Shown here: positions 1 to 64,000 of the stretch, one piece after another | How positions within the stretch are numbered: position 1 is the first letter of the stretch | How the letters are laid out: each line of letters begins with the position of its first letter | Assembly (NCBI GenBank): GCA_965153355.1 | Contig: OZ231126.1 | Coordinates: forward strand, 12,524,001-12,588,000 | Length of the DNA: 64,000 nt | DNA from: Flaccisagitta enflata | Taxonomy: Eukaryota | Direction: 5' to 3' | Made by a program: the position numbers and the translations under genes | The notes under the pieces: model-generated | What the model was told of the DNA's origin: nothing | What the model saw: the letters and a program-made list of their open reading frames with translations, nothing else | Databases searched by the model: none

Positions 1-351
1 ACCAAAAAAAAAAAAAAAAAAGAAAGAAAAAAGATAAAAGATTCATGAACCCAGATGTAATCATGTTAACAGGAAGTATCAAAAGTTTCTGCTATATCAC
101 ACCGTGGATAGTGATTTTAATGCCATAATACGTGTCGCCTTATCAGCAGTTCTATGAGCCACCAGCGAGACATCCACCCTCCCCATTAAACTTCCACCAA
201 CTCTTGCACTGGACCAAAGCAAAAAACGATCACTTACCATGCCCCAAATCCCGAGTTTTCGCCGACCCCATCTCCCCAGCCTTTTCAACCCCTCTCTCTG
301 TACCTTCGAACCTGCCTCAAATCCAGTCCCTGCCCCTTTCCTCCATTGGCT

Positions 352-628
352 AACTGAAGTCGATAGAGCCCTTTCCACTACCGCTCACCACGCCCTCAAT
401 CCTGTCCCTGCCCCTTTCCCCCAATTGGTTAACTGAAGTCAATAGAGCGAAAGCCCTTTTCACTACCCCTCACCATGCCCGCAATCCTGTCCCTGCCCCT
501 TTCCCCCAATTGGTTAACTGAAGTCAATAGAGCGAAAGCCCTTTTCACTACCCCTCACCATGCCCGCAATCCTGTCCCTGCCCCTTTCCCCCAATTGGTT
601 AACTGAAGTCAATAGAGCGAAAGCCTTT
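352..628. repeat. Tandem repeat, 85-bp unit, about 3.3 copies
   Basis: AACTGAAGTC recurs at 352, 431, 516 and 601; the units starting at 431 and 516 are identical. Confidence 0.9.
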
Positions 629-717
629 TCAACGACGTATTTGTCAATAAATATTTAATGGCATCTTTTGAGAACCCGCTTGACTTTTTATACGATGTGT
701 CGAGCCAAAAAATGTCT

Positions 718-759
<42 letters not shown>

Positions 760-895
760 CTTTTTTATTCTTCCTTTATTTCCATATTTGTGCAGTGGCA
801 AGCAGGATGGAAATATGGGGCGGTGAAAATGATGAGTTGGCCATGAACTGTCAAGGGGTGGAATGAAGAGGTTTTTTGACGGGCATTCTGGCAAA

Positions 896-1000
<105 letters not shown>

Positions 1001-1846
1001 GAAGACGGGATTGCTGATAGATAAAAAAAAGTTGCAAGCAGAAACAAGGCAAAATGACAGACAGACAGACAGACAGACAGACAGAAACAAGACAGATTAA
1101 CAGATAGGTAGCCTGACAGAGACAAAGGATAAGTCGAAGAAAACGAAACAAAAACAGAAAGAAAAATGAGTGAGGAAGGACTGAGGTGACAAACACAGTG
1201 TCTTTGTGGGACAGAAACAAAGAAATGGACATTGCAATCGAGAGCAAACACAGAATTGATGGAAGAGGGAAAGACAGAAACAGAGTCGGAGACAATAGAA
1301 CGGAATGTTTGTGTACGGACCAACGGATTGAGAAGAAGGTAATAAATTCGGTGCTTGTATGGAGAAACAAACGGAAACAGAGGCAATAGAAATGACATCT
1401 TAAGGACAAGCAAACAGAAACACTGACAACACCACCGACCTGCGGCATGGACAAACAAGCGCTATAGGAACGATCCTCAAATATGGCAAAAATATGAAGT
1501 TAGTTCGAGAAAATGCTCAGAGAAGCAAAAAATTTCAAAGATAAAAGTTGGCATAACATTTCAGAACTTGGGATGGTCTGTTACGGTAGACAAAAACATG
1601 TAACATTTTTCCTCAGCATATCGGCATCGGTACTTGAAATAATCTTAATGGGAATTTTCAAAAACATGACGGGAGGCCATACCTGATAAAGACTATGCCT
1701 GACTAATGCGATATTCAATGCAGGCTAGGGGGAGAACAAGCTTGATGAAGGCCATACCATGCCTGTATGATATAAGGCATGCCTGATGGAGGCTTTGCCT
1801 GACCAGTGCCATACCTAATAACGGCCCTGCCTGACCACTGACATGT

Positions 1847-1917
<71 letters not shown>

Positions 1918-3814
1918 CCACTCATCAGGTGTCTGAATTCTGAAATGCACGCGGCGTTGATGACGTTATGTCAACTCGGTGATTCTTGTCTCTTTTGACA
2001 GTTTGAATATGAATCTCATCCATTTTTGATCGGTCAATCTCGTTATCAATTTCCTTCAATCAAATCTTTTTTTCCTATTGCATCATCTAATTTCGGTATT
2101 TCGCCTTTTGTTTTTCGTAAGAATCTCAAACATTTCAGACATCATACTTTGGAATCGCTGAATCCCACTCATACTTACCCGCCTGTCACGGATATCAGCC
2201 TATGATTTAAAAACAGTTTGTTCTCTGAAATGATCTAATTCTTTTCTTTCAAAAGCGATTCTAGAGGAGAATCAGATTTTTTTTTCTGATAGCTGCACGA
2301 ATGATTTATGTGTGAGTCATCATTGTCATTTTATCCCTGCTCTGGAAGAGGGTCGTTATGCACAACAATTTGATTCTGAGGAGCCGCGATTACTCCCCGT
2401 GAAACCGGCAGAAACCAATCCGGCTTTCGAATCGGAGATGCCGCAACTTTGTGCAAATTCCGCGATACATTTCCATCGCTCGGAATGAAAAAAGACCTCC
2501 ATTTGCCTCCAAGAGATAAAATGGATAAAGATATCGCCCAATAATGCTCGCAAATTGACAAAAATATGTATCGGAGATATTTTTGTAGATTCATACTTCG
2601 CTTTTCTCGGAGATATTACATGAAAAAAAGGAAGCGTGTGTTTCTTTTAGCTTCAATATGCAAATCAAGTTAGAACCAGTTGGTCTGCTTTCATTATCAT
2701 GTCTTTTATCGGGGTCACCTGTAATATGCTATGGCCATGATTTTTTAGTCGCGGACACGTGACTCTCCACCTTGCTGTGTCGGTGGGTCGGTTGGTCAGT
2801 CGTTTAGTCGGTCAGTCTGTCACATTTTTATTTGCAGACACTCTCTAAGAGGTTTTGTCCGTCCCTCGGTCTGTCGGTCCGTGATGATCGAGTCAAAAGG
2901 TGGAAAAATGTGTGTTTTGGATACTTTTTTATGTATGTTTGTGTATGGAGTGGGGTTTGGGATGTGGATGGGGGGTAGGATGCCCCTGCCCACCCGTCCG
3001 AAACGATATTGTGACCCCGCGTCACTTGTTGATTTGCCAGTGGTTTTTGCTGAACTGCTCTTGCCACATCGTACGCGACTGTCGTGCCTTGTATCCAGCC
3101 TTGTTCAACTCGATGGCGGCGGCGGCAACTGTGGCAGCTGCAGGGAAAAGACCGGAAAGCCTTTTTGAATTATGGCCATGCAACGACACATTCCAACTAA
3201 ATTGCGACCCAATTCTAAAAGGATGGACCTCCCTGGTTTCTCTCCCTCCGCTGAGAAGCCCTTTTCCCCAAGGGTAACCATTTTCGTCGCTATTATCTTT
3301 TCTTTCTTTCTTTCTATATTTCTTTCTTTCTCTCTGTTTTTCTTTCCTTCTTTCCATCTTTCTTTCTTTCTTTCTTTCTTTCTTTATATATTTCTTTCTT
3401 ACTTTCTTTCTTTTTTTCTTTTTTTGACTTATGCTGTTCTTCTCACATAAAGGATCAGTGGATTAATGTCATATCCAGAACTCAGTTGAGACCATCTCAA
3501 ATGCTTGATAAAAACCCTTTCGCTCTCTCAAGAATAAAGAAAGCATTTGCACCATCTCTTTCTCTCTCTCTCTTTGGGTCTATCATCCTCGTTTGTGCCT
3601 TTGTTTACTCTGGCTAATCGACTTTTCGGACATGGTCCAACATTCATGTTTGGACGGACAAAAATGATGATAACGACGATGACAACGACAGTTTATGGTC
3701 ACTCAGTGTTTGGACAAAAGCGGAAATCCAAATGATGATTATGATAACAACGACAACGACAACATGGACAAGAACAACATGAAAGAGGAAGACAACAACG
3801 ACAAACTCGCGAGA

Positions 3815-3877
<63 letters not shown>

Positions 3878-4184
3878 TACTGGAACCTAAACTTTGATTG
3901 TGGAGATGTTAGACCTCATGCGGAACAAGTCATAAAAGGCCAACAACTATGTCAACTTTGTGTGTTAGATGAGCCACATCTTGGTGCTTACATTCGACTG
4001 CGTGTGTGTGATAGCTCGACTAAATCGACGTGCTTACGGCCGTCTTAGTTCTGGTTGATACACATGACTAGTAAGTCGTTTTAATCAAACTTGAATCAAT
4101 GTTTCCTTTTGTAAAAACAAGATATGTGAAGATGAAAGAGATGACATTTCTAACAGAAAATCGTTCGTGATGTAGAACTTTAAG

Positions 4185-4314
4185 TAGGGATGTGGAAGCG
4201 GTCGATTTTTATGCCGCTTCCACCGCTTCCGCTTCCGCTTCCATTTTGTAGTTCAAATTCTAGTAGCTATCCCATCCTCCAAATTGGAAGCGGTCAATCG
4301 CTTCCACATCCCTA
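4185..4314. mobile_element. hAT-like MITE (130 bp) with 8-bp TSD
   Basis: Termini TAGGGATGTGGAAGCG / CGCTTCCACATCCCTA; ACTTTAAG duplicated at 4177-4184 and 4315-4322. Confidence 0.85.
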
Positions 4315-4998
4315 ACTTTAAGAGCTTGTTTAAGTGCACGTTATGTCTGCTGGTAAAATTGTCACATATACGGCATTTACAATGTACGTTGCTGTGTCAG
4401 TCGGTCGGACCTACGGACACACCTTCTTATAGAATCGCTTAGCAAGCGACTAAAAACGTATGAGCAATCACCCATCAGACAGCAATTTACTTCAAATCAA
4501 ATAAGCATAGTACAGAATGAGTAAAACGTGTGACCAGAAAAACAAAGCCGGATACACGGCCGATGAGTAGTCGCTGGAGGGTAGGCAGGAGCAGTAATGC
4601 TGGTTGAAACGGGCAGTCGTGGGCAGGGCGGGGACTGTAATGTTGCTGTGCAGGGGAAGTAGTGCTCAGAAATCACGATTTGAGTCGTCCTCGTCTTATC
4701 CAAAATTTTGCGTTACTTTCCTACAGACATATCTATGGAAACACCCTCCTATGGAGTCGCTTAGCCAGCGATGAAAAACCTCACCTTACCCCCCTACAGA
4801 GACAAAAGTAACTGATGTCAGCAGTATGAATCCAGAGTAGGTGACTTTGGAGAAACAAGAAAAAAGCTAATAAAAAAGTGTGAAGCGCATGGAGCTGAAA
4901 CTCTGCAAACGGGGTAAACAAGTATCTACATCAAAACAAGCACAAGAGTCCTGGAGGCTGTGTGGTGAGAAAGCGTGATAGCATAAAAAAGGCAAGCC

Positions 4999-5089
<91 letters not shown>

Positions 5090-5282
5090 ATGAAAGTGGA
5101 TCACTGGTCAATGAGTGGGATTAAAGGTCTGAACGCATGGCCGGCCTTGCGTGAGCTCCTCATGCTCCTCCTCCTCCTTCTCCTCCTCCTCTTCCTCCTC
5201 CTGCTCCTGTAAGCTCCTAGTCAACCGGGAAAACTTCATGGTCCATAAACACCATAGAGACACCATAGGCGAGAGATCCCAC

Positions 5283-5316
<34 letters not shown>

Positions 5317-5386
5317 CCTTTTAGGGGTGTGGGGATGTTTTTTTCTTTATAACAAAATTCAAAAGTAAGCGCCATAGCGATTTGGC

Positions 5387-6078
5387 TTTTTGGCAGCAGC
5401 CCTGAAGGGGACGAATTCCTGTAGTTTATAGGGGAATCTGTCTGTCCGTACATCCGTCTGTATGTATGTCTGTACATCCGTCCGTATGTACGTCTGTACG
5501 TCCATCTGTCCCCCCTGCCCCATCCTCAGGGCTTCATCTCCTTTGGGGCTTTTTCTGACCAAAATTCTGCCAAATAGCCCAAATCCAAGCAATATGGCCC
5601 AAATCTAAGCAAAATGGCCCAAATTCAAGCATATTGGCCCAATTTCAAGCAAAATCGCCCAAATCTGGCCAGAAAACCCCAATTCTAGCCCAAAGTCCAT
5701 CATTTTGGCCCCTTAGACCTGCATTGTGGCCTCTGATACCTAGATTCTGACAAGATTTGAGCCATTTTGCTTGAAATTGGGCCAATATGCTTGGATTTGG
5801 GCCTTTTTGCTCAGATGTGGGCCGTATTGCTTGGATTTGGGCTATTTGGCAGAATTTGGGTCAGAATAAGCCCCAAAGGAGAAGAAGCCCTGAGGAAAGG
5901 GTGGGGGGGATGAATGGATGGACTGATAGGCGGATGGTCGGACAGACAGATTCCCCCTGTGTTTTACAGGACTTTGTCGCCTTTGGGGCTGCTGCCCTAC
6001 TCCCCCTAAATTTAAATCACACACTTAACGAGCAGAGCACGGGCACCGCTGGCCACTTAGTGCCTTTGGGCTGCTATT
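5387..6078 (+). mobile_element. Non-autonomous Helentron-like (HINE/DINE-1-like) element, family B
   Basis: Subterminal inverted repeats (GGCAGCAGCCCTGAAGGGGACGAA..CCTGTA near 5392; its complement near 5965-5997), GTCY-like repeats, internal 21-bp repeats and T-rich flanks. A relative lies inverted at 39833-40556. Confidence 0.7.
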
Positions 6079-6214
6079 ATGTCATACCCCCTCCTCTCCA
6101 TCGCTGTCTCTGTCTATCTGTAAGTCTCTGTCTGTCTTTCTGTAGCTCTGTCTCTGTCTCTGTCTGTCTCTGTCTCTGTCTCTGTCTCTGTCTGTCTGTC
6201 TGTCTGTCTCTGTC

Positions 6215-6276
<62 letters not shown>

Positions 6277-7476
6277 CTTTTTTTCTCCTACATAAATCAA
6301 CGAGGGTGTGGTATATACAGCATCTCTATCTCTCTCCGTTTCGCCATGAAAAGGGAAATATGAATAAGTACTTTACGGTCGGTTGGCTTTTTGTTTTCGT
6401 ATTTCCTCCTCGTGAACGGTCAAGAAATATTGACAGGATCGTCAGCTCGCAATTTATTCAAATAAGAGCCAAACATAAAACCGATTGTAACAGTGGCAAT
6501 TGTTCCACAGTGTTACAAATCTTGTCGTCAAATGGATGAAAATCTCGTCAAACCTTCAAGAAATTGAGCATCATTAAATCTGTCGGCGTTTATTTTCTGC
6601 TGACCATCGACGTTGAACGCAGTGTTAGGTCGCTCTTGGGGGTAAAATGGGGCTATTTGACAGAGTAAGAAGGCCTAAGAAGGGCAGCATAAAGGGAGTC
6701 ACTCTTGGGGGTAAAATGGGGGTATTTGACAGGGTAAGAAGGTCTATGAAGGGCAGCATAAAGGAAGACACTCTAGGGGTTCGGAAGGGGGGTATTAGAT
6801 GAGGTAAGCAGATATAGTATGATGGGGATAGAGCCTTGTGAAACGGGTAGTATCCTATGGGGGTACAGAGGGGAGAACTTGACGGGATAAGCTTTGCTTC
6901 CCTTAACAACCAGCTTTTACTAAGCGGGCGCACGATGTAGAATGAAGGGGGGTCGCCCCCGGGGGAGAATGTTAACCACGTTGCGAGGCAGAGATATATA
7001 TATATGCTTAAAAATATGGGGGGGGGGGGAAATTCGAGAGGTCAAATCATGAAATTGTGGGGCTAGCCACTGATGAGTGGCACAACACTTAAGGGCCGCT
7101 GACCTTTTATCATCATTTATGTTAGTGATGATGCATTGAAATAAGAAAACGAGGTAAAGGGGGTTGGGGGCTGGATTATTTGCATGATTCATTTCATTTG
7201 GCACGAACAGCACACCGTATTTCCTGTAACAAGCGCCCTTTATTATTTCCTATAGTATATAAAGTTTTGAATATGCCTAAGAGGAGGGGCGCTGATCAGA
7301 GGATCAAAATATTAAAGTTATTTTTTTCATTTGAGGCACCCGATGTTCAATCATGCGAAACTAAGGTAATCAATAGTATCTTACATCTGCCCTTTCGAAT
7401 ATTACGGTAATAAAACCAAAAGCATGTATTCAAACATGAACAACAAACAGCTTTTTAAAAGAAAAAAAAAATACTA

Positions 7477-8248
7477 CAGGGTGTTTCACGCGTTTTGAAA
7501 TATTTCAAAACGACATAGCTCTGCTTCTAGTAACTTCTTTTGACTTCTGAAAGGAGATCTAGAAAGATCATGATCTGCAGATTTCATGTGTAAAATCTCA
7601 TAATTTTTGAAGCAACCATGTGAATTTGAAGTAGATTAGTGATTTCAGACTCTACCATTTCTGCTTCTTTTTTAGTCGCGTGCTACGCGACTCTACAACC
7701 CGCATTGTTGGTCCGTCGGTCCGTCCGTTGGTCCGTCCGTTGGTCCGTCCGTCACACTTTACTTTTTTTGGGTTTTTGCGGTCTTTGCCTCACTGCACCT
7801 GCCCAAATGATTGAGTGACCTCAAATACAGCCCCTGCCCACCCGCACGCGACTGGGGTAGCCGTGTATCCGGCCTTGTTTATTAATGATGCAAAACCATT
7901 CATGTTTGAAAATATGATATCTTTAAACTTTGCATTTTACATTTTAAAAACTACATGATTAAAGCTTTAAAATGAATAAAGTTAGGCTGTGTAGCTAATG
8001 ACAACAGATTTTTGGTGATTAAGTTTTGTGTCATTTAAAAATTTTGTGAAAAAATTGCAGGCAATCTGAAATTTCATACAGACTTTAAAACCGTACAGTT
8101 GCTTCAAAAATTATCACAATATCATGAGATTTTACATGTGAAATCTGCAGATCATGATCTTTCTTGATCATTTTTCAGAAGTTAAAAAAAGTTACTAGAA
8201 GAAGAGATTTATTGTTTTAGAATACCTCAAAACGCATGGAACACCCTG
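7477..8248. mobile_element. Tc1/mariner-type MITE with long TIRs and TA TSD, containing a nested HINE
   Basis: TA-CAGGGTGTTTCACGCGTTTTGA ... TCAAAACGCATGGAACACCCTG-TA; inverted similarity extends about 140 bp. Confidence 0.8.
7668..7880 (+). mobile_element. HINE/DINE-1-like element, family A
   Basis: TTTTAGTCGCGTGCTACGCGACT start, (GTCC/GTCG)n tract, subterminal CACGCGACT, 3' hairpin GCCGTGTATCCGGC, ending CTTGTTT. Many relatives occur in the window. Confidence 0.8.
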
Positions 8249-8860
8249 TAGTCTATTTATAAAGTTCAACTTTTTTGTGTCACGCACAAATGTATTTTTG
8301 TTTTTTAACGCTGAGAAAAAAGGTTGAAAACGAATTTGGTTTTTATCGAGAATTGATCAATTTCTTGTTAAATGGACGTGATTTCGCACGGAAACCAAAG
8401 TAATCATGTTCGTATTATGTTCATACGAGACAAAAACAAGGTCGTGAGAACGACGTTGCGTGTGTCATAAGTTACGGACGACAATTATTAAAAGAGTGTC
8501 GAGAAATGTAATCAAAAACAAGGCAAGTAGGCCAATAAGGTGCGACGTGTGGATCTTCGAACGAATGCGGTACAGACAGACCAATGGACCATTGGACACA
8601 GCCAGTTATAGAGGTGCTTTGTCGCACTTAAAAAAAGAAGATTTTTACCACTTAAAGAATGAAAAAATAAGTAGAAGGAACGTTCGTAACTAACTGACCG
8701 ACTGACCGGCGGTCGGGCAATGGTCCTGTTGACTCATATGGTATGAGACAAAAAACGGAGACGTATAAAGATTCACATTGTGTACATGTATTATTCATAC
8801 ATTTTTACATAAAATCAGTCCTGTTCTTCGGTCGGTCTTTTGGTTCATGGACAGACAGCG

Positions 8861-8976
<116 letters not shown>

Positions 8977-9822
8977 CCACACCTGGAGGTAACTATTCAT
9001 AATTTTATAATGTTCCATTACGAGTCGATTGCGGAGAAAAGTGAAAATCGTAAATTATGATTGAATCTTCATCGGTCTAAATCAATCTATATATCTATCT
9101 ATTTATCTTTCTATCGATCTATCTCTTCATCTATCTATCTTTCTGTCTGTCTCTCTGATTTCCTTTCTCTCTGTCAATGTAACTTACATGTGTAAGTCAA
9201 CGAGGAATGAAGTAAAAATCTGTCTGTCTGTCTGTTTGTCTATGTGTACCGGTCCATCTTTCTGTCTGTCTATGAGCCTGTTTTTCTGTCTGTCTGTCTG
9301 TCTATCTGACAAACTGTCTCTGCGATCTTGTTCATCTATGACTATGTCAGAATCTCTTCCTCTCCCTCTTTTATTCTTGAGAAACTTATTGGACGAACAG
9401 AAGGACAGACGGACCATTATAAGATGCACTACCTTGACCTTGACAAAGGAAAACTTGTACTCAAATCTGTAACGGCGAGATTTAACATCCTGATCGGGAT
9501 TAAAATGTCCAGAAGGAAATATCAATCCCTTTTTGGGTAATAAAGGCCAAAAGTCTTGCTCGAATGACAGCCAGGCCTGTAAAAACCAGTTGTTACTCCT
9601 CTGATCTCTTTGATGACTTTTCAGCGACGCTGTAATCTATATCTTTATTCGTATCTCTGCGTCTGTCTTTATCATCTATCTGCATCTTAGTCCCTTTTGT
9701 TCTCAATCCCTCTCTTCTGTTATTGCTGTCTCTACCTGTCCGTGTGTTTGTCTGTTTGTCTAATCGTACACGTACATTTGTGCACGTGGTAAACGCACAA
9801 ACACATACACACTCTCTATCTT

Positions 9823-9868
<46 letters not shown>

Positions 9869-9875
9869 GCCCTCC

Positions 9876-10111
9876 CACAGTGAGGCTTAAATGAAGTTGA
9901 GCTGAAAAAAATCCCCAGGAGTAAGGACGCTCACTCTGTGGTGAAAAAAAGATATTAGTTCATTTTACAAATCGTAATGAAAATTTTGTAAAACTTCAAA
10001 ATAGATTGTTTTTTAACCTATATTGATTCTCCTCCATCAAATTTACCATATATACAAGTCAATACTTTCCGGGATTTTTATTCAACTCAAACTCATTTAA
10101 GCCCTTCTGTG
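9876..10111. mobile_element. MITE with CACA termini (Chapaev/Transib-like), apparent 4-bp TSD
   Basis: About 40-bp imperfect TIR CACAGTGAGGCTTAAATGAAGTTGAG / CTCAAACTCATTTAAGCCCTTCTGTG; CTCC on both flanks. Confidence 0.6.
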
Positions 10112-10258
10112 CTCCAGCTGACTCCAGAGGTCATTATCCTTGACATTTCATGACTAACCCTAATCACTTAAGGAAAGCTCCAAAGCCGATTCTCCGGAGG
10201 TAAGGCATTCAAATTCAGCATCGATACCGACATATCCCTGTCAATCAAAACCCCTCAA

Positions 10259-10347
<89 letters not shown>

Positions 10348-10752
10348 CATTTTAAACCCTAGGTATTACATTTTATGAATTGTGTCATTGGCATTAATGG
10401 ATTGAGTTGGATTCCTACTGTAAAGTCGTTAAGTCTTTGGAGGTCAGAATATCAAAGAAGACGCGGTAAGGACCGCACTCAACCAATAAATATCATTGTA
10501 CAGTTCCACGAGTTAAAACTGTCATTCATTTGTCCAATGATTTGAATGTTGATGTTACCACAAAACGGATTAGAGGGGTTTTAAATGAAGCAATAGACAA
10601 TAAGCTGGCAATAGGAATAGTAAACGTGAGGAAGGTTTTGATTAGGTCTTATTTGATGTCTCTAAAGATCAATATTGGCAATGACACGCGTGTTACGCGA
10701 CTTTATCAGTTGCTTCATTGGATGGTCCATCTGTTGGTTGATTGATGGATGA

Positions 10753-11253
<501 letters not shown>

Positions 11254-12752
11254 TAGAAGCCTTGCCTGTTCTTGTAATTCGCATGTGAGACGGACAGGGA
11301 GTTCAGAAATGGTCTGAGTGACAAACATATATGCCGATGGACTTCAAAAGATTCACATTGCATCTCAAAATTTCTGCTCTTGTCTCATTGGGCCTAGATT
11401 CTAGTTTTGGAGCAAGATCCCTCATGCAACTTCCAGTCACGCCTTTCTATGGGCTGCTCCGAGTTTTTATGCGCATTTGATCGAGTCATGAGTGTGGTCA
11501 TACATCATATTTATGCTATCTCATATCTCGATAGTCCAAAATGAGTAACAGGCTCGAGTATTGATGTATAATCGGTGAAAATCAATGAAATAATGCATAA
11601 AATATAATGGCCATATCTAAAGAAAACTGGGTTCCCTCGCCTGTTTGATCAACGAGGCCGCGGAAACATTTTGCTAGAACCAACACTTCCGGTATAAAAC
11701 AGATGGAACCTATGGCTAATCTTATGGTTACTTACACTACAAAAAGAATTTGGAGGCTTCAGGCGTATAAGTATGCTCATAAATTTATTCTGAAGCGAAG
11801 ATACCATGATGACCTTCAGAAATTGGAAATTTGTCCAAAGTTCGTAATTTGATAAAAAATAGCTATTGAGCAATCAATGAGTGGGGATTTTTGAGTAGGG
11901 TTAGTATCTACATGTGTTATGGAGCATTGTTTGTTTTTATATGCTAAATTGGTTTTCAGAGCAAGGTTTTCACTCTTTAATAGGTTTTCGAAAATATTAT
12001 TTTCATATTTGAGAATTAAGAATATCAAAAAATAAGAGAAAAATTGCATTTATAAAAACATACCGGCCTTGGTATTGTAAATGGCTAGCCCGGTATGTTT
12101 TTGGTTTTTTCATTTTCTCATTTTTCATGCAAATTCTTAATTCTCAATGATTTAAGTTTGTCAACTGTTTTCTTCTTTTTTCCGCGAATTTCTGTGTAAA
12201 TCAGCAAAGATTGCTAGACAAGGAAAAAACATAATAGGCTCAGCATTAGTTGTATGCGAGTGAGTAGGGGCGTTGTCAGGGCTGGATACAGGGCCAATGT
12301 CAGAATCAAGAAATTGGGCAGGGGTGGTAACATGATCTAGCGGTGGCAGAATTATGAAGTAAGAAAAGAGAGGAATGATAAGCAGATACAATAAATGAAT
12401 AACTGAATGAATGAATGAATGACTGAATGAATGAATGAAATAATTAATGAATGAATGAGTTAGTGTTGAATGAATTATTGATTGAATGAATGAATGGATC
12501 AACATGATCAATACGTTGGTCCGCGTCCGCCCGTGAGCACTGAGCATGAGTCAAAAAGTGGCAAAACAATTGTCGTAGATGTTTGTGTCTGTTTGGGGGT
12601 GGGGGGGGGGCGGGGTGGTTGGAGGTTGGATACCCCTGCCCACCCGTCCGCGACGATATTGTAACCCTGGTCCCTGCATTACTTGTTATATCTAGTCCAG
12701 TCTGTCCCTTCTGGTTTGAAATATCTGTTTACATGTCTTGTTTGTCAGGATG

Positions 12753-12845
<93 letters not shown>

Positions 12846-12847
<2 letters not shown>

Positions 12848-13382
12848 GGAGGAAGGTATTTAAGTGCTTTAATTTCATTTGACAAACTTGATATTTGAAA
12901 TATAAATTGTTTACTCGATGCCCTGAGCTTTTTGGTTGCTATGGAAACCAAAATTGTTTTTTCAAACATTTATAACCACTAAAATATTGATATTTCAAGA
13001 AATATTGTCAGGGAACATTGCTCAAAATTAAATTTGCTACAACTTTCCCACAGTATGTTCTGTAAGAATATTGCTCGTTTGGCCGTTGCTAGGGGGCATC
13101 ACACCTAGCAACCGCTGAATGATGCTCCCTAGCAACGGCTAAACGAGCAATATTCTTACAGAACATACTGTCGGAAAGTTGTAGCAAATTTAATTCTGAG
13201 CGATGTTCCCTGACAATATTTGTCAAAATATCGATATTCTAGCCGTTATAAATATTCAAAAAAATAATTTTGGTTTCCATAGCAACCGAGAAACTCAGGG
13301 ACAAAAGCATCAAGTGAAAAATTTAAATTTCAAATATCAAGTTTGTCAAATGAAATTAAGACACTTAAATACCTTCCTCCAG
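12846..13382. mobile_element. Foldback (almost fully palindromic) MITE
   Basis: CTGGAGGAAGGTATTTAAGTG ... CACTTAAATACCTTCCTCCAG; arms complementary for about 250 bp around a short centre near 13100-13120. Confidence 0.85.
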
Positions 13383-13997
13383 TTTAGGCTGTTATTCCAC
13401 AAACCCCACTGTATGTATGGAAAATTATGTCACGATGGAAGAATAAATGAAAGATTAAATCGAAAAATTGATTTATAGATAAATTTTAGAAAAAGATGAA
13501 ATAAATGTAAAATGAACAAATAAGTAAAAACAACAACGTGACGTGGCGAAGAAACACGATCTCTCTTCGACCTTCGCGGCTTTCCAAGAAAAATCATCAA
13601 AAAACTGCTTCAACCATAATGTAATCGGCTGTAAATACACTCAAAATTCCATCTTTTTGTTCTCCACCCAACTGCAAATTTTCATCTCAATCAGTCAACG
13701 GGAAGGGTCAAAACTTTGAAAGAAACTACCATCATTAATGGGATTGATTTTATTTCATCATCAAAAAAATCGCTATCGTGGTCTCACTCTCTCATCGCCT
13801 CATATTTGTTTGGAATCTAAAGTCCAAGTTGAATCAGTTCTCCAACCTCGGTCTTCTTGTGTAACAACTACAGCTAAGAATTTGTGTTACAAAACCATTT
13901 ACTCCTTCGCGGCTAAAAAAAAAACTACTTCACAGAACCAAAGACTGAATCTTACTGAAGGAAATTGTCATCTTTCCGTGTTAATAAAGCTCAAGAC

Positions 13998-14989
13998 ATG
14001 GAGAAAATACAGCATGATATTGCGCAACTGGAAAAAGAGTCAAAAGAAACAAATGAATGGAAAACCAAAATGGATGCTCTACTCATGACCTTCAAAAAAG
14101 GTTTTGAAGGTTTTGAAAAAGTCGTGGAAGGCATTAACAATAATCATACAGCTTTGAATGAAACAATTGCCATGCTAACCATTAAAATGAAAAATCATAT
14201 CACAAGTGCTGATTCCTTCAAAGCCCAAGTGGTTAAGCATCAGGTTGCCTCAAAAACCGAATTTGAAGCCTTTGGAAAGAAATTGACTAAATCACAACAA
14301 CAGTTAGATGCAACAAATCGCAAGTTTGCGGAGGAGATGGAAAAAAACAGGCGTATCAAAGATGAATTGAAGACCAAGATGGATGCCATTGGAGAAAGAA
14401 CAACATCAACTGACGTCAGATTACAGGAGCTCCAAACCGAATTTCAAGCCATCAAGGCAAAAGTGGATGAAATTCACAATTCTGCACAAAGTTCAACCAA
14501 CCCTGCCACAATGAATAAAGGCACACCTGTGCAATTTGTTCCAGAATGGGTCTTGCGTGAACAAAAGAGAAACAACATCATCATTTTTGGTCAACAGGAA
14601 ACAGATGACGATCTTGCCATGATCAAATTGCTTGCTGGTGACTTGGACCTGGACCTGGATCCTTCTACGGACATTGTTCATCATTTTCGTGTTGGAACAT
14701 CAAACAGTAGCAATTTGCGCCCTGGTCGTTAAATTTGTATGCTCAGAAAAAAGAGGCAATGCTCCTGATGGCAAAGAAGCTGAGAGGAATGGAGAAATGG
14801 AACGGGGTGATTATCACTCACGACATGACAAAATTGGAATGTCAAGTGGAAAAAGCATGGGAGATTAAATTGCGGCAAGATGCTGAGCATTTGAACAATT
14901 CTCTTACTGCAGATGAAAAAAGCGTCAAGTTTTTCAAAGTTATTGGCGGCCGCATGAGAGCAAGAATAGCATGCTTTCCCATTAAATGA
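13998..14989 (+). pseudogene. Non-LTR retrotransposon ORF1-like protein (coiled coil plus RRM-like region), frameshifted, no ORF2
   Basis: Long coiled coil, then EQKRNNIIIFG..., HFRVG...LRP, LVVKF (second frame) and ITHDMTKLE (third frame). These match the RRNNIIIxG / RPLxVKF / DLTKxER motifs of LINE ORF1 proteins; frameshifts near 14720-14750. Confidence 0.7.
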
Positions 14990-15566
14990 CCTCACTAACT
15001 TAGAGACCATAAGAGCACAATGATCAAATCAGATTTTTTTTCTCTCTTTACAAATGGTTTTTTAGTATCATAAAATCTTTAGTATTTGCTCTCAGAGAAT
15101 AATCACTGATATTATTTGCACTTATAAAAGCATCATATTTTCTATTTGGAAGTATTTATAGTCTTTTTTTTTTATATATTGGAAAGTCGTTGAAAATTTT
15201 GGTGAATATGCAACTTTTTCCTTTACTGATTTACACTTTTGATTTTTAAAACTAGTGACTGGTCAATTTTGGATATTTTGAACATAGAATTTTCAATTTT
15301 TAGCAGTTGCATGGTAACAATTCTCGCTTTTGGTTCTTATGAACTACTGACTGGTTAATTTTCTTTGCCACGTAAATTGTAATTCGACGGAACAGCTATC
15401 ATCTCGAAGAGCAAGTCGTAAAAAGCTTGCTTCCTTTGATAGCTTAAATTTTATATTATATTAAGTAAATGAAAAATTGAATGAATAGATATTACAAAAA
15501 TATTCTATTGCTTTTATACAATAAAGAAAAGAAAAGACATTTTTCCTCAATTAGAATAAAAAAAAA

Positions 15567-15775
15567 AAAACAAGGCCGGATACACGGCTACCGAAGTCGC
15601 GTGCGGGTGGGCAGGGGTCATCTTTGAGGTCACCAGATCATTTGGTCAGGAGCAGTGAGGTCAAAGAAATAAAATCATGAAAAAAAGTAAAGTGTGACCG
15701 ACCGACCAACCGACCGACCGACCGACCAACCGACGGACAAAGCGGATTGTAGAGTCATGTGCACGCGACTAAAAA
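15567..15775 (-). mobile_element. HINE family A copy
   Basis: AAACAAGGCCGGATACACGGC ... (GACC)n ... CACGCGACTAAAAA. Confidence 0.8.
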
Positions 15776-16175
15776 CTGTTAGAATAAGCAAAAATGAATG
15801 AATTTATGAATGAGAGAGTGAATCAATTCATACAAAATCAATGAATATTACTAAAATATGATATTTTTTTCATGCATCAATAAAAATTGATGAAATAGTT
15901 ACATATTTTTTTAAAAACCTGTCAATTTCCCCCAACAGTCTATATTTGATAATTTATTAGTTTTTTTAGTAATATCTGGCTAAAAAATCAATATTTTGCA
16001 TCATTTTTTTTTGCAACGTGATCAGTATACAATGCCTCACTATAATCAACAATTGATTTGCTTCAAATCAATAATTCATTTTTTGACCCACATGACTGGA
16101 ATCTGACTGGCTGATCTTGCTCCGTGTCATAAGACAGTGTTGTGTTAAAGTAATGTTAAGTAACAGCGGGTGTGA

Positions 16176-16269
<94 letters not shown>

Positions 16270-17071
16270 AACAAAGAAATAGAGAAAGAGATGTTGAATA
16301 GAAGTGATAAAATGTTTATGACACCCATTACGCTTGACTTGAACTGTTGCTTGCAAGCGCTGGTACATCATGTTTATGTTGCCCATCCATATTGATTAGA
16401 ACACCACCGGTCTCTGAATAACACTCAATAGCTTTAATAACGTCAAGCTAACATCAAATATGTCATGTATCACAATGTAAAGTGTATTTGGAACGTGTTA
16501 TTATTCATATCTCATTCCATTAGATCTTATTTTTCATTATTCTCTAAATCGTATGGCCACCGAAAGTTTATGACTTCCATATTTTCTTTCATTTCTTTTT
16601 TCATTTAAATAGCAATTTGTTTTGACATTCTTTAACATTTCCCATTATCTTTTTATTTCTCCCCCTGTCTGCTCCCTCACACCCATTTTTCATATCCTTT
16701 AAAGCCTTTGTGTAGCTTTCTGACTTCTGTTCTTTCCAACCTTTCCTTTTCTCCCTTCTTTTTTTCCTATCATATCCTATAGTATTCTGGGCAGCGACTT
16801 CAATGGGCTGATGTCCATTTGTATGCACAGGGATCTTTTTCCTCCCTTGTCCCGCCTCTTCTCTATCCTTCATTCCGTTCCATTTCTAAATCTATCAACC
16901 TTTTCCTTACTTACCATTTCGAATTTTCATCTTTTTCCCTCCCTTTTGTTGCGTACTCGCAACTCTAAGATAGGTTTTGTCCGTCAGTTGGTCCGATGGT
17001 CCATAGGTCCATTGGTCCGACCATGGTGATGAGTCAAAAAGTGTGAAACGTGTGCAGTTAAATGCTGCAGT

Positions 17072-17165
<94 letters not shown>

Positions 17166-18045
17166 TGTTTGTGTTTGTGTGTGTGTGTATGCTTGTATAC
17201 CCCTGCCCACCCGTCCGCAACGATATTGTGACCCCGCGTCACTTGTTTCCTCCTACGGTATTCTCCTTTTCCGTACCATTACTTTCTTCCTTTTCCCCGC
17301 CCGCGCTTGCCTCACTTCCCCCCCCCCCTTCATCCTCGTCCCCCGCACGCGCTTTTCTCACTTCTCCCCCCCCCCCCCACTCCCCACCCCGCTCTTCATC
17401 CTCGTCCCCCTTCGTCGAGCTTTAATCCCGCTTTTGCCTGAATGTGCCAAATAACTGTCAAGACCACTTGGCTGTTGAGGAATAAAAAATGCTCCCACCA
17501 ATTAGGTTTATATTGAGCGAGTTTTACAGAATCTGCAACAAGGACGAATCGTGAACATGAAAGAGTTGAGGAAAAAAAATAAGTGGTGGTGAGTTTGGTA
17601 TGTTGCTGAACTATGGTGGCGGGTATAGTATGCTGCGGAATTGTAGTGGTGCGGATTTTCGGTGGCAGCCTTTGTATATAGCAGACTTGTGGTGATGGGG
17701 TTGCGATGTTGTTAAACTATGGTGGTGGGTACACTAGCGTTAGCCACTCATCTCGCAGACAAACGACGCCAAACATACAGACCAATGGATAAGCCTAATA
17801 GATAGTAATGCATAGATGCATCAAAGAATAGGAAACGATAAGAGAGAGTTTGAAAAAAAAAAACTGATATGGGAAGAGAGAGTAACAAATAGAAAGAAAG
17901 GGGGAGGCAGGGAGGGGGGCTGGTGGTGGGTGGGGGGAGAGAAAAAGAAAAAGATTTAAGCTGAAAGACGAGAAAAAGGAAAAACTACTCCCGAGGAAAT
18001 GGGAACAACGATTGAACAAGATGAAGATTTGTGTGCACCATCGCA

Positions 18046-18147
<102 letters not shown>

Positions 18148-18475
18148 AGAGACTGGGAGACTAGGAGACTGAGAGACTGAGAGACTGAGAGACTGTCAGA
18201 CCGAGAGACAGACATACAGACAGACAGATGAAAAGTAGACAGTGAATGGAAGGGACAAAGAGACAGGGAAGACCAGAAAATGAGAGACAGAGACACAAAA
18301 AGAGAGACAGTCAGACAGTCACAAAAAGACAGAGGCAGAGGTAAAGGCAGAGAGAGTAAGAGAGACTCAGAGGCAGAGACAGAGACAGAGAGAGACTGAG
18401 GAGATTTGTGTTGTCACTCTGTGTCCGTCTAAATGGTGGGGCTTAGCCGATGGAGGAAGTTGAAGGGAAAAAAGG

Positions 18476-18582
<107 letters not shown>

Positions 18583-18723
18583 AGAGAGAGAGAGAGAAGT
18601 GGGCGAAAAAAGCTTCTTAATTGTTAAGGATTAGAGAAGTGGAAAGAGGCCTGGAAGTTATGTCAGAAAGAGTGAATATTATAAAAATGAAGATGAAAGG
18701 CTAGAAAGAAATGAAGGAAAGGA

Positions 18724-18787
<64 letters not shown>

Positions 18788-18798
18788 AAAAAAGAAAG

Positions 18799-18873
<75 letters not shown>

Positions 18874-18952
18874 AAATAAGAATGCAAGAAAGCAAGAAAG
18901 CAAGGCAGAAAGAAGTAAAGAAAGCAAGAAAGAAAGAAAGGAAGAAGGAAAG

Positions 18953-19109
18953 AAAACAAGGCCGGATACACGGCCACCAGTTGCGGACGGGTGGGCAGGA
19001 GCGGAAATGAGCGTTTTCACACTTTTCGACTCGTGCTCACCGACGGACCGACCGACGGACGGACGGACGGACGGACGGACGGACGGACGGACGGACAAAG
19101 CCTCTTATA
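18953..19109 (-). mobile_element. HINE family A, left part; split by the 24-kb transposon and resuming at 43200-43229
   Basis: ...GACAAAGCCTCTTATA | 24 kb | CTTATAGAGTTGCGTGTCCGCAACTAAAAA rejoins into a continuous HINE end; compare GACAAAGCCTCTTGTAGAGTTG near 36460. Confidence 0.85.
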
Positions 19110-19171
19110 CAGAGGGAGGAATCTTAAAAACCTTTTAACAGCTTTTAACAGATTTTAACAGCTTTTAACAG
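19110..19171 (+). repeat. Left terminal inverted repeat (62 bp)
   Basis: CAGAGGGAGGAATCTTAAAAACCTTTTAACAGCTTTTAACAGATTTTAACAGCTTTTAACAG; exact reverse complement of 43138-43199. Confidence 0.97.
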
Positions 19172-19464
19172 AAAGACCCTCTTTTTTTGGGAGGGAACCT
19201 GTTAAAAACCTCCAGAATAGTGTTAAAAGTCGGGGACCTTCTTTATTTCAAGAAGCGCTTAAAAACTGTTAAAAACAGCTTATGTTAAAAACTTGCCCCG
19301 TTAAAATCCTTGTTATAAATACATGTTAAAAATCTGTGTTAAAAACACTGGTGAAAAAATCTATTTTTGTTAAAAACTTGCTCTTACTAATTCCGAAATC
19401 TTCTTAGTCTTTGTTAAATTCATAGTTAAAATCCTTGATTTTTGTAAAAACTCAAGTAAAAGGC

Positions 19465-19611
19465 CATGTTAAAATCCTTGTTAAAATCCTTGTTAAAATC
19501 CTTGTTAAAATCCTTGTTAAAATCCTTGTCAAAATCCTTGTTAAAATTCCTTGTTAAAATTCCTTGTTAAAATTCATGTTAAAATCCTTGTTAAAATCCT
19601 TGTTAAAATCC
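19465..19611. repeat. Left subterminal array, 12-13-bp unit TTGTTAAAATCC, about 12 copies
   Basis: Direct tandem copies; further dispersed TGTTAAAA motifs lie between about 19200 and 20125. Confidence 0.9.
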
Positions 19612-21464
19612 GTTCCCTAACCTTTTTTGGGTGTTTAGAATCATTGCACTACAAATTTTCTTTGATCCTTCTTTGGTGAAAGCATCTTCAATTGCCAAGA
19701 TTCTTGTTAAGACATCTTGTTTCAGATATAAAAAAAAATCCATTTTATATTTTTCTTACTAAAACTATTAAGATCATTAAAAGTTCTCTAACAAAAAAAA
19801 GAGTCCTCCTTTTAAAAAAAGGTCTGTTAAATTGGTGTAAAAAATTTCCGTTAAAACCTACGTTGAAAGCTTATGTAAAAAGCTAAAGCAAAATTTGTTT
19901 TTTTTTTTGCTAAACAAAGCTGGCCCGTTTAAAAGTCAAACTCGGTGTAACCCAAATAAACTTACAATAATATTTTTAGACCCCAGCTCAATTTTAATGC
20001 GTGGTCCATGTAGAAAAAAACAGACCCAAGGGCAACAGTCTCGCACATTTGGGAAGTTGGTCAGGGGCAGTACTAAAACACACACAAACAAAACCTACTT
20101 AAAACCCTATAAACACCTTGTTAAAACCGTTGACTCATAGAATAGTTAGATCACATCTCCAACGCATGTTCTGAGCTAGTCGATCTATCGACTTCAGCCA
20201 CTAGCCACAATTTAATCATCAAGCGCAACCTTCAGATGTTAGATTTTACAATTTACATTCTTTCTGAGTGCGTGTTTCAGGAAAAATTCCATTAGTTAAA
20301 GGACTTTGGTTCTAGAGCCTACCATCATCATCATTTTCTTCATTTTGTTAGTGCTAGCGTTAGGGAACATGTCTGATTACTCCTTTGGTTAGGTTTTGGT
20401 TGATTCATGATCTTAGGATTGTTTTTGAGAGCAAAGTCAGTGAATTCAGCCTTTGTTGTCAGTCCCATTTGTCGCGATTGAGGCTAATCTGAGTTTGCTA
20501 GTTCTCATGTCTAAACACTACGCTCTCTTGTCAGTCTATCAGTGTTCCCATTATCCTTGTTGAGGGGTTGACTAGGTACATTTTACATTGGTCAGATTAG
20601 TTTGTTTTGTTGGTGTTTATTGGTTAGGCAGGCTTGTTAAGGAACCACATATGCGCGTGGTTCAAAAAGATTTCCACTTTTTCACTTTTTAAGTCACCAT
20701 ATGTGTCGAGTGATGTTATATCTGGGCCTCAATTGTCAGGTTGCTCTCACGCTCTTTGTGTTTTTTCTTTTGTTGCAAAACCAAAATCTGGATGTTTAAG
20801 CATTACCTTTTTTATCACACAAAATCATAAAATGATTACTCGATTTACGCCAACATCTTCAGACTCCTCCTACACTTCCTTTGCATAGTCCTTCCAAAAA
20901 AAGTCAATGAACTGAATCTATAAAATTAAGCAAAACCTATGGCTATTGGTTGAATTGATAGATGGACTACATATCGTCGTGCTCTGGGCTGTTTTAACAA
21001 ACAGAAAAAAGAAACGCGTTTTAGATTTGGCAATTTCACAATTTACATCAATGACTTTTCTCCTTATAGGTCCTCAGAACGAACCAAAGACTCGTTTAAC
21101 AAACCAAGAAGTAATCGCCCAAGTCAAATTTTGGTACTTGGAAACTCTCCAGGGTCAATTTCAACCCTTATTTTGCCAGTCTAGTGGTGCATGTACGCCT
21201 CTGTTGGACAGTCTTTAAACGTTCAGCACTGACTGTTAGCCCGAGCAAGAATCACTTCAGAACTAATGGCTGATATGACTTAGGAATGCTATCTGATTTC
21301 CCGAACTCTTGCATGTTGCAATTTCTTGTGAATCTTACTGTCAATGAAAATATAATAACCCAGTATTAGACTTTCACTAACTGAAAGTTGTTTGTCCCTG
21401 CAGATAGAGAACATCCAAAATCCTTTTGTTATTCTAGACTCACGCGGCATATACCCTCGTCATT

Positions 21465-24400
21465 ATGTCTGGTACCCTGAATTCCAAGCATTTCTTAAGG
21501 AATCAGCTTGTTTACGTTCATCTTGATGGGAAATGGCGTCAAGGCATTGCCATGGAGCCATCCGTGGACCACACATCGTACAACGTCAAGTGGAAGCATC
21601 CAGGAAAAGAAGAGAGAAAGAAAAAGCGCGTGATGAGGTTCGTACTTATTTGGTGGTTACTATATTCATGGAGAAGTCCTTGAGGGATGTGATCATTTTT
21701 GGCTTGAACTGTTAATTCCAACTGCTTTATAATTGGGCCAGCAAATGCGCCAATGTGTGCGCAGGGTGGATAGTCGAACAAATGCGTGACAGACCTACCA
21801 ACCAACAGATACAGCCTCTTATTGATGTGCGTCGGTGCACATAAACGACTGATCTTGATGTCTGGTGATTTGATAGCATGCGTGCATGAAGAACGATTAT
21901 GATTTGCTGATTTGTGGTAGGCGTTTGTTAATTTGCCATGCCATAACATGCATTTTTAGTCGCGGACACGCGACTCTACACCTTGCCGTGTCGGTCGGTC
22001 GGTAGGTCCGTCCGTCCGTCCGTCCGTCCGTCACATTGTTGAATTCCGGGCGGTTTTCACTTTACTGCTCCTGCCCAACTGTCCGCGACTGTCCTGCCGT
22101 GTATCCGGCCTTGTTTCTACAGCAAAGATATTCAAGTCCAAATGCCCGAAGGTACAATATTTTCTTTACACCCTATCATATTCATAAGAACTTTGGTATA
22201 TCTCTGATGTTAAGGAGAAACAGTTAAACCTCGCAATAACAGATGCCAAGGGACCAAAAAACTTGTTCAGTCAAAGTTTGATTTATCTTATTGTTAGTAT
22301 AGAAAAAAATTTCATGAAGAGATCAAAACTTTTTTCTTACTCATAATAAGTATATACATAATAACTTACATAATTTCAGTGGATTCACATTACTCTCGGA
22401 TCTGTTATACCGGGGTACAATTATTCCTTCAATAGCAGTCGTTAAAGCTGTTTTGAAAAAAAAATTCTTACAGTTCCTTTTTTTTCTTAGATTGTGATTC
22501 AAAGAATCCAGGATAACTGTTTTCTCAGGCTTGGATATAGTTGCATATTTCTCCCGCAGGCCTGGGGGGTGGGGGGAAGAAAAATAACAAAGAAAATGAA
22601 AATGAAGAAAAAAATCAAATGGTAAAAAATTATAAAAAAGAAAAATACAGTAGCTTTTTTATGTATGTCAGTACTAAAAAGTATTATTTACTGCAACACG
22701 AAATCACACTCTTAAAACAAAAGTTATTACTCCATAGGGGGTATGTGGGGATAAATCCATTAGTTTGACCACGTAGGGAAGAAAATCAAAAGATCAGGGG
22801 GTGGGGAATGAAATCCGAAGTCATGCAACTATATACACCCCTGCACTTTTTATATGCCGTACTGATTGTTACCCCGTTGGGCTTGTTGAAGCAAGAGTCA
22901 ATGTGACTGAAATTGTTTTTTTTTTTCATCCTCGATTCTGTAGTTTCATCATCGTGTTCAAAACATGATGTAATACTGTCAAGAAGAACCTTCTTAATGT
23001 AGCATTTTTAATATTTTATTCAACCGTTTTGCTTATTTCATCTTAGACTATCAGGCGGAGGTAGCTGCATCCGTGGAAAATCATTCGCCGCCATCGATTC
23101 CGCGCTCAGTTGATCAGAATCATCCGGCTGTGCGTGCTGAAGCGGAGTCAAATGCAAGAGGCCAGGCATCCGGACATGTCGACCCTTGCCAAAGTCAAGG
23201 TAGATGTTGTATTTGTTGGAGCACTCATATTCAAAACAAGGCGGGTGGTTAGGGGCAGTGATAGTGATTGGGGCAGCTGATTTCATCATTAGCATTTGAA
23301 ATTACAAAAAAATCTGTATTTTCTCCGCCCTCCCATCCGCAGTGTTATGGCATTTCTGGGTGATTGTTCAGTACCACAGAACGATGGAAAAACATAGATA
23401 CACCAATGCAATGTTGCATGTCTGCAGCTAGAAACCGTTGATGGATGATATAAATAAGCAATTTGATAACTCAGTACCAAACTACTTAAATATGCTATCC
23501 TCCTTTTACTCTACAGCCAGAAAGGTCGGTCCTCTTGGACTCTCTCAAGATAAAGAAGAAGAAGTGCCTATCATTCCTAACCCCAAAAGGCGGAGAGTCA
23601 AGAACCAATCTCTATTCCCGGAGACTCCGGATTTTGTTGGAGATGAAACTTTCGAGGCAACTGTTCTCGCCGAAGACTCTCAAGTCGATGATTTTGCAGG
23701 TAATAATTGATCCCTACCCTAAACTGATGTCATATTGAAAAGCTCTTCTCAAAGTTTTTGATTACATTCAACATCCAGCATGGCCGGATACATGGCAATC
23801 CAGTCGCAATTTCAAAAGTATTTCAGACAGACTGACGGACTGACCAACCGACACGGCAAGGTTTAGTCGCGTGTTTGCTACTAAAAATTTCAAAAGCATT
23901 GAAAATGCGCTTATCTATGTGTTCCTCAATATATCTATGTAGGTGACTCTGTCGGCGCCACCAGTAACATGGCAGGTACAACCACAGATGACGCCGCTAT
24001 TGCTGGTTTGAACGCTGATTCGACTGCAAAAGGATCAAATGCCAAGGACAATACCACCGTTGACGGCACTAACGGCGTTGCTACTTCCTACCCTCTGGAG
24101 GCTAATGCCGAGGGCGTTGCAGATGTTGATTCTTCCGCCAATTTGGAGGAAGATAACAACGCCGCCAATACCGAGACCAACAGCAACAGAGATATCAACG
24201 CCGCTTCTGGTACCGCCCGAGATGATGGTACCGCTGCTGACGCCACGGCTCCACCAACTTCTGCCCAGGATGATGCGCCTGATGCCCCGGCTGCTGGTGC
24301 CCCGGCTGCTGGTGGCCCGGCTGCGGGTGCCCCGGCCGCTGATGCCCCGGCCGCTGATGCCCCGGCTGCTGGTAATTTTGAATTCCATTTTTAGTCGCTT

Positions 24401-26469
24401 GCAAAAGTCTCATTTAGAGGGCGTGTTCATGTAATTATATTCTTATCTGTCACCATATCCTTCCGACGCGGATCTCTTTAAGACAGATTTGTGTTGTCTT
24501 TGTCTGGAATTCGACATTTGAAAACCTTTTTCAATTTCAGAGAATGAGATTTGGGACGGGACTTCGCGTTGGGAGATGCCTGCTAACTACAGCGAGCTGG
24601 ATCCAGACGTGGAAAAGAAAAGAGAGGTAAATTTCTCTTGAATTGTGTTCAGGGGGAGTGAACACAAGGCTGGATACACGGCTACCTAAGTTGCGTGCTG
24701 GTGGGCAGGGCAGGGGTAGGCTGCAACGTATTTGTACACTGATAAAGTAAAAAATCGCAATTTGATAAACAGACCGACACTGAAAATTGGCACTTCCTGG
24801 GGATTGATTGAATCATAGCGTTTTCTGACATGCATGACTTGTATTGTTTTCGCAGGCGATTCGCAACAAAGTTGGTTCAGCCGTGATTGAAAGTCTCAAT
24901 GAGGAAGCAACCAGAACTATGGTCAGATCCATCTTGGCTAAGAGTACCGGAGGATGGACACAAGTCCAGCTGGGAAAGTTTTTAGGTAAGCAAAGTTCTT
25001 TATTTTCGAATGCAACCGAGAGATTTGCAGAAACATTACTTCAGGGGATTGCCCCAGCCTACAAGTGAGTTTTTCCCAGTTGTCAATCCTGTATCCTATA
25101 TAGAATCGTAGAATCATTAGAATGTGGGAAATATTCTTACAATGTCATAAGATTTCATTGACTCTATTATACAGTAGATCTCGTCTAGACTTGAGATAAT
25201 GGGGGCAAGCATTGTGAAAAGATGAATGAAGGTAGGGGAGTGATATTTGAATCCTAGACTAATCACAGGATGCTTAATTCCCCATGATAGCTGGTTGCTA
25301 CGGAAACACTTTTCCATGTATTCTCGCTGAAATATCAATATTTTGAGAGATTTTTTAGGGAACATTGTTTAAAATCAAATTTGCGACAACTTTCCCACAG
25401 TATGTTCTGTAAGAATGTCGCTCATTTGGCTGTTGCTAGGGAGCGTATCCATGTGTGACAACCATTAGCAACAGATAAACGAGCGACATTCTTACAGAAC
25501 AAACTGTGGGAAAGTTTTAGCAAATTTGATTTTAAAAAATGTTCTCTCAAAAAATTTCTCAAAATATTGATATTTTAGCAAAAATACATAGAAATGTGTT
25601 TATTTAGCAACCCGATTTCATAGGCAATAAAGCATCCCTTTATTAGTCTATGTTTCAAATATTATTCCCCTGGCTTTATTTTTTTTCTACAATGCTTGCC
25701 TCCGTTATCTCGAGTCTAGACAAGATCTACTGTATAAGCTGATATTGCATTTTCTGCCGCCAATACAAGAATGAAAGGCTTTGTCCGTCGGTTGGTCGGT
25801 GTTGCGGTTGTTTGACAATCATGGCCTACTTAGCTTTGCGATATATTTCATTCCATTAGCTTAAAAACTTCACTGTGCTGTTTTTTTCCTGTTCAGCTCG
25901 ATCGGCGTCGATCCTCTCCAATTATCTGAACACTGACCCTGATGTCCGAAAGAAAGTTATTCCTGACACGCAAAAGATCATCGCAGAGGACCTGAAAATC
26001 TTTTTGACCTTCATCGCCAAGGAAGGCATTCTCCCAGAGATTGCAACCCGGAAGCCATTAAGGGTGAGTAAACAAGGCTGTTGGTTCGGGTCTGTTTTGT
26101 TGAAAATATATTACTAAAGAAAAGTAAGATCGACAAACTAACCAACTGATAGCTTGTAAGTGCGTGTAGACTGCTTAGAATATTTAGAATAGATCAACTC
26201 AGTGAAATACTCCAAATATTCCTTAACAGAAACCTCACGTCAGGAAGAAGACGAAGCATCCAGGCATTTCAGCGGAAAAGAAAAGGCTGATCCTACGGGC
26301 CTTCACCGACGCCGTCTCGCGCGCAAAGGCTGAAAAACCCGATCTTTCGGAAGTCGAGGAGGAAGGCGTGATTAAAGATTCCATGAAAAAGCTTTCCGAT
26401 TATCATGGCATTGAAATTGCCAAGATTCAGGACTTTTACCGTAATCATAAGAAGTTTGGAACCCAGTAA
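21465..26469 (+). CDS. Transposon accessory gene A, 529 aa: Tudor-like domain, acidic low-complexity linker, lambda-repressor/XRE-type HTH, homeodomain-like C-terminus
   Basis: Nine GT-AG exons with compatible phases: 21465-21637, 22123-22151, 23047-23199, 23517-23699, 23943-24371, 24541-24626, 24856-24985, 25897-26063, 26230-26469 (1590 nt, open to TAA). Motifs: VYVHLDGKWRQG..YNVKW..VMSKDI; WTQVQLGKFLARSASILSNYLN; MKKLSDYHGIEIAKIQDFYRNHKK. Upstream exons cannot be excluded. Confidence 0.75.
21954..22116 (+). mobile_element. HINE family A copy in intron 1 of gene A
   Basis: TTTTAGTCGCGGACACGCGACT ... (GTCC)n ... GCCGTGTATCCGGCCTTGTTT. Confidence 0.8.
25172..25732. mobile_element. Palindromic Tc1/mariner/pogo-type MITE (TA TSD) in intron 7 of gene A
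   Basis: TA-CAGTAGATCTCGTCTAGACTTGAGATAA ... TTATCTCGAGTCTAGACAAGATCTACTG-TA; arms complementary towards the centre. Confidence 0.8.
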
Positions 26470-26486
26470 TTGGCACCGGTGCCTTA

Positions 26487-27129
26487 TAGACCAGGTTGTT
26501 GAAGAAAGGACTCGGCTTTTCTGGAACAAAGGTTGAAAATTTGCATACAAGTATTTAAAGTGTTGTAGATCATAATAATGATAGATGCAGGTCAAAAAAA
26601 TTTGAGCACCTATCTTTAAAAATTGTTTAAAATTTTTAAAATCATGCCATCGCCAAACCGCTTGAGTGAGGGCAATGAAATTTTATGAGCTAAAAAATAT
26701 GTATTTCGTACGTATGCACACCAAATTTCAGCTCGCTAGCTTTATTAGAAGCAGAGATATAGCCGATTTACTTTTGTATACAAAAACTGCATTTGTTTGG
26801 AAAACGGGTATTTTGAAGATAAATGCACCCCAAAGTAAATCGGCTATATTTCCGCTTCTAATATAGCTAGAGAGCTGAAATTTGCTATGAACATGTATAA
26901 AACACATTTTTGTTTGCTCATGAAATTTTATTGCCCTGAGGCAGACAGTTTGGCGGTTTCATCGTTTTGAAAATTTTAGATGAATTTTTAAGATAGATGC
27001 TCAAATTTTTTTGACCTGCACCTATCATTATCATGATCTACATATCTTTAAATACTTGTAGGCAAATTTTCAAGCTTAGTTCCGGAAGAGCCGAGTTTGC
27101 TCCATTTCATGCATCAACAGACTGGACTA
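26487..27129. mobile_element. Palindromic MITE with TAG...CTA termini and 3-bp TSD (Academ-like)
   Basis: TTA-TAGACCAGG ... ACTGGACTA-TTA; long complementary arms (e.g. TGAAAATTTGCATACAAGTATTTAAAG / CTTTAAATACTTGTAGGCAAATTTTCA). Confidence 0.7.
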
Positions 27130-27427
27130 TTAAGCAAAAGCTGTCTTCCCTCGTTTTCATTGGATTGAGTTTAATAGAACTGGATGATTTTGAAAAGCCA
27201 TGATGCTCTATCTCATTATTGCTAAAAATGGCCAAATGTGTCATGGCCAGTTCTTTTTTCGTAGAATTGCGAATGCATGCGCAGCTAGATAGATATCTTT
27301 GTTAGCATTTTTATTTTTACTCTTTTTTTCTCACTTTCCGCTAAACTCTGTCATGTTGTCGTTATTATCGGGAAAAAAGTCGAAGTCAGTCTTCGATTTT
27401 GACATATTCGAGAGAAACATGGTTTTC

Positions 27428-27743
27428 ATTTTTTAAGTGCGTCCTCGCACTTCTATAAGAGGTCATGTCCGTTGGTTGGTCGGTCGGTCGGTCGGTCGGT
27501 TGGTCGGTCGGTCGGTTGGTAACGCAATCGTTTAAATCGCTCAAAACGGCCAATTCTTCATTACTATCACTTCTCATGCCTCACCACGCTCATTTTCATT
27601 CTTTTATTCATTCATTTATTCATTCATTCATTCATTCATTCATTCATTCATTCATTCATTCATTCATTCATTCATTCAAAACGTTCAACCACAAATTCTT
27701 AATCAAGCGAGGCGCACTTATTGGCCATAACTTGGCCTTGTTC
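27428..27743 (+). mobile_element. HINE-like element with GTCG and CATT tracts
   Basis: TTTTAAGTGCGTCCTCGC start, subterminal GCGAGGCGCACTTA, 3' hairpin GGCCATAACTTGGCC, CTTGTT end. Confidence 0.65.
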
Positions 27744-27899
27744 ATGAGAAAGTCGAGTATCGCATCTGGGCGAATGTGGCCTCAAATGAAATTGATAGGA
27801 GTAAGAACATATGATAATTCTCTTTCATTTAGCGCCAAGCAGAACAAAAATTTTAAAGATTTTTAGTTGCAGGCACGCGACTCTACACCTTGCCGCTTG

Positions 27900-28610
27900 T
27901 TTGTTGTTCGGCAGGTCCCTCGGCTGGTTGGGTGGTAGGCTGGTTTGACAAGATAGTGTGCATGTGTTGAGTTCTTCCATTTAGAAACTCCATACCAAGT
28001 TTCAATCAAATTGTTTGAAAAATTTCAAAGTTATGCAAGTTTTTCAGTTTTAGGCTGATAGGCTAGTTGGGTGGTACGCTGGTTTGCTCGGTTAGCATGT
28101 GAATTGCTGGTTGGGTGGTAGGCTGGTTTGACAAGATAGTGTGCATGTGTTGAGTTCTTCCATTTAGAAACTCCATACCAAGTTTCAATCAAATTGATTG
28201 AAAAATTTCAAAGTTATGCAAGTTTTTCAGTTTTAGGCTGATAGGCTAGTTGGGTGATACGCTGGTTTGCTCGGTTAGCATGTGAATTGCATACATGTGT
28301 TAAGTCCCTCTATTTTGAAACTACATATTAACCAAATCGGTTAAAAAATGCTATAGTTACGCATGTTTTTTTACTTTTAGGCTGGTTGGGCTGGTTGGGA
28401 TGGTCGGATCAAACAAATCAGATAGGATGTAAAACGCCTTACCCTAGTGCTACTTCCCACCAAATATCAACCACATTAGTAAAAAAACATAAAAGTTATC
28501 CATATTTTAAAATCCATGACAACAACAACACCCACCCGCCTTGAATTATAAAAAAATTGCACTGGCTGAGGATGAAAGCTTCGTACAAAGTGACCAATGC
28601 TTACGACTTT
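27900..28610 (+). mobile_element. Dispersed element with internal tandem repeats of about 150-180 bp (probably HINE-type)
   Basis: 27923-28105 is repeated almost exactly at 28106-28288; a homologous copy lies inverted at 32705-33920. Confidence 0.6.
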
Positions 28611-28925
28611 ATTCCACACGGCAATTACTGCCATTACTGGTAGGAGTTATGTTGATCAGCTTATCTTTTTTCAGTGACAGTACGTTACTACATCGTTATA
28701 TTAGCTCTAGTGCTTTTAAGCCATCTTTTGCGACGGTCTTCTTAAGAGTGACTTCGTCATCAAAGTGATTCCCGTTATTCGGCAGTAACTCTTCGTGTTT
28801 CTTCCTAAAGCAGAGCCTTGCATCGTTCTTCGGCGTGGCAAAATCTCATCGGCAGAATCGTCGTTTAGCAGGGCGTCTTCGAGTATCACATCTTAAATCT
28901 TATATTAAGCGTTCCAGTTGGCTTA

Positions 28926-29605
28926 ATGAACATGAATATCATCGTAACTTCGTCTCAAGATCCCGTAGCCAATGCGACTCACGCCAAGTGTGCTATATGC
29001 CTCGGCATTGTCCCAGCTAGGAGGGCTTCAATACATCGAATTAAGTGTGAGGAGCAAAACCCCGATCTCGTGCCTCCGTTTCGATGCGCTGGTGCTTCAG
29101 GCCATATGTTCCATACTGCGTTTGAGTTGGAAAGGCACGAGCGATCTTGCCCTTGCCTTGCGGAGATACGAGAGTCACTCCTTGGGCCACCCCGACCAGT
29201 TGTGACGGGCAATGTACGTGCGCCGACTCCAACCAATCTCATTCCCGACGAACAATGGACAGATGAAGATCTCATAGAGACCGATCGATCTTTCGAATTG
29301 CCGCCCGTCCGCGATGACGAATACGACGCGTACACGGCAAAGGCAGTTCATGCCTTGGCAACCGAATTTTCTGATGATTGTCCTATTCGCAAGTGAGTTT
29401 TTCTGCACTCGTTGTTTCTTTGAGTTTCGTTTGATGGTGATACTTAACTCTCAACGCACCTCATCGCAACTTAATACATCAACATCATGATACAATAGAT
29501 AAACCTAGTTAAATACTGCATCACGATGCTGATGGAGTAACCACATTGGGTTGCGATTTATTTAATAGCTAATGCCTTTCTAATCCCCTCTCTCTCTCTC
29601 TCTCT

Positions 29606-29651
<46 letters not shown>

Positions 29652-31309
29652 CATACACACACAGAATTAAACGTTTACATCAACGCGCTCTTGGCATAGT
29701 GAATGGAAAGGGCAGCATCCGTGAGAGCGTTCCCATCATAACCCTCCCCATCAGCAATCCGCCAATAGCTTCTCATGATCCGCTATCGCATGAGGTCATT
29801 TCGGACCTTCTGGCGCTGAGTCCTATGGAGCGTGAGAAGCGGATGATTCAGCTTCTGATGCAGTTAAAAAGAAAGCATCCAACTGGGGAGCAGAAGGCGA
29901 CTTTTATTGCGCGGGCCAAATCGTTTTGCGCCATGATTGATCATGATCGGCTGCCACGCTTTGTTTTGAACCTTTGCGATGGAAACTTTCGAGAATTAGG
30001 CCATTGGGAATCAGGCCTTGGCCACTCAACGCCTATCCAAGTGGCTTACACGCTGGGCCTTGGTCATATCAGTGTGGAAATCTTCGAAACTTATCTATAT
30101 TGGAATTCTTGCCTTGAAGAAGAAGTAGTTTTCGAATTCGCCAAATTAGCGGGAAAACAACGTGTTGGAGATGCGATTGAGCAACTGATCAAGCTGCTTA
30201 ATCCGAAATTTGATGCCATCAGCCATCTTCAACTGAATGAATTTTTCTTTGATCGCATCTCTAAATTGGATGGAATTCCGCCTCCAAACCCGCAACGTGT
30301 TCGCAAGTTCATCTCGGAACTGAGTGATAGTGTGGGACTCTCAGACAAAACGGAATTTGAACAAGTCAATGAATATTTCAAGAAACTCTTGGATCGCCTC
30401 TCTCAGGGGGGTATGGAGCTCGTGGATTTTGTTATCAGGATCCATCAGGCATGTGGGGAAGAGGACCGATATTGGTTGGCAATCTTTACGCTGCTCTATG
30501 AGAAGATGCCTGACGTTGGATATGTTTTGTACAAGACCTTGTCGCCCCTGGATGGTTTTGTCCATCTCCAGCCGCCTGTTGATGTTGCCTTGCTCCCCTC
30601 AAGTTTTAAAGAAGCTAAATGCGACAAAAACGGGGTTTATTTCCACGAGCTCTGCGATTCGGCTTCATTTTTGGTTGTTGAGCAAGAAGAAGACTACAAC
30701 CGTGCCATCGCATCAATTGTTGCGGAGACTGGACCCATTCCGCTTGTGGTGAGGAAATCTCAACTCCCGCCGCACCTTCCCAGACCTCCCGGCTTTGCAG
30801 TTCTAGCAATTATTGCTGAAGATATGACCTTCATTTTGCAAGCTGAGTCAATCATCCTAGGCTCCCCGCAGGAGGCGCTCTTTCGTCGTCTCGTCAATTC
30901 CTTGTCTTCAAAATATTTGATTGTTTCGGGTTCCGCGGGATGGTCGCCGCTGACCATGATTCATGCCCTTCATCGTGAATTTGAGCCCTGCTTTCCCATC
31001 TTGCTGACCACGGTTCTTCAAAAGCAAACTACGAAGAAAGATGCCTTGGCTTTACTTGTTTTGCCTGATGGCGAAGCTGTTTGTCACAGATTTGAGCTGA
31101 CCATCTGGGAGTATTTCGAAGATGACGATGACCTGAAAATCCGCCACTTGGCTGCTCAACTCCAACTCATAAAAAGGGCGACATCTATTTTGATGGCAAA
31201 TGGTGCCAGTTTGGAGTCCCTCGCTGTCGATGGCCACCGCTCTTACAAGAAGGCCCAGAAGAAAGCTACGCGACCATTCAAGAATTATCCCTTCAAAGTT
31301 GTTGATTAA
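28926..31309 (+). CDS. Transposon accessory gene B, 703 aa: GTSF1/Asterix-like tandem zinc fingers fused to a degenerate Mut-7/EXD3-like 3'-5' exonuclease domain
   Basis: Exon 1 is 28926-29392 (donor AA|GTGAGT); exon 2 is 29665-31309 (acceptor ACACAG after a (CT)n tract). The phase-2 join is in frame (2112 nt). Fingers: CAIC-x11-HRIKC-EEQNPD and C-x5-H-x10-H-x3-C, then acidic DEQWTDED. The C-terminal region follows the Mut-7 exonuclease motif order but lacks the catalytic acidic residues. Confidence 0.8.
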
Positions 31310-31400
31310 TGAGGACGTGGTATTGGAAGAAAACGGCAATCACATTACTTTTCTAAAAACTTGTAGCGACAATGACTACGCAATTGAAAGGGTCCATATT

Positions 31401-32524
31401 TTAATGAAACTGAAAAAAACTCTTGAAATACTTTTTCGCCAGTTTTACATGACGTAGTGACGGTCGTGCCATTGGAACATCAGCCAACAATCGTTCTTCC
31501 TTCGCCAGGCGCTGTCCCGACCGCGAGACGGCATCCATTCCTTTCACGTCTTCCGCCACGATAGATCCCAAATGTGTGTAAATAAATAATGCGTATAAAT
31601 AATCAACACGTTCATAGCGAATCTCGTCTGGGAGTTCTGGATCATCGATAAACACTCTCAAACCCATTTTGTGCAAATCCATAAGGCGGAATAATTTCAT
31701 AATTTTCGCGCTGGCGGATGGCTTCGCACGTTGAGGCTCGGGCTGCCGGCGTAGGATCGCAGTAGACTAAATTGGCGCCATAACTTTCTGATAATAATGG
31801 GTCAAAAGCGTCAACCAAATGGTAGGGTAACATCTGTTCGCTGGGGTTAGAGACGTGTAATAATCTTCCTATTACCCCCCCCCCACAATTGCCATGGGAG
31901 ATAAGGACGCCATTCAACGGCAACCCACCGCAAGTGCAAATGCGGGATCGATGTCTTCATAACTCGGTGTCGTGATCGTGATAAAGAGATACGCCGCAAC
32001 CCCATCTTGTAGGAACTCGTGATAAGTGGGAACAAAGAGTGGGAAAGTCTTGTAAGCCGACCCAACAGCGTCGGAAACCCAACTATCATTTCCGTTTCTT
32101 CAGTTCTTCGAATCTTACATCTCGGAATAACATGGTGTTTAACGCCAAAGGACATGCGTCTCGACTGAAGAACATCACTCGTTTCTGCTTCTCTGCTTCT
32201 TTGAAGGGCGTTGCGGAGGTCCAAACTAGTGACAAAGGCGGATCGCCGTTCGTCTTCCGTTGGTGGCCAATGACTTAGTCGCCAGTACAAATAAGTCACG
32301 CCGCTGGTGCTGGTGTACACAGAGGCGTCATGAAATTTGAGTGTTTCTTTGTCAGATTCCTATTTGTGATTAGTTTCGCGCGACATGACAATAGTTTGGT
32401 CGGGAAATCGCTCTCGAATCCCTCAGCAGTCAAATCTTGACAGGCGGAAAGGATTGGGGAATTCGCGAGATCCGTCACCCATATTCGGCGTTTCAAACAC
32501 TCATTTTATAATTTCTTTCTCCAT
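31401..32524 (-). pseudogene. Probable frameshifted cargo gene of unknown function
   Basis: Four consecutive overlapping minus-strand ORFs (32296-32496, 31847-32320, 31642-31923, 31401-31700) in non-repetitive, coding-like, GC-richer DNA. One shift lies at the C-run near 31875-31884. No family recognised. Confidence 0.4.
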
Positions 32525-32704
32525 CACCTTTGTATCTTTAAGCGCCGGTATGGAAAAGCCGGTATGGAAGAGACTGCTTTACAATGACGCGTTTTGAGAT
32601 TAGGGGAATCTTAAATTTTAACGTAGATCCGATTATTAGTAACTTCTCATTATGAACGTGAATATTATCTGAATGTTAATGGATGTAAAGGCCGTTAGAT
32701 AAGT

Positions 32705-33920
32705 TTTTTTGTCCGCGACGGATTTTAAAAAATAGATAACTTTTTTATGCTTTGACTGATCTGGTTCATATTTGGTTGGAAGTTGTACAAGGGTAAGGTG
32801 CTTTACATCCTATCCGATTTTTGTGATCCAACCAACCCAACCAGCCCAACCAGCCTACCGGCCTAAAACTGAAAAATGTGCATAACTTAGGCATTTTTCA
32901 ATCGATTTGGTTGAAATTTGGTATGGAGTCTCTAAATGGAAGGACTCAACATATGTATGTGATTTATATACATTTGAGCATGCTAACCGGCCAAACCGAC
33001 CTACCACCTAACCAGCCTACCGACCAAAAAGTGAAAAACTTGCATAACTTAGTCATTTTTCAACTGATTTGGTTGAAACTTGGTATGGAAGAACTCAACA
33101 TATGCACACTATTTATCCTGTCATACCAGCCTACTACCCAACCAGCCTACCAACCTACTAGCCTAAAAGTGTAAAAAGTGCATATCTTTGGCGTTTTTCA
33201 ACCAATTTAGTATGGAGTCTCTATATGGAAGGACTCAACACATGTGTGTGATTTTTTTATTTGAGCATGCTAAGCAGCCAAACTGACCTAGCACCCAACC
33301 AGCTTACCAGCCTAATAGTGAAAAAACTTGCGTATATTGGATATTTTTCAACTAATTTGGTTGAAACTTGATATGGAGTTTCTAAATGGAAGAACTCAAC
33401 ATATGCACACTATTTATCCAAACCAGCCTATCACCCAACCAGCCTACCACCCAACCACCCTACTACCCAACCACCTTACTAGCCCAAAAGTGAAAAACGT
33501 GCATAACTTTGCCATTTTTTAACTTTTTTATGCTTCGACCTATTTGGTTTATATTTAATGGAAGGTTGTAATAGGGTAAGGCGCTTTATATCCTATCCAA
33601 ATTTTGAGATCCGATCAATCCAACCAGCCCATCTAGCCTACCAGCCTAAAAAGTGAAAAACATGCATAACTTTGGCATTTTCCAACCGATTTAGTTGAAA
33701 TTTCGTATGGAGTCTCTTCATGGAAAAACTCGACATATATATGTGTCCTAAGTGATTTGTATTAATTTGAGCCTGCCAACCAGCCAAACCAGCCTACCAC
33801 CTAATCAGCCTACCAGCCTAGAAGTGAAAAACTTGCATAACATTATCATTTTTTAACCAATTTGGCTGAAACATGGTGTGGAGTCTCTAAATGGAAGAAC
33901 TCTACATATGCACGCTATGT
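32705..33920 (-). mobile_element. Second, inverted copy of the tandem-repeat-containing element family
   Basis: About 7-8 diverged units containing GCATAACTT..CATTTTTCAA..GATTTGGTTGAAA..TGGTATGGAG; 32705-32830 is the reverse complement of about 28405-28520. Confidence 0.65.
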
Positions 33921-36534
33921 GAACTTTTACTTGTTGCAATCTGAAGAGTTAGTGATCTTTTGATTAAATTGATCTTAAGGAATCTTCAACCCCCTTCCCT
34001 CCTGGACGCAAATACAGTTCAGATTTTCTCTTTTTACTGAGCTATGGATATTTGTGATCTAAGTAGCCATTTTGTCATTGTCATCGTCCAACAAATATAA
34101 GCTTCTTAATGTGTTTACCTAGTTTTAGATAATGATAAAGCAAATCATGATGATTGTCACTCACTGTAACTCTCTCTGTGTAACGTTCTGGGCTTAGACA
34201 TAAGAAACAGAAAATGGAGACTTTACTGCAGCAAAAACTGACTGCCCTGCGGGAAAAGTTTGATGCGCACCCTATTTCAAGAGATGCCTTAAAATCCGAC
34301 TCAAACTTCCTTCGTGACTTGCGTTGTAAATGCGGTTGGACAATTTCCATAAAAGAAGGAGCAAGGCCCTCCAAGGTTCTTACTGAAGTAAAAGAACACT
34401 ATGCCAAAAGAAAAACCATTTCCACAGCCCGAAAATTTAAGAATTCTGATGATCGGCACAGCCTCTTTGGATTCCATTTGGAGGATGATAACATTGTGTG
34501 CCACCAAACACCATCTGTCTTGGGGTGGCTTAATCCTGCAGCGGCAAGGGCCCCTCCTCAGCCAACAATACCTACAAACAAAAAGTATGTCTACCCAACA
34601 TCTGCTATAGATGAAATTCAACAACAAGAGAATGAAAAAAAGGACATAAAGCAAGCTTCTTTTGAAAGTGTGCAACAGCAAGAGAATGAAAAAAGGGACA
34701 AAGAGCAAACTGCCTTTGAAAGTGTTCAACAACAGGAACAAGAGAATGAACAGCAACAAAACTCACTGAGCGAAACTGCCATTGCAGAATCAGATCAGCG
34801 TGAACGTCAACGAATGCAAAATTCCTTTAAAGCCATGTTAGATCAGTTTGCCAAAATGCCTACAACTCCAGACTGGCTTATGAATCTCATTTGGGCTCAC
34901 AAAAATGGTAAAATCGATGCCGTACAAACCGCCGCACTAGAAGCTTTGGGGTCATCTTTCACTGACGCTCCTCGGAACCGACAATATTGCGAATTGAGTA
35001 AGGTTTTGTTCCGATACTTCAGTCTCACACAATCTGAAAAGTCCTATGAAGTATTTCGCCGCATTTATGGTGGTCCGACTTTTCGATATCTGACCGCTCT
35101 ACGCATAGACATTCTCACTGATGTGGGTTGTACAACCCGAAATATGGTGGAAGCGCGTATTTTCTTTGAAAAGGTAAGTTGTTGAAGTTTTTTTTATTCG
35201 TGGACATGCGACTCCACCTTGCCGTGTCGGTCGGTCCGTCAGTCACATTTCTGAATAGCGATTGGTTTTCGCATTACTGCTCCTGCCCAACTGTCCGCAA
35301 CTGTATTGCCGTGTATCCGGCCTTGTTTATTTCCAAAATTCAGAAAATGCTAACATAGTAACATTCTCCAAAGATGGAGATGTTCAAAAAGAGGCTCTTT
35401 AGCCATGTAAACAATTATTCACTGTCAGTTGGTCAGTTTTTAGGTTGAGTATTTAAGTATGAATTTAGTGATCAAAGTAGGTACTCTGCTATGAATAGAA
35501 AACCGCTTGCGACAGTCACCCCATTGACCTTGTTTAATCCTAATCTTGTTCTTGACAGATGGGCTACAAAGGCGTTATGATATGGGCTCATGATGAACAT
35601 CCAACCATGTGGGGCCTCAACTTTGATACTGCAAGTGGCCAAATAATCGGCGGCACTAATAAAACGCCACACGGAGACCTTAAAACAGTGAATGATGTGA
35701 TAGATTTCCTCAAAAAGCATACCAATGTTAGCAATCAACCAACTGTCTCATTGGTTGGGGCAATTTGTGCCTTGGGGAAACGTCTCCCGCTCTGTCCAGT
35801 TAGTTCTGAGCTCAGCCCACTTCTCAAAGGAGTGACATGGGAGTTTTTAACCACCTATTTGGAAAATGTTGGTAAAGCCGCCTTTTTGGCACTAGTGATT
35901 ATCGTTGCCATAGTGACAGACAATGATACGAGGATGCGTGGCAACACTTTAAACACTTGCTTGAAGGAACATATGAAAGAAGATGACGTTTATGTTGAAA
36001 TTGATCATCCAGCTTCCAGAATTGTTGCTCCTTGCATTTTCAACCGAGGTAAACCGGTTGCAAGACTCAAAGATGTGGAGCATCTACAGAAGGGATGGAG
36101 AAACAATCTTAATGTTCCAATGGTGTTGGGGTCCGAGAGTTTGTTTTGGTTGCACGTGGACCAAGTTCGTTTGTGTTTTCCTTACAGCCAGCATGGTTTA
36201 GGCGTCATGGACACCAACATTGCAGTAAGTGAATTTGTCCTCTTTAGTTTCTATAATATTTAGGCCTCCGTCGGTCCGTCTGTCGGTCCGTCCATTGATC
36301 CGTCTATCAGTCCATCATGGTCATCGAGTTGAAAAGTGGGAAAACAAGTGTTTTAGGTACTTGATAGATGCCCCAGCCCACCCGTCCACAACAATATTGT
36401 GACCCTGCGTCAATTGTTCAACTTAATCATCAAATCATCATATATGGACTAACTGATGGACAAAGCCTCTTGTAGAGTTGCACGAGTTATCACGGACCAT
36501 TGTAGATGGATCTTTAGAAGGACTGATTGTAAAG

Positions 36535-38642
<2,108 letters not shown>

Positions 38643-39832
38643 TTGTAAAGCCACGAGTCTGCATCTAGAAAGATTATGGCAAGTTTCTTATGGTAACTCT
38701 TATCATTCAACAAAATATCAACTCAGTGACATTCTGATTGAACAACATGACAATAATTTCTGCATATTGAGCTGTTGTTCTTGTTTCAGCAAGAGCTGGT
38801 AGGTCTCTTTTTGCTTTTTCTGGTCGTGGATACGCGACTACACCCTGATGTGTCGGTCCATCTGTCTTTAACGCTTTAAGTTTGTCTATTAGTCACATTT
38901 GTTAATTGCAAGCGGTTTTCACACTACTGCTCCTGCCAATTTATTTGTGACTGGATCGCCATGTATCCAGCGTTTTTTAAAGTTTTGGAAGCGCAACTCT
39001 TTTAGAGGCTTTGTCCGTCCATCAGTCCATTTGTTGGTTCATGTTCAAGAGTCGAAAATGGGGAAAACAAGTCTTTTAGATCCTTTTTGAGTATGTGTTT
39101 GTTGAAAGGGGGGGGTGGGGTGTGGATGGTTGTTAGGAATCCACTGCCCACCCATCCGCAAAGATATTGTGACCCCGCATCACTTGTTGCATCATTGCTC
39201 CTGGCATTTGACATATACAGCTCACTCAGCCTATTGTAACAAGTCTCTTGTTGTATAGAATGTAATAGACCAATGCCCATGTACAACTACTTTTCATCTT
39301 CTTCACAGGATCGCCAGAAAGTGTCGCCAGCCCAGAGGGTATTGCATCCAAGAGTGCGCAAGTGCCTGAGAGAGCTTGACCGGAGGAAGAAGTCTAGCGA
39401 CCGAGAAGGGCTTTGTATCTACCTGGAGGTCGGTGATAAAATGGTGGAAGCTTTAATGAGCCAAGAGATGGACTTTCTTCAAAGGATATATTATGTATGG
39501 CGAGCTCATTTTTTTCTTCAAGAATGGAAGGCCTGGTTTTTACATGAAAATAACTGCTACTCCGGGAAATTTAGAATAAATGCCTTACCATCTCAGCAGA
39601 TAATGGATGGAGTAGAGATAACAGCCAATGGTCTCACTCTGCTTATTATCATTATGGCCGAGTTCTATCCAAATGAACCGCTCTTAGTTGATCAAGTCAA
39701 TACTAAGAAGCTAGAAAATTTCTTCGGCACTGTTCGACAACAGCCTGGTAATTGTCAAAGCCACACATTGCAAGAAATGATGGGAAAGCAACGAAGAGCG
39801 GTTCTGAAAGACTTGACTGAAAACGAGTTGAA

Positions 39833-40556
39833 ATAGCAGCCCAAAGGCAGTAAGTGGTCAGCGGTACCCGTGCCCTGCTTGAGTAGTATGTGATTTAGGT
39901 TGAGGGGGAGCAGGGCAGCGGCCCCGAAGGGGACGAAGTCCTGTAGAACACAGGGGAATCTGTCCATCCGTCCGTTCGTCTGTCCTCCTCAGCTTTCCTT
40001 GCCTTCAGGATGCCAAATTATGAAAATCTCAAATGACAAATGGAAATATACAAGGGCAATTGGACAAGGGTGGGGGAGCAGGCCAGGATCTAGGTCTCTG
40101 AGGCCAGAATCTGGGTCTCAGAGGCCAGGGTTGGAGTCTCTGAGGCCAGGTCTTTGGGAGGAGGATAGGGCCTTGAGATTTAGGTCCAGGTCCTGGGTCC
40201 TGGAGGCCAGAATCTGGGTCACAGAGAGCAAGATCTAGATCTCTGAGGCTAGGATTAGGGTTTTAGAGGCCAGAATCTGGGTATTAGAAACCAGGATCTA
40301 GATCTTAGGGGCCAAAATGATTGAATTTTGACCAAAATTCAGGTTTTCTAGCCAGAATTTAGCCATTTTGCTTGGATTTTGCCATTTTGCTTGGATTTGG
40401 GCCATTTTGCTTGGATTTGCACTCCAAAGAAGACAAAGCCCTGAGAATGGGGCGGGGGGGGGACGGACGTACGGACGTACGGACGTACGGACGGACGGAC
40501 GGACAGATTCCCCCTGTGTTCTACAGGACTTCGTCCCCTTCGGGGCCGCTGCCCAA
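39833..40556 (-). mobile_element. HINE family B inserted in transposase exon 3
   Basis: Near-perfect inverted repeats (39912-39965 vs 40501-40554). Removing it restores GAG TTG AAG TAC (ELKY); it inserted at an AA/TT site, as Helentrons do. Confidence 0.85.
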
Positions 40557-41763
40557 AAGTACTGTGATAAACTACCTCAAGAAGCTCAAAAATTGCCCGA
40601 CAATTGCTACCCAGCAAATATCCCTGATTTACGGCATGAAATCAATTGCCGCATTGATCAAGCTAAAAAAGATGTAAAAGAAATGTTAAAGCCTTTCTTA
40701 GTTCTACCTTCCGATCCTGCTGATCCCCAAGAAGCTGTTTCATCTGAATTTGAAAGAGAGGAAGGTGGCTTTAGCGATGATGACGAAGACCAGTCACATG
40801 AGTTCCAAGACACTGGATTGTCACAGAAATCCGCTCACACTGTTGTTGATGAAGATGGGAGCCATCATAGTATACCATCCCTTGTGAGTGAATGGATAGG
40901 GAATCCAAGAAGAAACCGGGCAAGCAATAGGCTAGCACGATTCCTTAATGATCTCCACTACATGCCCCGCGATACTAATCCTCGCCTCTTTGAACAAGTT
41001 CGCGAGGGCATAATTTTAAGAATCAATGACTATGTGCTTTACCCAAAGAGGCTTAACAAGCAGAAAGACTTGCTTGTCGGAAAAGTCATTTGTTTTGTGA
41101 ATCATTACATTGCAAAAGGTGTTCAACGACAACAACAGCTTTTTGAAGCTAGCTCACGTGAGGATGAAGTCTGGTTGCGTCTTTTTACCGTTGACAAGAA
41201 TGGTCAGCTCCATTACTCCCACGAACGTTATGAAAAGGTTTCATTGGCGCTGATCAATTCACAACAGAACCTGACCACTGTGAGAAATGGAAAGATCTCA
41301 GATTTTGTTTTAGAACGATACTTTGAATTGAAACCTCTGCTTTGGAAGCCTTTTGATGATCTTGAGAAAGCAAAAGATGATGCAAAAAAAGCTGAAAGGG
41401 AAAAGAAACTGCAAGAGTGTACGGTTCCTATCACTTCATTGAGGTTGGATGAAGCCTGGAATGAGTGTTTTCGACGGTTGAAAATTAAGGATAAGAGAGA
41501 ACTGTTTGATGCATTAAAGCAGCTAGAAGGATCAATTTGTGCGGAGTTGGAGCTGGAGGAAACCAGCAGATCGTTTACTCTTGCTCGTTTAAAGCTGATA
41601 ATTTCCGTTTTGCGCAAGAATAACGTCTGGCTTCCAGAAGAGAATGACGATGACCAAGGAACTCAGGAAGAACCAGAAGTTACCCAAGCAGAAACTCAAG
41701 CTACCCAAATGGAAACTCAAGCTACTCAACCGGATGAGAATGATCATTGATGGTATGTCTTGC

Positions 41764-41769
41764 AATAAA
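41764..41769 (+). promoter_or_regulatory. Putative polyadenylation signal of the transposase gene
   Basis: AATAAA 13 nt after the stop codon. Confidence 0.5.
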
Positions 41770-41932
41770 TGTGCTTAATTTATGTTTAGGCATATCTTTA
41801 TTCCTCCTTTCACATTAGGTAGTAGGCAAGTAAAGAACTTTATAACCCAGTACAAAGCTCAAATTTGCTAGTCAGCAGGATTAAGAACTACATAATTTAG
41901 ACGAAATTTTGACCCAAAAGACAAGTTGTTTA

Positions 41933-42998
41933 ATAGGTTTTTAACACATTGTTAGATAGGTTTAGGTTTATAACAAAATGTTAAAACGGTTTTTAACACA
42001 CTTAAAATGGTCTTTAATATTCAAATATAACACACTGTTGAATACGGTTTTTAACACATTATTAAAAAGTTTTTTAACATATTGTTTAAAAGGTTTTTAA
42101 CACATTGTTAAAAAGGTTTTTAACACATTGTTAAAAAGGTTTTTAACACATTGTTAATAAGGTTTTTAACACATTGTTAAAAAGGTTTTTAACAAATTGT
42201 TAATACGGTTTTTAACACATTGTTAAAAAGGTTTTTAACACATTGTTAAAAGTGTTTTTAACACATTGTTAAAAAGGTTTTTAACACATTGTTAAAAAGG
42301 TTTTAACACATTGTTAAAAAGGTTTTTAACACATTGTTAAAAAGGTTTTTAACACATTGTTAAAAAGGTTTTTAACACATTGTTAAAAAGGTTTTTAACA
42401 CATTGTTAAAAAGGTTTTTAACACATTGTTAAAAAGGTTTTAACACATTGTTAAAAAGGTTTTTAACACATTGTTAAAAAGGTTTTTAACACATTGTTAA
42501 AAAGGTTTTTAACACATTGTTAAAAAGGTTTTTAACACATTGTTAAAAAGGTTTTAACACATTGTTAAAAAGGTTTTTAACACATTGTTAAAAAGGTTTT
42601 TAACACATTGTTAAAAAGGTTTTTAACACATTGTTAAAAAGGTTTTTAACACATTGTTAAAAAGGTTTTTTAACACATTGTTAAAAAGGTTTTTAACACA
42701 TTGTTAAAAAGGTTTTTAACACATTGTTAAAAAGGTTTTTAACACATTGTTAAAAAGGTTTTAACACATTGTTAAAAAGGTTTTAACACATTGTTAAAAA
42801 GGTTTTTAACACATTGTTAAAAACGTTTTTAACACATTGTTAAAAAGGTTTTTAACACATTGTTAAAAAGGTTTTTAACACATTGTTAAAAAGGTTTTTA
42901 ACACATTGTTAAAAAGGTTTTTAACACATTGTTAAAAAGGTTTTTAACACATTGTTAAAAAGGTTTTTAACACATTGTTAAAAAGGTTTTTAACACAT
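41933..42998. repeat. Right subterminal array, 23-bp palindromic unit GGTTTTTAACACATTGTTAAAAA, about 40 regular copies
   Basis: Homogeneous from about 42047 to 42998 and degenerate upstream; each unit is TTTTTAACA-CAT-TGTTAAAAA. Confidence 0.95.
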
Positions 42999-43137
42999 TA
43001 TTTTTTTAACAGATTGCTCACAAGGTTTTTAACCGTTTTTTAAAGTTTTTTACAGTTTTTAACAGAAACATTCTCCCTCAGTAAGCTTTTAACAAGCTGT
43101 TAAAAGCCTTTTAACACGTACCTCTTTAATTTGGGGC

Positions 43138-43199
43138 CTGTTAAAAGCTGTTAAAATCTGTTAAAAGCTGTTAAAAGGTTTTTAAGATTCCTCCCTCTG
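43138..43199 (-). repeat. Right terminal inverted repeat (62 bp)
   Basis: Exact reverse complement of 19110-19171, followed by TSD CTTATA. Confidence 0.97.
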
Positions 43200-43706
43200 C
43201 TTATAGAGTTGCGTGTCCGCAACTAAAAAGGGAGATTAGGGAATGAATGAAAGTGTGGAAGCGATAAATAAGTGAATTAGTGAATGAATGAATGAAAAAC
43301 AATTGTTCACGTAAATGGAAAGATGAATAAATAGTTGAGCAAATTAATGGATAAATATATAAAGAAGGAGTGGTTGGCACAATGAAATTGAATGTAACGG
43401 ATGGACGGACGGACATGTTCTCTGAATGCGTAAAAAATCAAGGCAACTAACTCGAACAAAGAAAGAATAAAAAAAAAAAATTATGGACAAAAAGATTGGA
43501 AAAAGAAGTTTATAATTAAGACGAAAAACAGTTTGACTTATATCAACTATGGAACGTTTCATAACGTCCGTGTCCAGAGACACGGGAATAGTTTTTTTGC
43601 AAGCGGGAATCCACGACCTTTTTTATTGTCGACGAGAACATTAAACGATCTTCTTTCACATTTTAAAGTGTTACTTATGAGGGCCTTACCACCTACTGCA
43701 ATTGAC

Positions 43707-43771
<65 letters not shown>

Positions 43772-44985
43772 GCAAAAGTGAGACAGAGACAGAAGAATCC
43801 ATTAATACTTTTTAGTCACGTGCACGCGACTCTAGTGGTTATGTCGGTTTGTTGATTGGTCCGTCACGCTTTACGCTTGCACATGTCTGGAAAATAAACT
43901 TTTGCACATTTTATGATCGCAGGGTAATATCAAAACTGATTTTGCTATCTTTAAAAATGGACAGTGAAACGTTTTCATTGATATATTTTGTTGGAAAACG
44001 GCCATGAGATTTCTTCTATGAAAAAAATTACCTGAAGTATCAGAAATTCTTTCAAAAAAGGTGCTGAAAAGGTGTTTCCACTACGTATAAAAACAGACAG
44101 GAATGCACGTACCTTAGGACATAATCCCTTCTGAGCTCCTGTCCTAGAAAAGATGGGAGAGGTGATGTGATGTTGAGACTATTTTTCCGTGAAAATAACC
44201 GTAATTTTGGTCGTTTCTCGTAAGATGGGTCGAAAGTCCACCTGAGATCGAGGCTATGAGCTGAGGATGAGGTTAAGGGCTGAGAATGAGCTTGAGAATG
44301 CCTTTTCCCTGTTCTTCTGCTTTCCTCTGACTCTTCAATCCTTTTTCCATGGAATGTGATGGCACTTTTCTCGCGTCGTCAGAAACGATTCATGTCAAAC
44401 GCTATTCCACTCTTTCTCTTTATTTTCGTACCTACTTAGTCAGCATGGGACAGGACTGTTCATAAAATAACCTTAATAATGCAATTCAGAATTGTCACAG
44501 CTACTTGATATCCATGAGCAAATTAAAGAGCTTCGAGTTTTCTTCAAAATGGCGCCAAGAACGAATTTTTTACTCAATTCGTTTAATTTCTATGTTACAA
44601 CAAACAAAAAACATGCTGATCCTGTAGTGAATTCTCAAATTCCTAACAACCTGTCTTCATCCCAATGCCATTTCTAAAGGGATAAAGTTAGGACAACCAG
44701 CAACGTCTCATTTGAAAGATCTTTTGAAAAGCTTCGAAATGGTCACCGATTTTTTACAGTTTTTCTCAATTTAAGGTATATAAAATTAGTTTTCCAAAAT
44801 CCGCCATTTTTTATTTCCCCAAGGTTAATGTCGGGCCTCCAGTGCGTCTTACGCTTATGCTCATCACACGTTTGCTCTCTACGCTTATTTGAATGCGTTT
44901 GAGGTTTTCAAGTTCATATTTCTAACAAGTACAGTCAAACCCACCCACCCACACGCACACACAGTCACACCTACACACACACATA

Positions 44986-45106
<121 letters not shown>

Positions 45107-45789
45107 AAACTCACAAGTGCGGATGCACTATCTTTCCCGAGAGAATTTGCTAATTGCGAATTGCTAATTTGCATAATGCAGTGTGTTACAAATGCTCTGG
45201 TCGCTAAAGCCATTGCACTGATTATTATAAAAAAAATTTATGAACATAAAGATTTACATCGTAATTGTAGGAAATGATATCATCCAATACAACCCCTCTC
45301 GCTTCCAGTTCATTTTGTTCGACTTTCGAACCTTCTTATAAGTGAATATATTGTTATTTTTTTATGATTATATATAGCAAATTAAATGTGAAATGGTGAT
45401 TTTTCAACTCCCACGTGACGTTTGCGTCGCATATCTTTTTAAACGGTTCGCGGATGCGAACTTGAAAATGACAGATACGCGCAAGACTACGCAATACACA
45501 AATACAGTTAAACCCTACAGAAACTCATGACAAGGGACAAAAAGACTTATCCAGTCATTTCCAGTGTAGATGAAATGAAAGGATCGAATGAATATAACCG
45601 TTACAGGCGGATTGGGTCCGTTATTACATGGTTTAACTGATTTAACAATGAGAGGGGAAAAGAGCTTTACTTGGGTGGTCATCTTGATCACGGGGGGGGG
45701 GGGTCGTCGGGGGGGGGGGTCGTTTCATAAACGTGGGTGGTCGTAATAGATAAGCTGAAGCAACTGACTTTAACGATGACCAATAGTCT

Positions 45790-45883
<94 letters not shown>

Positions 45884-46334
45884 CCGTCACAATGAATATA
45901 TATTTTCATTCAAATTTCACGGTGTTAACCTCCAGACTGACAACCCTAGTTAGAACTACACAGAAGCTGTAAAAGTCGAGATTGATATGTTAATGTATAT
46001 TCATGCGCGTATCTGACAAGGCGATCGGTGGAATAATTTGGCGTTAGATTTGACCGCATGGCACAGTCAGAGGAATGGAGGAGGAGGAGGAGGTGGAGGA
46101 GGAGCAATAGAAAGAGGAGCAATAGAAAGAGGGAGAAGACGAAGAAGGGGGAGGAAGAGGGAGAGACGCTACCATGGAATTGTCATTGCCCATTCAATTG
46201 GTTATTCCAACACGATGCAACGAAGAAGCGGAAGTGTTGAGAAGAGGGAGAAGAGGAGGAGGAAGACGAATGAAGTGGAAATACGAGAAGGGTGGTCCAT
46301 AGGGTTGGAGATTTCAATGACTTTGAGTGAACCC

Positions 46335-46380
<46 letters not shown>

Positions 46381-46834
46381 AAGGGTGACACGAGTATCAC
46401 TCGTTGCTAAAGTGGTGACCAATACGAATCAGATGAATTTCCTTTGTCTCTTTTTCTGCTATCTCCTTGTCCCGCTTCCTCTGTCCGTGTTTCTTCTGAT
46501 TCTCTGCCTCTCTGACTGTTGATGGCTGAAATGTCCGTCTACCACTTTGTGCCCATGTTTTTCTTTCGTTCAGTCTTACACTTTGTGTTCCTTATAATAT
46601 GTATGTCTGTTTGTATCAGAGTCCTTCCTTTCTGTCTCGATGTCTGTCTGTTTGTCTTCCTCTATGAGGGTCTATCTTTCAGTCAGTCTGTCTCTCTTTG
46701 TGTTTCTTTCTGTTCGTCCGGATGTCTCTTTATTTGTATGTCTTTGCCTGTCTATCGATCTGTCAAGTCTGTATGTCTGTCTCTCTTTCTCAGGCAACCA
46801 TTTAATCACGAAATTTGTGCCTAAGTTAAAATCA

Positions 46835-47319
46835 ATTCCACTGAAGCACGACGTCGTGCTTCAGTGGAATGAAGAATAACTGGTGCTCTTTGCAATTCCA
46901 GCTTCAGTGAAATTGGAAATAACTGATTTTGCCATTGTGGCAAAGATAGTCAAAGTAATCTTCATTCACTTTTTGAAGAAATCAACTCCTTTCTTTTTAC
47001 CTCTTACTTTTCTCTTCACCTAAGTAGACTTTTTAAATAAAGAGAATGTTGATTTCAAAAGCAAAATATTTTTGCACAATGGAAAATTAATGTGGGAAAC
47101 TCATTTTCCTTCATAAAGACATAAATTCATGTAATAGGAAAAATTTCAATAAGAGAAATAAAATAGTTTCTAATTGCACTGAAATAAGTTGTAGTGACCA
47201 ATTAAGAAAAAAATGGATTGACTTTTTATTCAATTGTAACTTCAAAAGAGGTCAGGAGACAATCCACTGAAGAAGGAATTTCAATTCCACTGAAACACAA
47301 AGTCGTGCTTCAGTGGAAT
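46835..47319. repeat. Two copies of a 36-bp palindrome, probably within a decayed MITE
   Basis: ATTCCACTGAAGCACGACGTCGTGCTTCAGTGGAAT (perfect, 46835-46870) and a 3-mismatch copy at 47284-47319. Confidence 0.75.
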
Positions 47320-47386
47320 GGGGCCTTGCTGGTCTCATTTCCAGCTCAAAGTTCGTGATTCAGTGACTAGCTCCTTTTTCTGTCTT

Positions 47387-47518
<132 letters not shown>

Positions 47519-47609
47519 CTTACATGACTGTTTTCAACTTTACCCCTTTCTTAAATCGTAAAATAAAGAGAAAAACAGAGGCCCTCTGGTATTCAGTTGT
47601 ACAATTCTT

Positions 47610-47851
47610 TAAAACAAGGCCGGATACACGGCTACCCCAGTCGCGTGCGGGTGGGCAGGGGCCGTAATTGAGGTCACCAGATCATTTGGGCAGGAGCAGT
47701 GAAGCCAAAAATCCCAAAAACCCAAATAAAGTAAAGTGTGACGGACGGACGGACCGATGGACGGACAGACGGACAGATGGACCGACGGACGGACCGACGG
47801 ACGGACCGACAAAGCGGGGTGTAGAGTCGCGTAGCACGCGACTAAAAAAAA
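47610..47851 (-). mobile_element. HINE family A copy
   Basis: AAACAAGGCCGGATACACGGC ... (GGAC)n ... AGTCGCGTAGCACGCGACTAAAA. Confidence 0.8.
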
Positions 47852-48590
47852 GAGCACTCTTAACCGGTTTATTACATAACAACACCCCAGATCACAAGAC
47901 CTCCAGATTTCACAAGCATAAGAACCTCGAATATACATCCAGGTCCTAAGATCAGACCACCAAGTTCGAAACATTGATTTTTATTGGTTTCAGCGTACAT
48001 TTTATACTCGGTTTTACGTTTCGTTATTCATTAAACAACGGAAGATAAAATAAAAACAGAAATACTCTGAATTCATTTCAGAACAGAGAGAAATCGAGTG
48101 GTTGTTCGAAAGATATCTTTCACGATATCCTTCACGACCCCCTCCCTATTCAACGCACTGTCGCCTAGACGCATAGACGCAAATGTATACGTGTACGTAT
48201 ATAGATGTATGTATTTTATCATTGATTGAAATTTTTAAACTACCGGAACAGCGCTGTATTTCTCCATCTTTACTGTAATGCTCTGATACCCTTCATTGTT
48301 GAATGTTGATACCATCACCTAGGAGCTTTTTTCATGCATAACCACTCTTCGCAGTATTTCTACTCCCTGTTACCACCATCCTCCTCTTTCACTCCACTCA
48401 CTCCCTTCTCTTCCTAGCGATAGAAAGATCAAAGACACACACACAAAAACACACACAAACACACACACACAAAGAGGTAGAGTCGTAACCGTCAGTTGTG
48501 CCGACAACTGTAATTTGTGTTATGATTTGACCACATGCTCTCCAAATGCAAACGCTGGGTGGTCCCAAAGGCCACCCATGGTTGAGAGAG

Positions 48591-48627
<37 letters not shown>

Positions 48628-49733
48628 AGGAAAAAGGCACAAATTGTTTATCATGGTGCGAGGAAGATGTGAAGGTATTGCTAGAAAAAGTACGCGGGTG
48701 AAACTCTAATTAGAAAGTGCAAACAATATCAAAATCCCCCCAAACATTGCCGCATTGTGTATTTGTATCTGATGTACTTACCAACGACCATTTTATGAGT
48801 CATGACTTTACATGGAATTGTGTTAAAGTTGTAAAGAACACAAATGCTTCGATGTCAACACGAATAAGAAAGGGCGAAACTATTGTCGTTTCCAAGCACC
48901 GGTTACTCACCCCCAATAAGACCGCGCAACAAACCTCTCGTCTCTAAGCGCAGTTTTCTCATCCCCAAGAAGACCGCGCTATGCACATCTCGTCTCTATG
49001 CGCAGTGTTCTCACCCGCAATCAGCCAAAACTAAAACTCTGATCAGACTTTTGTTTCCATTTTGTTTTGTTTTTTTCGGTTGACCATGTTTTAGGTGGCA
49101 ACAGATTTCAATATCAAGAACGGAATAGAAAATGTTTGCCTCTTTTGCCTTTTTGTCCCCTCGTTTATTTCCCACTAACTTTTCACCAACTTTGGATTGC
49201 CTACTTTCCTGATCCTAAACCTCATTTACTCAAATCCGTGTTGCTTCCTTAGCCACCATCATATAGTGAGATGTGATAGTTAGGTTTAGAATAGGCTGAC
49301 GGAGGCGGAAGCCCAAGTTTAACTCACCAGCACAACAACAACCACCACCACCACCACCACCACCACCACCACCACCACCACCACCACCACCACCACCACC
49401 ACCACCACCACCACCACCACCACCACCACCGCCACGCGCTCACCCGCCACCACCAACATCATCACCATTATCACCACTAACATCACCACATATGCAGTTG
49501 AACTCCGCTCTAAGAGACCCGCCAAAAGTAAAATTCCGCCGATGGCTGATGCAAATTCATGGCTCCTTGCACCTGTTTTTTTTTTTCTTCTTTCGTTTCC
49601 TATTTTGGCAATAACAGAAAAAAGGAAATTAGAAAAGAATCCCCATGCAATCTTCTTAGCTCATGACAGCCTCTTTATTGTCGCTTGCTTAATGACAGTA
49701 TGAGAGCATCTTCAAACTGCTCGTCTGCTCGCC

Positions 49734-49910
49734 TCCTCACGTCCAAATTGACGATTCCTCACCGCGCCGCACCGCGTCAAATGTCCTCATTTCCTGCGCA
49801 TCCTTTCACCACTGAGTCGAGTATCCTCACGTCCAAATTGACGATTCCTCACCGCGCCGCACCGCGTCAAATGTCCTCATTTCCTGCGCATCCTTTCACC
49901 ACCGAGTCGA
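49734..49910. repeat. Tandem duplication, 90-bp period, 2 copies
   Basis: TCCTCACGTCCAAATTGACG... starts at 49734 and 49824; near-identical. Confidence 0.9.
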
Positions 49911-50412
49911 CGTTGAGAATCCTCATCTCATCGACTTTATCGACAACGTATCGATGCTCGTTATCAACAACGTCTGTGTGGTCCATGCGCAGATTGCGCG
50001 TTTGCGACCCCTGCATTTGGATTGCTGTGTGTGGTCCATTCGTTACTGTTTTCCTGTGTGTGGTCCATGCCATTCCTCTCTCTCTCCATTCCATTCCATT
50101 CCATTGCTGCGCGATGTCCGTGCGTTATCGTTTTCCTGTGTGTGGTCCATGCGTTGGCGTTCCTGACCTTCCGATTCCTGTGTGGGGTCCATCCGTACAA
50201 TGCATTTGCGACTATAGCATATTATTGTTATTTGCCTGCTTAGCGACACATCTCTTTCTCATTCTCTCCCTCTCTTAGATTCCATCTCTTCTTCACTGTC
50301 ACATTTAAATACTTATATAAACGCATCAATTATCAAATGAAGACAAGAGAGATCCATTTCATCGATAGCATCCTAGCAATGGGCGATGACTGCTGAGCCG
50401 TTTGCGGTCACC

Positions 50413-50527
<115 letters not shown>

Positions 50528-51322
50528 TTGCGGGGGGTCCCTATGTCACCCTCGCCGCGGTCGTCCCGTTCTGATTGGGGGGTCCGCCGGTCCGGATGGT
50601 TATCACCCTAACCATCAACTATGATTGCGTCGGAAATGGCCGAGTCCCGCATTTGAAGGTCACCCCCAATTGACGAGAGGGTGACTTTGGTTTGGAAAGG
50701 GGATGACCCACGTTTGGGGGGTCCCGATGGTCGCAGAACCAAAAGTCATTTCACGCCTTCGTGGAGAAGAGATAGGTTTGAATGATAAGCGGAAGTGACG
50801 GAGAGAGAGAGAGAGTGACAGACAGACAGTGACAGACAGACAGAGATACAGACACAGACAGACTGAGTCATAGATAAGGGAAGAGAGACCATCAAACATA
50901 GCCGAAAATCAAACCTGAAATAGAAAACTATATTCAGATATTAAGAGTCGGTAAGATTACGGGGAAACCCGGATATTCTATCTGTGAATTTGATTTAAAA
51001 TGGATCTTTGCTTGGTTAAATGTTGAATAAATAAGTTTGTGTTCACGTGTCTTGCAGAAAAAAGGTGAGGGTGACGGCGACGGTGACGGTGACGGTGACG
51101 GTGACGGTGACGGTGACGGTGACGGTGACGGTGACGGTGATGATGACGGTGACGGTGACGGTGACGGTGATGATGACGGCGACGACGGAAACGATGACTT
51201 TTTCATGGACGATGATGACGATGAAGAATGACTTTTGCCAGCCTTTGTTTCTACGCCACGTGTGCGCCAACAACGGTCAACGCCATCTATATGCTCTACC
51301 GACTATCGCCATGTTACTGCAA

Positions 51323-51429
<107 letters not shown>

Positions 51430-51431
51430 AG

Positions 51432-51464
<33 letters not shown>

Positions 51465-51644
51465 CCATATATGAATTGTGAAGAAAAATCCTTCAGTTAT
51501 CAAGTGGTAAAGAACATCAAGAGGTAATCCCTGGTGGTTAATAAGAAATACCCTAACAGTTAAGCTAACACCTCGATGATGGATCAATGCGGAACGAGTT
51601 ATGAACACGGAACCAACAAGAAAAGGACAAAATATTAAAGAGTT

Positions 51645-51759
<115 letters not shown>

Positions 51760-51821
51760 TTCGTTGTCATGGGTTCCCAGTGCCCTGATATTGCGTTGGT
51801 GGTCCAAATGTTCAGCGCCGC

Positions 51822-51920
<99 letters not shown>

Positions 51921-53051
51921 TTGTTGTTGTTGTGGTTGTTGTGGTTGTTGTTGTTTGCCGCTTTGTTGTTGTTAATGTTGATGCTGATCTCACAATTCCA
52001 AGTATGCAATGGTCTGAGCTTTTCGTTTCTACTCAAAACTTAGACGTAAGTTTCTGTGATCATATTCATTCACTGAAATCGCATCAATCTCTCTTTCAAG
52101 GAATCTCTTTTTTTGTATTCCACAGAATTGACTTTTCTCATAACAAGGGCTGTTGAATAAACAAGCCTTACCGGGCAACGATGCGTCCGGACTGTGCCTC
52201 CGCATGTGAGCGATAACCATGTGACATATAAGGAGAGGAAAATGGACGAACAGACAGATGGAACAGCAGAGTAGCAAAGGAGGTTTTTAAAACATATTTG
52301 TCGATCAATTCAATCAGTATAAAGGATCAAACCGTGGCCAAAAAATCCGGAAAACGCGGTTTTTGCACGGGCGTAACAGACAGACGGATCAACGGATAAA
52401 TCGACAGACGGACAGACCTTCTGTTAGAGATGCCTTCCTGACGGACGCATCTTAAAAGAAAAAAAACATTCTATTGAGTGCCTATTGAAAAAACGAGACT
52501 TTCTACAGCTAAATTTTCACACAACGTTAACATATCGCCAATAGAGTATCTCCATACTAACTGGAAGGAATCTTTATGTCACAAATAGACTCTAGTAAGC
52601 AAATCTTTCTTAACGAGACATGTTTGGGTTGAGTTGGTGTGAGCAGAAGTTGCCCTTTGCATGTTACGCATTCAAACCAATCTGACTCGAAATGGAGAGT
52701 AGGTTTATGTTTGAATAAGAGAGATAGAGAGAGAGAGAGACTTAAAAGATAAAGGGATGATCTTGCTCCATCCTCATCATCCTCATCATGCCATCCATCT
52801 CCGCTAGAGGCAGCACCAGTGCCTCATGGCATCGAATTCATGGGAAGGAAAAGGAGACTTAAAACAAAAGACTTCGGAGATTCTCTTTTTTTTAACGATA
52901 TTGTTTTGTGTAATAGAGGCAATCGTGTTCATATTTTCCAGTATCTGGCGTTCGTGACAGAATCTCTTGGACGGTATGGTCTTGGTGCTATGGACTTTCA
53001 TTCACTATGTTATCTATCAGGAGTTGTATCTTACTATAGGTAGTTCAGTGC

Positions 53052-53715
53052 ACAAGGCCGGCTACATGGCTACCTAAGTCACTAGCGGGTGGGAAGGGGT
53101 AGTGATAGAGAAGGTCACTTAGGCATTTGGGCAGGGCGGTGAGGTCAAAAGGCTAAAAAAAGCCGAAAAATAAAATGGGGACCGACCAGCCGACTGATCT
53201 ACCGACGGACAGACATAGCGGGCGGTAGAGTCACGTAGAATGCGGCCAAAGACGGATGTTTTCCTTTTAAATTTTTGTATCATGTGCTCAATTCATCATT
53301 CTTCCCTGGCCCTGATGATGAATCAAGCACGTAAAATAAACGAAAAAAAATAAGGCCGGATACACGGCTACCGAAGTCGCGTGCGGGTGGACAGGGGCCA
53401 TATTTGAGGTCACTAGACCATTTCGGCAGTAGCTGTGGGGTAAAAAAAAATCATAAAAAAAGTAAAACGTGACCGACCAACCGACCGACCGACCGACCGA
53501 CCGACGGACAAAGCGGGTAGTAGAGTCGCGTGCACGCGACCGAAAAAAAAGCTCGTCTTCAGTCATGTGTCACACGACTCTAAAACCTGCTTTTTCGGTC
53601 CGACCATCCACCCGTCGATTGGTTGCTACGTCACATTTTACTTTTTTTATGTTTTTTTTTTGCGGTCCCTGCCCACCCGCACGCGACATAGGTACCACTG
53701 TATCCAGCCTAGTTC
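53052..53715. mobile_element. Cluster of three HINE family A copies (two minus, one plus)
   Basis: Family A end motifs at about 53052-53250, 53343-53550 and 53560-53715. Confidence 0.7.
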
Positions 53716-55810
53716 TTATACACTGTATTGCCCATCTAATCGTCTGGTACAACTGCCTCATGTGCTAAAGATGTCGTTCAAAAGAAACTATGTTATCTGA
53801 TCTTATAAGTTAAATGGCGCTCATGATTCATGAAGATCAAGCCCGAGCGGACGTTGATAGATGCACGATAAGATGATTAATTAGCCATATTAAAAGGATG
53901 CTAATTTGCATATTGCAGTGTAATCATTTCCTTTCCTTTCTCAGGTAATGACACAGTTTTGCTCCAGTTTTGCTCTACGCGCGGTCCTTAATTCAAGTAT
54001 TTCCGATGTGCTTTTCATATCCGTTTTTTCAAAGGCGTCAGGATGATGAAAGTGAGTGAAAAAATGCTCAGCAGACTCATTCTAGACTATTTCCGAGTAT
54101 CGTCATGCGCGCAAGAAACCCTGACTCTCCACCATTGTAGAAGTGTCACCGCTGCCTCTGCTGAATTGCATGAGGTCACAAAGGTTGGGTGACATACCCA
54201 ACTATCTGGTGCGCCATACCAAACCAATTTTTGCCGCACCGACTGACCCTAGGGGCTCCAAAATGGGGGTATAAGAGTCTATTTTGGCCTGTCCCGATTC
54301 TGTCCCTGCAAGCAAAATGCAAGTAAAACCAATCAAAAAATGTCAAAGGGGATCAGCCCATAGTTTGTAAGCAATCACTATCAATCCATTGATATGTGTA
54401 AAAAGTTTTAACTCAATATTTCAACTCTAAGATGACAAAAAATAACTTTAAAGTATATTACTCTCTCCCTTCATTTTTCTGTCATTTTTTACTAAATATG
54501 AAGTAGGTACACAGTTTTTTTTGTATGCCTATCATTATTAAGACATTAAGCATTTTTTCTCTTACCTTTACCTTAATGGCTAGTTGAAGGAGATTTCCTC
54601 CAATTTTCAAGGATTTTCTCCTTTTCATTTCAAAGAAATCAGATTTTTCCTGGAGCGTTACAATTCAGAGGAGCTCCTCCTTGTAGCTGTCACACTTGTG
54701 TCACACTATGATTCATACAAGGTCACAGCATAGTAAGGTGATTGACAGAAAATTCATCTACATGATGGGAAAGAGGGCCAAATTCTGTACTTGCAGTAAA
54801 ATTCCAAAGTTAATCACTACAAAAACAAGAACTGAATTGTAAGGCTCGCCGACCAAGCCTCGTAGTCAATTCTTTGTTTCTCACACAAATGCGCGATGCT
54901 TTTGTGTCTTAATTTGGTAAAATTTCTTAAAATTAAAATTGGCATATTTCTTGAACGATTAGAGCTAGCCCATTGAAATTTTGCACGGTTGATACCCACA
55001 ACAAAAGGGTCCTTTGCCTAAATTCTGATGCGACCTAAAGAATGTTGAACAGTCCAACCAGACCAACCAGCCTACTAGATGAAAAAATGAAAAAATGTCA
55101 TAACTTCTAAAATACTTGTCCGATCTGGTTGAAATTTTGCATGAAGCTTCCTTTAAAGATTCCTCGTCACTGGCTAGGAGAAAAGCTTGGGTAAAAAAAA
55201 AATTTCTCCAACTGCCCACACAGCCAGAAATGGTACTTATAGAGATTTTTTTTAAAAACTCAAAAATTTTGAAAAATTTTCAGAAACATGATCACACATG
55301 ATTGCTTGAACGTTATCAATAAGACTTTCACTGTCATATTGATTTCTTTACTGTATTTAGCTAAATTTCTTAGTAATAAAACTGCCAATAATATCTTTTT
55401 AAGCCTAATTTGCATAAAAAATGAGCTTGGATAAGAAAATCCAAGTATGGATTCTTATGTACTATTAGGTAAGCTACATGACAATCTATGGTTTTGTTTG
55501 ATTTTCAAACATGTAAAATTGACGAATTCCACCCCGTCCACGATTGACTTATCATGACATTAGTCTCTAAGTTATGTTGACGATTATCTATTTGCACAAA
55601 CAATCTTGATATAATAGTAAGATAAATACATGGAACAATAGATAGATCTCACATTTTTTAAAAGGTGGGGGAGCTACCCCGCCTCACCAACCTGGCGCCG
55701 TGACCCGTGTCTGTCCATCTCGCTCTATAGACCGTCTGTATTTATCTGTCTCTGCCTGTCGGTCTGTCTCCCCGTCTGTCTCTGTCTCTGTCTTTCTCTG
55801 TCTGTCTCCG

Positions 55811-55904
<94 letters not shown>

Positions 55905-56071
55905 TCCAAGCCTCCATCTCTCCTGAAATGGTTTTAGAGCCACATCACTTCATCCAGACTCAATCTCATGAATTGTGAGACCCTAAAAGCTTTGAATGAA
56001 TTATTCAAAGATTTTCATTGCTTTTGATTATTTTCAGTTTCATCTCACACACTCCTTCTTTCCTCCTCCTC

Positions 56072-56164
<93 letters not shown>

Positions 56165-56506
56165 TTCCTGTCATTTTCTATACGTCTTTCAAAGAAAGCT
56201 AGTGAGTGTCACTTAGTGTCTTTTCATTTTCGTGCCCGCCCTTGTTAGTATCCTTCTTTTTGCGTGCCCTTGCGACTGAGCGTGTGATTTGCATGCAGCA
56301 GTTCCTGTCTTTAGTCTTTTACGTGTGTTCATTGGTGTTGCATTCCCCTGTGTATGTTTTCATAATTTCAGTCACGGACTCTTAGCCCTTATCAGTGGGT
56401 CTGTCGGTCAGTCAGGTCACCTACAGAGTTCCATTTTCCCCAGACCAACCGTCAGAGACTATTCGGTTAATCCTAGTTTTACACAAGGTTGATTCTCTCT
56501 GCCATT

Positions 56507-56730
56507 TTGTTATTGTTATTGTTATTGTTATTGTTATTGTTATTGTTATTGTTATTGTTATTGTTATTGTTATTGTTATTGTTATTATTGTTATTGTTAT
56601 TGTTATTGTTATTGTTATTGTTATTGTTATTGTTATTGTTATTGTATATAGTTATTGTTATGGTTTTTGTTTTTGTTATTGTTATTGTTATTGTTTTTAC
56701 TATTGTCATTGTTATTGTTATTGTTATGGC
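56507..56730. repeat. (TTATTG)n microsatellite
   Basis: Direct reading. Confidence 0.95.
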
Positions 56731-57169
56731 CTGTTGTGACGGTGCTTTAGTAAAAAACATACTACAAAGTAATGGATTGACATTCAATTCCAATGGGGTG
56801 ACTGGCCAGTGGCCAATACCTGTAGAAACTATTCCTTTCTAAAACTACACAGCTGTACTATGGAGCTAAAACAAAATGAGAGAAAACGCGCGAAAAATAA
56901 AAATAAACAAGGTAAACAAACCCAAAACAAGCTTGGAGGTGACGACCTGTCAACGACCTGTCGGCGACCTGTCGCCGCCTTGTCGGCGGCCTAGATGTGG
57001 CCTGTCGGCAGCCTGGATGCGGCCTAGATGCGGCCTGTCGGCAGATTGGGTCAGAGCAAAAAAAGTGGCGCGAAAAGGTGAAATAGAAATCTCTCACCAT
57101 CGCGCTTTGGCCGGTCTGTCGGCTGATCGGTCTTTCGGCCGATGTGATGGAGATACACAAGGATGAGCT

Positions 57170-57236
<67 letters not shown>

Positions 57237-57600
57237 TGACTTAAAAAGTACCAAAAAAATTTTACAGAAAGAGTGATTTTGTAGATTTTCGAATTATCTT
57301 TCATTCTAGACCAATCCCAGATCTGTATCTTTAACGGTTTAGGAGCTAGAGCTCTTTAAAGTGAGACACCATTTTGCTGAATTGCATCTTTTTCAAAGGG
57401 ACTGCAAAAACAAATTTGGCAACATTTTTACTCAAACTAATGCCATTTCTAAACGAAAAAAGATAGAGATACCAGATTGGCGCCAAATGAAAGAGTTTTT
57501 CAAGGGCTTCAAAATGGTCTAAGATTTTAGTTAGTTTTTTTGATTTTCAATGGCGCAATCAATCATTCAAAAGTGCGTCTTTTTTTTTAATTCATATAGT

Positions 57601-57638
<38 letters not shown>

Positions 57639-57749
57639 TGAAAAGAAGCGGTATGGAGCGGTATGATGACCGATCTCAAGGCCACATTGGTTGTCAATGC
57701 TGTCGGCTGTGGGCATCATGCTCGCCAAATGCGACCGAAAAAAAAGTAG

Positions 57750-58020
57750 ATGACAGCGCCGAGGTAACTGTCAGCTGTCAGCGCCAAGATAGCTGTCACT
57801 GCTAACATAGCTGTCAGCGCCAATATAGCCGTTAATGTCAAATTAGATGTCAGCGCCAAGATGGTTGTCAGTGTCAAGATAGCTGTCAGCGCCAAGATAG
57901 CTGTCAGCGCCAAGATCGCTGTCCATACCAAGATTCCTGTCAGTACTAAGATTGCTGTCAGCGCCAAATTTTCTGCGCCAAGATAGCTGTCAGCGCTAAA
58001 ATGAATTTCAGCGCCAAAAT
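57750..58020. repeat. 18-bp minisatellite GCTGTCAGCGCCAAGATA
   Basis: About 14 diverged tandem units. Confidence 0.85.
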
Positions 58021-58578
58021 GACTTTCACTGCGGTGCAAAGATGGCTATCAGCAACTGAATGACTGTCGGTAGTGATGGCTGATTGGCTGTCACTACAAA
58101 AATGGCTAACAGCGCTGAAATGTCACGATAGAACTATCACTGCAAAGAATGGATGCGGAAGCGATCGATTTTCATGCCGTTTTCACAGTTTGATCGCTGC
58201 TGTTGCCGTATCGTACATGACATGACAAAGTAATGACAAGTTGATGAGGAGATGCTATCAAAATCGTCACAGGCTTACTATGACAAGACGTTGAACACAA
58301 GCTAATGATGAAGTATTTAAGGACTCTGTGACTGAACTGTCTTCACCCCCTTTTTCTCCCCCCCCCCCCGTTTCCCTCATCTTTTGTGACTTTTGTTTTG
58401 TTGGTTGCAGTTTTTCGCCTTCGTAGCATTTTGTTTTCTTGTGTTTACTGCTGGCGACCGCCACAAGGACGACCTCTACCGATTTGCCGACAAAACAGTC
58501 AACAAAAACATCAATTCTGCCTTTACTTTCTTTCTTTCTTTCCTTCTTTTTTTCTTTCTCTCTTTCTATTTCTTTCTC

Positions 58579-58658
<80 letters not shown>

Positions 58659-58690
58659 TTTTTCTTTCTCGCTTTCTTTCTTTTTTTCTT

Positions 58691-58770
<80 letters not shown>

Positions 58771-59110
58771 TTTTTTACCCCCTCCGCGAAAATCGTTGTG
58801 TGCCAATTGCCCATTTTTCTTTGTCTCTGCTTAGTCTCTTTCCCTTTATTTCTCCGCATCTTTTACTGTTTCTGATTTTCTTCTGCCGGTCTGTTTTGTA
58901 AGTCAATTTCTGTATAAATTCCTGAATTGTTTAAACGCATATTGCCATGCTGCTCGCCATGCTAGCACTTTCTTTGCCTCTGTGTGTGTGCGTGTGTCGG
59001 TAACTCGGTATGCGTCTGCCGCTTCTACCTGTCTGCTTGTCTGTCTATCTTCCTGTCTGTCTGTATGTCTGTCTCTGTCTCTGTCTGTCAGTCTGTCTCT
59101 CTGTCTCTCT

Positions 59111-60422
<1,312 letters not shown>

Positions 60423-61189
60423 GTCTCACTTGGTTGGTCTGACAAGCGAAGCCGAACAAAAAATGACCTTGGCAAAGCCAAAGGCCAAAGTGGACTCAGT
60501 TATATTGGGGATGAGTTTTGTGGGGTGGTTTAAGCATGAGGAGGTTTATGAGTTTTGCTATCCATTCTGGGGTTTTGTGGGGTTGTTTAGGTTTAAGGAG
60601 GTTTTTTTCTGATGAAAATTTTTTGGGTGATTTTTTGGGGTGAATTAAGCCTAAAGTTTAAAAATTTATGGTATCCTTTTCAGGGTTTTATTGGGATAAG
60701 TTTTGTGGGGTGGTTTAAGTTAAAGGAGCTACATGGTATTCTTCTGATAATGGAATGCCTCTCTGGGATCTTGTCATTTTTCTTATCTTTTTTTTTTATT
60801 TCCGGGGTTGTTTAAGGTAAAATTTTGGGGATTGTTGTAGAAGGTATATGGAATCTCCTATATAGGTTTTTGAGAAAATGAAGTACTATTTTTTTTTTGG
60901 GGGGGGGGTAGGGAGGGGTTGTCTCAAGAATTTCAAGAAAAAAATTCAGGGGTTTGGCAATATTAGAGGCCTTCCGTGGGACTATTTGATTGTTCCGCTG
61001 TTTGAGATGGGTATTGAATGATTTTTTTCAGGAGCTTTGAATTGAGCGGTCTATAAAGTGGAAAAATTTCGTAGCTTGGGTAAAATAATTGAAATGATAG
61101 TATGAATTGGTCTTAAAATCCATTGCTTTGTTTCAATCCCATCTCAACAGAAATTTGTAACCCAAATCAACCCCACTCCCCCTTTTTGT

Positions 61190-61251
<62 letters not shown>

Positions 61252-62284
61252 AATGGGACATTGCCTCGTTGCCACTTGCCATTTCCATTTTGTGACCATT
61301 TTCGTGCTAACCAGACACTTTCACAAGAAAAGTGTTACTGCTGGTCAACATTGATGTCGTCGTCGTCATCGTCTTCACCACAGCAGTTTTTGTCGTCGTC
61401 GTCGTCGTCGTCGCCCTTTTCGTCGTCGTTTTTGCTGTCATCGTTTTTATTTTGCCCTCCTTTTTTACGTGACCATGAAACCTCCCCCAGGGTGTTGAGA
61501 GAGGGAAAGAGAGAGAAGAAGGGAGTAGATGGAGACGGGGGTTACAGCAGGTCACAAGATGAGAAGATATGGACAGAAAATCTGGCTAAAAATGGTCAAA
61601 ATTTAAATGAATGAGCTAATGAAAAGGGTTATTCCTGTAAAAAATGAATGAAGTTAAAATGGGATAAAGGAATAAAACGATAACAATGTATTGATGAAAA
61701 TGATAGAATGAAAAAATGGATGAATGGATGAATGAATGAATAAATAAATGATTGAATGAATGAATGAAAAAAGGAATGAAAGAAAAAAAGAATGAATGAG
61801 CGAATGAATTAATGAATAAATAAATGAATGAATAAATGTATGAATAAATGAATGAATGAATGTGAGATGAATGAATGAATGAATGAATGAATGTATGAAT
61901 GAATGAATGAATGAATGAATGAATGAATGAATGAACGGATGAATGATTATTGAATGAATATATAAATGAATGAATGAAATTAAGTATGGAAAAAAGAAGG
62001 AAAGAAAGAAAAAATAGACGAAAAAGATGAAAGAGAGAAAGAAGTATGGAAAAAGTATGGAAGAAGTATGGAAGAATGAAACAGAGTTCCAGAGAAGACA
62101 GGGAGGAACGAATGAGAAAGAGAGAGAGATGGGCGAGAGTCAGAGAGAGATCTCAAAGCAATTACTTCCCTTGCAAAAACAAATAGCAACAACTGGAAAC
62201 AAAGACTTTCACACTCAACCAGAGGGGGAACACCACTGGTCACAAGCTCAAAGCAAATTCCACACATGTCCATCTCTCTGGACA

Positions 62285-62378
<94 letters not shown>

Positions 62379-62405
62379 GTGTATCTGTGGCTATATATAT
62401 ATATA

Positions 62406-62477
<72 letters not shown>

Positions 62478-62959
62478 CTCTCCTCTTTTTAATCATGGAT
62501 TCGTGTCAGCCCTGTCTTACAAGGGTAGTGTATTAACGAAGGAAATGTTTTAACAGTTGATCAAGAATTCGACAGCAGAATTTCCGATGAATCCGATTAG
62601 AATGATATGAGTTTTCCTCCTCCCTCTATCTTTCAGCTCTTCTCCTTCTCTTTTCTCTTCTACTTTACGTTTCTTTCCTCCTTTTCCTCCTTTTCAAGTC
62701 AACCCCCCCCTCCCCCGCTTCCCCCCTCCCCACCCGTCATCCACATCACTTTAATCTTCTATTTCCCAATTTTCTTCAAAGCTTCGCTACCATCTTAACA
62801 TTTATATCACTTTCAATATTCCTCTCTTTTGTTTTTTTTAATTTTCTTCTCTTTCCCTTTTCTTTTTTCATCCCTTATCCAATCTTTTTTTTTCATCCTC
62901 TTTTTTTCGTCCGATATGTGTCTTTGTTCCTTTCAAAACTTTTTCTTTTTACTTTTACC

Positions 62960-63293
62960 TTTTACGGGCAGCCGGGGCTAATCCCAGCCTCGAGGCTCAA
63001 ATCCCAGTGGGGCTCTAATCCCAGCCTTGAGGCTCAAATCCCAGCATAGGCTCAAATCCTGTCTGGAGACTCAAATCCCCAGTCCAGCCTCAGGCTCAAA
63101 TCCCCGACCTGGCTCAATCCCTGGCTGAGGCTCAAATACCCAGGCTCAAATCTGGCTCAAATCCTTGCAGCAAGGCTCAAATTCCAGCCTCAAGCTTCAA
63201 AACTTACTAAGCACAGGACACCGGCCCTCTCACCGTCACACTCACACAGGGGCAACAGGTACCACTGACCATCTAACGCTTTTGCGACTATTT
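62960..63293 (+). mobile_element. HINE family B-related element with AGGCTCAAATCCC repeats
   Basis: The 3' end GGTACCACTGACCATCTAACGCTTTTGCGACTATT resembles the family B end at 6040-6078. Confidence 0.5.
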
Positions 63294-63771
63294 ACTTTTA
63301 CGGTCTTTCCTTTCCTCTTGCCTGCTCAATGTTCTCTAGATTTTTACTTTTGGATTTCTCCTGAATACTAATTTTTGATCTTATGTTTTTTTCTTAAAGA
63401 TTTTCCTTTAGCCTGCACATTTCGTTTATTTCTGTATTCTTCCTCCTAAAATGTCTTTTCTCCTAAATTACCGTACCCGTATCCGTATCCGTACCCTCTT
63501 ACTTTCTGCTCTCACCGATTCATATTTTTGCCTCAACCCCAGTCCCCACCTCAATCCGTCAGCTCAGTCCCCCTTCCAAAGTCTTTCCCTCCCCCCTTCG
63601 AAGTTTCCACTGTTCAATCTTCCCGATCCCTCTCCTCCTCCTCCTTCTCCTCCTCCTCCCCCTCCCTCCCGATCACTCAAAAACATTTTCACTCACTCCA
63701 TTTAATCCGTAATCCTTCATTCACGTGCCTTCGGGTCTCAAATCCTTTCAATTCCTCTGTCTGTCTGTCCA

Positions 63772-63876
<105 letters not shown>

Positions 63877-64000
63877 CTCCTGAATCCTTTACTCATTTCT
63901 CTACTCATGGGCATCCAACATTCTCTGCATTGCTGCTTGTTCATCCAACAGCAACACACACTCCTTCCTCCCTTCCTTAATCATCCCACTAATGCAATCT

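Follow-up and report, generated by a model that had tools for sequence, protein, structure and literature searches.

A probably young 24,090-bp transposon, suggestive of a very divergent P/THAP9 lineage, that carries an intact accessory gene

Positions 19110-43199 of the 64-kb window (the whole stretch of DNA that was analysed, to which all positions refer) are occupied by an element of 24,090 bp that is bounded by TIRs and contains, besides the gene for a spliced transposase, at least one additional intact gene inside its ends. The terminal features are the following:

19104-19109, no strand assigned: left TSD copy, CTTATA, 6 bp
19110-19171, plus strand: left TIR, 62 bp, starting with CAGAGGGAGG and containing four copies of the 10-bp unit CTTTTAACAG
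19467-19611, plus strand: left subterminal array of 11.9 copies of the 12-bp unit TGTTAAAATCCT, a putative array of transposase-binding motifs
42028-42999, plus strand: right subterminal array of 42.4 copies of a 23-bp unit, with GTTAAAA in both orientations in each unit
43138-43199, minus strand: right TIR, 62 bp, 100% complementary to the left TIR
43200-43205, no strand assigned: right TSD copy, CTTATA, 6 bp

The perfect 62-bp TIRs, the TSD and the split host element named in the original prediction were all recovered. The TIRs (62 nt, 100% complementary) form one pair, I22, among the 340 pairs found, and the terminal 23-mer, with up to three mismatches allowed, occurs at two places in the window, which are the two ends of the element; none of 100 shuffles gave two matches. 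The duplication is exactly 6 bp long, with CTTATA at both outer edges, and the empty site rebuilt from both flanks and one TSD copy aligns unbroken across the junction to six other copies of a host repeat in the window. The TIRs, the TSD and the rebuilt empty site thus establish a single insertion event into a high-copy host repeat, and the locus is best explained as a recently inserted cut-and-paste DNA transposon. Elsewhere in the 64-kb window, further copies of the TIRs or of any ORF of the element are absent. The claim of a DNA transposon with TIRs at its ends and a size far above that of classical P elements is supported: P elements are a few kb long, and the 24-kb element differs from them also in its extra intact gene and in TIRs that are built of 10-bp repeats.

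The motif GTTAAAA is present in the window 72 times in forward and 63 times in reverse orientation, with 12 forward and 4 reverse motifs in 19110-19500, 43 and 49 in 41900-43199, and 4 and 5 outside the element. The transposase would bind these arrays and cut at the TIRs. Of the 22,309 inner bases, at least 5,894 are repeated at other places in the window, and the size of the element would largely be due to long introns and to spacers full of nested host repeats.

The transposase gene and the repeat nested in it are located towards the right end:

34214-35173, plus strand: transposase exon 1, 320 codons, with an ATG start and a Q/E-rich repeat
35559-36224, plus strand: transposase exon 2, 222 codons, RNase H-like
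39309-39747, plus strand: transposase exon 3, with the LENFFGTVRQ motif and its candidate catalytic E
39832-40559, no strand assigned: nested foldback or MITE-like host repeat, 728 bp, with a second copy at 5386-6078
40615-41750, plus strand: transposase exon 4, or possibly a separate ORF, 377 codons plus stop, no family match

By eye, the C-terminal part of exon 1 looks like the helix-turn-helix region at the N-terminus of P transposases. The four exons (the last to 41747) join in phase to 3198 nt, or 1066 codons, with no stop, and the splice sites are strong and have matching phases (AAG/GTAAGT to ACAG/ATG, and GCA/GTAAGT to CACAG/GAT). The third and last junction skips the nested repeat, at the edge of which the open frame of exon 3 ends with a TAG (39834-39836); the repeat may be intron content, or it may instead break the reading frame. 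Exon 2 contains a candidate catalytic D in AHDEH, a second D in TDND and a DxxH motif (DVEH), so that, together with exon 3, the motifs have the expected order D, D, DxxH and LENFFG..R. About 107 residues separate D from D, and about 239 separate D from E; in the P element, the corresponding values are about 73 and 228.

Several weak and concordant signals suggest that this transposase is P/THAP9-like and very divergent. In the Atlas feature search, exon 2 (recognition 2655) had 25 of its 30 matches (17 + 8) in sets of PF21787, TNP-like_RNaseH_N, with scores of 0.92-0.93, and the residues 158-173 of the exon 3 ORF, which include LENFFGTVRQ, gave a sub-threshold match to PF21789, TNP-like_RNaseH_C (E=0.11, 12.9 bits, cut-off 24). 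None of the P-type families of Pfam (PF21787, PF21788, PF21789, PF12017) reached its cut-off on the transposase, three sequence searches with the core, word-indexed or against the PDB, gave no match, and PDB sequence searches with exon 3 and with the end of exon 1 likewise gave no match; the AF2 model of the core had a pLDDT of 36, too poor for a fold search. Exon 1 matched no THAP family, and the pattern C-x2-4-C-x30-60-C-x2-H was absent from the stop-free stretches of all six frames of the element, a search that an intron-split THAP domain would escape. The spliced P-like transposase that had been proposed is recovered as a set of four in-phase, stop-free exons, of which the last may be cut off by the nested repeat, and its P-likeness is a weak signal from the Atlas features and the sub-threshold PF21789 match.

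Gene A consists of two exons:

28926-29392, plus strand: gene A exon 1, with a CHHC pattern, a CCHC variant and, after them, an acidic tail
29665-31309, plus strand: gene A exon 2, 547 codons plus stop, with a helical N-terminal part and a C-terminal part that is Mut-7-like by language-model features

The exons (the second to 31306) join to 2109 nt, or 703 codons, with no internal stop (donor AA/GTGAGT, acceptor CACAG/A), and gene A is thus intact, as had been claimed. A TGA overlaps the donor, so that an unspliced message would give a protein of 156 aa. Exon 1 has the spacing C-x5-H-x10-H-x3-C at 29085, a further finger, found by eye, of the form C-x2-C-x11-H-x3-C, and an acidic tail that contains Trp. 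GTSF1 has tandem CHHC zinc fingers with the spacing C-x5-H-x10-H-x3-C; two patterns with CHHC spacing are present in the six frames of the window, compared with a mean of 0.5 in shuffles. The GTSF1 profile zf-U11-48K (PF05253) did not appear for exon 1 at E<=10, where zf-CRD (E=0.27) was the only entry listed. The proposed likeness to GTSF1 is thus reduced to one CHHC spacing pattern, to which profile, sequence and fold searches added no link.

A HMMER search of 1.84 billion representatives gave 12 matches to gene A at E<=1e-3, of which 11 were kept. All 11 are short metagenome fragments with 23-52% identity, five distinct ones cover residues 222-340, and blocks such as ELGH and PIQVA are invariant among them. 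These relatives point to a real, unnamed family to which gene A belongs, and the conservation of blocks at 23-52% identity speaks for a working protein. Seven of the fragments cease to match at two shared points, where they read G and then K or E, as a read-through GT(A/G)AG donor would give, and the copy in the element is continuous at both points. An intron-bearing gene family is thus the probable origin of gene A.

The assignment of the C-terminal part of gene A to a Mut-7-like fold comes from the Atlas search, in which the top matches (0.94, 0.92 and 0.92) were all PF01612 or mut-7 homolog clusters, with 197 and 191 of 256 features shared and a recognition of 2236, below the 2300 mark. The length of 703 aa lies within the 630-740 aa of the Mut-7/EXD3/Nibbler (PF01612) clusters that were ranked first, and the N-terminal half is confidently predicted to be helical, again as in these proteins. 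Unlike them, gene A includes an extra exon with the zinc-finger patterns, sits inside a transposon and has no sequence, profile or fold match. A Pfam search with the whole ORF did not find PF01612 (DNA_pol_A_exo1) or Mut7-C at E<=0.1, nor did one with the C-terminal 227 aa and three relatives at E<=10; PF01927 had no significant match, PDB sequence searches gave no match, and the PDB profile search gave nothing relevant. In the structure model the helical N-terminal half is confident and residues 355-483 have a pLDDT below 50, so that the fold searches covered the helical part only, for which they returned only generic helical repeats. The Mut-7 likeness that had been claimed thus survives as an Atlas lead, to which profile, sequence and fold searches contributed nothing.

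In a mapping by hand, made without a reliable alignment or model, the place of the DxE motif is taken by VVRKSQ in the element and by VFAKGSS in fragment P0010, and that of YxxxD by HLAAQ or HFAAH. The catalytic acids of a DEDDy exonuclease thus appear to be replaced, in P0010 as well as in the element, in which case gene A would bind nucleic acid and not cleave it. The product would be an accessory protein with one or more CHHC-type zinc fingers, a helical domain and a C-terminal Mut-7-like exonuclease fold.

The candidate exons of gene B lie to the left of gene A, and a further group of ORFs lies to its right:

21466-21637, plus strand: gene B candidate first exon, with ATG, a small beta-rich segment, no family match
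23441-23699 and 23943-24371, plus strand: gene B candidate exons B2 and B3, joined by an in-phase GT..AG intron
24856-25064, plus strand: gene B candidate exon B4, with a helix-turn-helix-like segment
25860 to the donor at 26064, and 26230-26466, plus strand: gene B candidate exons B5 and B6, joined in phase, with the stop at 26467-26469
31401-32359, minus strand: three overlapping ORFs in different frames, no family match

When the best splice sites are used, the phases fit only between B2 and B3 and between B5 and B6, and they do not fit between B3 and B4 or between B4 and B5. Gene B is thus a set of candidate ORFs that are joined only in part, and the intact multi-exon gene that had been described is not confirmed. 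Exon B3 is of low complexity, acidic and rich in Ala and Pro, and B4 has a weak Pfam match to WH_Egal (PF23713; E=0.012, 16.5 bits, cut-off 27). The Tudor likeness ascribed to the first exon found no support, as the profile search with the ORF 21438-21683 returned no family at all, Tudor-type or other, at E<=10, and sequence and fold searches gave no link of gene B to Tudor domains either. No Pfam family reached its cut-off on any ORF examined.

The reading that we favour, with a probability of about 0.6, is that of a young, 24,090-bp, divergent P/THAP9-like transposon in which gene A encodes an accessory factor that binds nucleic acid without cleaving it and gene B is a set of partly joined ORFs. 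Gene A would be kept by the element and may serve either transposition or counter-silencing; an anti-silencing role of the cargo is speculation.

It is unlikely, albeit worth serious consideration, that genes A and B are mere passengers, that is, diverged copies or fragments of host genes acquired by transduplication, possibly from a processed copy, which confer no benefit and of which gene B is already decaying. The relatives of gene A seem to contain introns where the copy in the element has none, the exon phases of gene B do not match at the best sites, and the element contains many nested repeats. In addition, the one polyA RNA run, of which 12.2 million reads (about 6% of the run) were sampled, gave no depth on the unique parts of the element, and no transcript was obtained for any splice junction. 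Nevertheless, gene A retains a stop-free frame of 703 codons with a clean GT..AG intron, and its family conserves specific blocks at 23-52% identity, both of which argue against a passenger. The perfect TIRs suggest a young insertion, which would have left little time for decay either way.

The second alternative concerns the transposase, which might represent a non-P branch of the DxxH group (hAT, Kolobok, P, MuDR, Dada), for example a Dada-like lineage, or an undescribed superfamily. With the P superfamily (P element, 1360, Galileo) and THAP9, the element shares TIR-bounded cut-and-paste transposition with repeated motifs near the ends, a spliced transposase gene, the order of the motifs, and language-model features that match the N-terminal clusters of TNP-like RNase H, in addition to the weak PF21789 match to LENFFG..R. 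It differs from them in that no THAP domain was found in the exon and six-frame searches and that matches to the P-family profiles stayed below significance. Furthermore, its 6-bp TSD fits the 6-7 bp of Dada elements (PMC3706591) and not the 7-8 bp of the described P-superfamily elements (PMC4168063), and its target, a multicopy repeat, resembles the habit of Dada elements, which are described as inserting into multicopy small RNA genes (PMC3706591). Dada transposases are also large, intron-bearing and equipped with a DxxH motif, and in some species they include a DEDDy exonuclease domain of the WRN/Mut-7 kind in which DEDD is kept (PMC3706591). However, that domain sits within the transposase and looks active, whereas the exonuclease-like part of the present element is a separate gene that has apparently lost the acids. 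As described in the same source, Dada elements have no TIRs, only short subterminal inverted repeats, in contrast to the 62-bp TIRs found here, and their transposases contain CCCC and CCHC zinc-finger motifs (PMC3706591). The corresponding patterns, with spacings taken from the residue numbers given there and loosened, had no match in the four transposase exons. Nor could the target be recognised as a tRNA or an Rfam RNA: ARAGORN found no tRNA and Rfam no family in the window, which offers one insertion only for comparison. Together with the Atlas features, which favour a TNP-like RNase H, and the weak PF21789 match, these differences speak against the alternative, and a placement outside the P group is distinctly unlikely.

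A long shot is the proposal that genes A and B act as counter-defence decoys, with a GTSF1-like head and a dead Mut-7-like body in the former and a Tudor/DNA-binding protein in the latter, which would blunt silencing by piRNAs or siRNAs. It draws on the grouping of gene A with the mut-7 homolog and PF01612 clusters, on the single CHHC-spaced finger that precedes an acidic, Trp-containing tail, and on the apparent replacement of the catalytic acids in the element and in P0010, as far as the hand mapping goes. Precedents of transposons that manipulate silencing exist, and plant VANDAL elements encode the anti-silencing protein VANC. TART-A of Drosophila has captured a piece of nxf2 (PMC7785250), and fungal DNA transposons encode TET/JBP (PMC12730594). 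The likeness to these systems lies in the idea of a mobile element carrying a silencing-related gene or piece of a gene; unlike them, the present element is known from sequence alone and has no homology that could be found to any of the three, and TART-A is reported to work through piRNAs from the captured fragment and not through a protein decoy (PMC7785250). Moreover, PF01612, PF01927, PF05253 and the Tudor families all lack a significant match, sequence and fold searches of the PDB were without a match, the exons of gene B fit only in part, and the one RNA sample showed no expression. A slightly longer shot still is the version in which a DNA transposon lineage of an animal or another marine eukaryote carries a protein decoy of this kind, a GTSF1-like head with the acidic Trp tail fused to a dead Mut-7-like body, which would have come from an intron-bearing host family and would be under selection for blunting piRNA or siRNA silencing of the element.

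It is hardly credible that the locus is not one element, but two short inverted copies that flank 24 kb of host DNA, or an assembly artefact: a single copy was seen, and the Logan contigs of the likely source run break at every nested repeat, so that none spans the element, but the identical 6-bp duplication at the outer edges, the continuous host repeat that the flanks rebuild with six other copies matching across the junction, the 100% identity of the TIRs, the confinement of the GTTAAAA arrays to the two ends, and the unique interior parts in run X1, with an even depth of about 72-100 and no differences, all speak against it.

At present, therefore, the element stands as a well-bounded, unusual transposon with a cargo of unproven function. 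If the family is mobile and gene A is kept in its copies, the range of P-like transposons would be widened to include an element of 24 kb with a 6-bp TSD, no THAP domain and an accessory gene. In the same case, gene A would be a candidate for a protein that serves counter-defence or assists transposition in a DNA transposon from eukaryotes other than plants and fungi. The echo between the exonuclease-like gene A and the exonuclease domain of some Dada transposases hints at a recurring need for modules that process ends or bind RNA. Parts of gene B, of gene A and of the transposase also occur in X2, a run from a marine metagenome, where they show 0-5 differences at depths of 2.7-4.7.

On the best-supported reading, the unit bounded by terminal inverted repeats (TIRs) at 19110-43199 would be a divergent cut-and-paste element of P-like type that inserted recently and brings with it an accessory nucleic-acid-binding protein, probably non-catalytic. 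As a structure, the find holds up and is unusual. An inverted-repeat search of the window returned the arms 19110-19171 and 43138-43199, each of 62 nt, with a complementarity of 100%, and CTTATA abuts both of their outer edges as a 6-bp duplication. The 24,090-bp unit is a single insertion event, with a 6-bp duplication, into one copy of a high-copy repeat, because the empty site rebuilt from the flanks and one CTTATA aligns unbroken over the junction with six other copies of the host repeat in the window:

47753-47848, host repeat copy
22032-21953, host repeat copy
7753-7669, host repeat copy
37245-37325, host repeat copy
16995-16939, host repeat copy
27516-27430, host repeat copy

The perfect TIRs, the target-site duplication and the split host element of the original prediction were thereby borne out, and a composite or chance pair of two separate elements is rejected, since the flanks rebuild a continuous host repeat. 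The terminal 23-mer, with up to three mismatches allowed, occurs at only two sites in the 64-kb window, and two matches were reached in 0 of 100 shuffles. Elsewhere in the window there was no further copy of the TIR or any open reading frame (ORF), and the 22-nt TIR tip had 0 matches in the JGI metagenomes. The target (18940-19109 plus 43200-43300) is a SINE-like high-copy host repeat whose core reads (GGAC/GGACG)n and which also contains a CCTCTTATAGAG box; further copies lie near 47600-47850, 7669-7880, 21947-22116 and 37121-37330. Its summed depth in the DNA sequencing run X1 was 1e5 to 1e6, the consensus around CCTCTTATAGAG was also seen in loose ends of RNA reads, and tRNA and Rfam scans gave 0 hits in the window, this repeat included.

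Both TIRs contain a 10-bp unit in four copies, and a subterminal array lies inward of each:

19467-19611, left array, inward of the left TIR, 12-bp unit, 11.9 copies
42028-42999, right array, inward of the right TIR, 23-bp unit, 42.4 copies

In the window there are 72 forward and 63 reverse copies of the heptamer GTTAAAA, with 12 forward and 4 reverse in 19110-19500, 43 and 49 in 41900-43199, and 4 and 5 outside the element. Such arrays at the ends have the form expected of transposase-binding sites, which would be their putative role. The stretch between the terminal arrays has 22,309 bases, of which at least 5,894 are found again at other places in the window, and across 21430-37800 most 546-bp bins reached depths of thousands to millions in X1, with the unique parts at about 72-100. 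Much of the 24 kb probably consists of host repeats nested within introns and spacers rather than of cargo.

The transposase had been predicted to be spliced and P-like, and its frame stood: GT..AG introns of matching phase allow four long ORFs on the + strand to be spliced into a model of 3,198 nt and 1,066 codons with 0 stops:

34214-35173, +, transposase exon 1, donor AAG/GTAAGT
35559-36224, +, transposase exon 2, acceptor ACAG/ATG, donor GCA/GTAAGT
39309-39747, +, transposase exon 3, acceptor CACAG/GAT
40615-41747, +, transposase exon 4 (last)

Pfam listed no family at its cut-off for the transposase pieces, a word-indexed protein search of the core at longer and near lengths gave no match, and a PDB sequence search with the exons returned nothing relevant. 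In the ESM Atlas, a protein-language-model feature search, exon 2 had a recognition of 2655; its top match was an unnamed cluster (0.95), and 17 plus 8 of the 30 hits, at 0.92-0.93, belonged to sets that carry PF21787 (TNP-like RNase H, N-terminal). PF21789, the C-terminal TNP-like RNase H family, matched LENFFGTVRQQPGNCQ of exon 3 at E=0.11. These two concordant results weakly suggest a TNP-like RNase H transposase. By eye, the order of motifs is D (AHDEH), D (TDND), DxxH (DVEH) and E (LENFF), as in P and THAP9 transposases; the DxxH motif is described as common to hAT, Kolobok, P, MuDR and Dada in PMC3706591. A single-sequence structure model of the core reached a pLDDT of 36, too poor for a fold search.

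The last junction allows two arrangements. The frame of exon 3 stays open beyond its proposed donor until a TAG (39834-39836), exactly at the start of a nested repeat:

39832-40559, nested foldback- or MITE-like host repeat, 728 bp; second copy in the window at 5386-6078

The stretch 39748-40614 shrinks to 139 bp if this repeat is removed. The repeat possibly lies in a short transposase intron, which would leave the gene intact; it may instead lie in an exon, and this copy would then yield a truncated protein. The repeat, of about 700 bp, is foldback-like, with inverted ends (39913-39985 versus 40554-40481) that agree at 93%.

The P-like part of the prediction is plausible as a label for a divergent lineage but does not establish membership in the P superfamily, because two defining features fail: neither a THAP domain nor a C2CH pattern was found in the element by Pfam and pattern search, and its duplication is 6 bp, whereas 7-8 bp is reported for Galileo and P in PMC4168063. 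In making a 6-bp duplication and in having a multicopy sequence as its target, the element resembles Dada. However, Dada elements are described as lacking TIRs and having CCCC and CCHC fingers (PMC3706591), whereas the present element has TIRs, its transposase lacks fingers of these types, and its target is no recognisable tRNA or Rfam RNA.

Among the other genes inside the element, gene A was confirmed as an intact multi-exon gene, with a GT..AG junction that restores the frame and a joined length of 703 codons with 0 stops:

from ATG 28926, +, gene A exon 1, 467 nt, ends AA/GTGAGT
acceptor CACAG/A at 29664/29665 to 31306, +, gene A exon 2, 1,642 nt

Exon 1 contains one CHHC-spaced pattern with a CCHC variant adjoining. 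Its presence by chance within a 156-codon exon is unlikely, because the six-frame window holds only 2 such patterns, against a shuffle mean of 0.5. Pfam did not list zf-U11-48K for this exon, so that the CHHC stands as a pattern without a family match, and the proposed GTSF1 mimic was not recovered. A TGA overlaps the donor (29391-29396), and intron retention would yield a 156-aa zinc-finger protein, presumably of about the size of GTSF1.

A full HMMER scan of 1.84 billion representatives with exon 2 returned 12 proteins at E<=1e-3, none of them Mut-7, EXD or another named protein. One, P0011 (567 aa, nine stretches), is a tandem-repeat protein and was dropped as spurious. The 11 retained relatives are fragments of 78-136 aa from short ENA metagenome contigs, with 23-52% identity; five distinct ones cover residues 222-340, three 77-174, two 408-507 and one 334-402. 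As these fragments share invariant blocks, including ELGH and PIQVA, the sequence comparisons indicate a real, conserved and unnamed family. A word-indexed protein search, in which the query retained its SLSL low-complexity head, gave no match; gene A and its C-terminal profile found nothing relevant among PDB sequences, and profile searches with the C-terminal part gave no match. The gene A motifs had 112 pattern matches in the JGI metagenomes, with 0 confirmed; a scan of viral contigs returned 39 pattern matches, likewise with 0 confirmed.

The idea of a Mut-7 mimic survives in part, as a lead from the Atlas features. PF01612 and mut-7 homolog clusters (630-740 aa) ranked first, at 0.94, 0.92 and 0.92, and shared 197 and 191 of the 256 features; the ten best matches that have a family all fall in the PF01612 family or clan, and recognition was 2236, just below the 2300 mark. 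No sequence, profile or fold match accompanied this likeness, however. The structure model (pLDDT 57) was confident for the helical parts only (residues 40-140 and 230-320), with 355-483 poorly predicted, and the fold searches that had been proposed returned generic alpha-solenoid or helical-repeat rows only (best Foldseek E 0.034, best VIA Z 6.5). When the C-terminal part is mapped by hand onto the DEDDy motifs, VVRKSQ would take the place of DxE and HLAAQ that of YxxxD, with the acids replaced; by the same mapping, the acids may likewise be replaced in fragments P0010, P0003 and P0006.

Seven fragments (P0001, P0002, P0004, P0005, P0007, P0009 and P0012) lose the match at two shared points, near query residues 170 and 338, where the gene of the element is continuous (29666-31306). 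At these points they read G and then K or E, like a read-through GT(A/G)AG donor, and in three more fragments the match starts near residues 334 and 408. These shared, donor-like breaks suggest that the relatives bear introns that the copy in the element lacks, as might follow from capture of a processed copy or from intron loss.

Gene B is less well defined:

21466-21637, coding-looking ORF
23441-23699, coding-looking ORF
23943-24371, coding-looking ORF
24856-25064, coding-looking ORF
25860-26063, coding-looking ORF
26230-26466, coding-looking ORF

Of the intact multi-exon gene that had been proposed, two junctions (23699^23943 and 26063^26230) are in phase, but at the best splice sites the remaining junctions are out of phase. 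Nor did Pfam match a Tudor or DNA-binding family in gene B; the sole weak match, to PF23713 (WH_Egal) at 24838-25065, has E=0.012, short of the cut-off and close to chance level, because about 30 ORFs and segments were scanned. Near chance as it is, it could tie gene B to the family of gene A, Egalitarian itself being an exonuclease-domain protein. None of 28 ORFs and segments, nor of three fragment relatives, matched a Pfam family at its cut-off. Between gene A and the transposase, three overlapping minus-strand ORFs in different frames (31401-32359; 121, 104 and 170 aa) had no family match. This stretch has a variant contig in X1, and a piece in X2, a marine metagenome, shows 10 differences and 2 gaps (31933-32116); it might represent a gene that has decayed or else a repeat of low copy number.

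Two roles can be envisaged for the gene A protein. P elements leave long 3' overhangs, and the protein might help in transposition. In some Dada transposases there is an exonuclease domain, for which Kojima and Jurka suggested a role in processing exposed 3' ends (PMC3706591). Alternatively, it might interfere with small-RNA silencing, as originally proposed, for which TART-A with its piece of nxf2 (PMC7785250) and fungal transposons with TET/JBP (PMC12730594) are precedents of another form. So far there is no support for calling the cargo GTSF1- or Tudor-like, nor for the anti-silencing role proposed for it. A keyword search of the open-access literature did not turn up a P-like element with a comparable set of genes, which is no proof of absence in print.

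X1 is probably the source run; its contigs on the unique parts show 0 differences, and its depth there of about 79 may stand for one copy or for several. X2, which comes from another study, also contains parts of gene A, of the transposase core and of the region of gene B, at a depth of 2.7-4.7. Because these pieces differ by only 0-5 positions, the sequences of the element occur in nature outside the assembled individual, at this locus or another. The indexed runs listed as containing the sequence included no RNA run. About 6% of the reads (12.2 million) of the polyA RNA run X9 gave no depth on any unique part, and all 216 placed reads lay only partly on the element, at repeats. This argues weakly against strong expression in that sample, whatever its tissue. 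In X10, a second DNA run of the same organism from the same study, 0.05 of the words sampled in 28800-36300 were present, versus 0.85 in X1. Either low coverage or absence of the element from the sample could explain this.

Elsewhere in the window, a 257-aa coiled-coil ORF (13959-14732) matched DUF7310 at E=4.7e-5, short of the cut-off, and a 415-aa ORF (59004-60251) resembles by eye the C-terminal part of a LINE reverse transcriptase, without support from Pfam. Repeats and microsatellites abound in this neighbourhood; among them is a run of trinucleotide repeats (10742-11317) that extends over about 600 bp.

Follow-up and report, generated by a model that had tools for sequence, protein, structure and literature searches.

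A predicted nine-exon gene carried by a 24-kb DNA transposon of Flaccisagitta enflata and its possible role as an accessory factor

The question raised by this locus is whether a chain of open segments on the + strand (positions 21465-26469 of the 64,000-nucleotide stretch analysed, hereafter the window) constitutes a gene and, if so, to what it belongs and what its product might do. Re-splicing bore out the earlier proposal of nine GT-AG exons including a 29-nt micro-exon: every intron runs from GT to AG, the exon phases are compatible, and the joined frame (1590 nt, i.e. 529 aa and a TAA stop) contains no internal stop or frameshift. All peptides quoted in the earlier note were found in the spliced translation. 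Its remark that the gene is mostly invisible in the ORF track also held: with an ORF minimum of 150 aa, exon 5 is the sole exon represented.

Exon 1 (21465-21637; aa 1-58) starts with the ATG at 21465, has an in-frame stop 27 nt upstream, encodes a basic segment with approximately 31% hydrophobic residues and ends at the top-scoring donor inside its open frame (GAG/GTTCGT). The micro-exon, exon 2 (22123-22151), contributes SKDIQVQMPE. A linker of low hydrophobicity begins with exon 3 (23047-23199; aa 68-119) and is followed through exon 4 (23517-23699; aa 119-180), with an NLS-like PKRRRVK, and exon 5 (23943-24371; aa 180-323), which is acidic, Ala/Pro-rich and carries an in-frame 15-nt repeat (APAAG/APAAD). 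The C-terminal structured region begins in exon 6 (24541-24626; aa 323-351). Exon 7 (24856-24985; aa 352-395) ends with GGWTQVQLGKFL and exon 8 (25897-26063; aa 395-450) starts with (A)RSASILSNYLN, the first and second halves, respectively, of an HTH-like motif; exon 9 (26230-26469; aa 451-529 and the TAA) encodes a terminal module of the form K.HP...K..ILR..DA...E.P...LS..H.I...I.D.YRN. All nine exons lie on the + strand. Intron 1 contains a SINE copy (21953-22116, - strand), aligned with four other copies in the window, whose end at 22116 lies 6 nt upstream of the micro-exon and abuts its acceptor, and intron 7 contains a 571-nt MITE-like foldback (25167-25737). A strong alternative donor, GTGAGT, is present at 25065, downstream of exon 7.

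The coding character of these segments was assessed with codon log-odds trained on six other long ORFs of the window, four of which lie inside the element described below. The model scored +150.7 bits in frame, as against -2.6 and +27.4 bits off frame and -119 to -142 bits for the introns, and its codon usage agrees with that of the other long ORFs. The model frame had the highest score in eight of the nine exons, exon 1 being a near tie; exon 5 reached 0.451 bits per codon in frame, and one of its off-frame readings contains 15 stops. The observed per-codon value was attained by 6 of 818 control open segments and by none of 20,000 resampled sets. The GC content was 0.41-0.60 in exons versus 0.33-0.44 in introns, with the exception of the SINE-bearing intron 1 (0.48), and the open frame of each exon ends 3-85 nt beyond its splice sites. 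The mean donor consensus score was 4.25 in the model and 1.76 at the 258 other GTs of the span, and the mean acceptor pyrimidine fraction was 0.72 compared with 0.475 at the 286 other AGs; in neither case did any of 100,000 random draws match the mean of the model. Between exons 1 and 3 there are 54 open AG..GT segments of compatible phase, and of these the micro-exon alone passed splice thresholds set, after the fact, at the levels met by the other exons. Taken together with a relative of the last exon (see below), the coding signal and the quality of the splice sites confirm, at the level of sequence, that the predicted nine-exon gene is more than a product of chance.

The gene lies within a 24,090-bp insertion bounded by terminal inverted repeats (TIRs), so that the "element" mentioned in the earlier note is real. 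The left TIR (19110-19171) begins with CAGAGGGAGGAATCTT and contains four copies of TTTTAACAG at 10-nt steps; the right TIR (43138-43199) is complementary to it in 62 of 62 nt, and the termini begin with CAGAGG. The insertion is bordered by a 6-bp target-site duplication, CTTATA (19104-19109 on the left and 43200-43205 on the right). Both flanks are halves of one SINE copy split by the insertion, and rejoining them with a single CTTATA brings back the 12-nt spacing that other SINE copies show. With its TIRs, target duplication and reconstructable empty site, the element has the structure of a cut-and-paste DNA transposon. The nine-exon gene is situated 2.3 kb inward of the left end and shares its + orientation with every other long ORF of the element. 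The TIR sequence was absent from the prokaryote and viral contigs scanned. PDB searches revealed no recognised transposase, the 44 other + strand ORFs gave nothing credible, and Pfam matched neither the PIF-type DDE transposase nor the Myb-like ORF1 families in any ORF scanned; the only transposase hint was a match of ORF 39240-39836 to PF21789 (TNP-like RNase H C-terminal) at E 0.11.

The ends of the element are rich in one short motif. GTTAAAA/TTTTAAC occurs four times in each TIR, at 10-nt steps, and the two subterminal arrays each hold it in dozens of copies. Among the 72 GTTAAAA copies in the window, 65 are located at or just inside the two ends of the element, with four outside the element and three in its interior. 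The left subterminal cluster (19199-19652) includes a 12-nt tandem array (19423-19652), and the right end carries a 23-nt tandem array (41904-43000) with 29 exact copies of the near-palindrome GTTAAAAAGGTTTTTAAC, one per unit. Within these repeats GTTAA half-sites are arranged in inverted pairs.

By composition, the 529-aa protein consists of a 67-aa N-terminal module (31% hydrophobic residues), a 255-aa linker (14% hydrophobic, 69% small or polar, with KRRR) and a 207-aa basic C-terminal region. The N-terminal module displays a beta-like alternation of hydrophobic residues and contains W24, Y39 and W43. Exons 1, 5, 6, 7 and 8, queried singly, matched no Pfam family at E<=10; the TUDOR, Chromo and PWWP profiles gave no match in the single-exon searches at the same threshold, and the PDB sequence searches with exon 1 (E<=10) and exon 8 were equally negative. 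The previously proposed Tudor-like reader (exons 1-2) found no backing in single-exon Pfam and PDB searches (E<=10).

The HTH-like motif, WTQVQLGKFL-A-RSASILSNYLN, crosses the exon 7/8 junction, where codon 395 is split. We ran a Cro/C1-type HTH profile, built in-house from ten E. coli HTH_3 domains, on the spliced protein. The single best match (aa 384-406) spanned this junction at -1.7 bits. When the full-length protein was shuffled 2000 times, 190 shuffles scored as high, and for the C-terminal region alone 100 of 2000 did so. The HTH postulated earlier therefore holds as a junction-spanning motif and best profile match, but its score lies within shuffle noise. Exon 7 read through unspliced also resembles an HTH in part, matching helix 2 and the turn alone at 3.5 bits, so the statement that the HTH appears only after splicing was too strong.

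More can be said of exon 9. A search of 1.84 billion proteins returned a sole credible relative, P0003 (E 4.4e-4), a 98-aa metagenomic ORF on a 669-nt contig unrelated to the window. The two sequences align without gaps over 71 aa (32% identity, 61% positives) with a Smith-Waterman score of 118, compared with 27 +/- 5 for 5000 shuffles. This similarity supports the view that exon 9 encodes a conserved module. The common hydrophobic positions follow i, i+3/4, i+7 spacing in three stretches, and in both sequences the stop codon comes soon after the conserved motif. The residue preceding the aligned block in P0003 is Q, and the window has a CAG acceptor before exon 9; this match would fit a common phase-0 exon boundary. 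No further relative was found in scans of metagenome, viral and prokaryote contigs, nor any full-length relative among proteins of 140-2000 aa with exon 9 or its profile as the query. The Pfam search with exon 9 produced only noise (Tautomerase, E 0.12), with no match to Homeodomain, HNF, POU or CUT at E<=10, P0003 had no Homeodomain match at the same threshold, and PDB searches with exon 9 and the exon-9 profile likewise gave noise. Of the homeodomain once read in the last exon, the conserved module remains, while Pfam and PDB returned no homeodomain match. By eye, a Myb/SANT-like reading suits the same three putative helices.

We tentatively favour, with not quite even confidence, the view that the 24,090-bp transposon carries an intact nine-exon gene, probably one of its own, which encodes an element-borne accessory nuclear protein. 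Such a protein would be nuclear, and its C-terminal region would bind DNA by means of the junction HTH-like motif and a three-helix, homeodomain-like or Myb-like terminal module. Its likely target would be the GTTAAAA/TTTTAAC motif at the element ends, which it may mark for the transposase in the manner of En/Spm TnpA or the PIF/Harbinger second protein, and the small N-terminal module might anchor the complex on chromatin or on a partner.

DNA transposons with two proteins are an established category, and two systems offer comparisons. TnpA of En/Spm (CACTA) elements is an accessory protein, encoded by a multi-exon transcript, whose binding to short repeats near the termini draws the two ends together. 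The present element resembles En/Spm in the subterminal arrays of a 7-nt core at both ends and possibly in an element-wide transcript, but its termini are CAGAGG rather than CACTA and its target duplication is 6 bp. The second (Myb-like, ORF1) protein of PIF/Harbinger is described as element-encoded and non-catalytic, with a small helical DNA-binding module, and as required alongside the transposase (PMC2836001). Here too the gene is separate and resides in a TIR element with many copies of one short end motif. The differences are that the ORFs scanned yielded neither a PIF-type transposase nor a Myb domain, and that this 24-kb element has a 6-bp target duplication (3 bp in PIF/Harbinger) and a nine-exon gene with an extra N-terminal module.

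If the favoured reading is correct, the locus represents a 24-kb DNA transposon that was mobile recently and has kept its 62-nt ends identical and its duplication intact; none of its proteins is recognised by Pfam, and one of them is a multi-exon, probably DNA-binding accessory factor almost without relatives among 15 billion proteins. It would add to the known cases of DNA transposition by two or more proteins and define a candidate protein/DNA-motif pair, namely the C-terminal 207 aa and the GTTAAAA repeats. Should the reading fail, what is left would be an orphan gene, so far unannotated, within a transposon. Fold kinship with HNF/POU/CUT-type factors, if confirmed, would bear on the origin of bipartite DNA-binding domains.

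Alternatively, the gene may be a passenger, i.e. all or part of a host gene that the transposon picked up and that does not serve it. Pack-MULE-type elements capture genes in this way, and the nine exons and eight introns with nested SINE and foldback give the locus the look of a host gene. We nevertheless consider this unlikely, given that the open frame is wholly intact, codon usage fits that of the other ORFs of the element, the strand is shared with all of its long ORFs, and the search for full-length relatives described above was negative.

Less likely still is the interpretation put forward in the earlier note, that of a sequence-specific chromatin adaptor combining a Tudor-type reader of methyl marks with an HNF1/POU/CUT-like pair (a lambda-repressor-like domain and a loop-inserted atypical homeodomain). 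The junction motif, as the best Cro/C1-profile match, speaks for it. Moreover, in a by-eye alignment that needs a 16-residue insertion in loop 1, residues I21/F25, F69/Y70 and N72 of exon 9 reach homeodomain positions 16/20, 48/49 and 51; P0003 has I/I/L/Y at 16/20/48/49. According to a homeodomain review, the signature is L16, F20, W48 and F49 plus basic R5; position 48 may be F or Y, position 49 may be Y, and either loop 1 or loop 2 may carry additional residues (PMC4901127). Against this interpretation, P0003 has L at 48 and Q at 53, H replaces R5 in both sequences, the three putative helices accommodate, by eye, a Myb/SANT-like reading, the HTH score does not rise above shuffle noise, and neither the Homeodomain, HNF, POU, CUT and TUDOR profiles (E<=10) nor the PDB was matched by single exons. 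HNF1 itself is described as carrying a POU-specific-like domain ahead of its atypical homeodomain and as binding GTTAATNATTAAC (PMC4901127, PMC11476927), and the inverted GTTAA half-sites of the element repeats recall this consensus. The order of an HTH-like motif and a predicted three-helix module with a loop insertion is also HNF1/POU/CUT-like, but profile and PDB similarity to these classes was not found, the half-site spacing differs, the insertion of HNF1A is in loop 2 rather than loop 1, and the review describes none of these classes with a Tudor domain, the word "Tudor" having 0 occurrences there (PMC4901127).

A shade more doubtful still is the extended version of that proposal, a transposon-encoded HNF1/POU-like bipartite DNA binder with a Royal-family reader that would recognise the inverted GTTAA half-sites (more than 60 repeats at the ends) and hold the transposon, or its transposase, on marked chromatin. 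In chromodomain integrases and PWWP-type tethers, integration machinery is linked to such chromatin in this manner. The beta-like N-terminal 67 aa with W24, Y39 and W43 resemble a Royal-family (Tudor/chromo/PWWP) tether, but TUDOR, Chromo and PWWP profiles and the PDB gave no match in the single-exon searches. If true, this would reveal a transposon-borne relative of an animal developmental transcription factor class, in a lineage of DNA transposons with proteins that fit none of the superfamilies described.

It is very unlikely that the nine exons form the 5' portion of a single alternatively spliced transcript spanning the element, with exon 9 as one alternative end and isoforms fusing the N-terminal part to downstream ORFs, as TnpA and TnpD of En/Spm arise from one such transcript. 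No AATAAA or ATTAAA hexamer occurs between the stop (26469) and 29666, so the transcript may be longer or alternatively spliced; AATAAA is found at 41764, 14 nt past the stop of the last ORF of the element, every long ORF is on the + strand, and the GTGAGT donor at 25065 is strong. Non-canonical poly(A) signals are, however, common, and since exon 9 and P0003 both stop soon after the conserved motif, exon 9 fits a true terminal exon.

No less improbable is that there is no functional gene, the open segments being strung together by chance or belonging to a pseudogene in decay: known domains were not matched by single exons, the single relative is distant, a SINE adjoins the micro-exon acceptor and GT..AG chaining is easy (54 compatible candidates for exon 2), but the coding and splice signals are far above controls, the last exon is conserved in P0003, and 1590 nt run without a stop or frameshift.

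The nine-exon gene proposed in the earlier note (21465–26469, + strand) was reproduced exactly when its exon coordinates were joined on the sequence of 21000–27000. The exons, all on the + strand, are exon 1 (21465–21637), the 29-nt micro-exon 2 (22123–22151), exon 3 (23047–23199), exon 4 (23517–23699; translated directly), exon 5 (23943–24371), exon 6 (24541–24626), exon 7 (24856–24985), exon 8 (25897–26063) and exon 9 (26230–26469). As had been claimed, all eight introns are of the GT..AG type with compatible phases, the product is 1590 nt long (529 aa plus TAA), and it contains every peptide that had been quoted, including the HTH-like string GGWTQVQLGKFL-A-RSASILSNYLN, which crosses the exon 7/8 junction. 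The gene was rightly described as mostly invisible in the ORF track, since, of its exons, exon 5 alone is listed when ORFs are called from stop to stop with a minimum of 150 aa. No paralogue of the model was found in the window by tblastn, a search in which exon 4 itself was not listed.

Four independent signals (composition, codon usage, splice sites and conservation) mark this model as real. The GC content of the exons is 0.41–0.60 versus 0.33–0.44 in the introns, with 0.48 in intron 1, which holds a GC-rich SINE. The frame of every exon closes 3–85 nt beyond its own splice sites. A codon score trained on six other long ORFs of the window (stops left uncounted) gave +150.7 bits in frame, versus −2.6 and +27.4 bits off frame and −119 to −142 bits in the introns; since four of the six training ORFs lie inside the transposon that holds the gene, these values strictly show the same coding style as the other ORFs of this element. 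The model frame was top-scoring in eight of the nine exons, exon 1 being a near tie. Of 818 open segments taken from other parts of the window as controls, 6 reached the per-codon value of the model, and none of 20,000 resampled sets matched to it in total length did.

Chaining of GT..AG segments is in itself cheap, as 54 phase-compatible open AG..GT segments are present between exons 1 and 3. The mean pyrimidine fraction of the model acceptors is 0.72 versus 0.475 at 286 other AGs, all eight have C or T at position −3, and the donors score 4.25 against the consensus versus 1.76 at 258 other GTs; neither the acceptor nor the donor mean was reached in 100,000 random draws each. The micro-exon alone among the 54 candidates passes the splice thresholds satisfied by the other exons, these thresholds having been fixed after the fact. 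Moreover, the exon 1 donor of the model is the highest-scoring one within the open frame, and of the two donors by which the micro-exon could be bypassed, one scores 1 and the other 2 out of 6. What counts against the model is that the SINE copy in intron 1 (21953–22116) stops 6 nt before the micro-exon, so that the acceptor tract of the latter is partly SINE-derived. A strong alternative donor (CAA/GTGAGT) is located at 25065, 79 nt beyond the exon 7 donor. Read-through to this site adds 27 codons (GKQSSLFSNATERF...), and its phase allows joining only to an AG within exon 9, near 26243; it may reflect an alternative isoform or chance.

The element postulated around the gene proved to be real. 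Its ends form a perfect 62-nt inverted repeat (19110–19171 and 43138–43199), which begins CAGAGGGAGGAATCTT and holds four copies of TTTTAACAG at 10-nt steps, and looser similarity between the ends extends further inward. Both TIRs are flanked by CTTATA. Outside them lies a split (GACG)n SINE copy, one half on each side (18960–19103 with 43206–43230); fusing the halves through one CTTATA gives back the 12-nt spacing of other SINE copies. Because of the perfect TIRs, the CTTATA on both flanks and the split SINE, we conclude that the element (19110–43199) is a cut-and-paste insertion of 24,090 bp that duplicated 6 bp of its target site. A (GAAA)n/(CTTT)n pair (18720–18955 and 58520–58770), which scores as the longest inverted repeat of the window (spacing 39.6 kb) and was first taken for the TIRs, represents mere microsatellites. 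The motif GTTAAAA occurs 72 times in the window: 65 copies are at or just inside the element ends, 4 are outside the element and 3 in its interior. Subterminally, there is a 12-nt array on the left (19423–19652) and a 23-nt array on the right (41904–43000); in the latter, the near-palindrome GTTAAAAAGGTTTTTAAC recurs 29 times without change. The TIR pattern was absent from the prokaryote and viral contigs searched.

The nine-exon gene is situated 2.3 kb in from the left end of the element and shares its strand with every other long ORF there. Besides this gene, the element carries at least two further multi-ORF genes without Pfam families. The first candidate (28869–31309), which had no relative among the prokaryote contigs searched, comprises a Cys/His-rich ORF (28869–29393) and a 578-aa open frame (29573–31309). 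A chain of + strand ORFs at 34184–35182 (333 aa), 35556–36260 (235 aa), 39240–39833 (198 aa) and 40332–41747 (472 aa) may encode the transposase; this chain is broken by a SINE (37121–37330) and by (GAAGCG)n arrays. The sole hint of a transposase was a match of PF21789 (TNP-like RNase H C-terminal domain) to 39240–39836 at E 0.11, with no PDB match to back it, and no credible Pfam family was found in any of these other long + strand ORFs. A 496-aa stretch of a neighbouring ORF had no relative among the prokaryote contigs, and all proteins of the element appear, as judged from such searches, to be orphans. Rfam and tRNA scans of the element gave nothing. Polintons/Mavericks have a 6-bp duplication and a length of about 20 kb; an element of that type is improbable here, given that the + strand ORFs showed no polymerase, integrase or protease family. 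The (GAAGCG)n blocks (36557–36775 and 38403–38639), located between the putative transposase ORFs, alternate with A/T-rich spacers and recur about every 42 nt.

Conservation of the gene was detected in exon 9. A full HMMER pass of this exon (79 aa) against 1.84 billion representatives yielded four matches at E ≤ 0.001. Three were discarded as spurious (one insect-allergen-repeat protein and two other repeat proteins, long and internally repetitive, with multi-stretch or short-span alignments). The remaining one, P0003, is an unnamed 98-aa ORF, the only member of its cluster, from an ENA metagenome contig of 669 nt. It aligns with exon 9 over 71 gap-free residues (32% identity, 61% positives), with a Smith-Waterman score of 118 versus 27 ± 5 (maximum 59) in 5000 shuffles. 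The conserved residues are R5, K6, H10, P11, K17, I21, L22, R23, D27, A28, E35, P37, V47, K53, L55, S56, H59, I61, I66, D68, Y70, R71 and N72, and both proteins stop a few residues past the YRN motif. The residue ahead of the aligned block is Q in both, the window having a CAG acceptor ahead of exon 9, which would fit a phase-0 exon boundary common to the two. Neither exon 9 nor the profile built from exon 9 and P0003 found a relative among longer proteins, and among near-length proteins the profile found P0003 only. Metagenome contigs searched with the profile and with exon 8, prokaryote contigs searched with the profile, and viral contigs gave no relative. The gene has a single detectable relative among about 15 billion proteins.

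By composition, the protein falls into an N-terminal part (aa 1–67; 31% hydrophobic, 19% K+R), an acidic middle part (aa 68–322; 14% hydrophobic, 69% small/polar) and a C-terminal part (aa 323–529; 25–31% hydrophobic, 16–24% K+R). The middle part contains KRRR (at 142) as well as a 15-nt repeat that keeps the frame, and it has the appearance of a disordered linker bearing a nuclear localisation signal. The three folds that had been proposed, i.e. a Tudor-like N-terminus, a lambda-repressor HTH and an atypical homeodomain, did not pass any of the sequence tests (Pfam, PDB). At E ≤ 10, no Pfam family matched exons 1, 5, 6, 7 or 8, and the matches of exon 9 and P0003 were noise; PDB searches (phmmer/hmmsearch) with exons 1, 8, 9 and the exon 9–P0003 profile returned no match or noise at the same cut-off. 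Because intron 7 splits the HTH, scans of single exons put it at a disadvantage, and a profile of ten E. coli K-12 HTH_3 domains was run on the spliced protein. This bacterial profile, a blunt tool for POU/CUT/HNF-type domains, gave one match (aa 384–406), which coincides exactly with the junction motif and aligns both helices, at −1.7 bits; as high a score came from 190 of 2000 shuffles of the full-length protein and from 100 of 2000 of the C-terminal region. When exon 7 is read through without splicing, the product scores 3.5 bits, with helix 2 and the turn only.

The conserved hydrophobic residues of exon 9 and P0003 show i, i+3/4, i+7 spacing within three segments, the last of which is preceded by a G/N turn; this pattern is suggestive of a three-helix HTH module. 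In homeodomain numbering with a 16-residue insertion in loop 1, I21/F25 correspond to positions 16/20 and F69/Y70 to 48/49. These positions belong to the homeodomain core signature, with F or Y allowed at 48 and Y at 49, according to PMC4901127, which also describes homeodomains whose loop 1 or loop 2 is lengthened by additional residues. Against a homeodomain are L at position 48 of P0003 and H at position 5 of both proteins, and on visual inspection these helices also suit a Myb/SANT-like module; for these reasons we refer to the predicted module as homeodomain-like or Myb-like. Parts of the protein were also considered by eye as possible HMG-box, MRG, LEDGF-type or LOTUS domains, with no supporting result. 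Gene and element are solid; the domain story is attractive, predicted only and unproven.

An intact spliced gene, identical transposon ends, saturation of these ends with one motif and a basic, conserved C-terminal module are found here together. We propose that the nine-exon protein may be an accessory DNA-binding factor of the element, which would recognise the GTTAAAA/TTTTAAC repeats of the TIRs and subterminal arrays and would mark or pair the element ends for the transposase. Its putative N-terminal module may tether it to chromatin, as the earlier note suggested, or to a partner. In En/Spm, TnpA marks or pairs the element ends for the transposase, and the proposed factor would work in a like manner. 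It would similarly resemble the second protein of PIF/Harbinger elements (PMC2836001). The inverted GTTAA half-sites of the element recall the HNF1 site, given as GTTAATNATTAAC in PMC11476927; the spacing differs, and the likeness is a lead only. The proposed mode of action resembles that of known two-protein DNA transposons, but the element is a member of none among those compared: no PIF, hAT or P-type profile matched in it, and it differs from them in its 6-bp duplication, its 24-kb length and its apparently orphan proteins.

Alternatively, the gene could supply the 5' exons of a transcript that spans the whole element and is alternatively spliced; no AATAAA or ATTAAA occurs from its stop codon to 29666, yet an AATAAA is present at 41764, 14 nt past the stop of the last ORF of the element. 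It could also be a captured passenger gene. A non-functional gene model is a further, unlikely reading, which runs counter to the coding, splice and conservation signals.

Further SINE copies are present at 15567–15781, 47611–47853 and 53347–53552. The family carries a (GACG/GACC)n run in its interior and, on its 3' side, a hairpin (AGTCGCG...CGCGACT) with poly(A) behind it; it had no tRNA match (whole window scanned) and no Rfam match (19000–43300 scanned). Long foldback (MITE-like) inverted repeats were observed at 5469–5950, 12921–13300, 25167–25737 (intron 7) and 26510–27096, the last beginning 41 nt past the stop codon of the gene. A 415-aa open frame (59004–60251), with no Pfam match at E ≤ 0.01, resembles by eye the C-terminal portion of the reverse transcriptase of non-LTR retrotransposons. 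Finally, a long trinucleotide array (10642–11384) is open in all six frames and yields poly-N/T/Q/L "ORFs".

Follow-up and report, generated by a model that had tools for sequence, protein, structure and literature searches.

A divergent GTSF1-family zinc-finger module, probably the first exon of a larger gene, in a low-copy locus of Flaccisagitta enflata

The stretch of Flaccisagitta enflata DNA analysed here (64,000 nucleotides, hereafter the window) carries at 28926-29393 of the plus strand an ORF in which CAIC..HRIKC and CAGASGH..HERSC are followed by IPDEQWTDEDL (Table 1). The ATG of this ORF lies at 28926 and its TGA at 29394-29396, so that a product read to this stop would have 156 aa and 17.3 kDa. 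Cys22 starts at 28989 and Cys75 ends at 29150. The two tandem fingers, near the N-terminus, span residues 22-41 and 54-75 and are separated by 12 linker residues. Sequence and coordinates given for this region in the earlier note were exact, including its end at 29392, directly ahead of the GTGAGT at 29393. The finger motifs exceed chance. When all six frames were scanned for C-x2-C-x11/12-H-x3-C and C-x5-H-x9/10-H-x3-C, each pattern was found once in the window, both times in the ORF at 28926-29393. Block shuffling (100 replicates of the window) produced the two patterns at rates of 0.08 and 0.06 per shuffle, and their tandem arrangement in none of the 100.

Table 1. Features of the locus (positions are those of the window)
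Feature	Position	Strand	Description
Left high-copy repeat block	27922-28515		183-nt units; inverted relative to 32720-33918
GTSF1-like module, putative first coding exon	28926-29392	+	ORF, 19 relatives, PDB profile matches
Zinc finger 1, CCHC	28989-29048	+	C-x2-C-x11-H-x3-C (Cys22, Cys25, His37, Cys41)
Zinc finger 2, CHHC plus one extra residue	29085-29150	+	C-x5-H-x10-H-x3-C (Cys54, His60, His71, Cys75)
Tail motif GNVRAPTP	29208-29231	+	Gly95, Pro100, Pro102 invariant in relatives
Acidic Trp motif IPDEQWTDEDL	29241-29273	+	Trp111 at 29256-29258
Putative intron, 272 nt	29393-29664	+	GTGAGT donor, (CT)30 tract, cacag acceptor
Putative exon 2, ORF2, 547 codons + stop	29665-31309	+	MUT-7/Nibbler-type exonuclease likeness by language-model features only
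Right high-copy repeat block	32720-33918		inverted relative to 27922-28515
Four long ORFs (ORF3-ORF6)	34184-41750	+	34184-35185, 35556-36263, 39240-39836, 40332-41750; weakly P-element-transposase-like
Segment with a homologue fused to the GTSF1-like module in P0003 and P0014/P0004	41379-41519	+	

The module sits in a low-copy island between inverted high-copy repeats of a repeat-rich marine eukaryote genome. Summed depth amounted to 242-25,877 in the left repeat block (runs X1-X3) and to 168,757 at the right block (run X1, 32679-32820). Over 28753-32678, depth in run X1 was single-copy-like. Exactly matching X1 unitigs had a depth of 79-101 over 28362-32747, except for values of 178.9 and 58.6 in 31682-31957. 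Both the module and ORF2 are present in one copy each within the window. Scanning the window for Rfam families and tRNAs returned no match. A minus-strand ORF at 31847-32359 was set aside after a PDB search had produced chance or repeat-driven matches only.

GTSF1 is an essential small cofactor that enables PIWI proteins to slice and silence transposons. By sequence comparison, the module is a divergent member of this GTSF1 (Asterix) family. A phmmer search of the PDB (177,635 sequences) with the 156-aa sequence alone yielded three matches at E <= 10, the best of which was mouse GTSF1 (6x46_A, E = 0.027; query residues 30-119 against residues 26-114 of the chain). The colinear alignment covers the HRIKC..NPD junction as well as finger 2 and the DEqW tail. 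A profile of seven sequences (A1) matched 6x46_A at E = 2.3e-6 and a second chain named GTSF1, 9nhb_E, at E = 1.6e-4; with a profile of ten sequences (A2), 6x46_A was found at E = 3e-6, and 9nhb_E was not among the matches at E <= 1. In the profile alignment, finger 1 is in register with finger 1 of GTSF1 at the first Cys, the His and the last Cys, and finger 2 requires a one-residue gap against its counterpart. The HMMER comparison with Pfam zf-U11-48K (PF05253) that the earlier note had suggested gave no match at E <= 10 for any of the ten family members, nor for the window protein or three sub-pieces of it. Thus, the proposed likeness to GTSF1 is upheld by the best PDB match of both profiles, at E = 2-3e-6 and ahead of UBZ4 fingers, but not by Pfam.

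The module shares with the GTSF1/Asterix proteins (UPF0224; mouse 6X46, GTSF1L, GTSF2, BmGtsf1/Gtsf1L) two N-terminal fingers, a '..H..KC..NPD' linker, a length of about 150 aa and a tail that is acidic and disordered and has a conserved Trp approximately 35 residues past finger 2. It differs from them in several respects. Finger 1 has C-x2-C where GTSF1 has C-x5-H, in agreement with the diverged CCHC first finger that had been noticed before. Finger 2 has H-x10-H in contrast to H-x9-H in GTSF1. The two tandem fingers had been described correctly, whereas the GTSF1 spacing C-x5-H-x9-H-x3-C cited with them does not hold for the second, as x10 is found in the window and in 19 of 19 relatives. 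Finally, whereas GTSF1 is a free small protein, the module probably forms one exon of a longer protein. We know of no GTSF1 that carries the invariant GN.R.P.P motif of the module tail.

Could the likeness to GTSF1 be convergent, with a UBZ4/C2HC-type finger standing next to an unrelated Cys/His motif? Finger 1 has exactly the C-x2-C-x11-H-x3-C spacing of the UBZ4 fingers of RAD18 and WRNIP1, which came next after GTSF1 in the profile searches at E 0.08-0.2, and a Pfam CHHC match is missing. An Atlas language-model search with the 156-aa protein was uninformative, as it returned generic zinc-finger or nameless clusters only. However, the UBZ4 match covers one finger and is below significance, while linker, second finger and tail resemble GTSF1. 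GTSF1 surpasses UBZ4 by four to five orders of magnitude over both fingers plus linker, the single-sequence alignment continues colinearly into the Trp tail, and 'RF(P).H..KC' ahead of the junction is common to the module and mouse GTSF1. We therefore regard convergence as extremely improbable. In the literature that we found, GTSF1 fingers are of the CHHC type save for a few CCHC cases in nematodes (PMC13650160); GTSF1 alignments in supplementary files may hold more non-CHHC variants. The CCHC variants of GTSF-1 are described there for T. spiralis, Mesodorylaimus and Paralinhomoeus, whose orthologue exchanges CHHC for CCHC and is still predicted to fold (PMC13650160). These proteins have as their partner the RdRP RRF-3 and not PIWI (PMC13650160).

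The sequence at 28926-29392 is a genuine module that codes for protein and is conserved; its acidic tail is rich in proline. Its 19 related sequences all originate from ENA assemblies without annotation and have in common C-x2-C-x11/12-H-x3-C, C-x5-H-x10-H-x3-C and a tail with GN.R.P.P and the acidic Trp motif. Finger 2 is present in 19/19 relatives, none of which has the x9 spacing, and its four ligands are invariant in all ten aligned members. Finger 1 was found in 16 of the 19; the remaining three lack the N-terminus. An N-terminal 'M..V.TS..P' is likewise kept. The acidic Trp motif occurs in the module tail of 14/19 relatives, the other five (P0004, P0014, P0013, P0018 and P0003) being truncated or chimeric; the sole acidic-Trp match of P0003 resides in an ORF6-like tail. 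Two subgroups of the family match each other with an hhalign probability of 98.9% (E = 1.4e-17), lineages are separated in the family tree by long branches, along which ligands and tail motifs are retained, and three of four coding variants in metagenome contigs are synonymous. A protein search among 1.84 billion representatives gave nine matches at E <= 1e-3. Seven of these, 68-160 aa long, are true relatives; the other two, P0007 and P0008, are long repeat proteins without fingers and were dropped as chance matches. Other searches supplied additional members. The relatives range over 68-197 aa in length, and a long fused form did not turn up among the 1.84 billion representatives. As the short lengths probably reflect ORF calls on short contigs, they are weak evidence on a fusion either way. 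At the DNA level, two scans of metagenome contigs for relatives gave 171 and 130 pattern matches, none of which was confirmed, and two scans of viral contigs revealed no match to the module.

Several positions of functional relevance in mouse GTSF1 can be traced in the window protein. W111 aligns with W107, R33 with R29 and K40 with K36 of the mouse protein, residues that are reported to be necessary for PIWI and RNA binding (PMC9385479). A tail Trp is also described as required for binding of BmGtsf1L to Tudor/Ago3 (PMC10711660). Only one of the three PIWI-binding Trp positions of the mouse protein is matched, Pro and Ile taking the places of W98 and W112. Among the RNA-binding positions of mouse finger 1 (R26, R29, K36, K39), two of four are basic (R33 and K40), the others being P30 and E43.

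The TGA of the ORF overlaps the GTGAGT donor at 29393, the only GTRAGT in 29380-29700. Joined to the phase-correct acceptor at 29665, the frame extends over 703 codons with a single terminal stop. GC content is 0.40 in the putative intron, as compared with 0.52 and 0.47 in the coding parts on its two sides. ORF2 is open for 53 codons ahead of its first Met, and in this stretch the GC content by codon position (.60/.43/.49) resembles that of exon 1 (.60/.47/.48), whereas the other two frames carry four and five stops. In five lineages of relatives the ORF stops, or ceases to be related, no more than one residue away from the aligned Lys; two further lineages read past this Lys into a Tyr, which fits a G|TAT donor. 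Judged from the protein ends, a conserved donor seems to be read through here. A sample of about 6 in 100 of RNA run X9 contained no read from the locus, which bears on neither expression nor splicing. Taken together, a larger gene with a predicted product of about 703 aa probably has the module as its first exon.

The rest of such a protein would be encoded by ORF2. Enzymes of the MUT-7/Nibbler family act on PIWI- and AGO-bound small RNAs. In an Atlas search with ORF2, all of the ten best family-bearing matches carried PF01612 (3'-5' exonuclease, 'mut-7 homolog'), with a score of 0.94 and 197/256 features for the match and a recognition value of 2236, which is under the 2300 mark. With its 547 aa, ORF2 is close in size to the NTD+EXO part of EXD3, given as residues 1-582 (PMC11347159). 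Size and language-model features thus suggest that ORF2 corresponds to the NTD+EXO-like part of a MUT-7/Nibbler/EXD3 exonuclease. In contrast to these proteins it has no MUT7-C domain, and HMM, PDB or homologue support is missing: PF01612 was not matched at E <= 10 by ORF2 as a whole or in halves, neither Pfam nor PDB gave a sequence match, and no homologue was found among proteins of 300-958 aa. Our literature search yielded no description of a GTSF1-like head on a MUT-7/Nibbler-type exonuclease.

If the TGA at 29394 were instead the true stop, the module would be a stand-alone host paralogue of GTSF1, a 17-kDa PIWI cofactor like GTSF1L or GTSF2, and ORF2 a separate gene. Length and layout are in accordance with this, since known GTSF1 proteins are described as smaller than 20 kDa with two fingers near the N-terminus (PMC9539491) and the relatives are all of the order of 150 aa. 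Several GTSF1 paralogues are reported to be frequent in animals (PMC9385479, PMC9539491), the nematode CCHC variants offer a precedent for the first finger (PMC13650160), and an unspliced mRNA could make use of an ATTAAA at 29666. On the other hand, the stop falls exactly into a consensus donor for which an in-frame acceptor is present, ORF2 is coding-like ahead of its first Met, the ORF ends in five lineages are reminiscent of donor read-through, and the module is joined to other coding sequence in chimeric relatives. A stand-alone protein is therefore rather unlikely.

The chimeric relatives draw attention to the ORFs downstream. The segment at 41379-41519 in ORF6 has a homologue (BLASTP E = 3e-12; tblastn against the window E = 2.7e-10) that is fused to the module in frame in P0003 and out of frame in P0014/P0004, the P0003 and P0014 tails being compatible as two frames. 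In one relative the module, identical to that of P0012 at 64 of 65 residues up to APTPT, continues into the 41379-41519 homologue at two different junctions. In the chimeric relatives the module is thus joined to an ORF6-like and not to an ORF2-like segment. The downstream ORFs contain what we take to be D..E / D / E-like motifs, spotted by eye. None of them has a Pfam match at threshold; the ORF at 39240-39836 resembles PF21789 (TNP-like_RNaseH_C) at 'LENFFGTVRQQPGNC', with E = 0.11 and a score of 12.9 bits where the cut-off is 24. PDB matches of the four ORFs were dismissed as chance or repeat-driven and gave no transposase support. Like P-element/THAP9-type transposons, the locus shows a weak PF21789 match, and the two internal junctions resemble deletion derivatives. 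Unlike them, it lacks a THAP domain and a Pfam-threshold match, and a comparison of 25000-28925 with 41750-46000 revealed no terminal inverted repeats that would bound a larger unit, only microsatellites and a marginal 26-nt match (88%, E = 0.052). The earlier note had considered the module to be encoded by a transposon. A low-copy island without bounding terminal repeats speaks against this claim, and given the chimeric relatives the evidence is mixed.

Two readings build on these downstream ORFs. The module might be the nucleic-acid-binding head of a transposase-like gene, standing in for THAP and joined to ORFs further downstream by long-range or alternative splicing; a common ancestry of the fingers, and not a role with PIWI, would then account for its likeness to GTSF1. 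In support, P0003 has the module fused in frame to the ORF6-like C-terminal segment, the ORFs are on one strand with a poly(A) signal only after ORF6 (AATAAA at 41765), and no THAP-like domain was seen in ORFs 34184-41750. However, in ORF3, ORF5 and ORF6 no acceptor was found that is both in phase with the donor after 29392 and preceded by a good pyrimidine tract, although ORF4 offers two candidates, and the window has no GT at the position of the P0003 junction. Moreover, an acidic tail with a conserved Trp is typical of GTSF1 and not of DNA binding, and the transposase identity is weak. We consider this reading very unlikely. Alternatively, a low-copy DNA transposon with ORFs reaching to 41750 might carry a decoy that has kept the Trp motif, has lost activating or RNA-binding function and titrates PIWI. 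Transposon-encoded mimics of piRNA factors have been put forward as a speculation (PMC6367137), and DEDDy exonuclease ORFs are reported from bdelloid retroelements (PMC5408684). Directly after finger 1 the window copy is acidic (CEEQ) where seven other lineages have at least one Lys or Arg. The confinement of the family to unannotated assemblies, the weak RNaseH_C match and the inverted repeat blocks on both sides point in the same direction, as do the two junctions if they stem from internal-deletion copies of one element. Alternative splicing could also give rise to the junctions, though, and the repeat blocks enclose 28516-32719 only. The single-copy-like depth, the single copy of module and ORF2 in the window, the missing inverted termini and the absence of a THAP domain or of transposase support at Pfam or PDB threshold argue against a decoy. 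A PIWI decoy is not needed to account for a family that is conserved over long branches with its ligands and tail motifs retained, and we judge it distinctly unlikely.

The reading that we prefer, with a probability of about 0.5, is that of a divergent GTSF1-family module that forms the first exon of a larger gene and serves as a small-RNA adaptor rather than an inhibitor. By analogy with known GTSF1 proteins, the fingers may contact RNA or the surface of a partner, and a PIWI-clade Argonaute or a Tudor scaffold may be the docking site of the Trp motif. In this way the module would carry the attached domain to small-RNA complexes, and an intron-retaining mRNA could give rise to a free 17-kDa GTSF1-like protein. 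A variant in which a low-copy DNA-transposon-like unit carries a piRNA-factor mimic, composed of a GTSF1-like PIWI-docking head and a MUT-7/Nibbler-like body that would occupy or misdirect PIWI, with the chimeric relatives as internally deleted copies, seems to us highly doubtful.

If the adaptor reading is true, a GTSF1-like head spliced to a MUT-7/Nibbler-like body would physically link PIWI docking to 3'-end processing of small RNAs. If the module is indeed linked to transposase-like genes, the hypothesis of a transposon-encoded mimic (PMC6367137) would become directly testable. A transposon-borne mimic, if true, would be the first concrete example of a proposed driver of rapid piRNA-pathway evolution; our literature search found no account of a transposon-borne GTSF1 or of a CHHC-finger transposase. 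What is new is a separate conserved GTSF1 subfamily, seen in unannotated marine assemblies only, with a fixed pair of CCHC and CHHC(x10) fingers and a new tail motif.

The module ORF runs on the + strand from an ATG at 28926 to a TGA at 29394-29396 and encodes 156 amino acids (17.3 kDa) in the genome of a repeat-rich eukaryote. Translation of ORF 28926-29396 matched exactly the sequence and motifs quoted in an earlier note. Across all six reading frames of the 64-kb window, each of the two finger patterns is found a single time, in this ORF; in 100 window shuffles they averaged 0.08 and 0.06 occurrences per shuffle, and the tandem pair never arose (0/100). The finger region has a pI of 7.9, close to neutral, and the tail of 81 residues is acidic and proline-rich (pI 4.3, 17 Asp/Glu, 10 Pro). 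Most likely, the module is the GTSF1-type docking head of a larger protein resembling those of small RNA pathways.

Features of the module and its repeat surroundings
Feature	Position	Strand	Sequence or remark
Zinc finger 1	28989-29048	+	CAICLGIVPARRASIHRIKC
Inter-finger linker	12 residues	+	EEQNPDLVPPFR
Zinc finger 2	29085-29150	+	CAGASGHMFHTAFELERHERSC
Tail motif GNVRAPTP	downstream of finger 2	+	
Acidic Trp motif IPDEQWTDEDL	downstream of GNVRAPTP	+	Trp111 at 29256
Inverted blocks of 170-183-nt repeat	27922-28515 vs 32720-33918		enclose island 28516-32719

Judged by sequence, the module belongs to a conserved family of proteins. A HMMER search of 1.84 billion representatives returned nine matches with E <= 1e-3 (three <= 1e-10, two <= 1e-30), seven of them true relatives of 68-160 aa; P0007 and P0008, long repeat proteins without fingers, were dropped. 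After profile search and cluster look-ups, the family set comprised 19 sequences including the window's own, and all relatives come from ENA assemblies as proteins without names or Pfam domains. Finger 2 is spaced C-x5-H-x10-H-x3-C in all 19 and x9 in none, finger 1 C-x2-C-x11/12-H-x3-C in 16, the other three lacking the N-terminus. The four finger 2 ligands, Gly95, Pro100 and Pro102 are invariant in a 10-member alignment. The acidic Trp motif is present in 14/19 sequences; the modules without it (P0004, P0014, P0013, P0018 and P0003) are all truncated or chimeric, the sole acidic-Trp match of P0003 sitting in its ORF6-like tail. The two main subgroups matched each other with an hhalign probability of 98.9% (E = 1.4e-17), and a maximum-likelihood tree of 12 rows, omitting P0003, P0004, P0013 and P0014 (truncated or chimeric) and the near-duplicates P0016, P0017 and P0020, gave three groups with long branches between them. 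The non-coding-looking tail of P0018 (aa 132-162) matches window 8539-8634 (tblastn E = 3e-5, 62% across 32 aa), suggesting a repeat common to the window's organism and the P0018 source.

The proposed likeness to GTSF1 held as a divergent variant, supported by PDB matches, and failed by strict CHHC and Pfam standards. Among 177,635 distinct PDB sequences, phmmer with the single module protein found three matches with E <= 10, headed by mouse GTSF1 (6x46_A, E = 0.027). The alignment with 6x46_A pairs module residues 30-119 with 26-114 and takes in finger 2 as well as the 'H.IKC..NPD' junction before it and the 'DE.W.D.DL' tail after it. With a 7-sequence profile, 6x46_A scored E = 2.3e-6 and another GTSF1, 9nhb_E, scored E = 1.6e-4, followed by the UBZ4 fingers of RAD18 and WRNIP1 (E 0.12-0.2, finger 1 only); a 10-sequence profile matched 6x46_A at E = 3e-6, with 9nhb_E absent at E <= 1. 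The Pfam check proposed in the earlier note was negative: zf-U11-48K, a model of one canonical 25-residue finger, gave no match at E <= 10 with the module protein, three sub-pieces or 10/10 members. Neither finger has the canonical CHHC spacing, and an Atlas search (language-model protein features) with the module was uninformative. Some GTSF-1 proteins of nematodes provide a precedent for CCHC in place of CHHC (PMC13650160). We read the module as a true but divergent GTSF1-family branch, a view supported by these sequence comparisons.

Mouse GTSF1 requires R26, R29, K36 and K39 for RNA binding and W98, W107 and W112 for PIWI binding (Arif et al., PMC9385479). In the single-protein 6x46_A alignment, module R33 corresponds to R29 and K40 to K36, whereas P30 and E43 stand at R26 and K39; W111 corresponds to W107, but Pro and Ile occupy the positions of W98 and W112. 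Compared with the rest of its family, the window copy is atypical after finger 1, reading C-E-E-Q where seven other lineages carry at least one Lys or Arg. In silkworm Gtsf1L, a conserved tail Trp is required for binding a Tudor domain of Vreteno and aids Ago3 binding (PMC10711660). By this analogy, docking on PIWI or on a Tudor scaffold is the natural inference for the module's Trp motif. That the module might instead act as a PIWI decoy, as suggested earlier, is a minority reading.

The larger protein may be supplied by ORF2 (29665-31309). The module's TGA is embedded in AA|GTGAGT, the sole GTRAGT within 29380-29700, and a candidate acceptor, cacag|A at 29664/29665, is preceded by a (CT)30 tract. 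A splice from 29392 to 29665 would leave the reading frame intact, with 703 codons and a lone stop at the end. The 53 codons of ORF2 before its first Met look coding from their composition: codon-position GC is.60/.43/.49, compared with.60/.47/.48 in exon 1 and.41/.33/.43 in the 272-nt spacer, and the other two frames contain 4 and 5 stops. In five lineages the ORF stops or turns unrelated at most one residue from the aligned Lys, and in the two that read past it the next residue is Tyr; we infer from the protein ends in those five that a phase-2 donor at the module end is conserved. On these sequence features we lean slightly towards a putative spliced fusion of module and ORF2, in which an intron-retaining mRNA would yield a free 17-kDa form of the module. 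An ATTAAA lies at 29666. The 237-nt segment 28516-28752 directly 5′ of the gene occurs once in the window but is high-copy in the genome (summed depth about 18,000-26,000 in sequencing run X1); as the ATG lies 174 nt past it, the promoter may lie within repeat sequence.

Searches with ORF2 found no homologues among proteins of 300-958 aa, no Pfam family and no PDB sequence match. Its Atlas neighbours, 630-740 aa in length, are clusters bearing the name '3'-5' exonuclease' or 'exonuclease mut-7 homolog' (score 0.94, 197/256 features; recognition 2236, below the tool's 2300 mark), and PF01612 is common to 10/10 best family-carrying matches. Nibbler, an NTD+EXO protein, trims PIWI-bound pre-piRNAs, and the NTD-EXO part of EXD3 spans residues 1-582 (PMC11347159); the size of ORF2 therefore fits, and a putative MUT-7/Nibbler-type exonuclease is a lead. 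Tail-to-tail with ORF2, within the low-copy island, three overlapping − strand ORFs in three frames (31401-32359; 121, 104 and 170 aa) had no Pfam family and only repeat-driven chance PDB matches; together they perhaps represent a frameshifted pseudogene.

That the module is transposon-encoded, as the earlier note held, is possible but less likely than not. The most telling point for it comes from a relative. Up to 'APTPT', P0003 shares 64/65 residues with the full-length member P0012, beyond which 47 residues match window 41379-41519 (residues 350-396 of ORF6, 40332-41750) with 43% identity and 72% positives (BLASTP E = 3e-12; tblastn against the window E = 2.7e-10). P0014 and P0004 depart from the module two residues earlier, their tails being P0003's downstream DNA in another frame (compatible runs of 6, 10 and 7 codons, one constant offset). 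Thus, the relative's module is physically joined to an ORF6 homologue at two different junctions, across what is 12 kb in the window, reflecting either a pair of internally deleted copies of a single mobile unit or a long gene that is alternatively spliced. ORF6 is the last of four long same-strand ORFs (to 41750; AATAAA at 41765), one with a sub-threshold match to PF21789, the P-element-type RNase H C-terminal domain (E = 0.11); further P-element motifs may be present. This linkage to transposase-like genes is notable.

The inverted repeat blocks flanking the island also favour a transposon, their arms 28378-28515 and 32720-32857 being 85% complementary, but no inverted termini bounding 28.9-41.8 kb were found, and module and ORF2 each have a single copy in the window. 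In X1, which may be the assembly's source run, exact-match unitigs have depths of 79-101 over 28362-32747, except 178.9 and 58.6 in 31682-31957. Summed depth is 13-217, mostly 78-90, over 28753-32678, against 13,752-25,877 for 28300-28752 and 168,757 for 32679-32820; the locus thus forms an island of low copy number flanked by high-copy repeats, which speaks against a transposon. So does the synonymous nature of 3/4 coding differences in locus pieces of 95-99+% identity from the marine metagenome runs X2 and X3.

In ORF6 (472 aa), the first ~75 codons (40332-40560) are repeat-derived (GGAC-type repeats, 19-21-nt tandem units), and the real exon probably begins near 40560, after '...caaaag'. 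About 260 nt past its poly(A) signal starts a 23-nt tandem array (42028-42999; 42 copies, 96% matches, GC about 0.22). By its motifs, a 415-aa ORF at 59200-60251 (+) may, outside its repeats, encode the C-terminal region of a reverse transcriptase from a non-LTR retrotransposon. Three long hairpins at 26510-27096, 5469-5950 and 12921-13300, with arms of 181-265 nt (83-90% complementary) and loops of 18-70 nt, resemble MITE or foldback structures.

Follow-up and report, generated by a model that had tools for sequence, protein, structure and literature searches.

GTSF1 proteins serve as small accessory factors in the activation of PIWI proteins, the GTSF1-type module making contact with PIWI/Argonaute complexes, and Mut-7/Nibbler enzymes trim the 3′ ends of small RNAs. 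Members of the GTSF1 family, which act in small-RNA pathways, are described in 10.1101/271270 as having two tandem CHHC fingers and an unstructured acidic tail. Nibbler consists of an N-terminal domain (NTD) of HEAT-like repeats and a DEDDy EXO domain, and the MUT7-C domain has been lost in drosophilids (PMC11347159). Two further proteins of the piRNA machinery, EXD1 and Maelstrom, are described as catalytically inactive DEDD derivatives, so a dead nuclease in a piRNA pathway is not without precedent, and DEDDy ORFs borne by transposons exist in bdelloid rotifers, where they form ORF3 of retroelements (PMC5408684).

In the window, the whole 64-kb stretch of DNA that was analysed, inspection of the sequence identified two adjacent open reading frames (ORFs) that can be spliced in frame to encode a single protein of 703 residues. 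Our preferred reading, which we hold tentatively, is that this is one two-exon gene whose product joins a GTSF1-type module to a very divergent, non-catalytic Mut-7/Nibbler-type body and serves as a piRNA-type adaptor. Such a protein would be a non-catalytic component of a small-RNA (piRNA-type) pathway, in which the GTSF1-like portion would attach to a PIWI protein and the pseudo-exonuclease body would keep hold of either an RNA 3′ end or a protein partner, in the manner reported for EXD1 and Maelstrom. In favour of this reading as a whole, two putative modules that independently point to small-RNA pathways are separated by 272 nt on the same strand. Judged from the sequence, the combination of a GTSF1-like module with a pseudo-exonuclease is a plausible new architecture, and no published GTSF1/Mut-7-type fusion was found in the text returned by full-text literature searches. 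An earlier note on this DNA held that a pseudo-nuclease joined to a PIWI-binding module was not known from host genes; the dead DEDD component has its precedents in EXD1 and Maelstrom (PMC5408684). If the fusion is real, it would physically link two steps that have been studied separately and would offer a way to study how GTSF1 brings in other factors or is itself recruited. The features discussed below are collected in Table 1.

Table 1. Coordinates of predicted gene features and flanking repeats, numbered from the first nucleotide of the window.
Feature	Position	Strand	Basis or remark
Two tandem copies of a 183-nt repeat	27922..28288	+	Upstream of gene; membership in the gene unit uncertain
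Putative exon 1, GTSF1-like module	28926..29392	+	155 codons + 2 nt; ORF, ATG, best PDB match GTSF1
Finger 1, variant	28989..29048	+	C22-x2-C25...H37-x3-C41
Finger 2	29085..29150	+	C-H-H-C ligands C54, H60, H71, C75
Acidic tail motif DEQWTDEDL	29247..29273	+	Coordinates of the motif; aligns with GTSF1 DEDW-DKDL
Predicted intron, 272 nt	29393..29664	+	GTGAGT donor, CT microsatellite 29588-29648, acceptor CAG
Putative exon 2, first ~300 residues	29665..30562	+	All-helical by low-confidence AF2 model; relatives; Atlas
Putative exon 2, last 248 residues + TAA	30563..31309	+	Alpha/beta region; proposed degenerate, non-catalytic DEDD-like domain
AATAAA, first canonical polyadenylation hexamer past the stop	31581..31586	+	272 nt downstream of TAA
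About seven degenerate copies of the 183-nt repeat	32840..33918	-	Downstream of gene, opposite orientation

When exon 1 was compared with 177,635 PDB sequences, its best match was mouse GTSF1 (6x46_A; E 0.027, 17.6 bits), which fits the earlier assignment of this exon to a GTSF1-like protein. The match is weak but top-ranked; query residues 30-119 are collinear with residues 26-114 of 6x46_A, and the alignment takes in the last part of finger 1, the linker and finger 2 as well as the acidic Trp motif. Like GTSF1/Asterix, exon 1 contains within about 150 residues two small fingers of zinc-binding type, a short linker and an acidic tail with Trp, the tail (residues 77-156, 80 aa) having 17 D/E versus 8 K/R together with 5 W/F/Y. 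It departs from GTSF1 in other respects, since the Pfam CHHC (zf-U11-48K-type) finger model matches neither exon 1 nor either finger alone at E<=10 (the sole family reported for exon 1 at this threshold is zf-CRD, at 0.27) and in finger 1 a C-x2-C replaces the first Cys/His pair, with no His seen on inspection at the expected second ligand position. In finger 2, 10 residues separate the two His, whereas the canonical GTSF1 spacing is 9. Moreover, while GTSF1 is a free small protein, exon 1 apparently constitutes the N terminus of a 703-aa protein. This weak similarity suggests that the N-terminal 156 residues represent a divergent GTSF1-type module.

On sequence comparison, exon 2 is a conserved protein. 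Its relatives are 11 short unnamed fragments, 23-52% identical to it with E-values down to 1.3e-20, which jointly span residues 77-507. In the N-terminal region, P0002, P0004 and P0008 are 39-52% identical to exon 2 and share 18 invariant columns with it between residues 77 and 175; a second block, at residues 251-345, has 23 invariant columns, and P0010, P0003 and P0006 are 30-42% identical to the C-terminal region. Strongly conserved motifs include ELGH..G (29993-30016) and TPIQVAYTL (30029-30055). No annotated relative was present among 1.84 billion cluster representatives, so that exon 2 defines a conserved family without an annotated member in that collection even if the DEDD ancestry considered below fails. 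Scans of metagenome contigs and viral contigs with two of the alignments gave 0 relatives, and other homologous-protein searches, one of them confined to proteins of 30-41 aa, gave no match. A further candidate at E 1.9e-4, P0011, is 567 aa long and contains nine repeated stretches; we discarded it because its match was a repeat artefact arising from a mariner-like tandem protein.

The earlier note had described exon 2 as Mut-7/EXD3-like, a likeness that comes out at the top of a protein-language-model feature search (Atlas, 256 features) but has no counterpart in Pfam or PDB matches. With the whole of exon 2 as query, the best Atlas match scored 0.94 with 197 of 256 features shared and the next two scored 0.92 with 191 each; 20 of the 30 matches fell in the PF01612/mut-7 set, among them one cluster named 'exonuclease mut-7 homolog'. 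According to the Atlas calibration, 197 shared features lie in the range of nine in ten true family members versus one to two in ten chance matches. The 'recognition' value of exon 2, at 2236, is below the 2300 line under which a high score is weak evidence, and a first match of at least 0.9 is reached by 4-10% of shuffled proteins. The C-terminal part (residues 310-547) alone draws the same family, though more weakly: two of its top three clusters, at 0.89 and with only 140-146 shared features, carry PF01612, and its second match is a Rotifera cluster with 13% PF01612. Profile comparison by hhalign, for which bacterial PF01612 domains (n = 50) were used, gave a score of 23.3 versus 12.4 for the reversed query and a marginal P of 0.009, a level that 2 of 200 column shuffles attained; the reported probability was only 3.9-4.4%. 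When the comparison was restricted to the RNase D-type set, P ranged from 0.059 to 0.19.

The overall layout of exon 2 is also reminiscent of MUT-7/Nibbler/EXD3, in that a predicted helical N-terminal region precedes an alpha/beta region of about 200 residues. In size and order these regions, some 300 putatively helical residues followed by some 200 of alpha/beta type, correspond to the NTD and EXO domains of the Nibbler plan (PMC11347159), and the first ~300 residues of exon 2 may be equivalent to the helical N-terminal domain seen in Nibbler/MUT-7. The AF2 models are of low confidence (mean pLDDT 39.1 for the single-sequence run and 34.6 with a 4-row alignment), the former predicting only helices up to exon 2 residue 292. 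A weak profile match to the designed helical-repeat protein 6fes was obtained at E 0.048. On the preferred reading, the exon 2 family most probably represents a strongly diverged protein of Mut-7/Nibbler type, for which we infer a DEDD ancestry.

In contrast to MUT-7/Nibbler, exon 2 has no PF01612 match, no DEDD/Y residues in either of the two registers described below and no MUT7-C, and its similarity to these proteins is too faint for HMMER to register and marginal for HH-suite. Pfam reported no PF01612 at E<=10 in exon 2, its halves or 8 fragments, nor any match of exon 2 to MUT7-C (PF01927), a domain that most members of the family have, and the protein ends 45 residues past its last conserved motif. 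A 50-sequence DEDDy/PF01612 profile run with hmmsearch --max scored 0.5, 0.2 and -1.4 bits. Neither phmmer nor three profile searches with exon 2 retrieved an exonuclease from PDB; the profile searches yielded nothing beyond bestrophin, PilC and a designed repeat protein, with E-values of 0.05-1.7.

Two registers have been considered for the alignment with a DEDDy domain. The five motif strings to which the earlier note had drawn attention are all present, in the order it gave, at 30638-31171, but the register derived from them scores 7.9 in hhalign (P 0.9), which does not uphold the proposed parallel; in this protein, P0010, P0003 and P0006 it assigns VVRKSQ / VFAKGSS to ExoI and H-x-A-A-x-L to ExoIII. 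The best hhalign register differs, in that PILLTTV falls on the ExoI strand and KIRHLAAQ corresponds to ExoII, and it would give room for no more than half a domain ahead of the stop; here T-T-V occupies the D-T-E position and a gap falls at the ExoII Asp. Conserved catalytic acidic residues were found at the candidate positions in neither register. The absence of DxE and YxxxD given in the earlier note depends on an alignment that is not fixed. As part of the best explanation, the exon 2 family as a whole would have lost the metal-binding acidic residues. An internal duplication in the C-terminal region was considered and rejected (hhalign of the two halves, P 0.23).

These results bear on an alternative in which the gene is spliced and has a GTSF1-like front, while exon 2 is lineage-specific, without DEDD/Mut-7 ancestry, and its likenesses arise by chance. 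On this account it is expected that every alignment-based test for Mut-7 either failed or was marginal, that Atlas recognition is below the line and shuffled proteins can reach a score of this height, and that, judged by eye, there is little to choose between two mutually exclusive registers, as chance beta-hairpin-like patterns would give. Less easily accommodated are the number of shared features, which is in the range of true family members, the recovery of the same family by the C-terminal part on its own, the hhalign score exceeding those of 198 of 200 shuffles, and the neighbouring GTSF1-like module, which suits a small-RNA role. We regard this alternative as unlikely, though one to be taken seriously, and retain a divergent Mut-7/Nibbler-type body as the preferred reading.

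To our knowledge, neither EXD1 nor Maelstrom has a GTSF1-type finger module. The body proposed here would otherwise resemble them in being a nuclease-dead DEDD-type domain retained as an RNA-binding part of the piRNA machinery, as described for these proteins (PMC5408684); it is unlike them in that no sequence relation of exon 2 was detected in PDB searches, which included many DEDD structures. ORF3 of bdelloid rotifer retroelements offers a parallel, as an ORF of exonuclease type found in an unusual setting that may be mobile, but ORF3 keeps its catalytic motif (with DEED in place of DEDD) and strong DEDDy homology (PMC5408684), and exon 2 does neither.

The link between the two exons depends on the predicted splice junction. 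ORF1 starts with ATG at 28926 and its stop, TGA at 29394-29396, falls inside a perfect GTGAGT donor (CAA/GTGAGT, 29392/29393); the acceptor (...CACACAG/A) is at 29664/29665, both on the + strand. Joining 29392 to 29665 splits one Lys codon (AA/A) and yields a coding sequence of 2112 nt, comprising 703 codons and TAA at 31307-31309, with 0 internal stops. The in-frame acceptor proposed previously is accordingly borne out as GT-AG junction geometry, and so is the total length and continuous frame of the combined ORFs; of the two component lengths given (156 and 536 aa), the second needs correction, to 547 aa when counted from the acceptor and 578 aa when counted from stop to stop. The predicted intron contains a CT run of 61 nt as a candidate pyrimidine tract and three CTRAY branch-like sites (29529, 29569 and 29580), with no other AG between 29575 and the acceptor AG (29663-29664). 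Its GC content is 0.40 versus 0.47-0.52 in the exons, and a hexamer scan found neither AATAAA nor ATTAAA within it. In one RNA run from the same study, 0 reads among 12.16 million records mapped to 28300-33100, which speaks neither for nor against the predicted junction.

Alternatively, there could be two separate genes, a single-exon GTSF1-like gene terminated by the ORF1 stop and a downstream gene starting from Met54 of exon 2 (~nt 29825), with coincidental splice sites. The high frequency of CT microsatellites and the 29 strong pyrimidine-tract acceptors on the + strand of the window would make a fortuitous acceptor easier to explain, and homology with the relatives starts only at about residue 58-77, downstream of Met54. 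On the other hand, a perfect GTGAGT lies over the stop although only 22 GTGAGT/GTAAGT hexamers occur on the + strand in the whole 64 kb, the frame matches across the predicted junction and no poly(A) hexamer separates the ORFs. Furthermore, exon 2 has 53 codons ahead of its first Met, and these are coding-like in composition, with GC1 exceeding GC2 as in exon 1 (GC1/GC2 of 0.60/0.43, compared with 0.60/0.48 in exon 1 and 0.56/0.35 in the rest of exon 2). By a rough estimate, the joint occurrence by chance of a donor over the stop, an acceptor just upstream of a conserved ORF and a frame match would be of the order of 1e-4. Two separate genes are in our view a distinctly unlikely arrangement, and 28926-29392 and 29665-31309 are taken to form one two-exon gene, with splicing predicted from these sequence features.

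The window is a repeat-rich, gene-poor region with repeats and transposon remnants, and CT microsatellites are very common in it. The relative fragments of exon 2 break at the same two places, implying that the relatives appear to have two introns, both of which are missing from exon 2. Such intron loss, in a gene-poor region of this kind, would suit a non-functional retrocopy or decaying chimera whose frames are open by chance or youth, but 703 uninterrupted codons and intact motifs in both blocks of invariant columns shared with the relatives render this explanation improbable. A bolder reading, to which we attach very little probability, is that the fusion of a GTSF1-type PIWI-docking module to a nuclease-dead Mut-7/Nibbler body represents a class of small-RNA-pathway protein not described before; in its boldest form the protein would be transposon cargo between inverted repeat arrays, acting as a PIWI decoy that suppresses piRNA silencing. 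Least probable of all is that the gene is cargo of a foldback-type mobile element and a PIWI-binding decoy against host piRNA defence: the 183-nt repeat occurs at only two places in the 64 kb, as inverted arrays that bracket the gene, exon 2 is without the introns apparent in relatives and transposon-borne DEDDy ORFs are reported from bdelloid rotifers (PMC5408684), but the arrangement is known here from one locus, there is no transposase inside the repeat bracket, the viral and metagenome contig scans gave no relatives, and the intron-bearing relatives, at 23-52% identity, look like ordinary, vertically inherited host genes. The output of a search for long terminal repeats around the gene consisted mostly of microsatellites, and the 183-nt bracket came from targeted blastn.

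Exon 1, the N-terminal of the two exons proposed to encode a 703-aa protein, had been described as GTSF1-like in the earlier note, and a phmmer search of all 177,635 PDB sequences supports this description: the top match (E 0.027) is mouse gametocyte-specific factor 1 (6x46_A). In the collinear alignment (query 30-119, chain 26-114), corresponding parts of GTSF1 stand opposite H37-x3-C41, the NPD linker that follows, all four finger 2 ligands (C54, H60, H71 and C75) and the acidic DEQWTDEDL stretch. Finger 1 differs from that of GTSF1 in having C22-x2-C25 in place of the expected Cys...His pair, and the His-His spacing in finger 2 is one residue longer than the canonical spacing. The exon tail (residues 77-156) contains 17 acidic and 8 basic residues. 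Pfam returned nothing significant for the whole exon or for either finger alone, and GTSF1 family membership in the strict Pfam sense is not supported. We consider with good confidence that 'GTSF1-like' is the best reading of this exon.

Exhaustive phmmer searching of 1.84 billion cluster representatives with exon 2 gave 12 matches at E≤1e-3. Of these, the match to P0011, a tandem mariner-like repeat protein that hits residues 194-238 nine times at 38% identity, was treated as repeat-inflated chance and discarded. What remains is a set of 11 fragments, 78-136 aa long, with 23-52% identity and E-values down to 1.3e-20, P0001-P0010 all deriving from ENA assemblies with contigs of ≤2,180 nt. Jointly they span residues 77-507 and have sharp motifs in common, with 18 invariant columns in residues 77-175 and 23 in residues 251-345 (three sequences). 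Scans of viral and metagenome contigs detected no relatives. This conservation shows that exon 2 encodes a genuine protein, and its relatives carry no annotation.

A likeness to Mut-7 is suggested by a protein-language-model search over 256 features, in which clusters of PF01612 (the Pfam family of the DEDDy domain) and mut-7 ranked first for whole exon 2 (0.94 with 197/256 shared features, then 0.92/191 and 0.92/191), although the recognition score of 2236 falls beneath the line of 2300 below which a high score is weak evidence. The PF01612/mut-7 family set accounts for 20 of 30 matches, and one top cluster is titled 'exonuclease mut-7 homolog'. With residues 310-547 alone, two of the top three clusters bear PF01612, at 0.89, sharing just 140-146 features. 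AlphaFold pLDDT was 39.1 for the single sequence and 34.6 with A4, a clean four-row alignment of the C-terminal part; in the low-confidence model, some 300 helical residues are followed by about 200 of alpha/beta character, which would correspond to the NTD plus EXO plan described for Nibbler (PMC11347159).

The Pfam and PDB searches point the other way. Pfam detected no PF01612 domain at E≤10 in exon 2, its halves or eight fragments, and neither PDB phmmer nor profile searches yielded an exonuclease match to exon 2. Comparison of A4 with 50 bacterial PF01612 domains (28 RNase D-type and 22 small exonucleases) using hhalign gave P 0.011-0.0093 and a probability of ~4%, and profile-profile comparison with the RNase D-type set alone gave P 0.19 (global) and 0.059 (local). 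Among 200 column shuffles (mean 14.0, sd 2.7), two reached the hhalign score of 23.3, and the reversed query scored 12.4. With every filter off, hmmsearch gave ~0 bits, and a search for internal duplication between the two halves of the C-terminal region was negative (P 0.23). In the hhalign register, PILLTTV falls on the ExoI strand, ALALLVLPDGEAVCHRFE on the next hairpin and LKIRHLAAQ on ExoII, which would leave just half a domain before the stop. The register of the earlier note (FLVV..., with PLVVRKSQ on ExoI and FAVLAII... on the hairpin) was recovered when the query was cut to its upstream part; at a score of 7.9 and P 0.9 it lacks statistical support, the marginal hhalign signal falling in a different register. 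The two registers compete, and we regard DEDD ancestry, which we consider somewhat more likely than not, as a lead rather than a finding. A gene fused as proposed, the body of which is an unrelated orphan, has the empty or marginal alignment-based searches on its side and the feature ranking against it, and we consider it somewhat unlikely.

The earlier note described the ExoI DxE and ExoIII YxxxD residues as absent, and neither register shows a conserved catalytic acidic residue. In the register of the earlier note, VVRKSQ in the window protein and VFAKGSS in the relative P0010 occupy the D-x-E position, and H-x-A-[AG]-x-L occupies the Y-x3-D position in the window protein and in the relatives P0003 and P0006; the hhalign register likewise has T-T-V at the D-T-E position and a gap opposite the ExoII Asp. 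The sole D-x-E of the region (PDGEA) is not conserved among relatives. Should the domain descend from DEDD nucleases, all members of the family would be nuclease-dead, and conserved without an active site.

Joining 29392 to 29665 splits one codon (AA|A) and yields an uninterrupted frame of 703 codons plus TAA (2112 nt), in agreement with the fusion proposed earlier, although the second ORF contributes 547 aa counted from the acceptor and not 536. The 272-nt intron contains CTRAY branch-like sites at 29529, 29569 and 29580, is AG-free from 29575 to the acceptor and contains neither AATAAA nor ATTAAA, the earliest of these past the final stop being AATAAA at 31581, 272 nt downstream. The 53 codons ahead of the first Met of exon 2 share the GC1>GC2 signature of the remaining coding sequence. 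Across the whole window, the + strand carries 22 GTGAGT/GTAAGT hexamers and 29 strong pyrimidine-tract acceptors; from these numbers we put the probability that a donor over the stop, an acceptor just 5′ of the conserved ORF and a frame match occur together, as a rough and informal estimate, at ~1e-4. From this geometry we infer that the two exons are spliced. Two separate genes, a reading against which the frame match and intron features speak, are unlikely; a roughly 6% sample of an RNA run from the same study had no reads on 28300-33100, which amounts to no test.

GTSF1 family members dock on PIWI proteins, and by analogy the GTSF1-like N-terminus would do likewise, in a product that would most likely act as a non-catalytic adaptor in a PIWI/small-RNA pathway. 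The conserved body would then form a nuclease-dead Mut-7/Nibbler-like scaffold that holds RNA 3′ ends or partner proteins, comparable to EXD1 and Maelstrom, inactive DEDD derivatives with RNA binding kept according to PMC5408684. The full conjunction of a spliced, GTSF1-like and Mut-7-derived protein is put forward tentatively, as the leading reading. Neither GTSF1 paralogues nor dead DEDD domains in the piRNA pathway are new; among the entries listed by full-text literature searches, none described a fusion of the two.

Five of the relative fragments end at one point, just past the stretch aligned to ...FLVV (around residue 338, nt ~30680), with tails resembling GT-donor read-through, and two others begin together near residue 409 (nt ~30890). 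Since these ends and starts coincide, the relatives seem to carry two introns missing from exon 2 of the window, and the window copy could be partly processed (retro-derived). A dead retrocopy, a reading that partly overlaps with the other rivals, would share these missing introns, but is improbable given the uninterrupted 703 codons.

Microsatellites and dispersed repeats are extremely abundant in this eukaryotic window, and microsatellite density is unusually high throughout.

Features of the locus and its surroundings (window coordinates)
Feature	Position	Strand	Description
Trinucleotide array	10640-11390		~700 nt; all six frames open
Coiled-coil ORF	13959-14732	+	257 aa; sub-threshold DUF7310 match (4.7e-5, 24.2 bits, cut-off 40)
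183-nt repeat	27922-28288	+	two copies
ORF1	ATG 28926, TGA 29394-29396	+	stop inside perfect GTGAGT
Second ORF	29573-31309	+	578 codons stop to stop; opening 31 codons are translated CT microsatellite, then ...CACACAG
Overlapping ORFs	31401-32359	-	three, 104-170 aa, differing frames, directly 3′ of gene; no Pfam family
183-nt repeat	32840-33918	-	about seven copies
Long ORFs	34184-41750	+	four (333, 235, 198, 472 aa); no solid Pfam match
ORF	39240-39836 (one of these four)		weak match (E 0.11) to TNP-like RNase H C-terminal domain of P-element/THAP9-type transposases
Satellite	41900-42900		~1 kb, 23-nt period, within 29% GC stretch
Cys-rich ORF	59004-60251	+	415 aa; starts in CT/GT microsatellite, non-repetitive Cys-rich C-terminus; no Pfam family

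The gene is bracketed by inverted arrays, as the 183-nt repeat, which has no further copies in the 64 kb, flanks it in opposite orientations. Judged from this one locus, the arrays resemble foldback-type transposon ends or a chance local satellite, and mobile-element cargo serving as a PIWI decoy, to which they would be suited, is the least probable reading. The 34184-41750 region may hold a transposase, decayed or domesticated, that repeats have broken up, and the overlapping ORFs may belong to a converging gene, either as its exons or as a frameshifted remnant. The coiled-coil ORF may encode a retrotransposon ORF1-type protein, and the Cys-rich ORF is probably a retroelement polyprotein tail.
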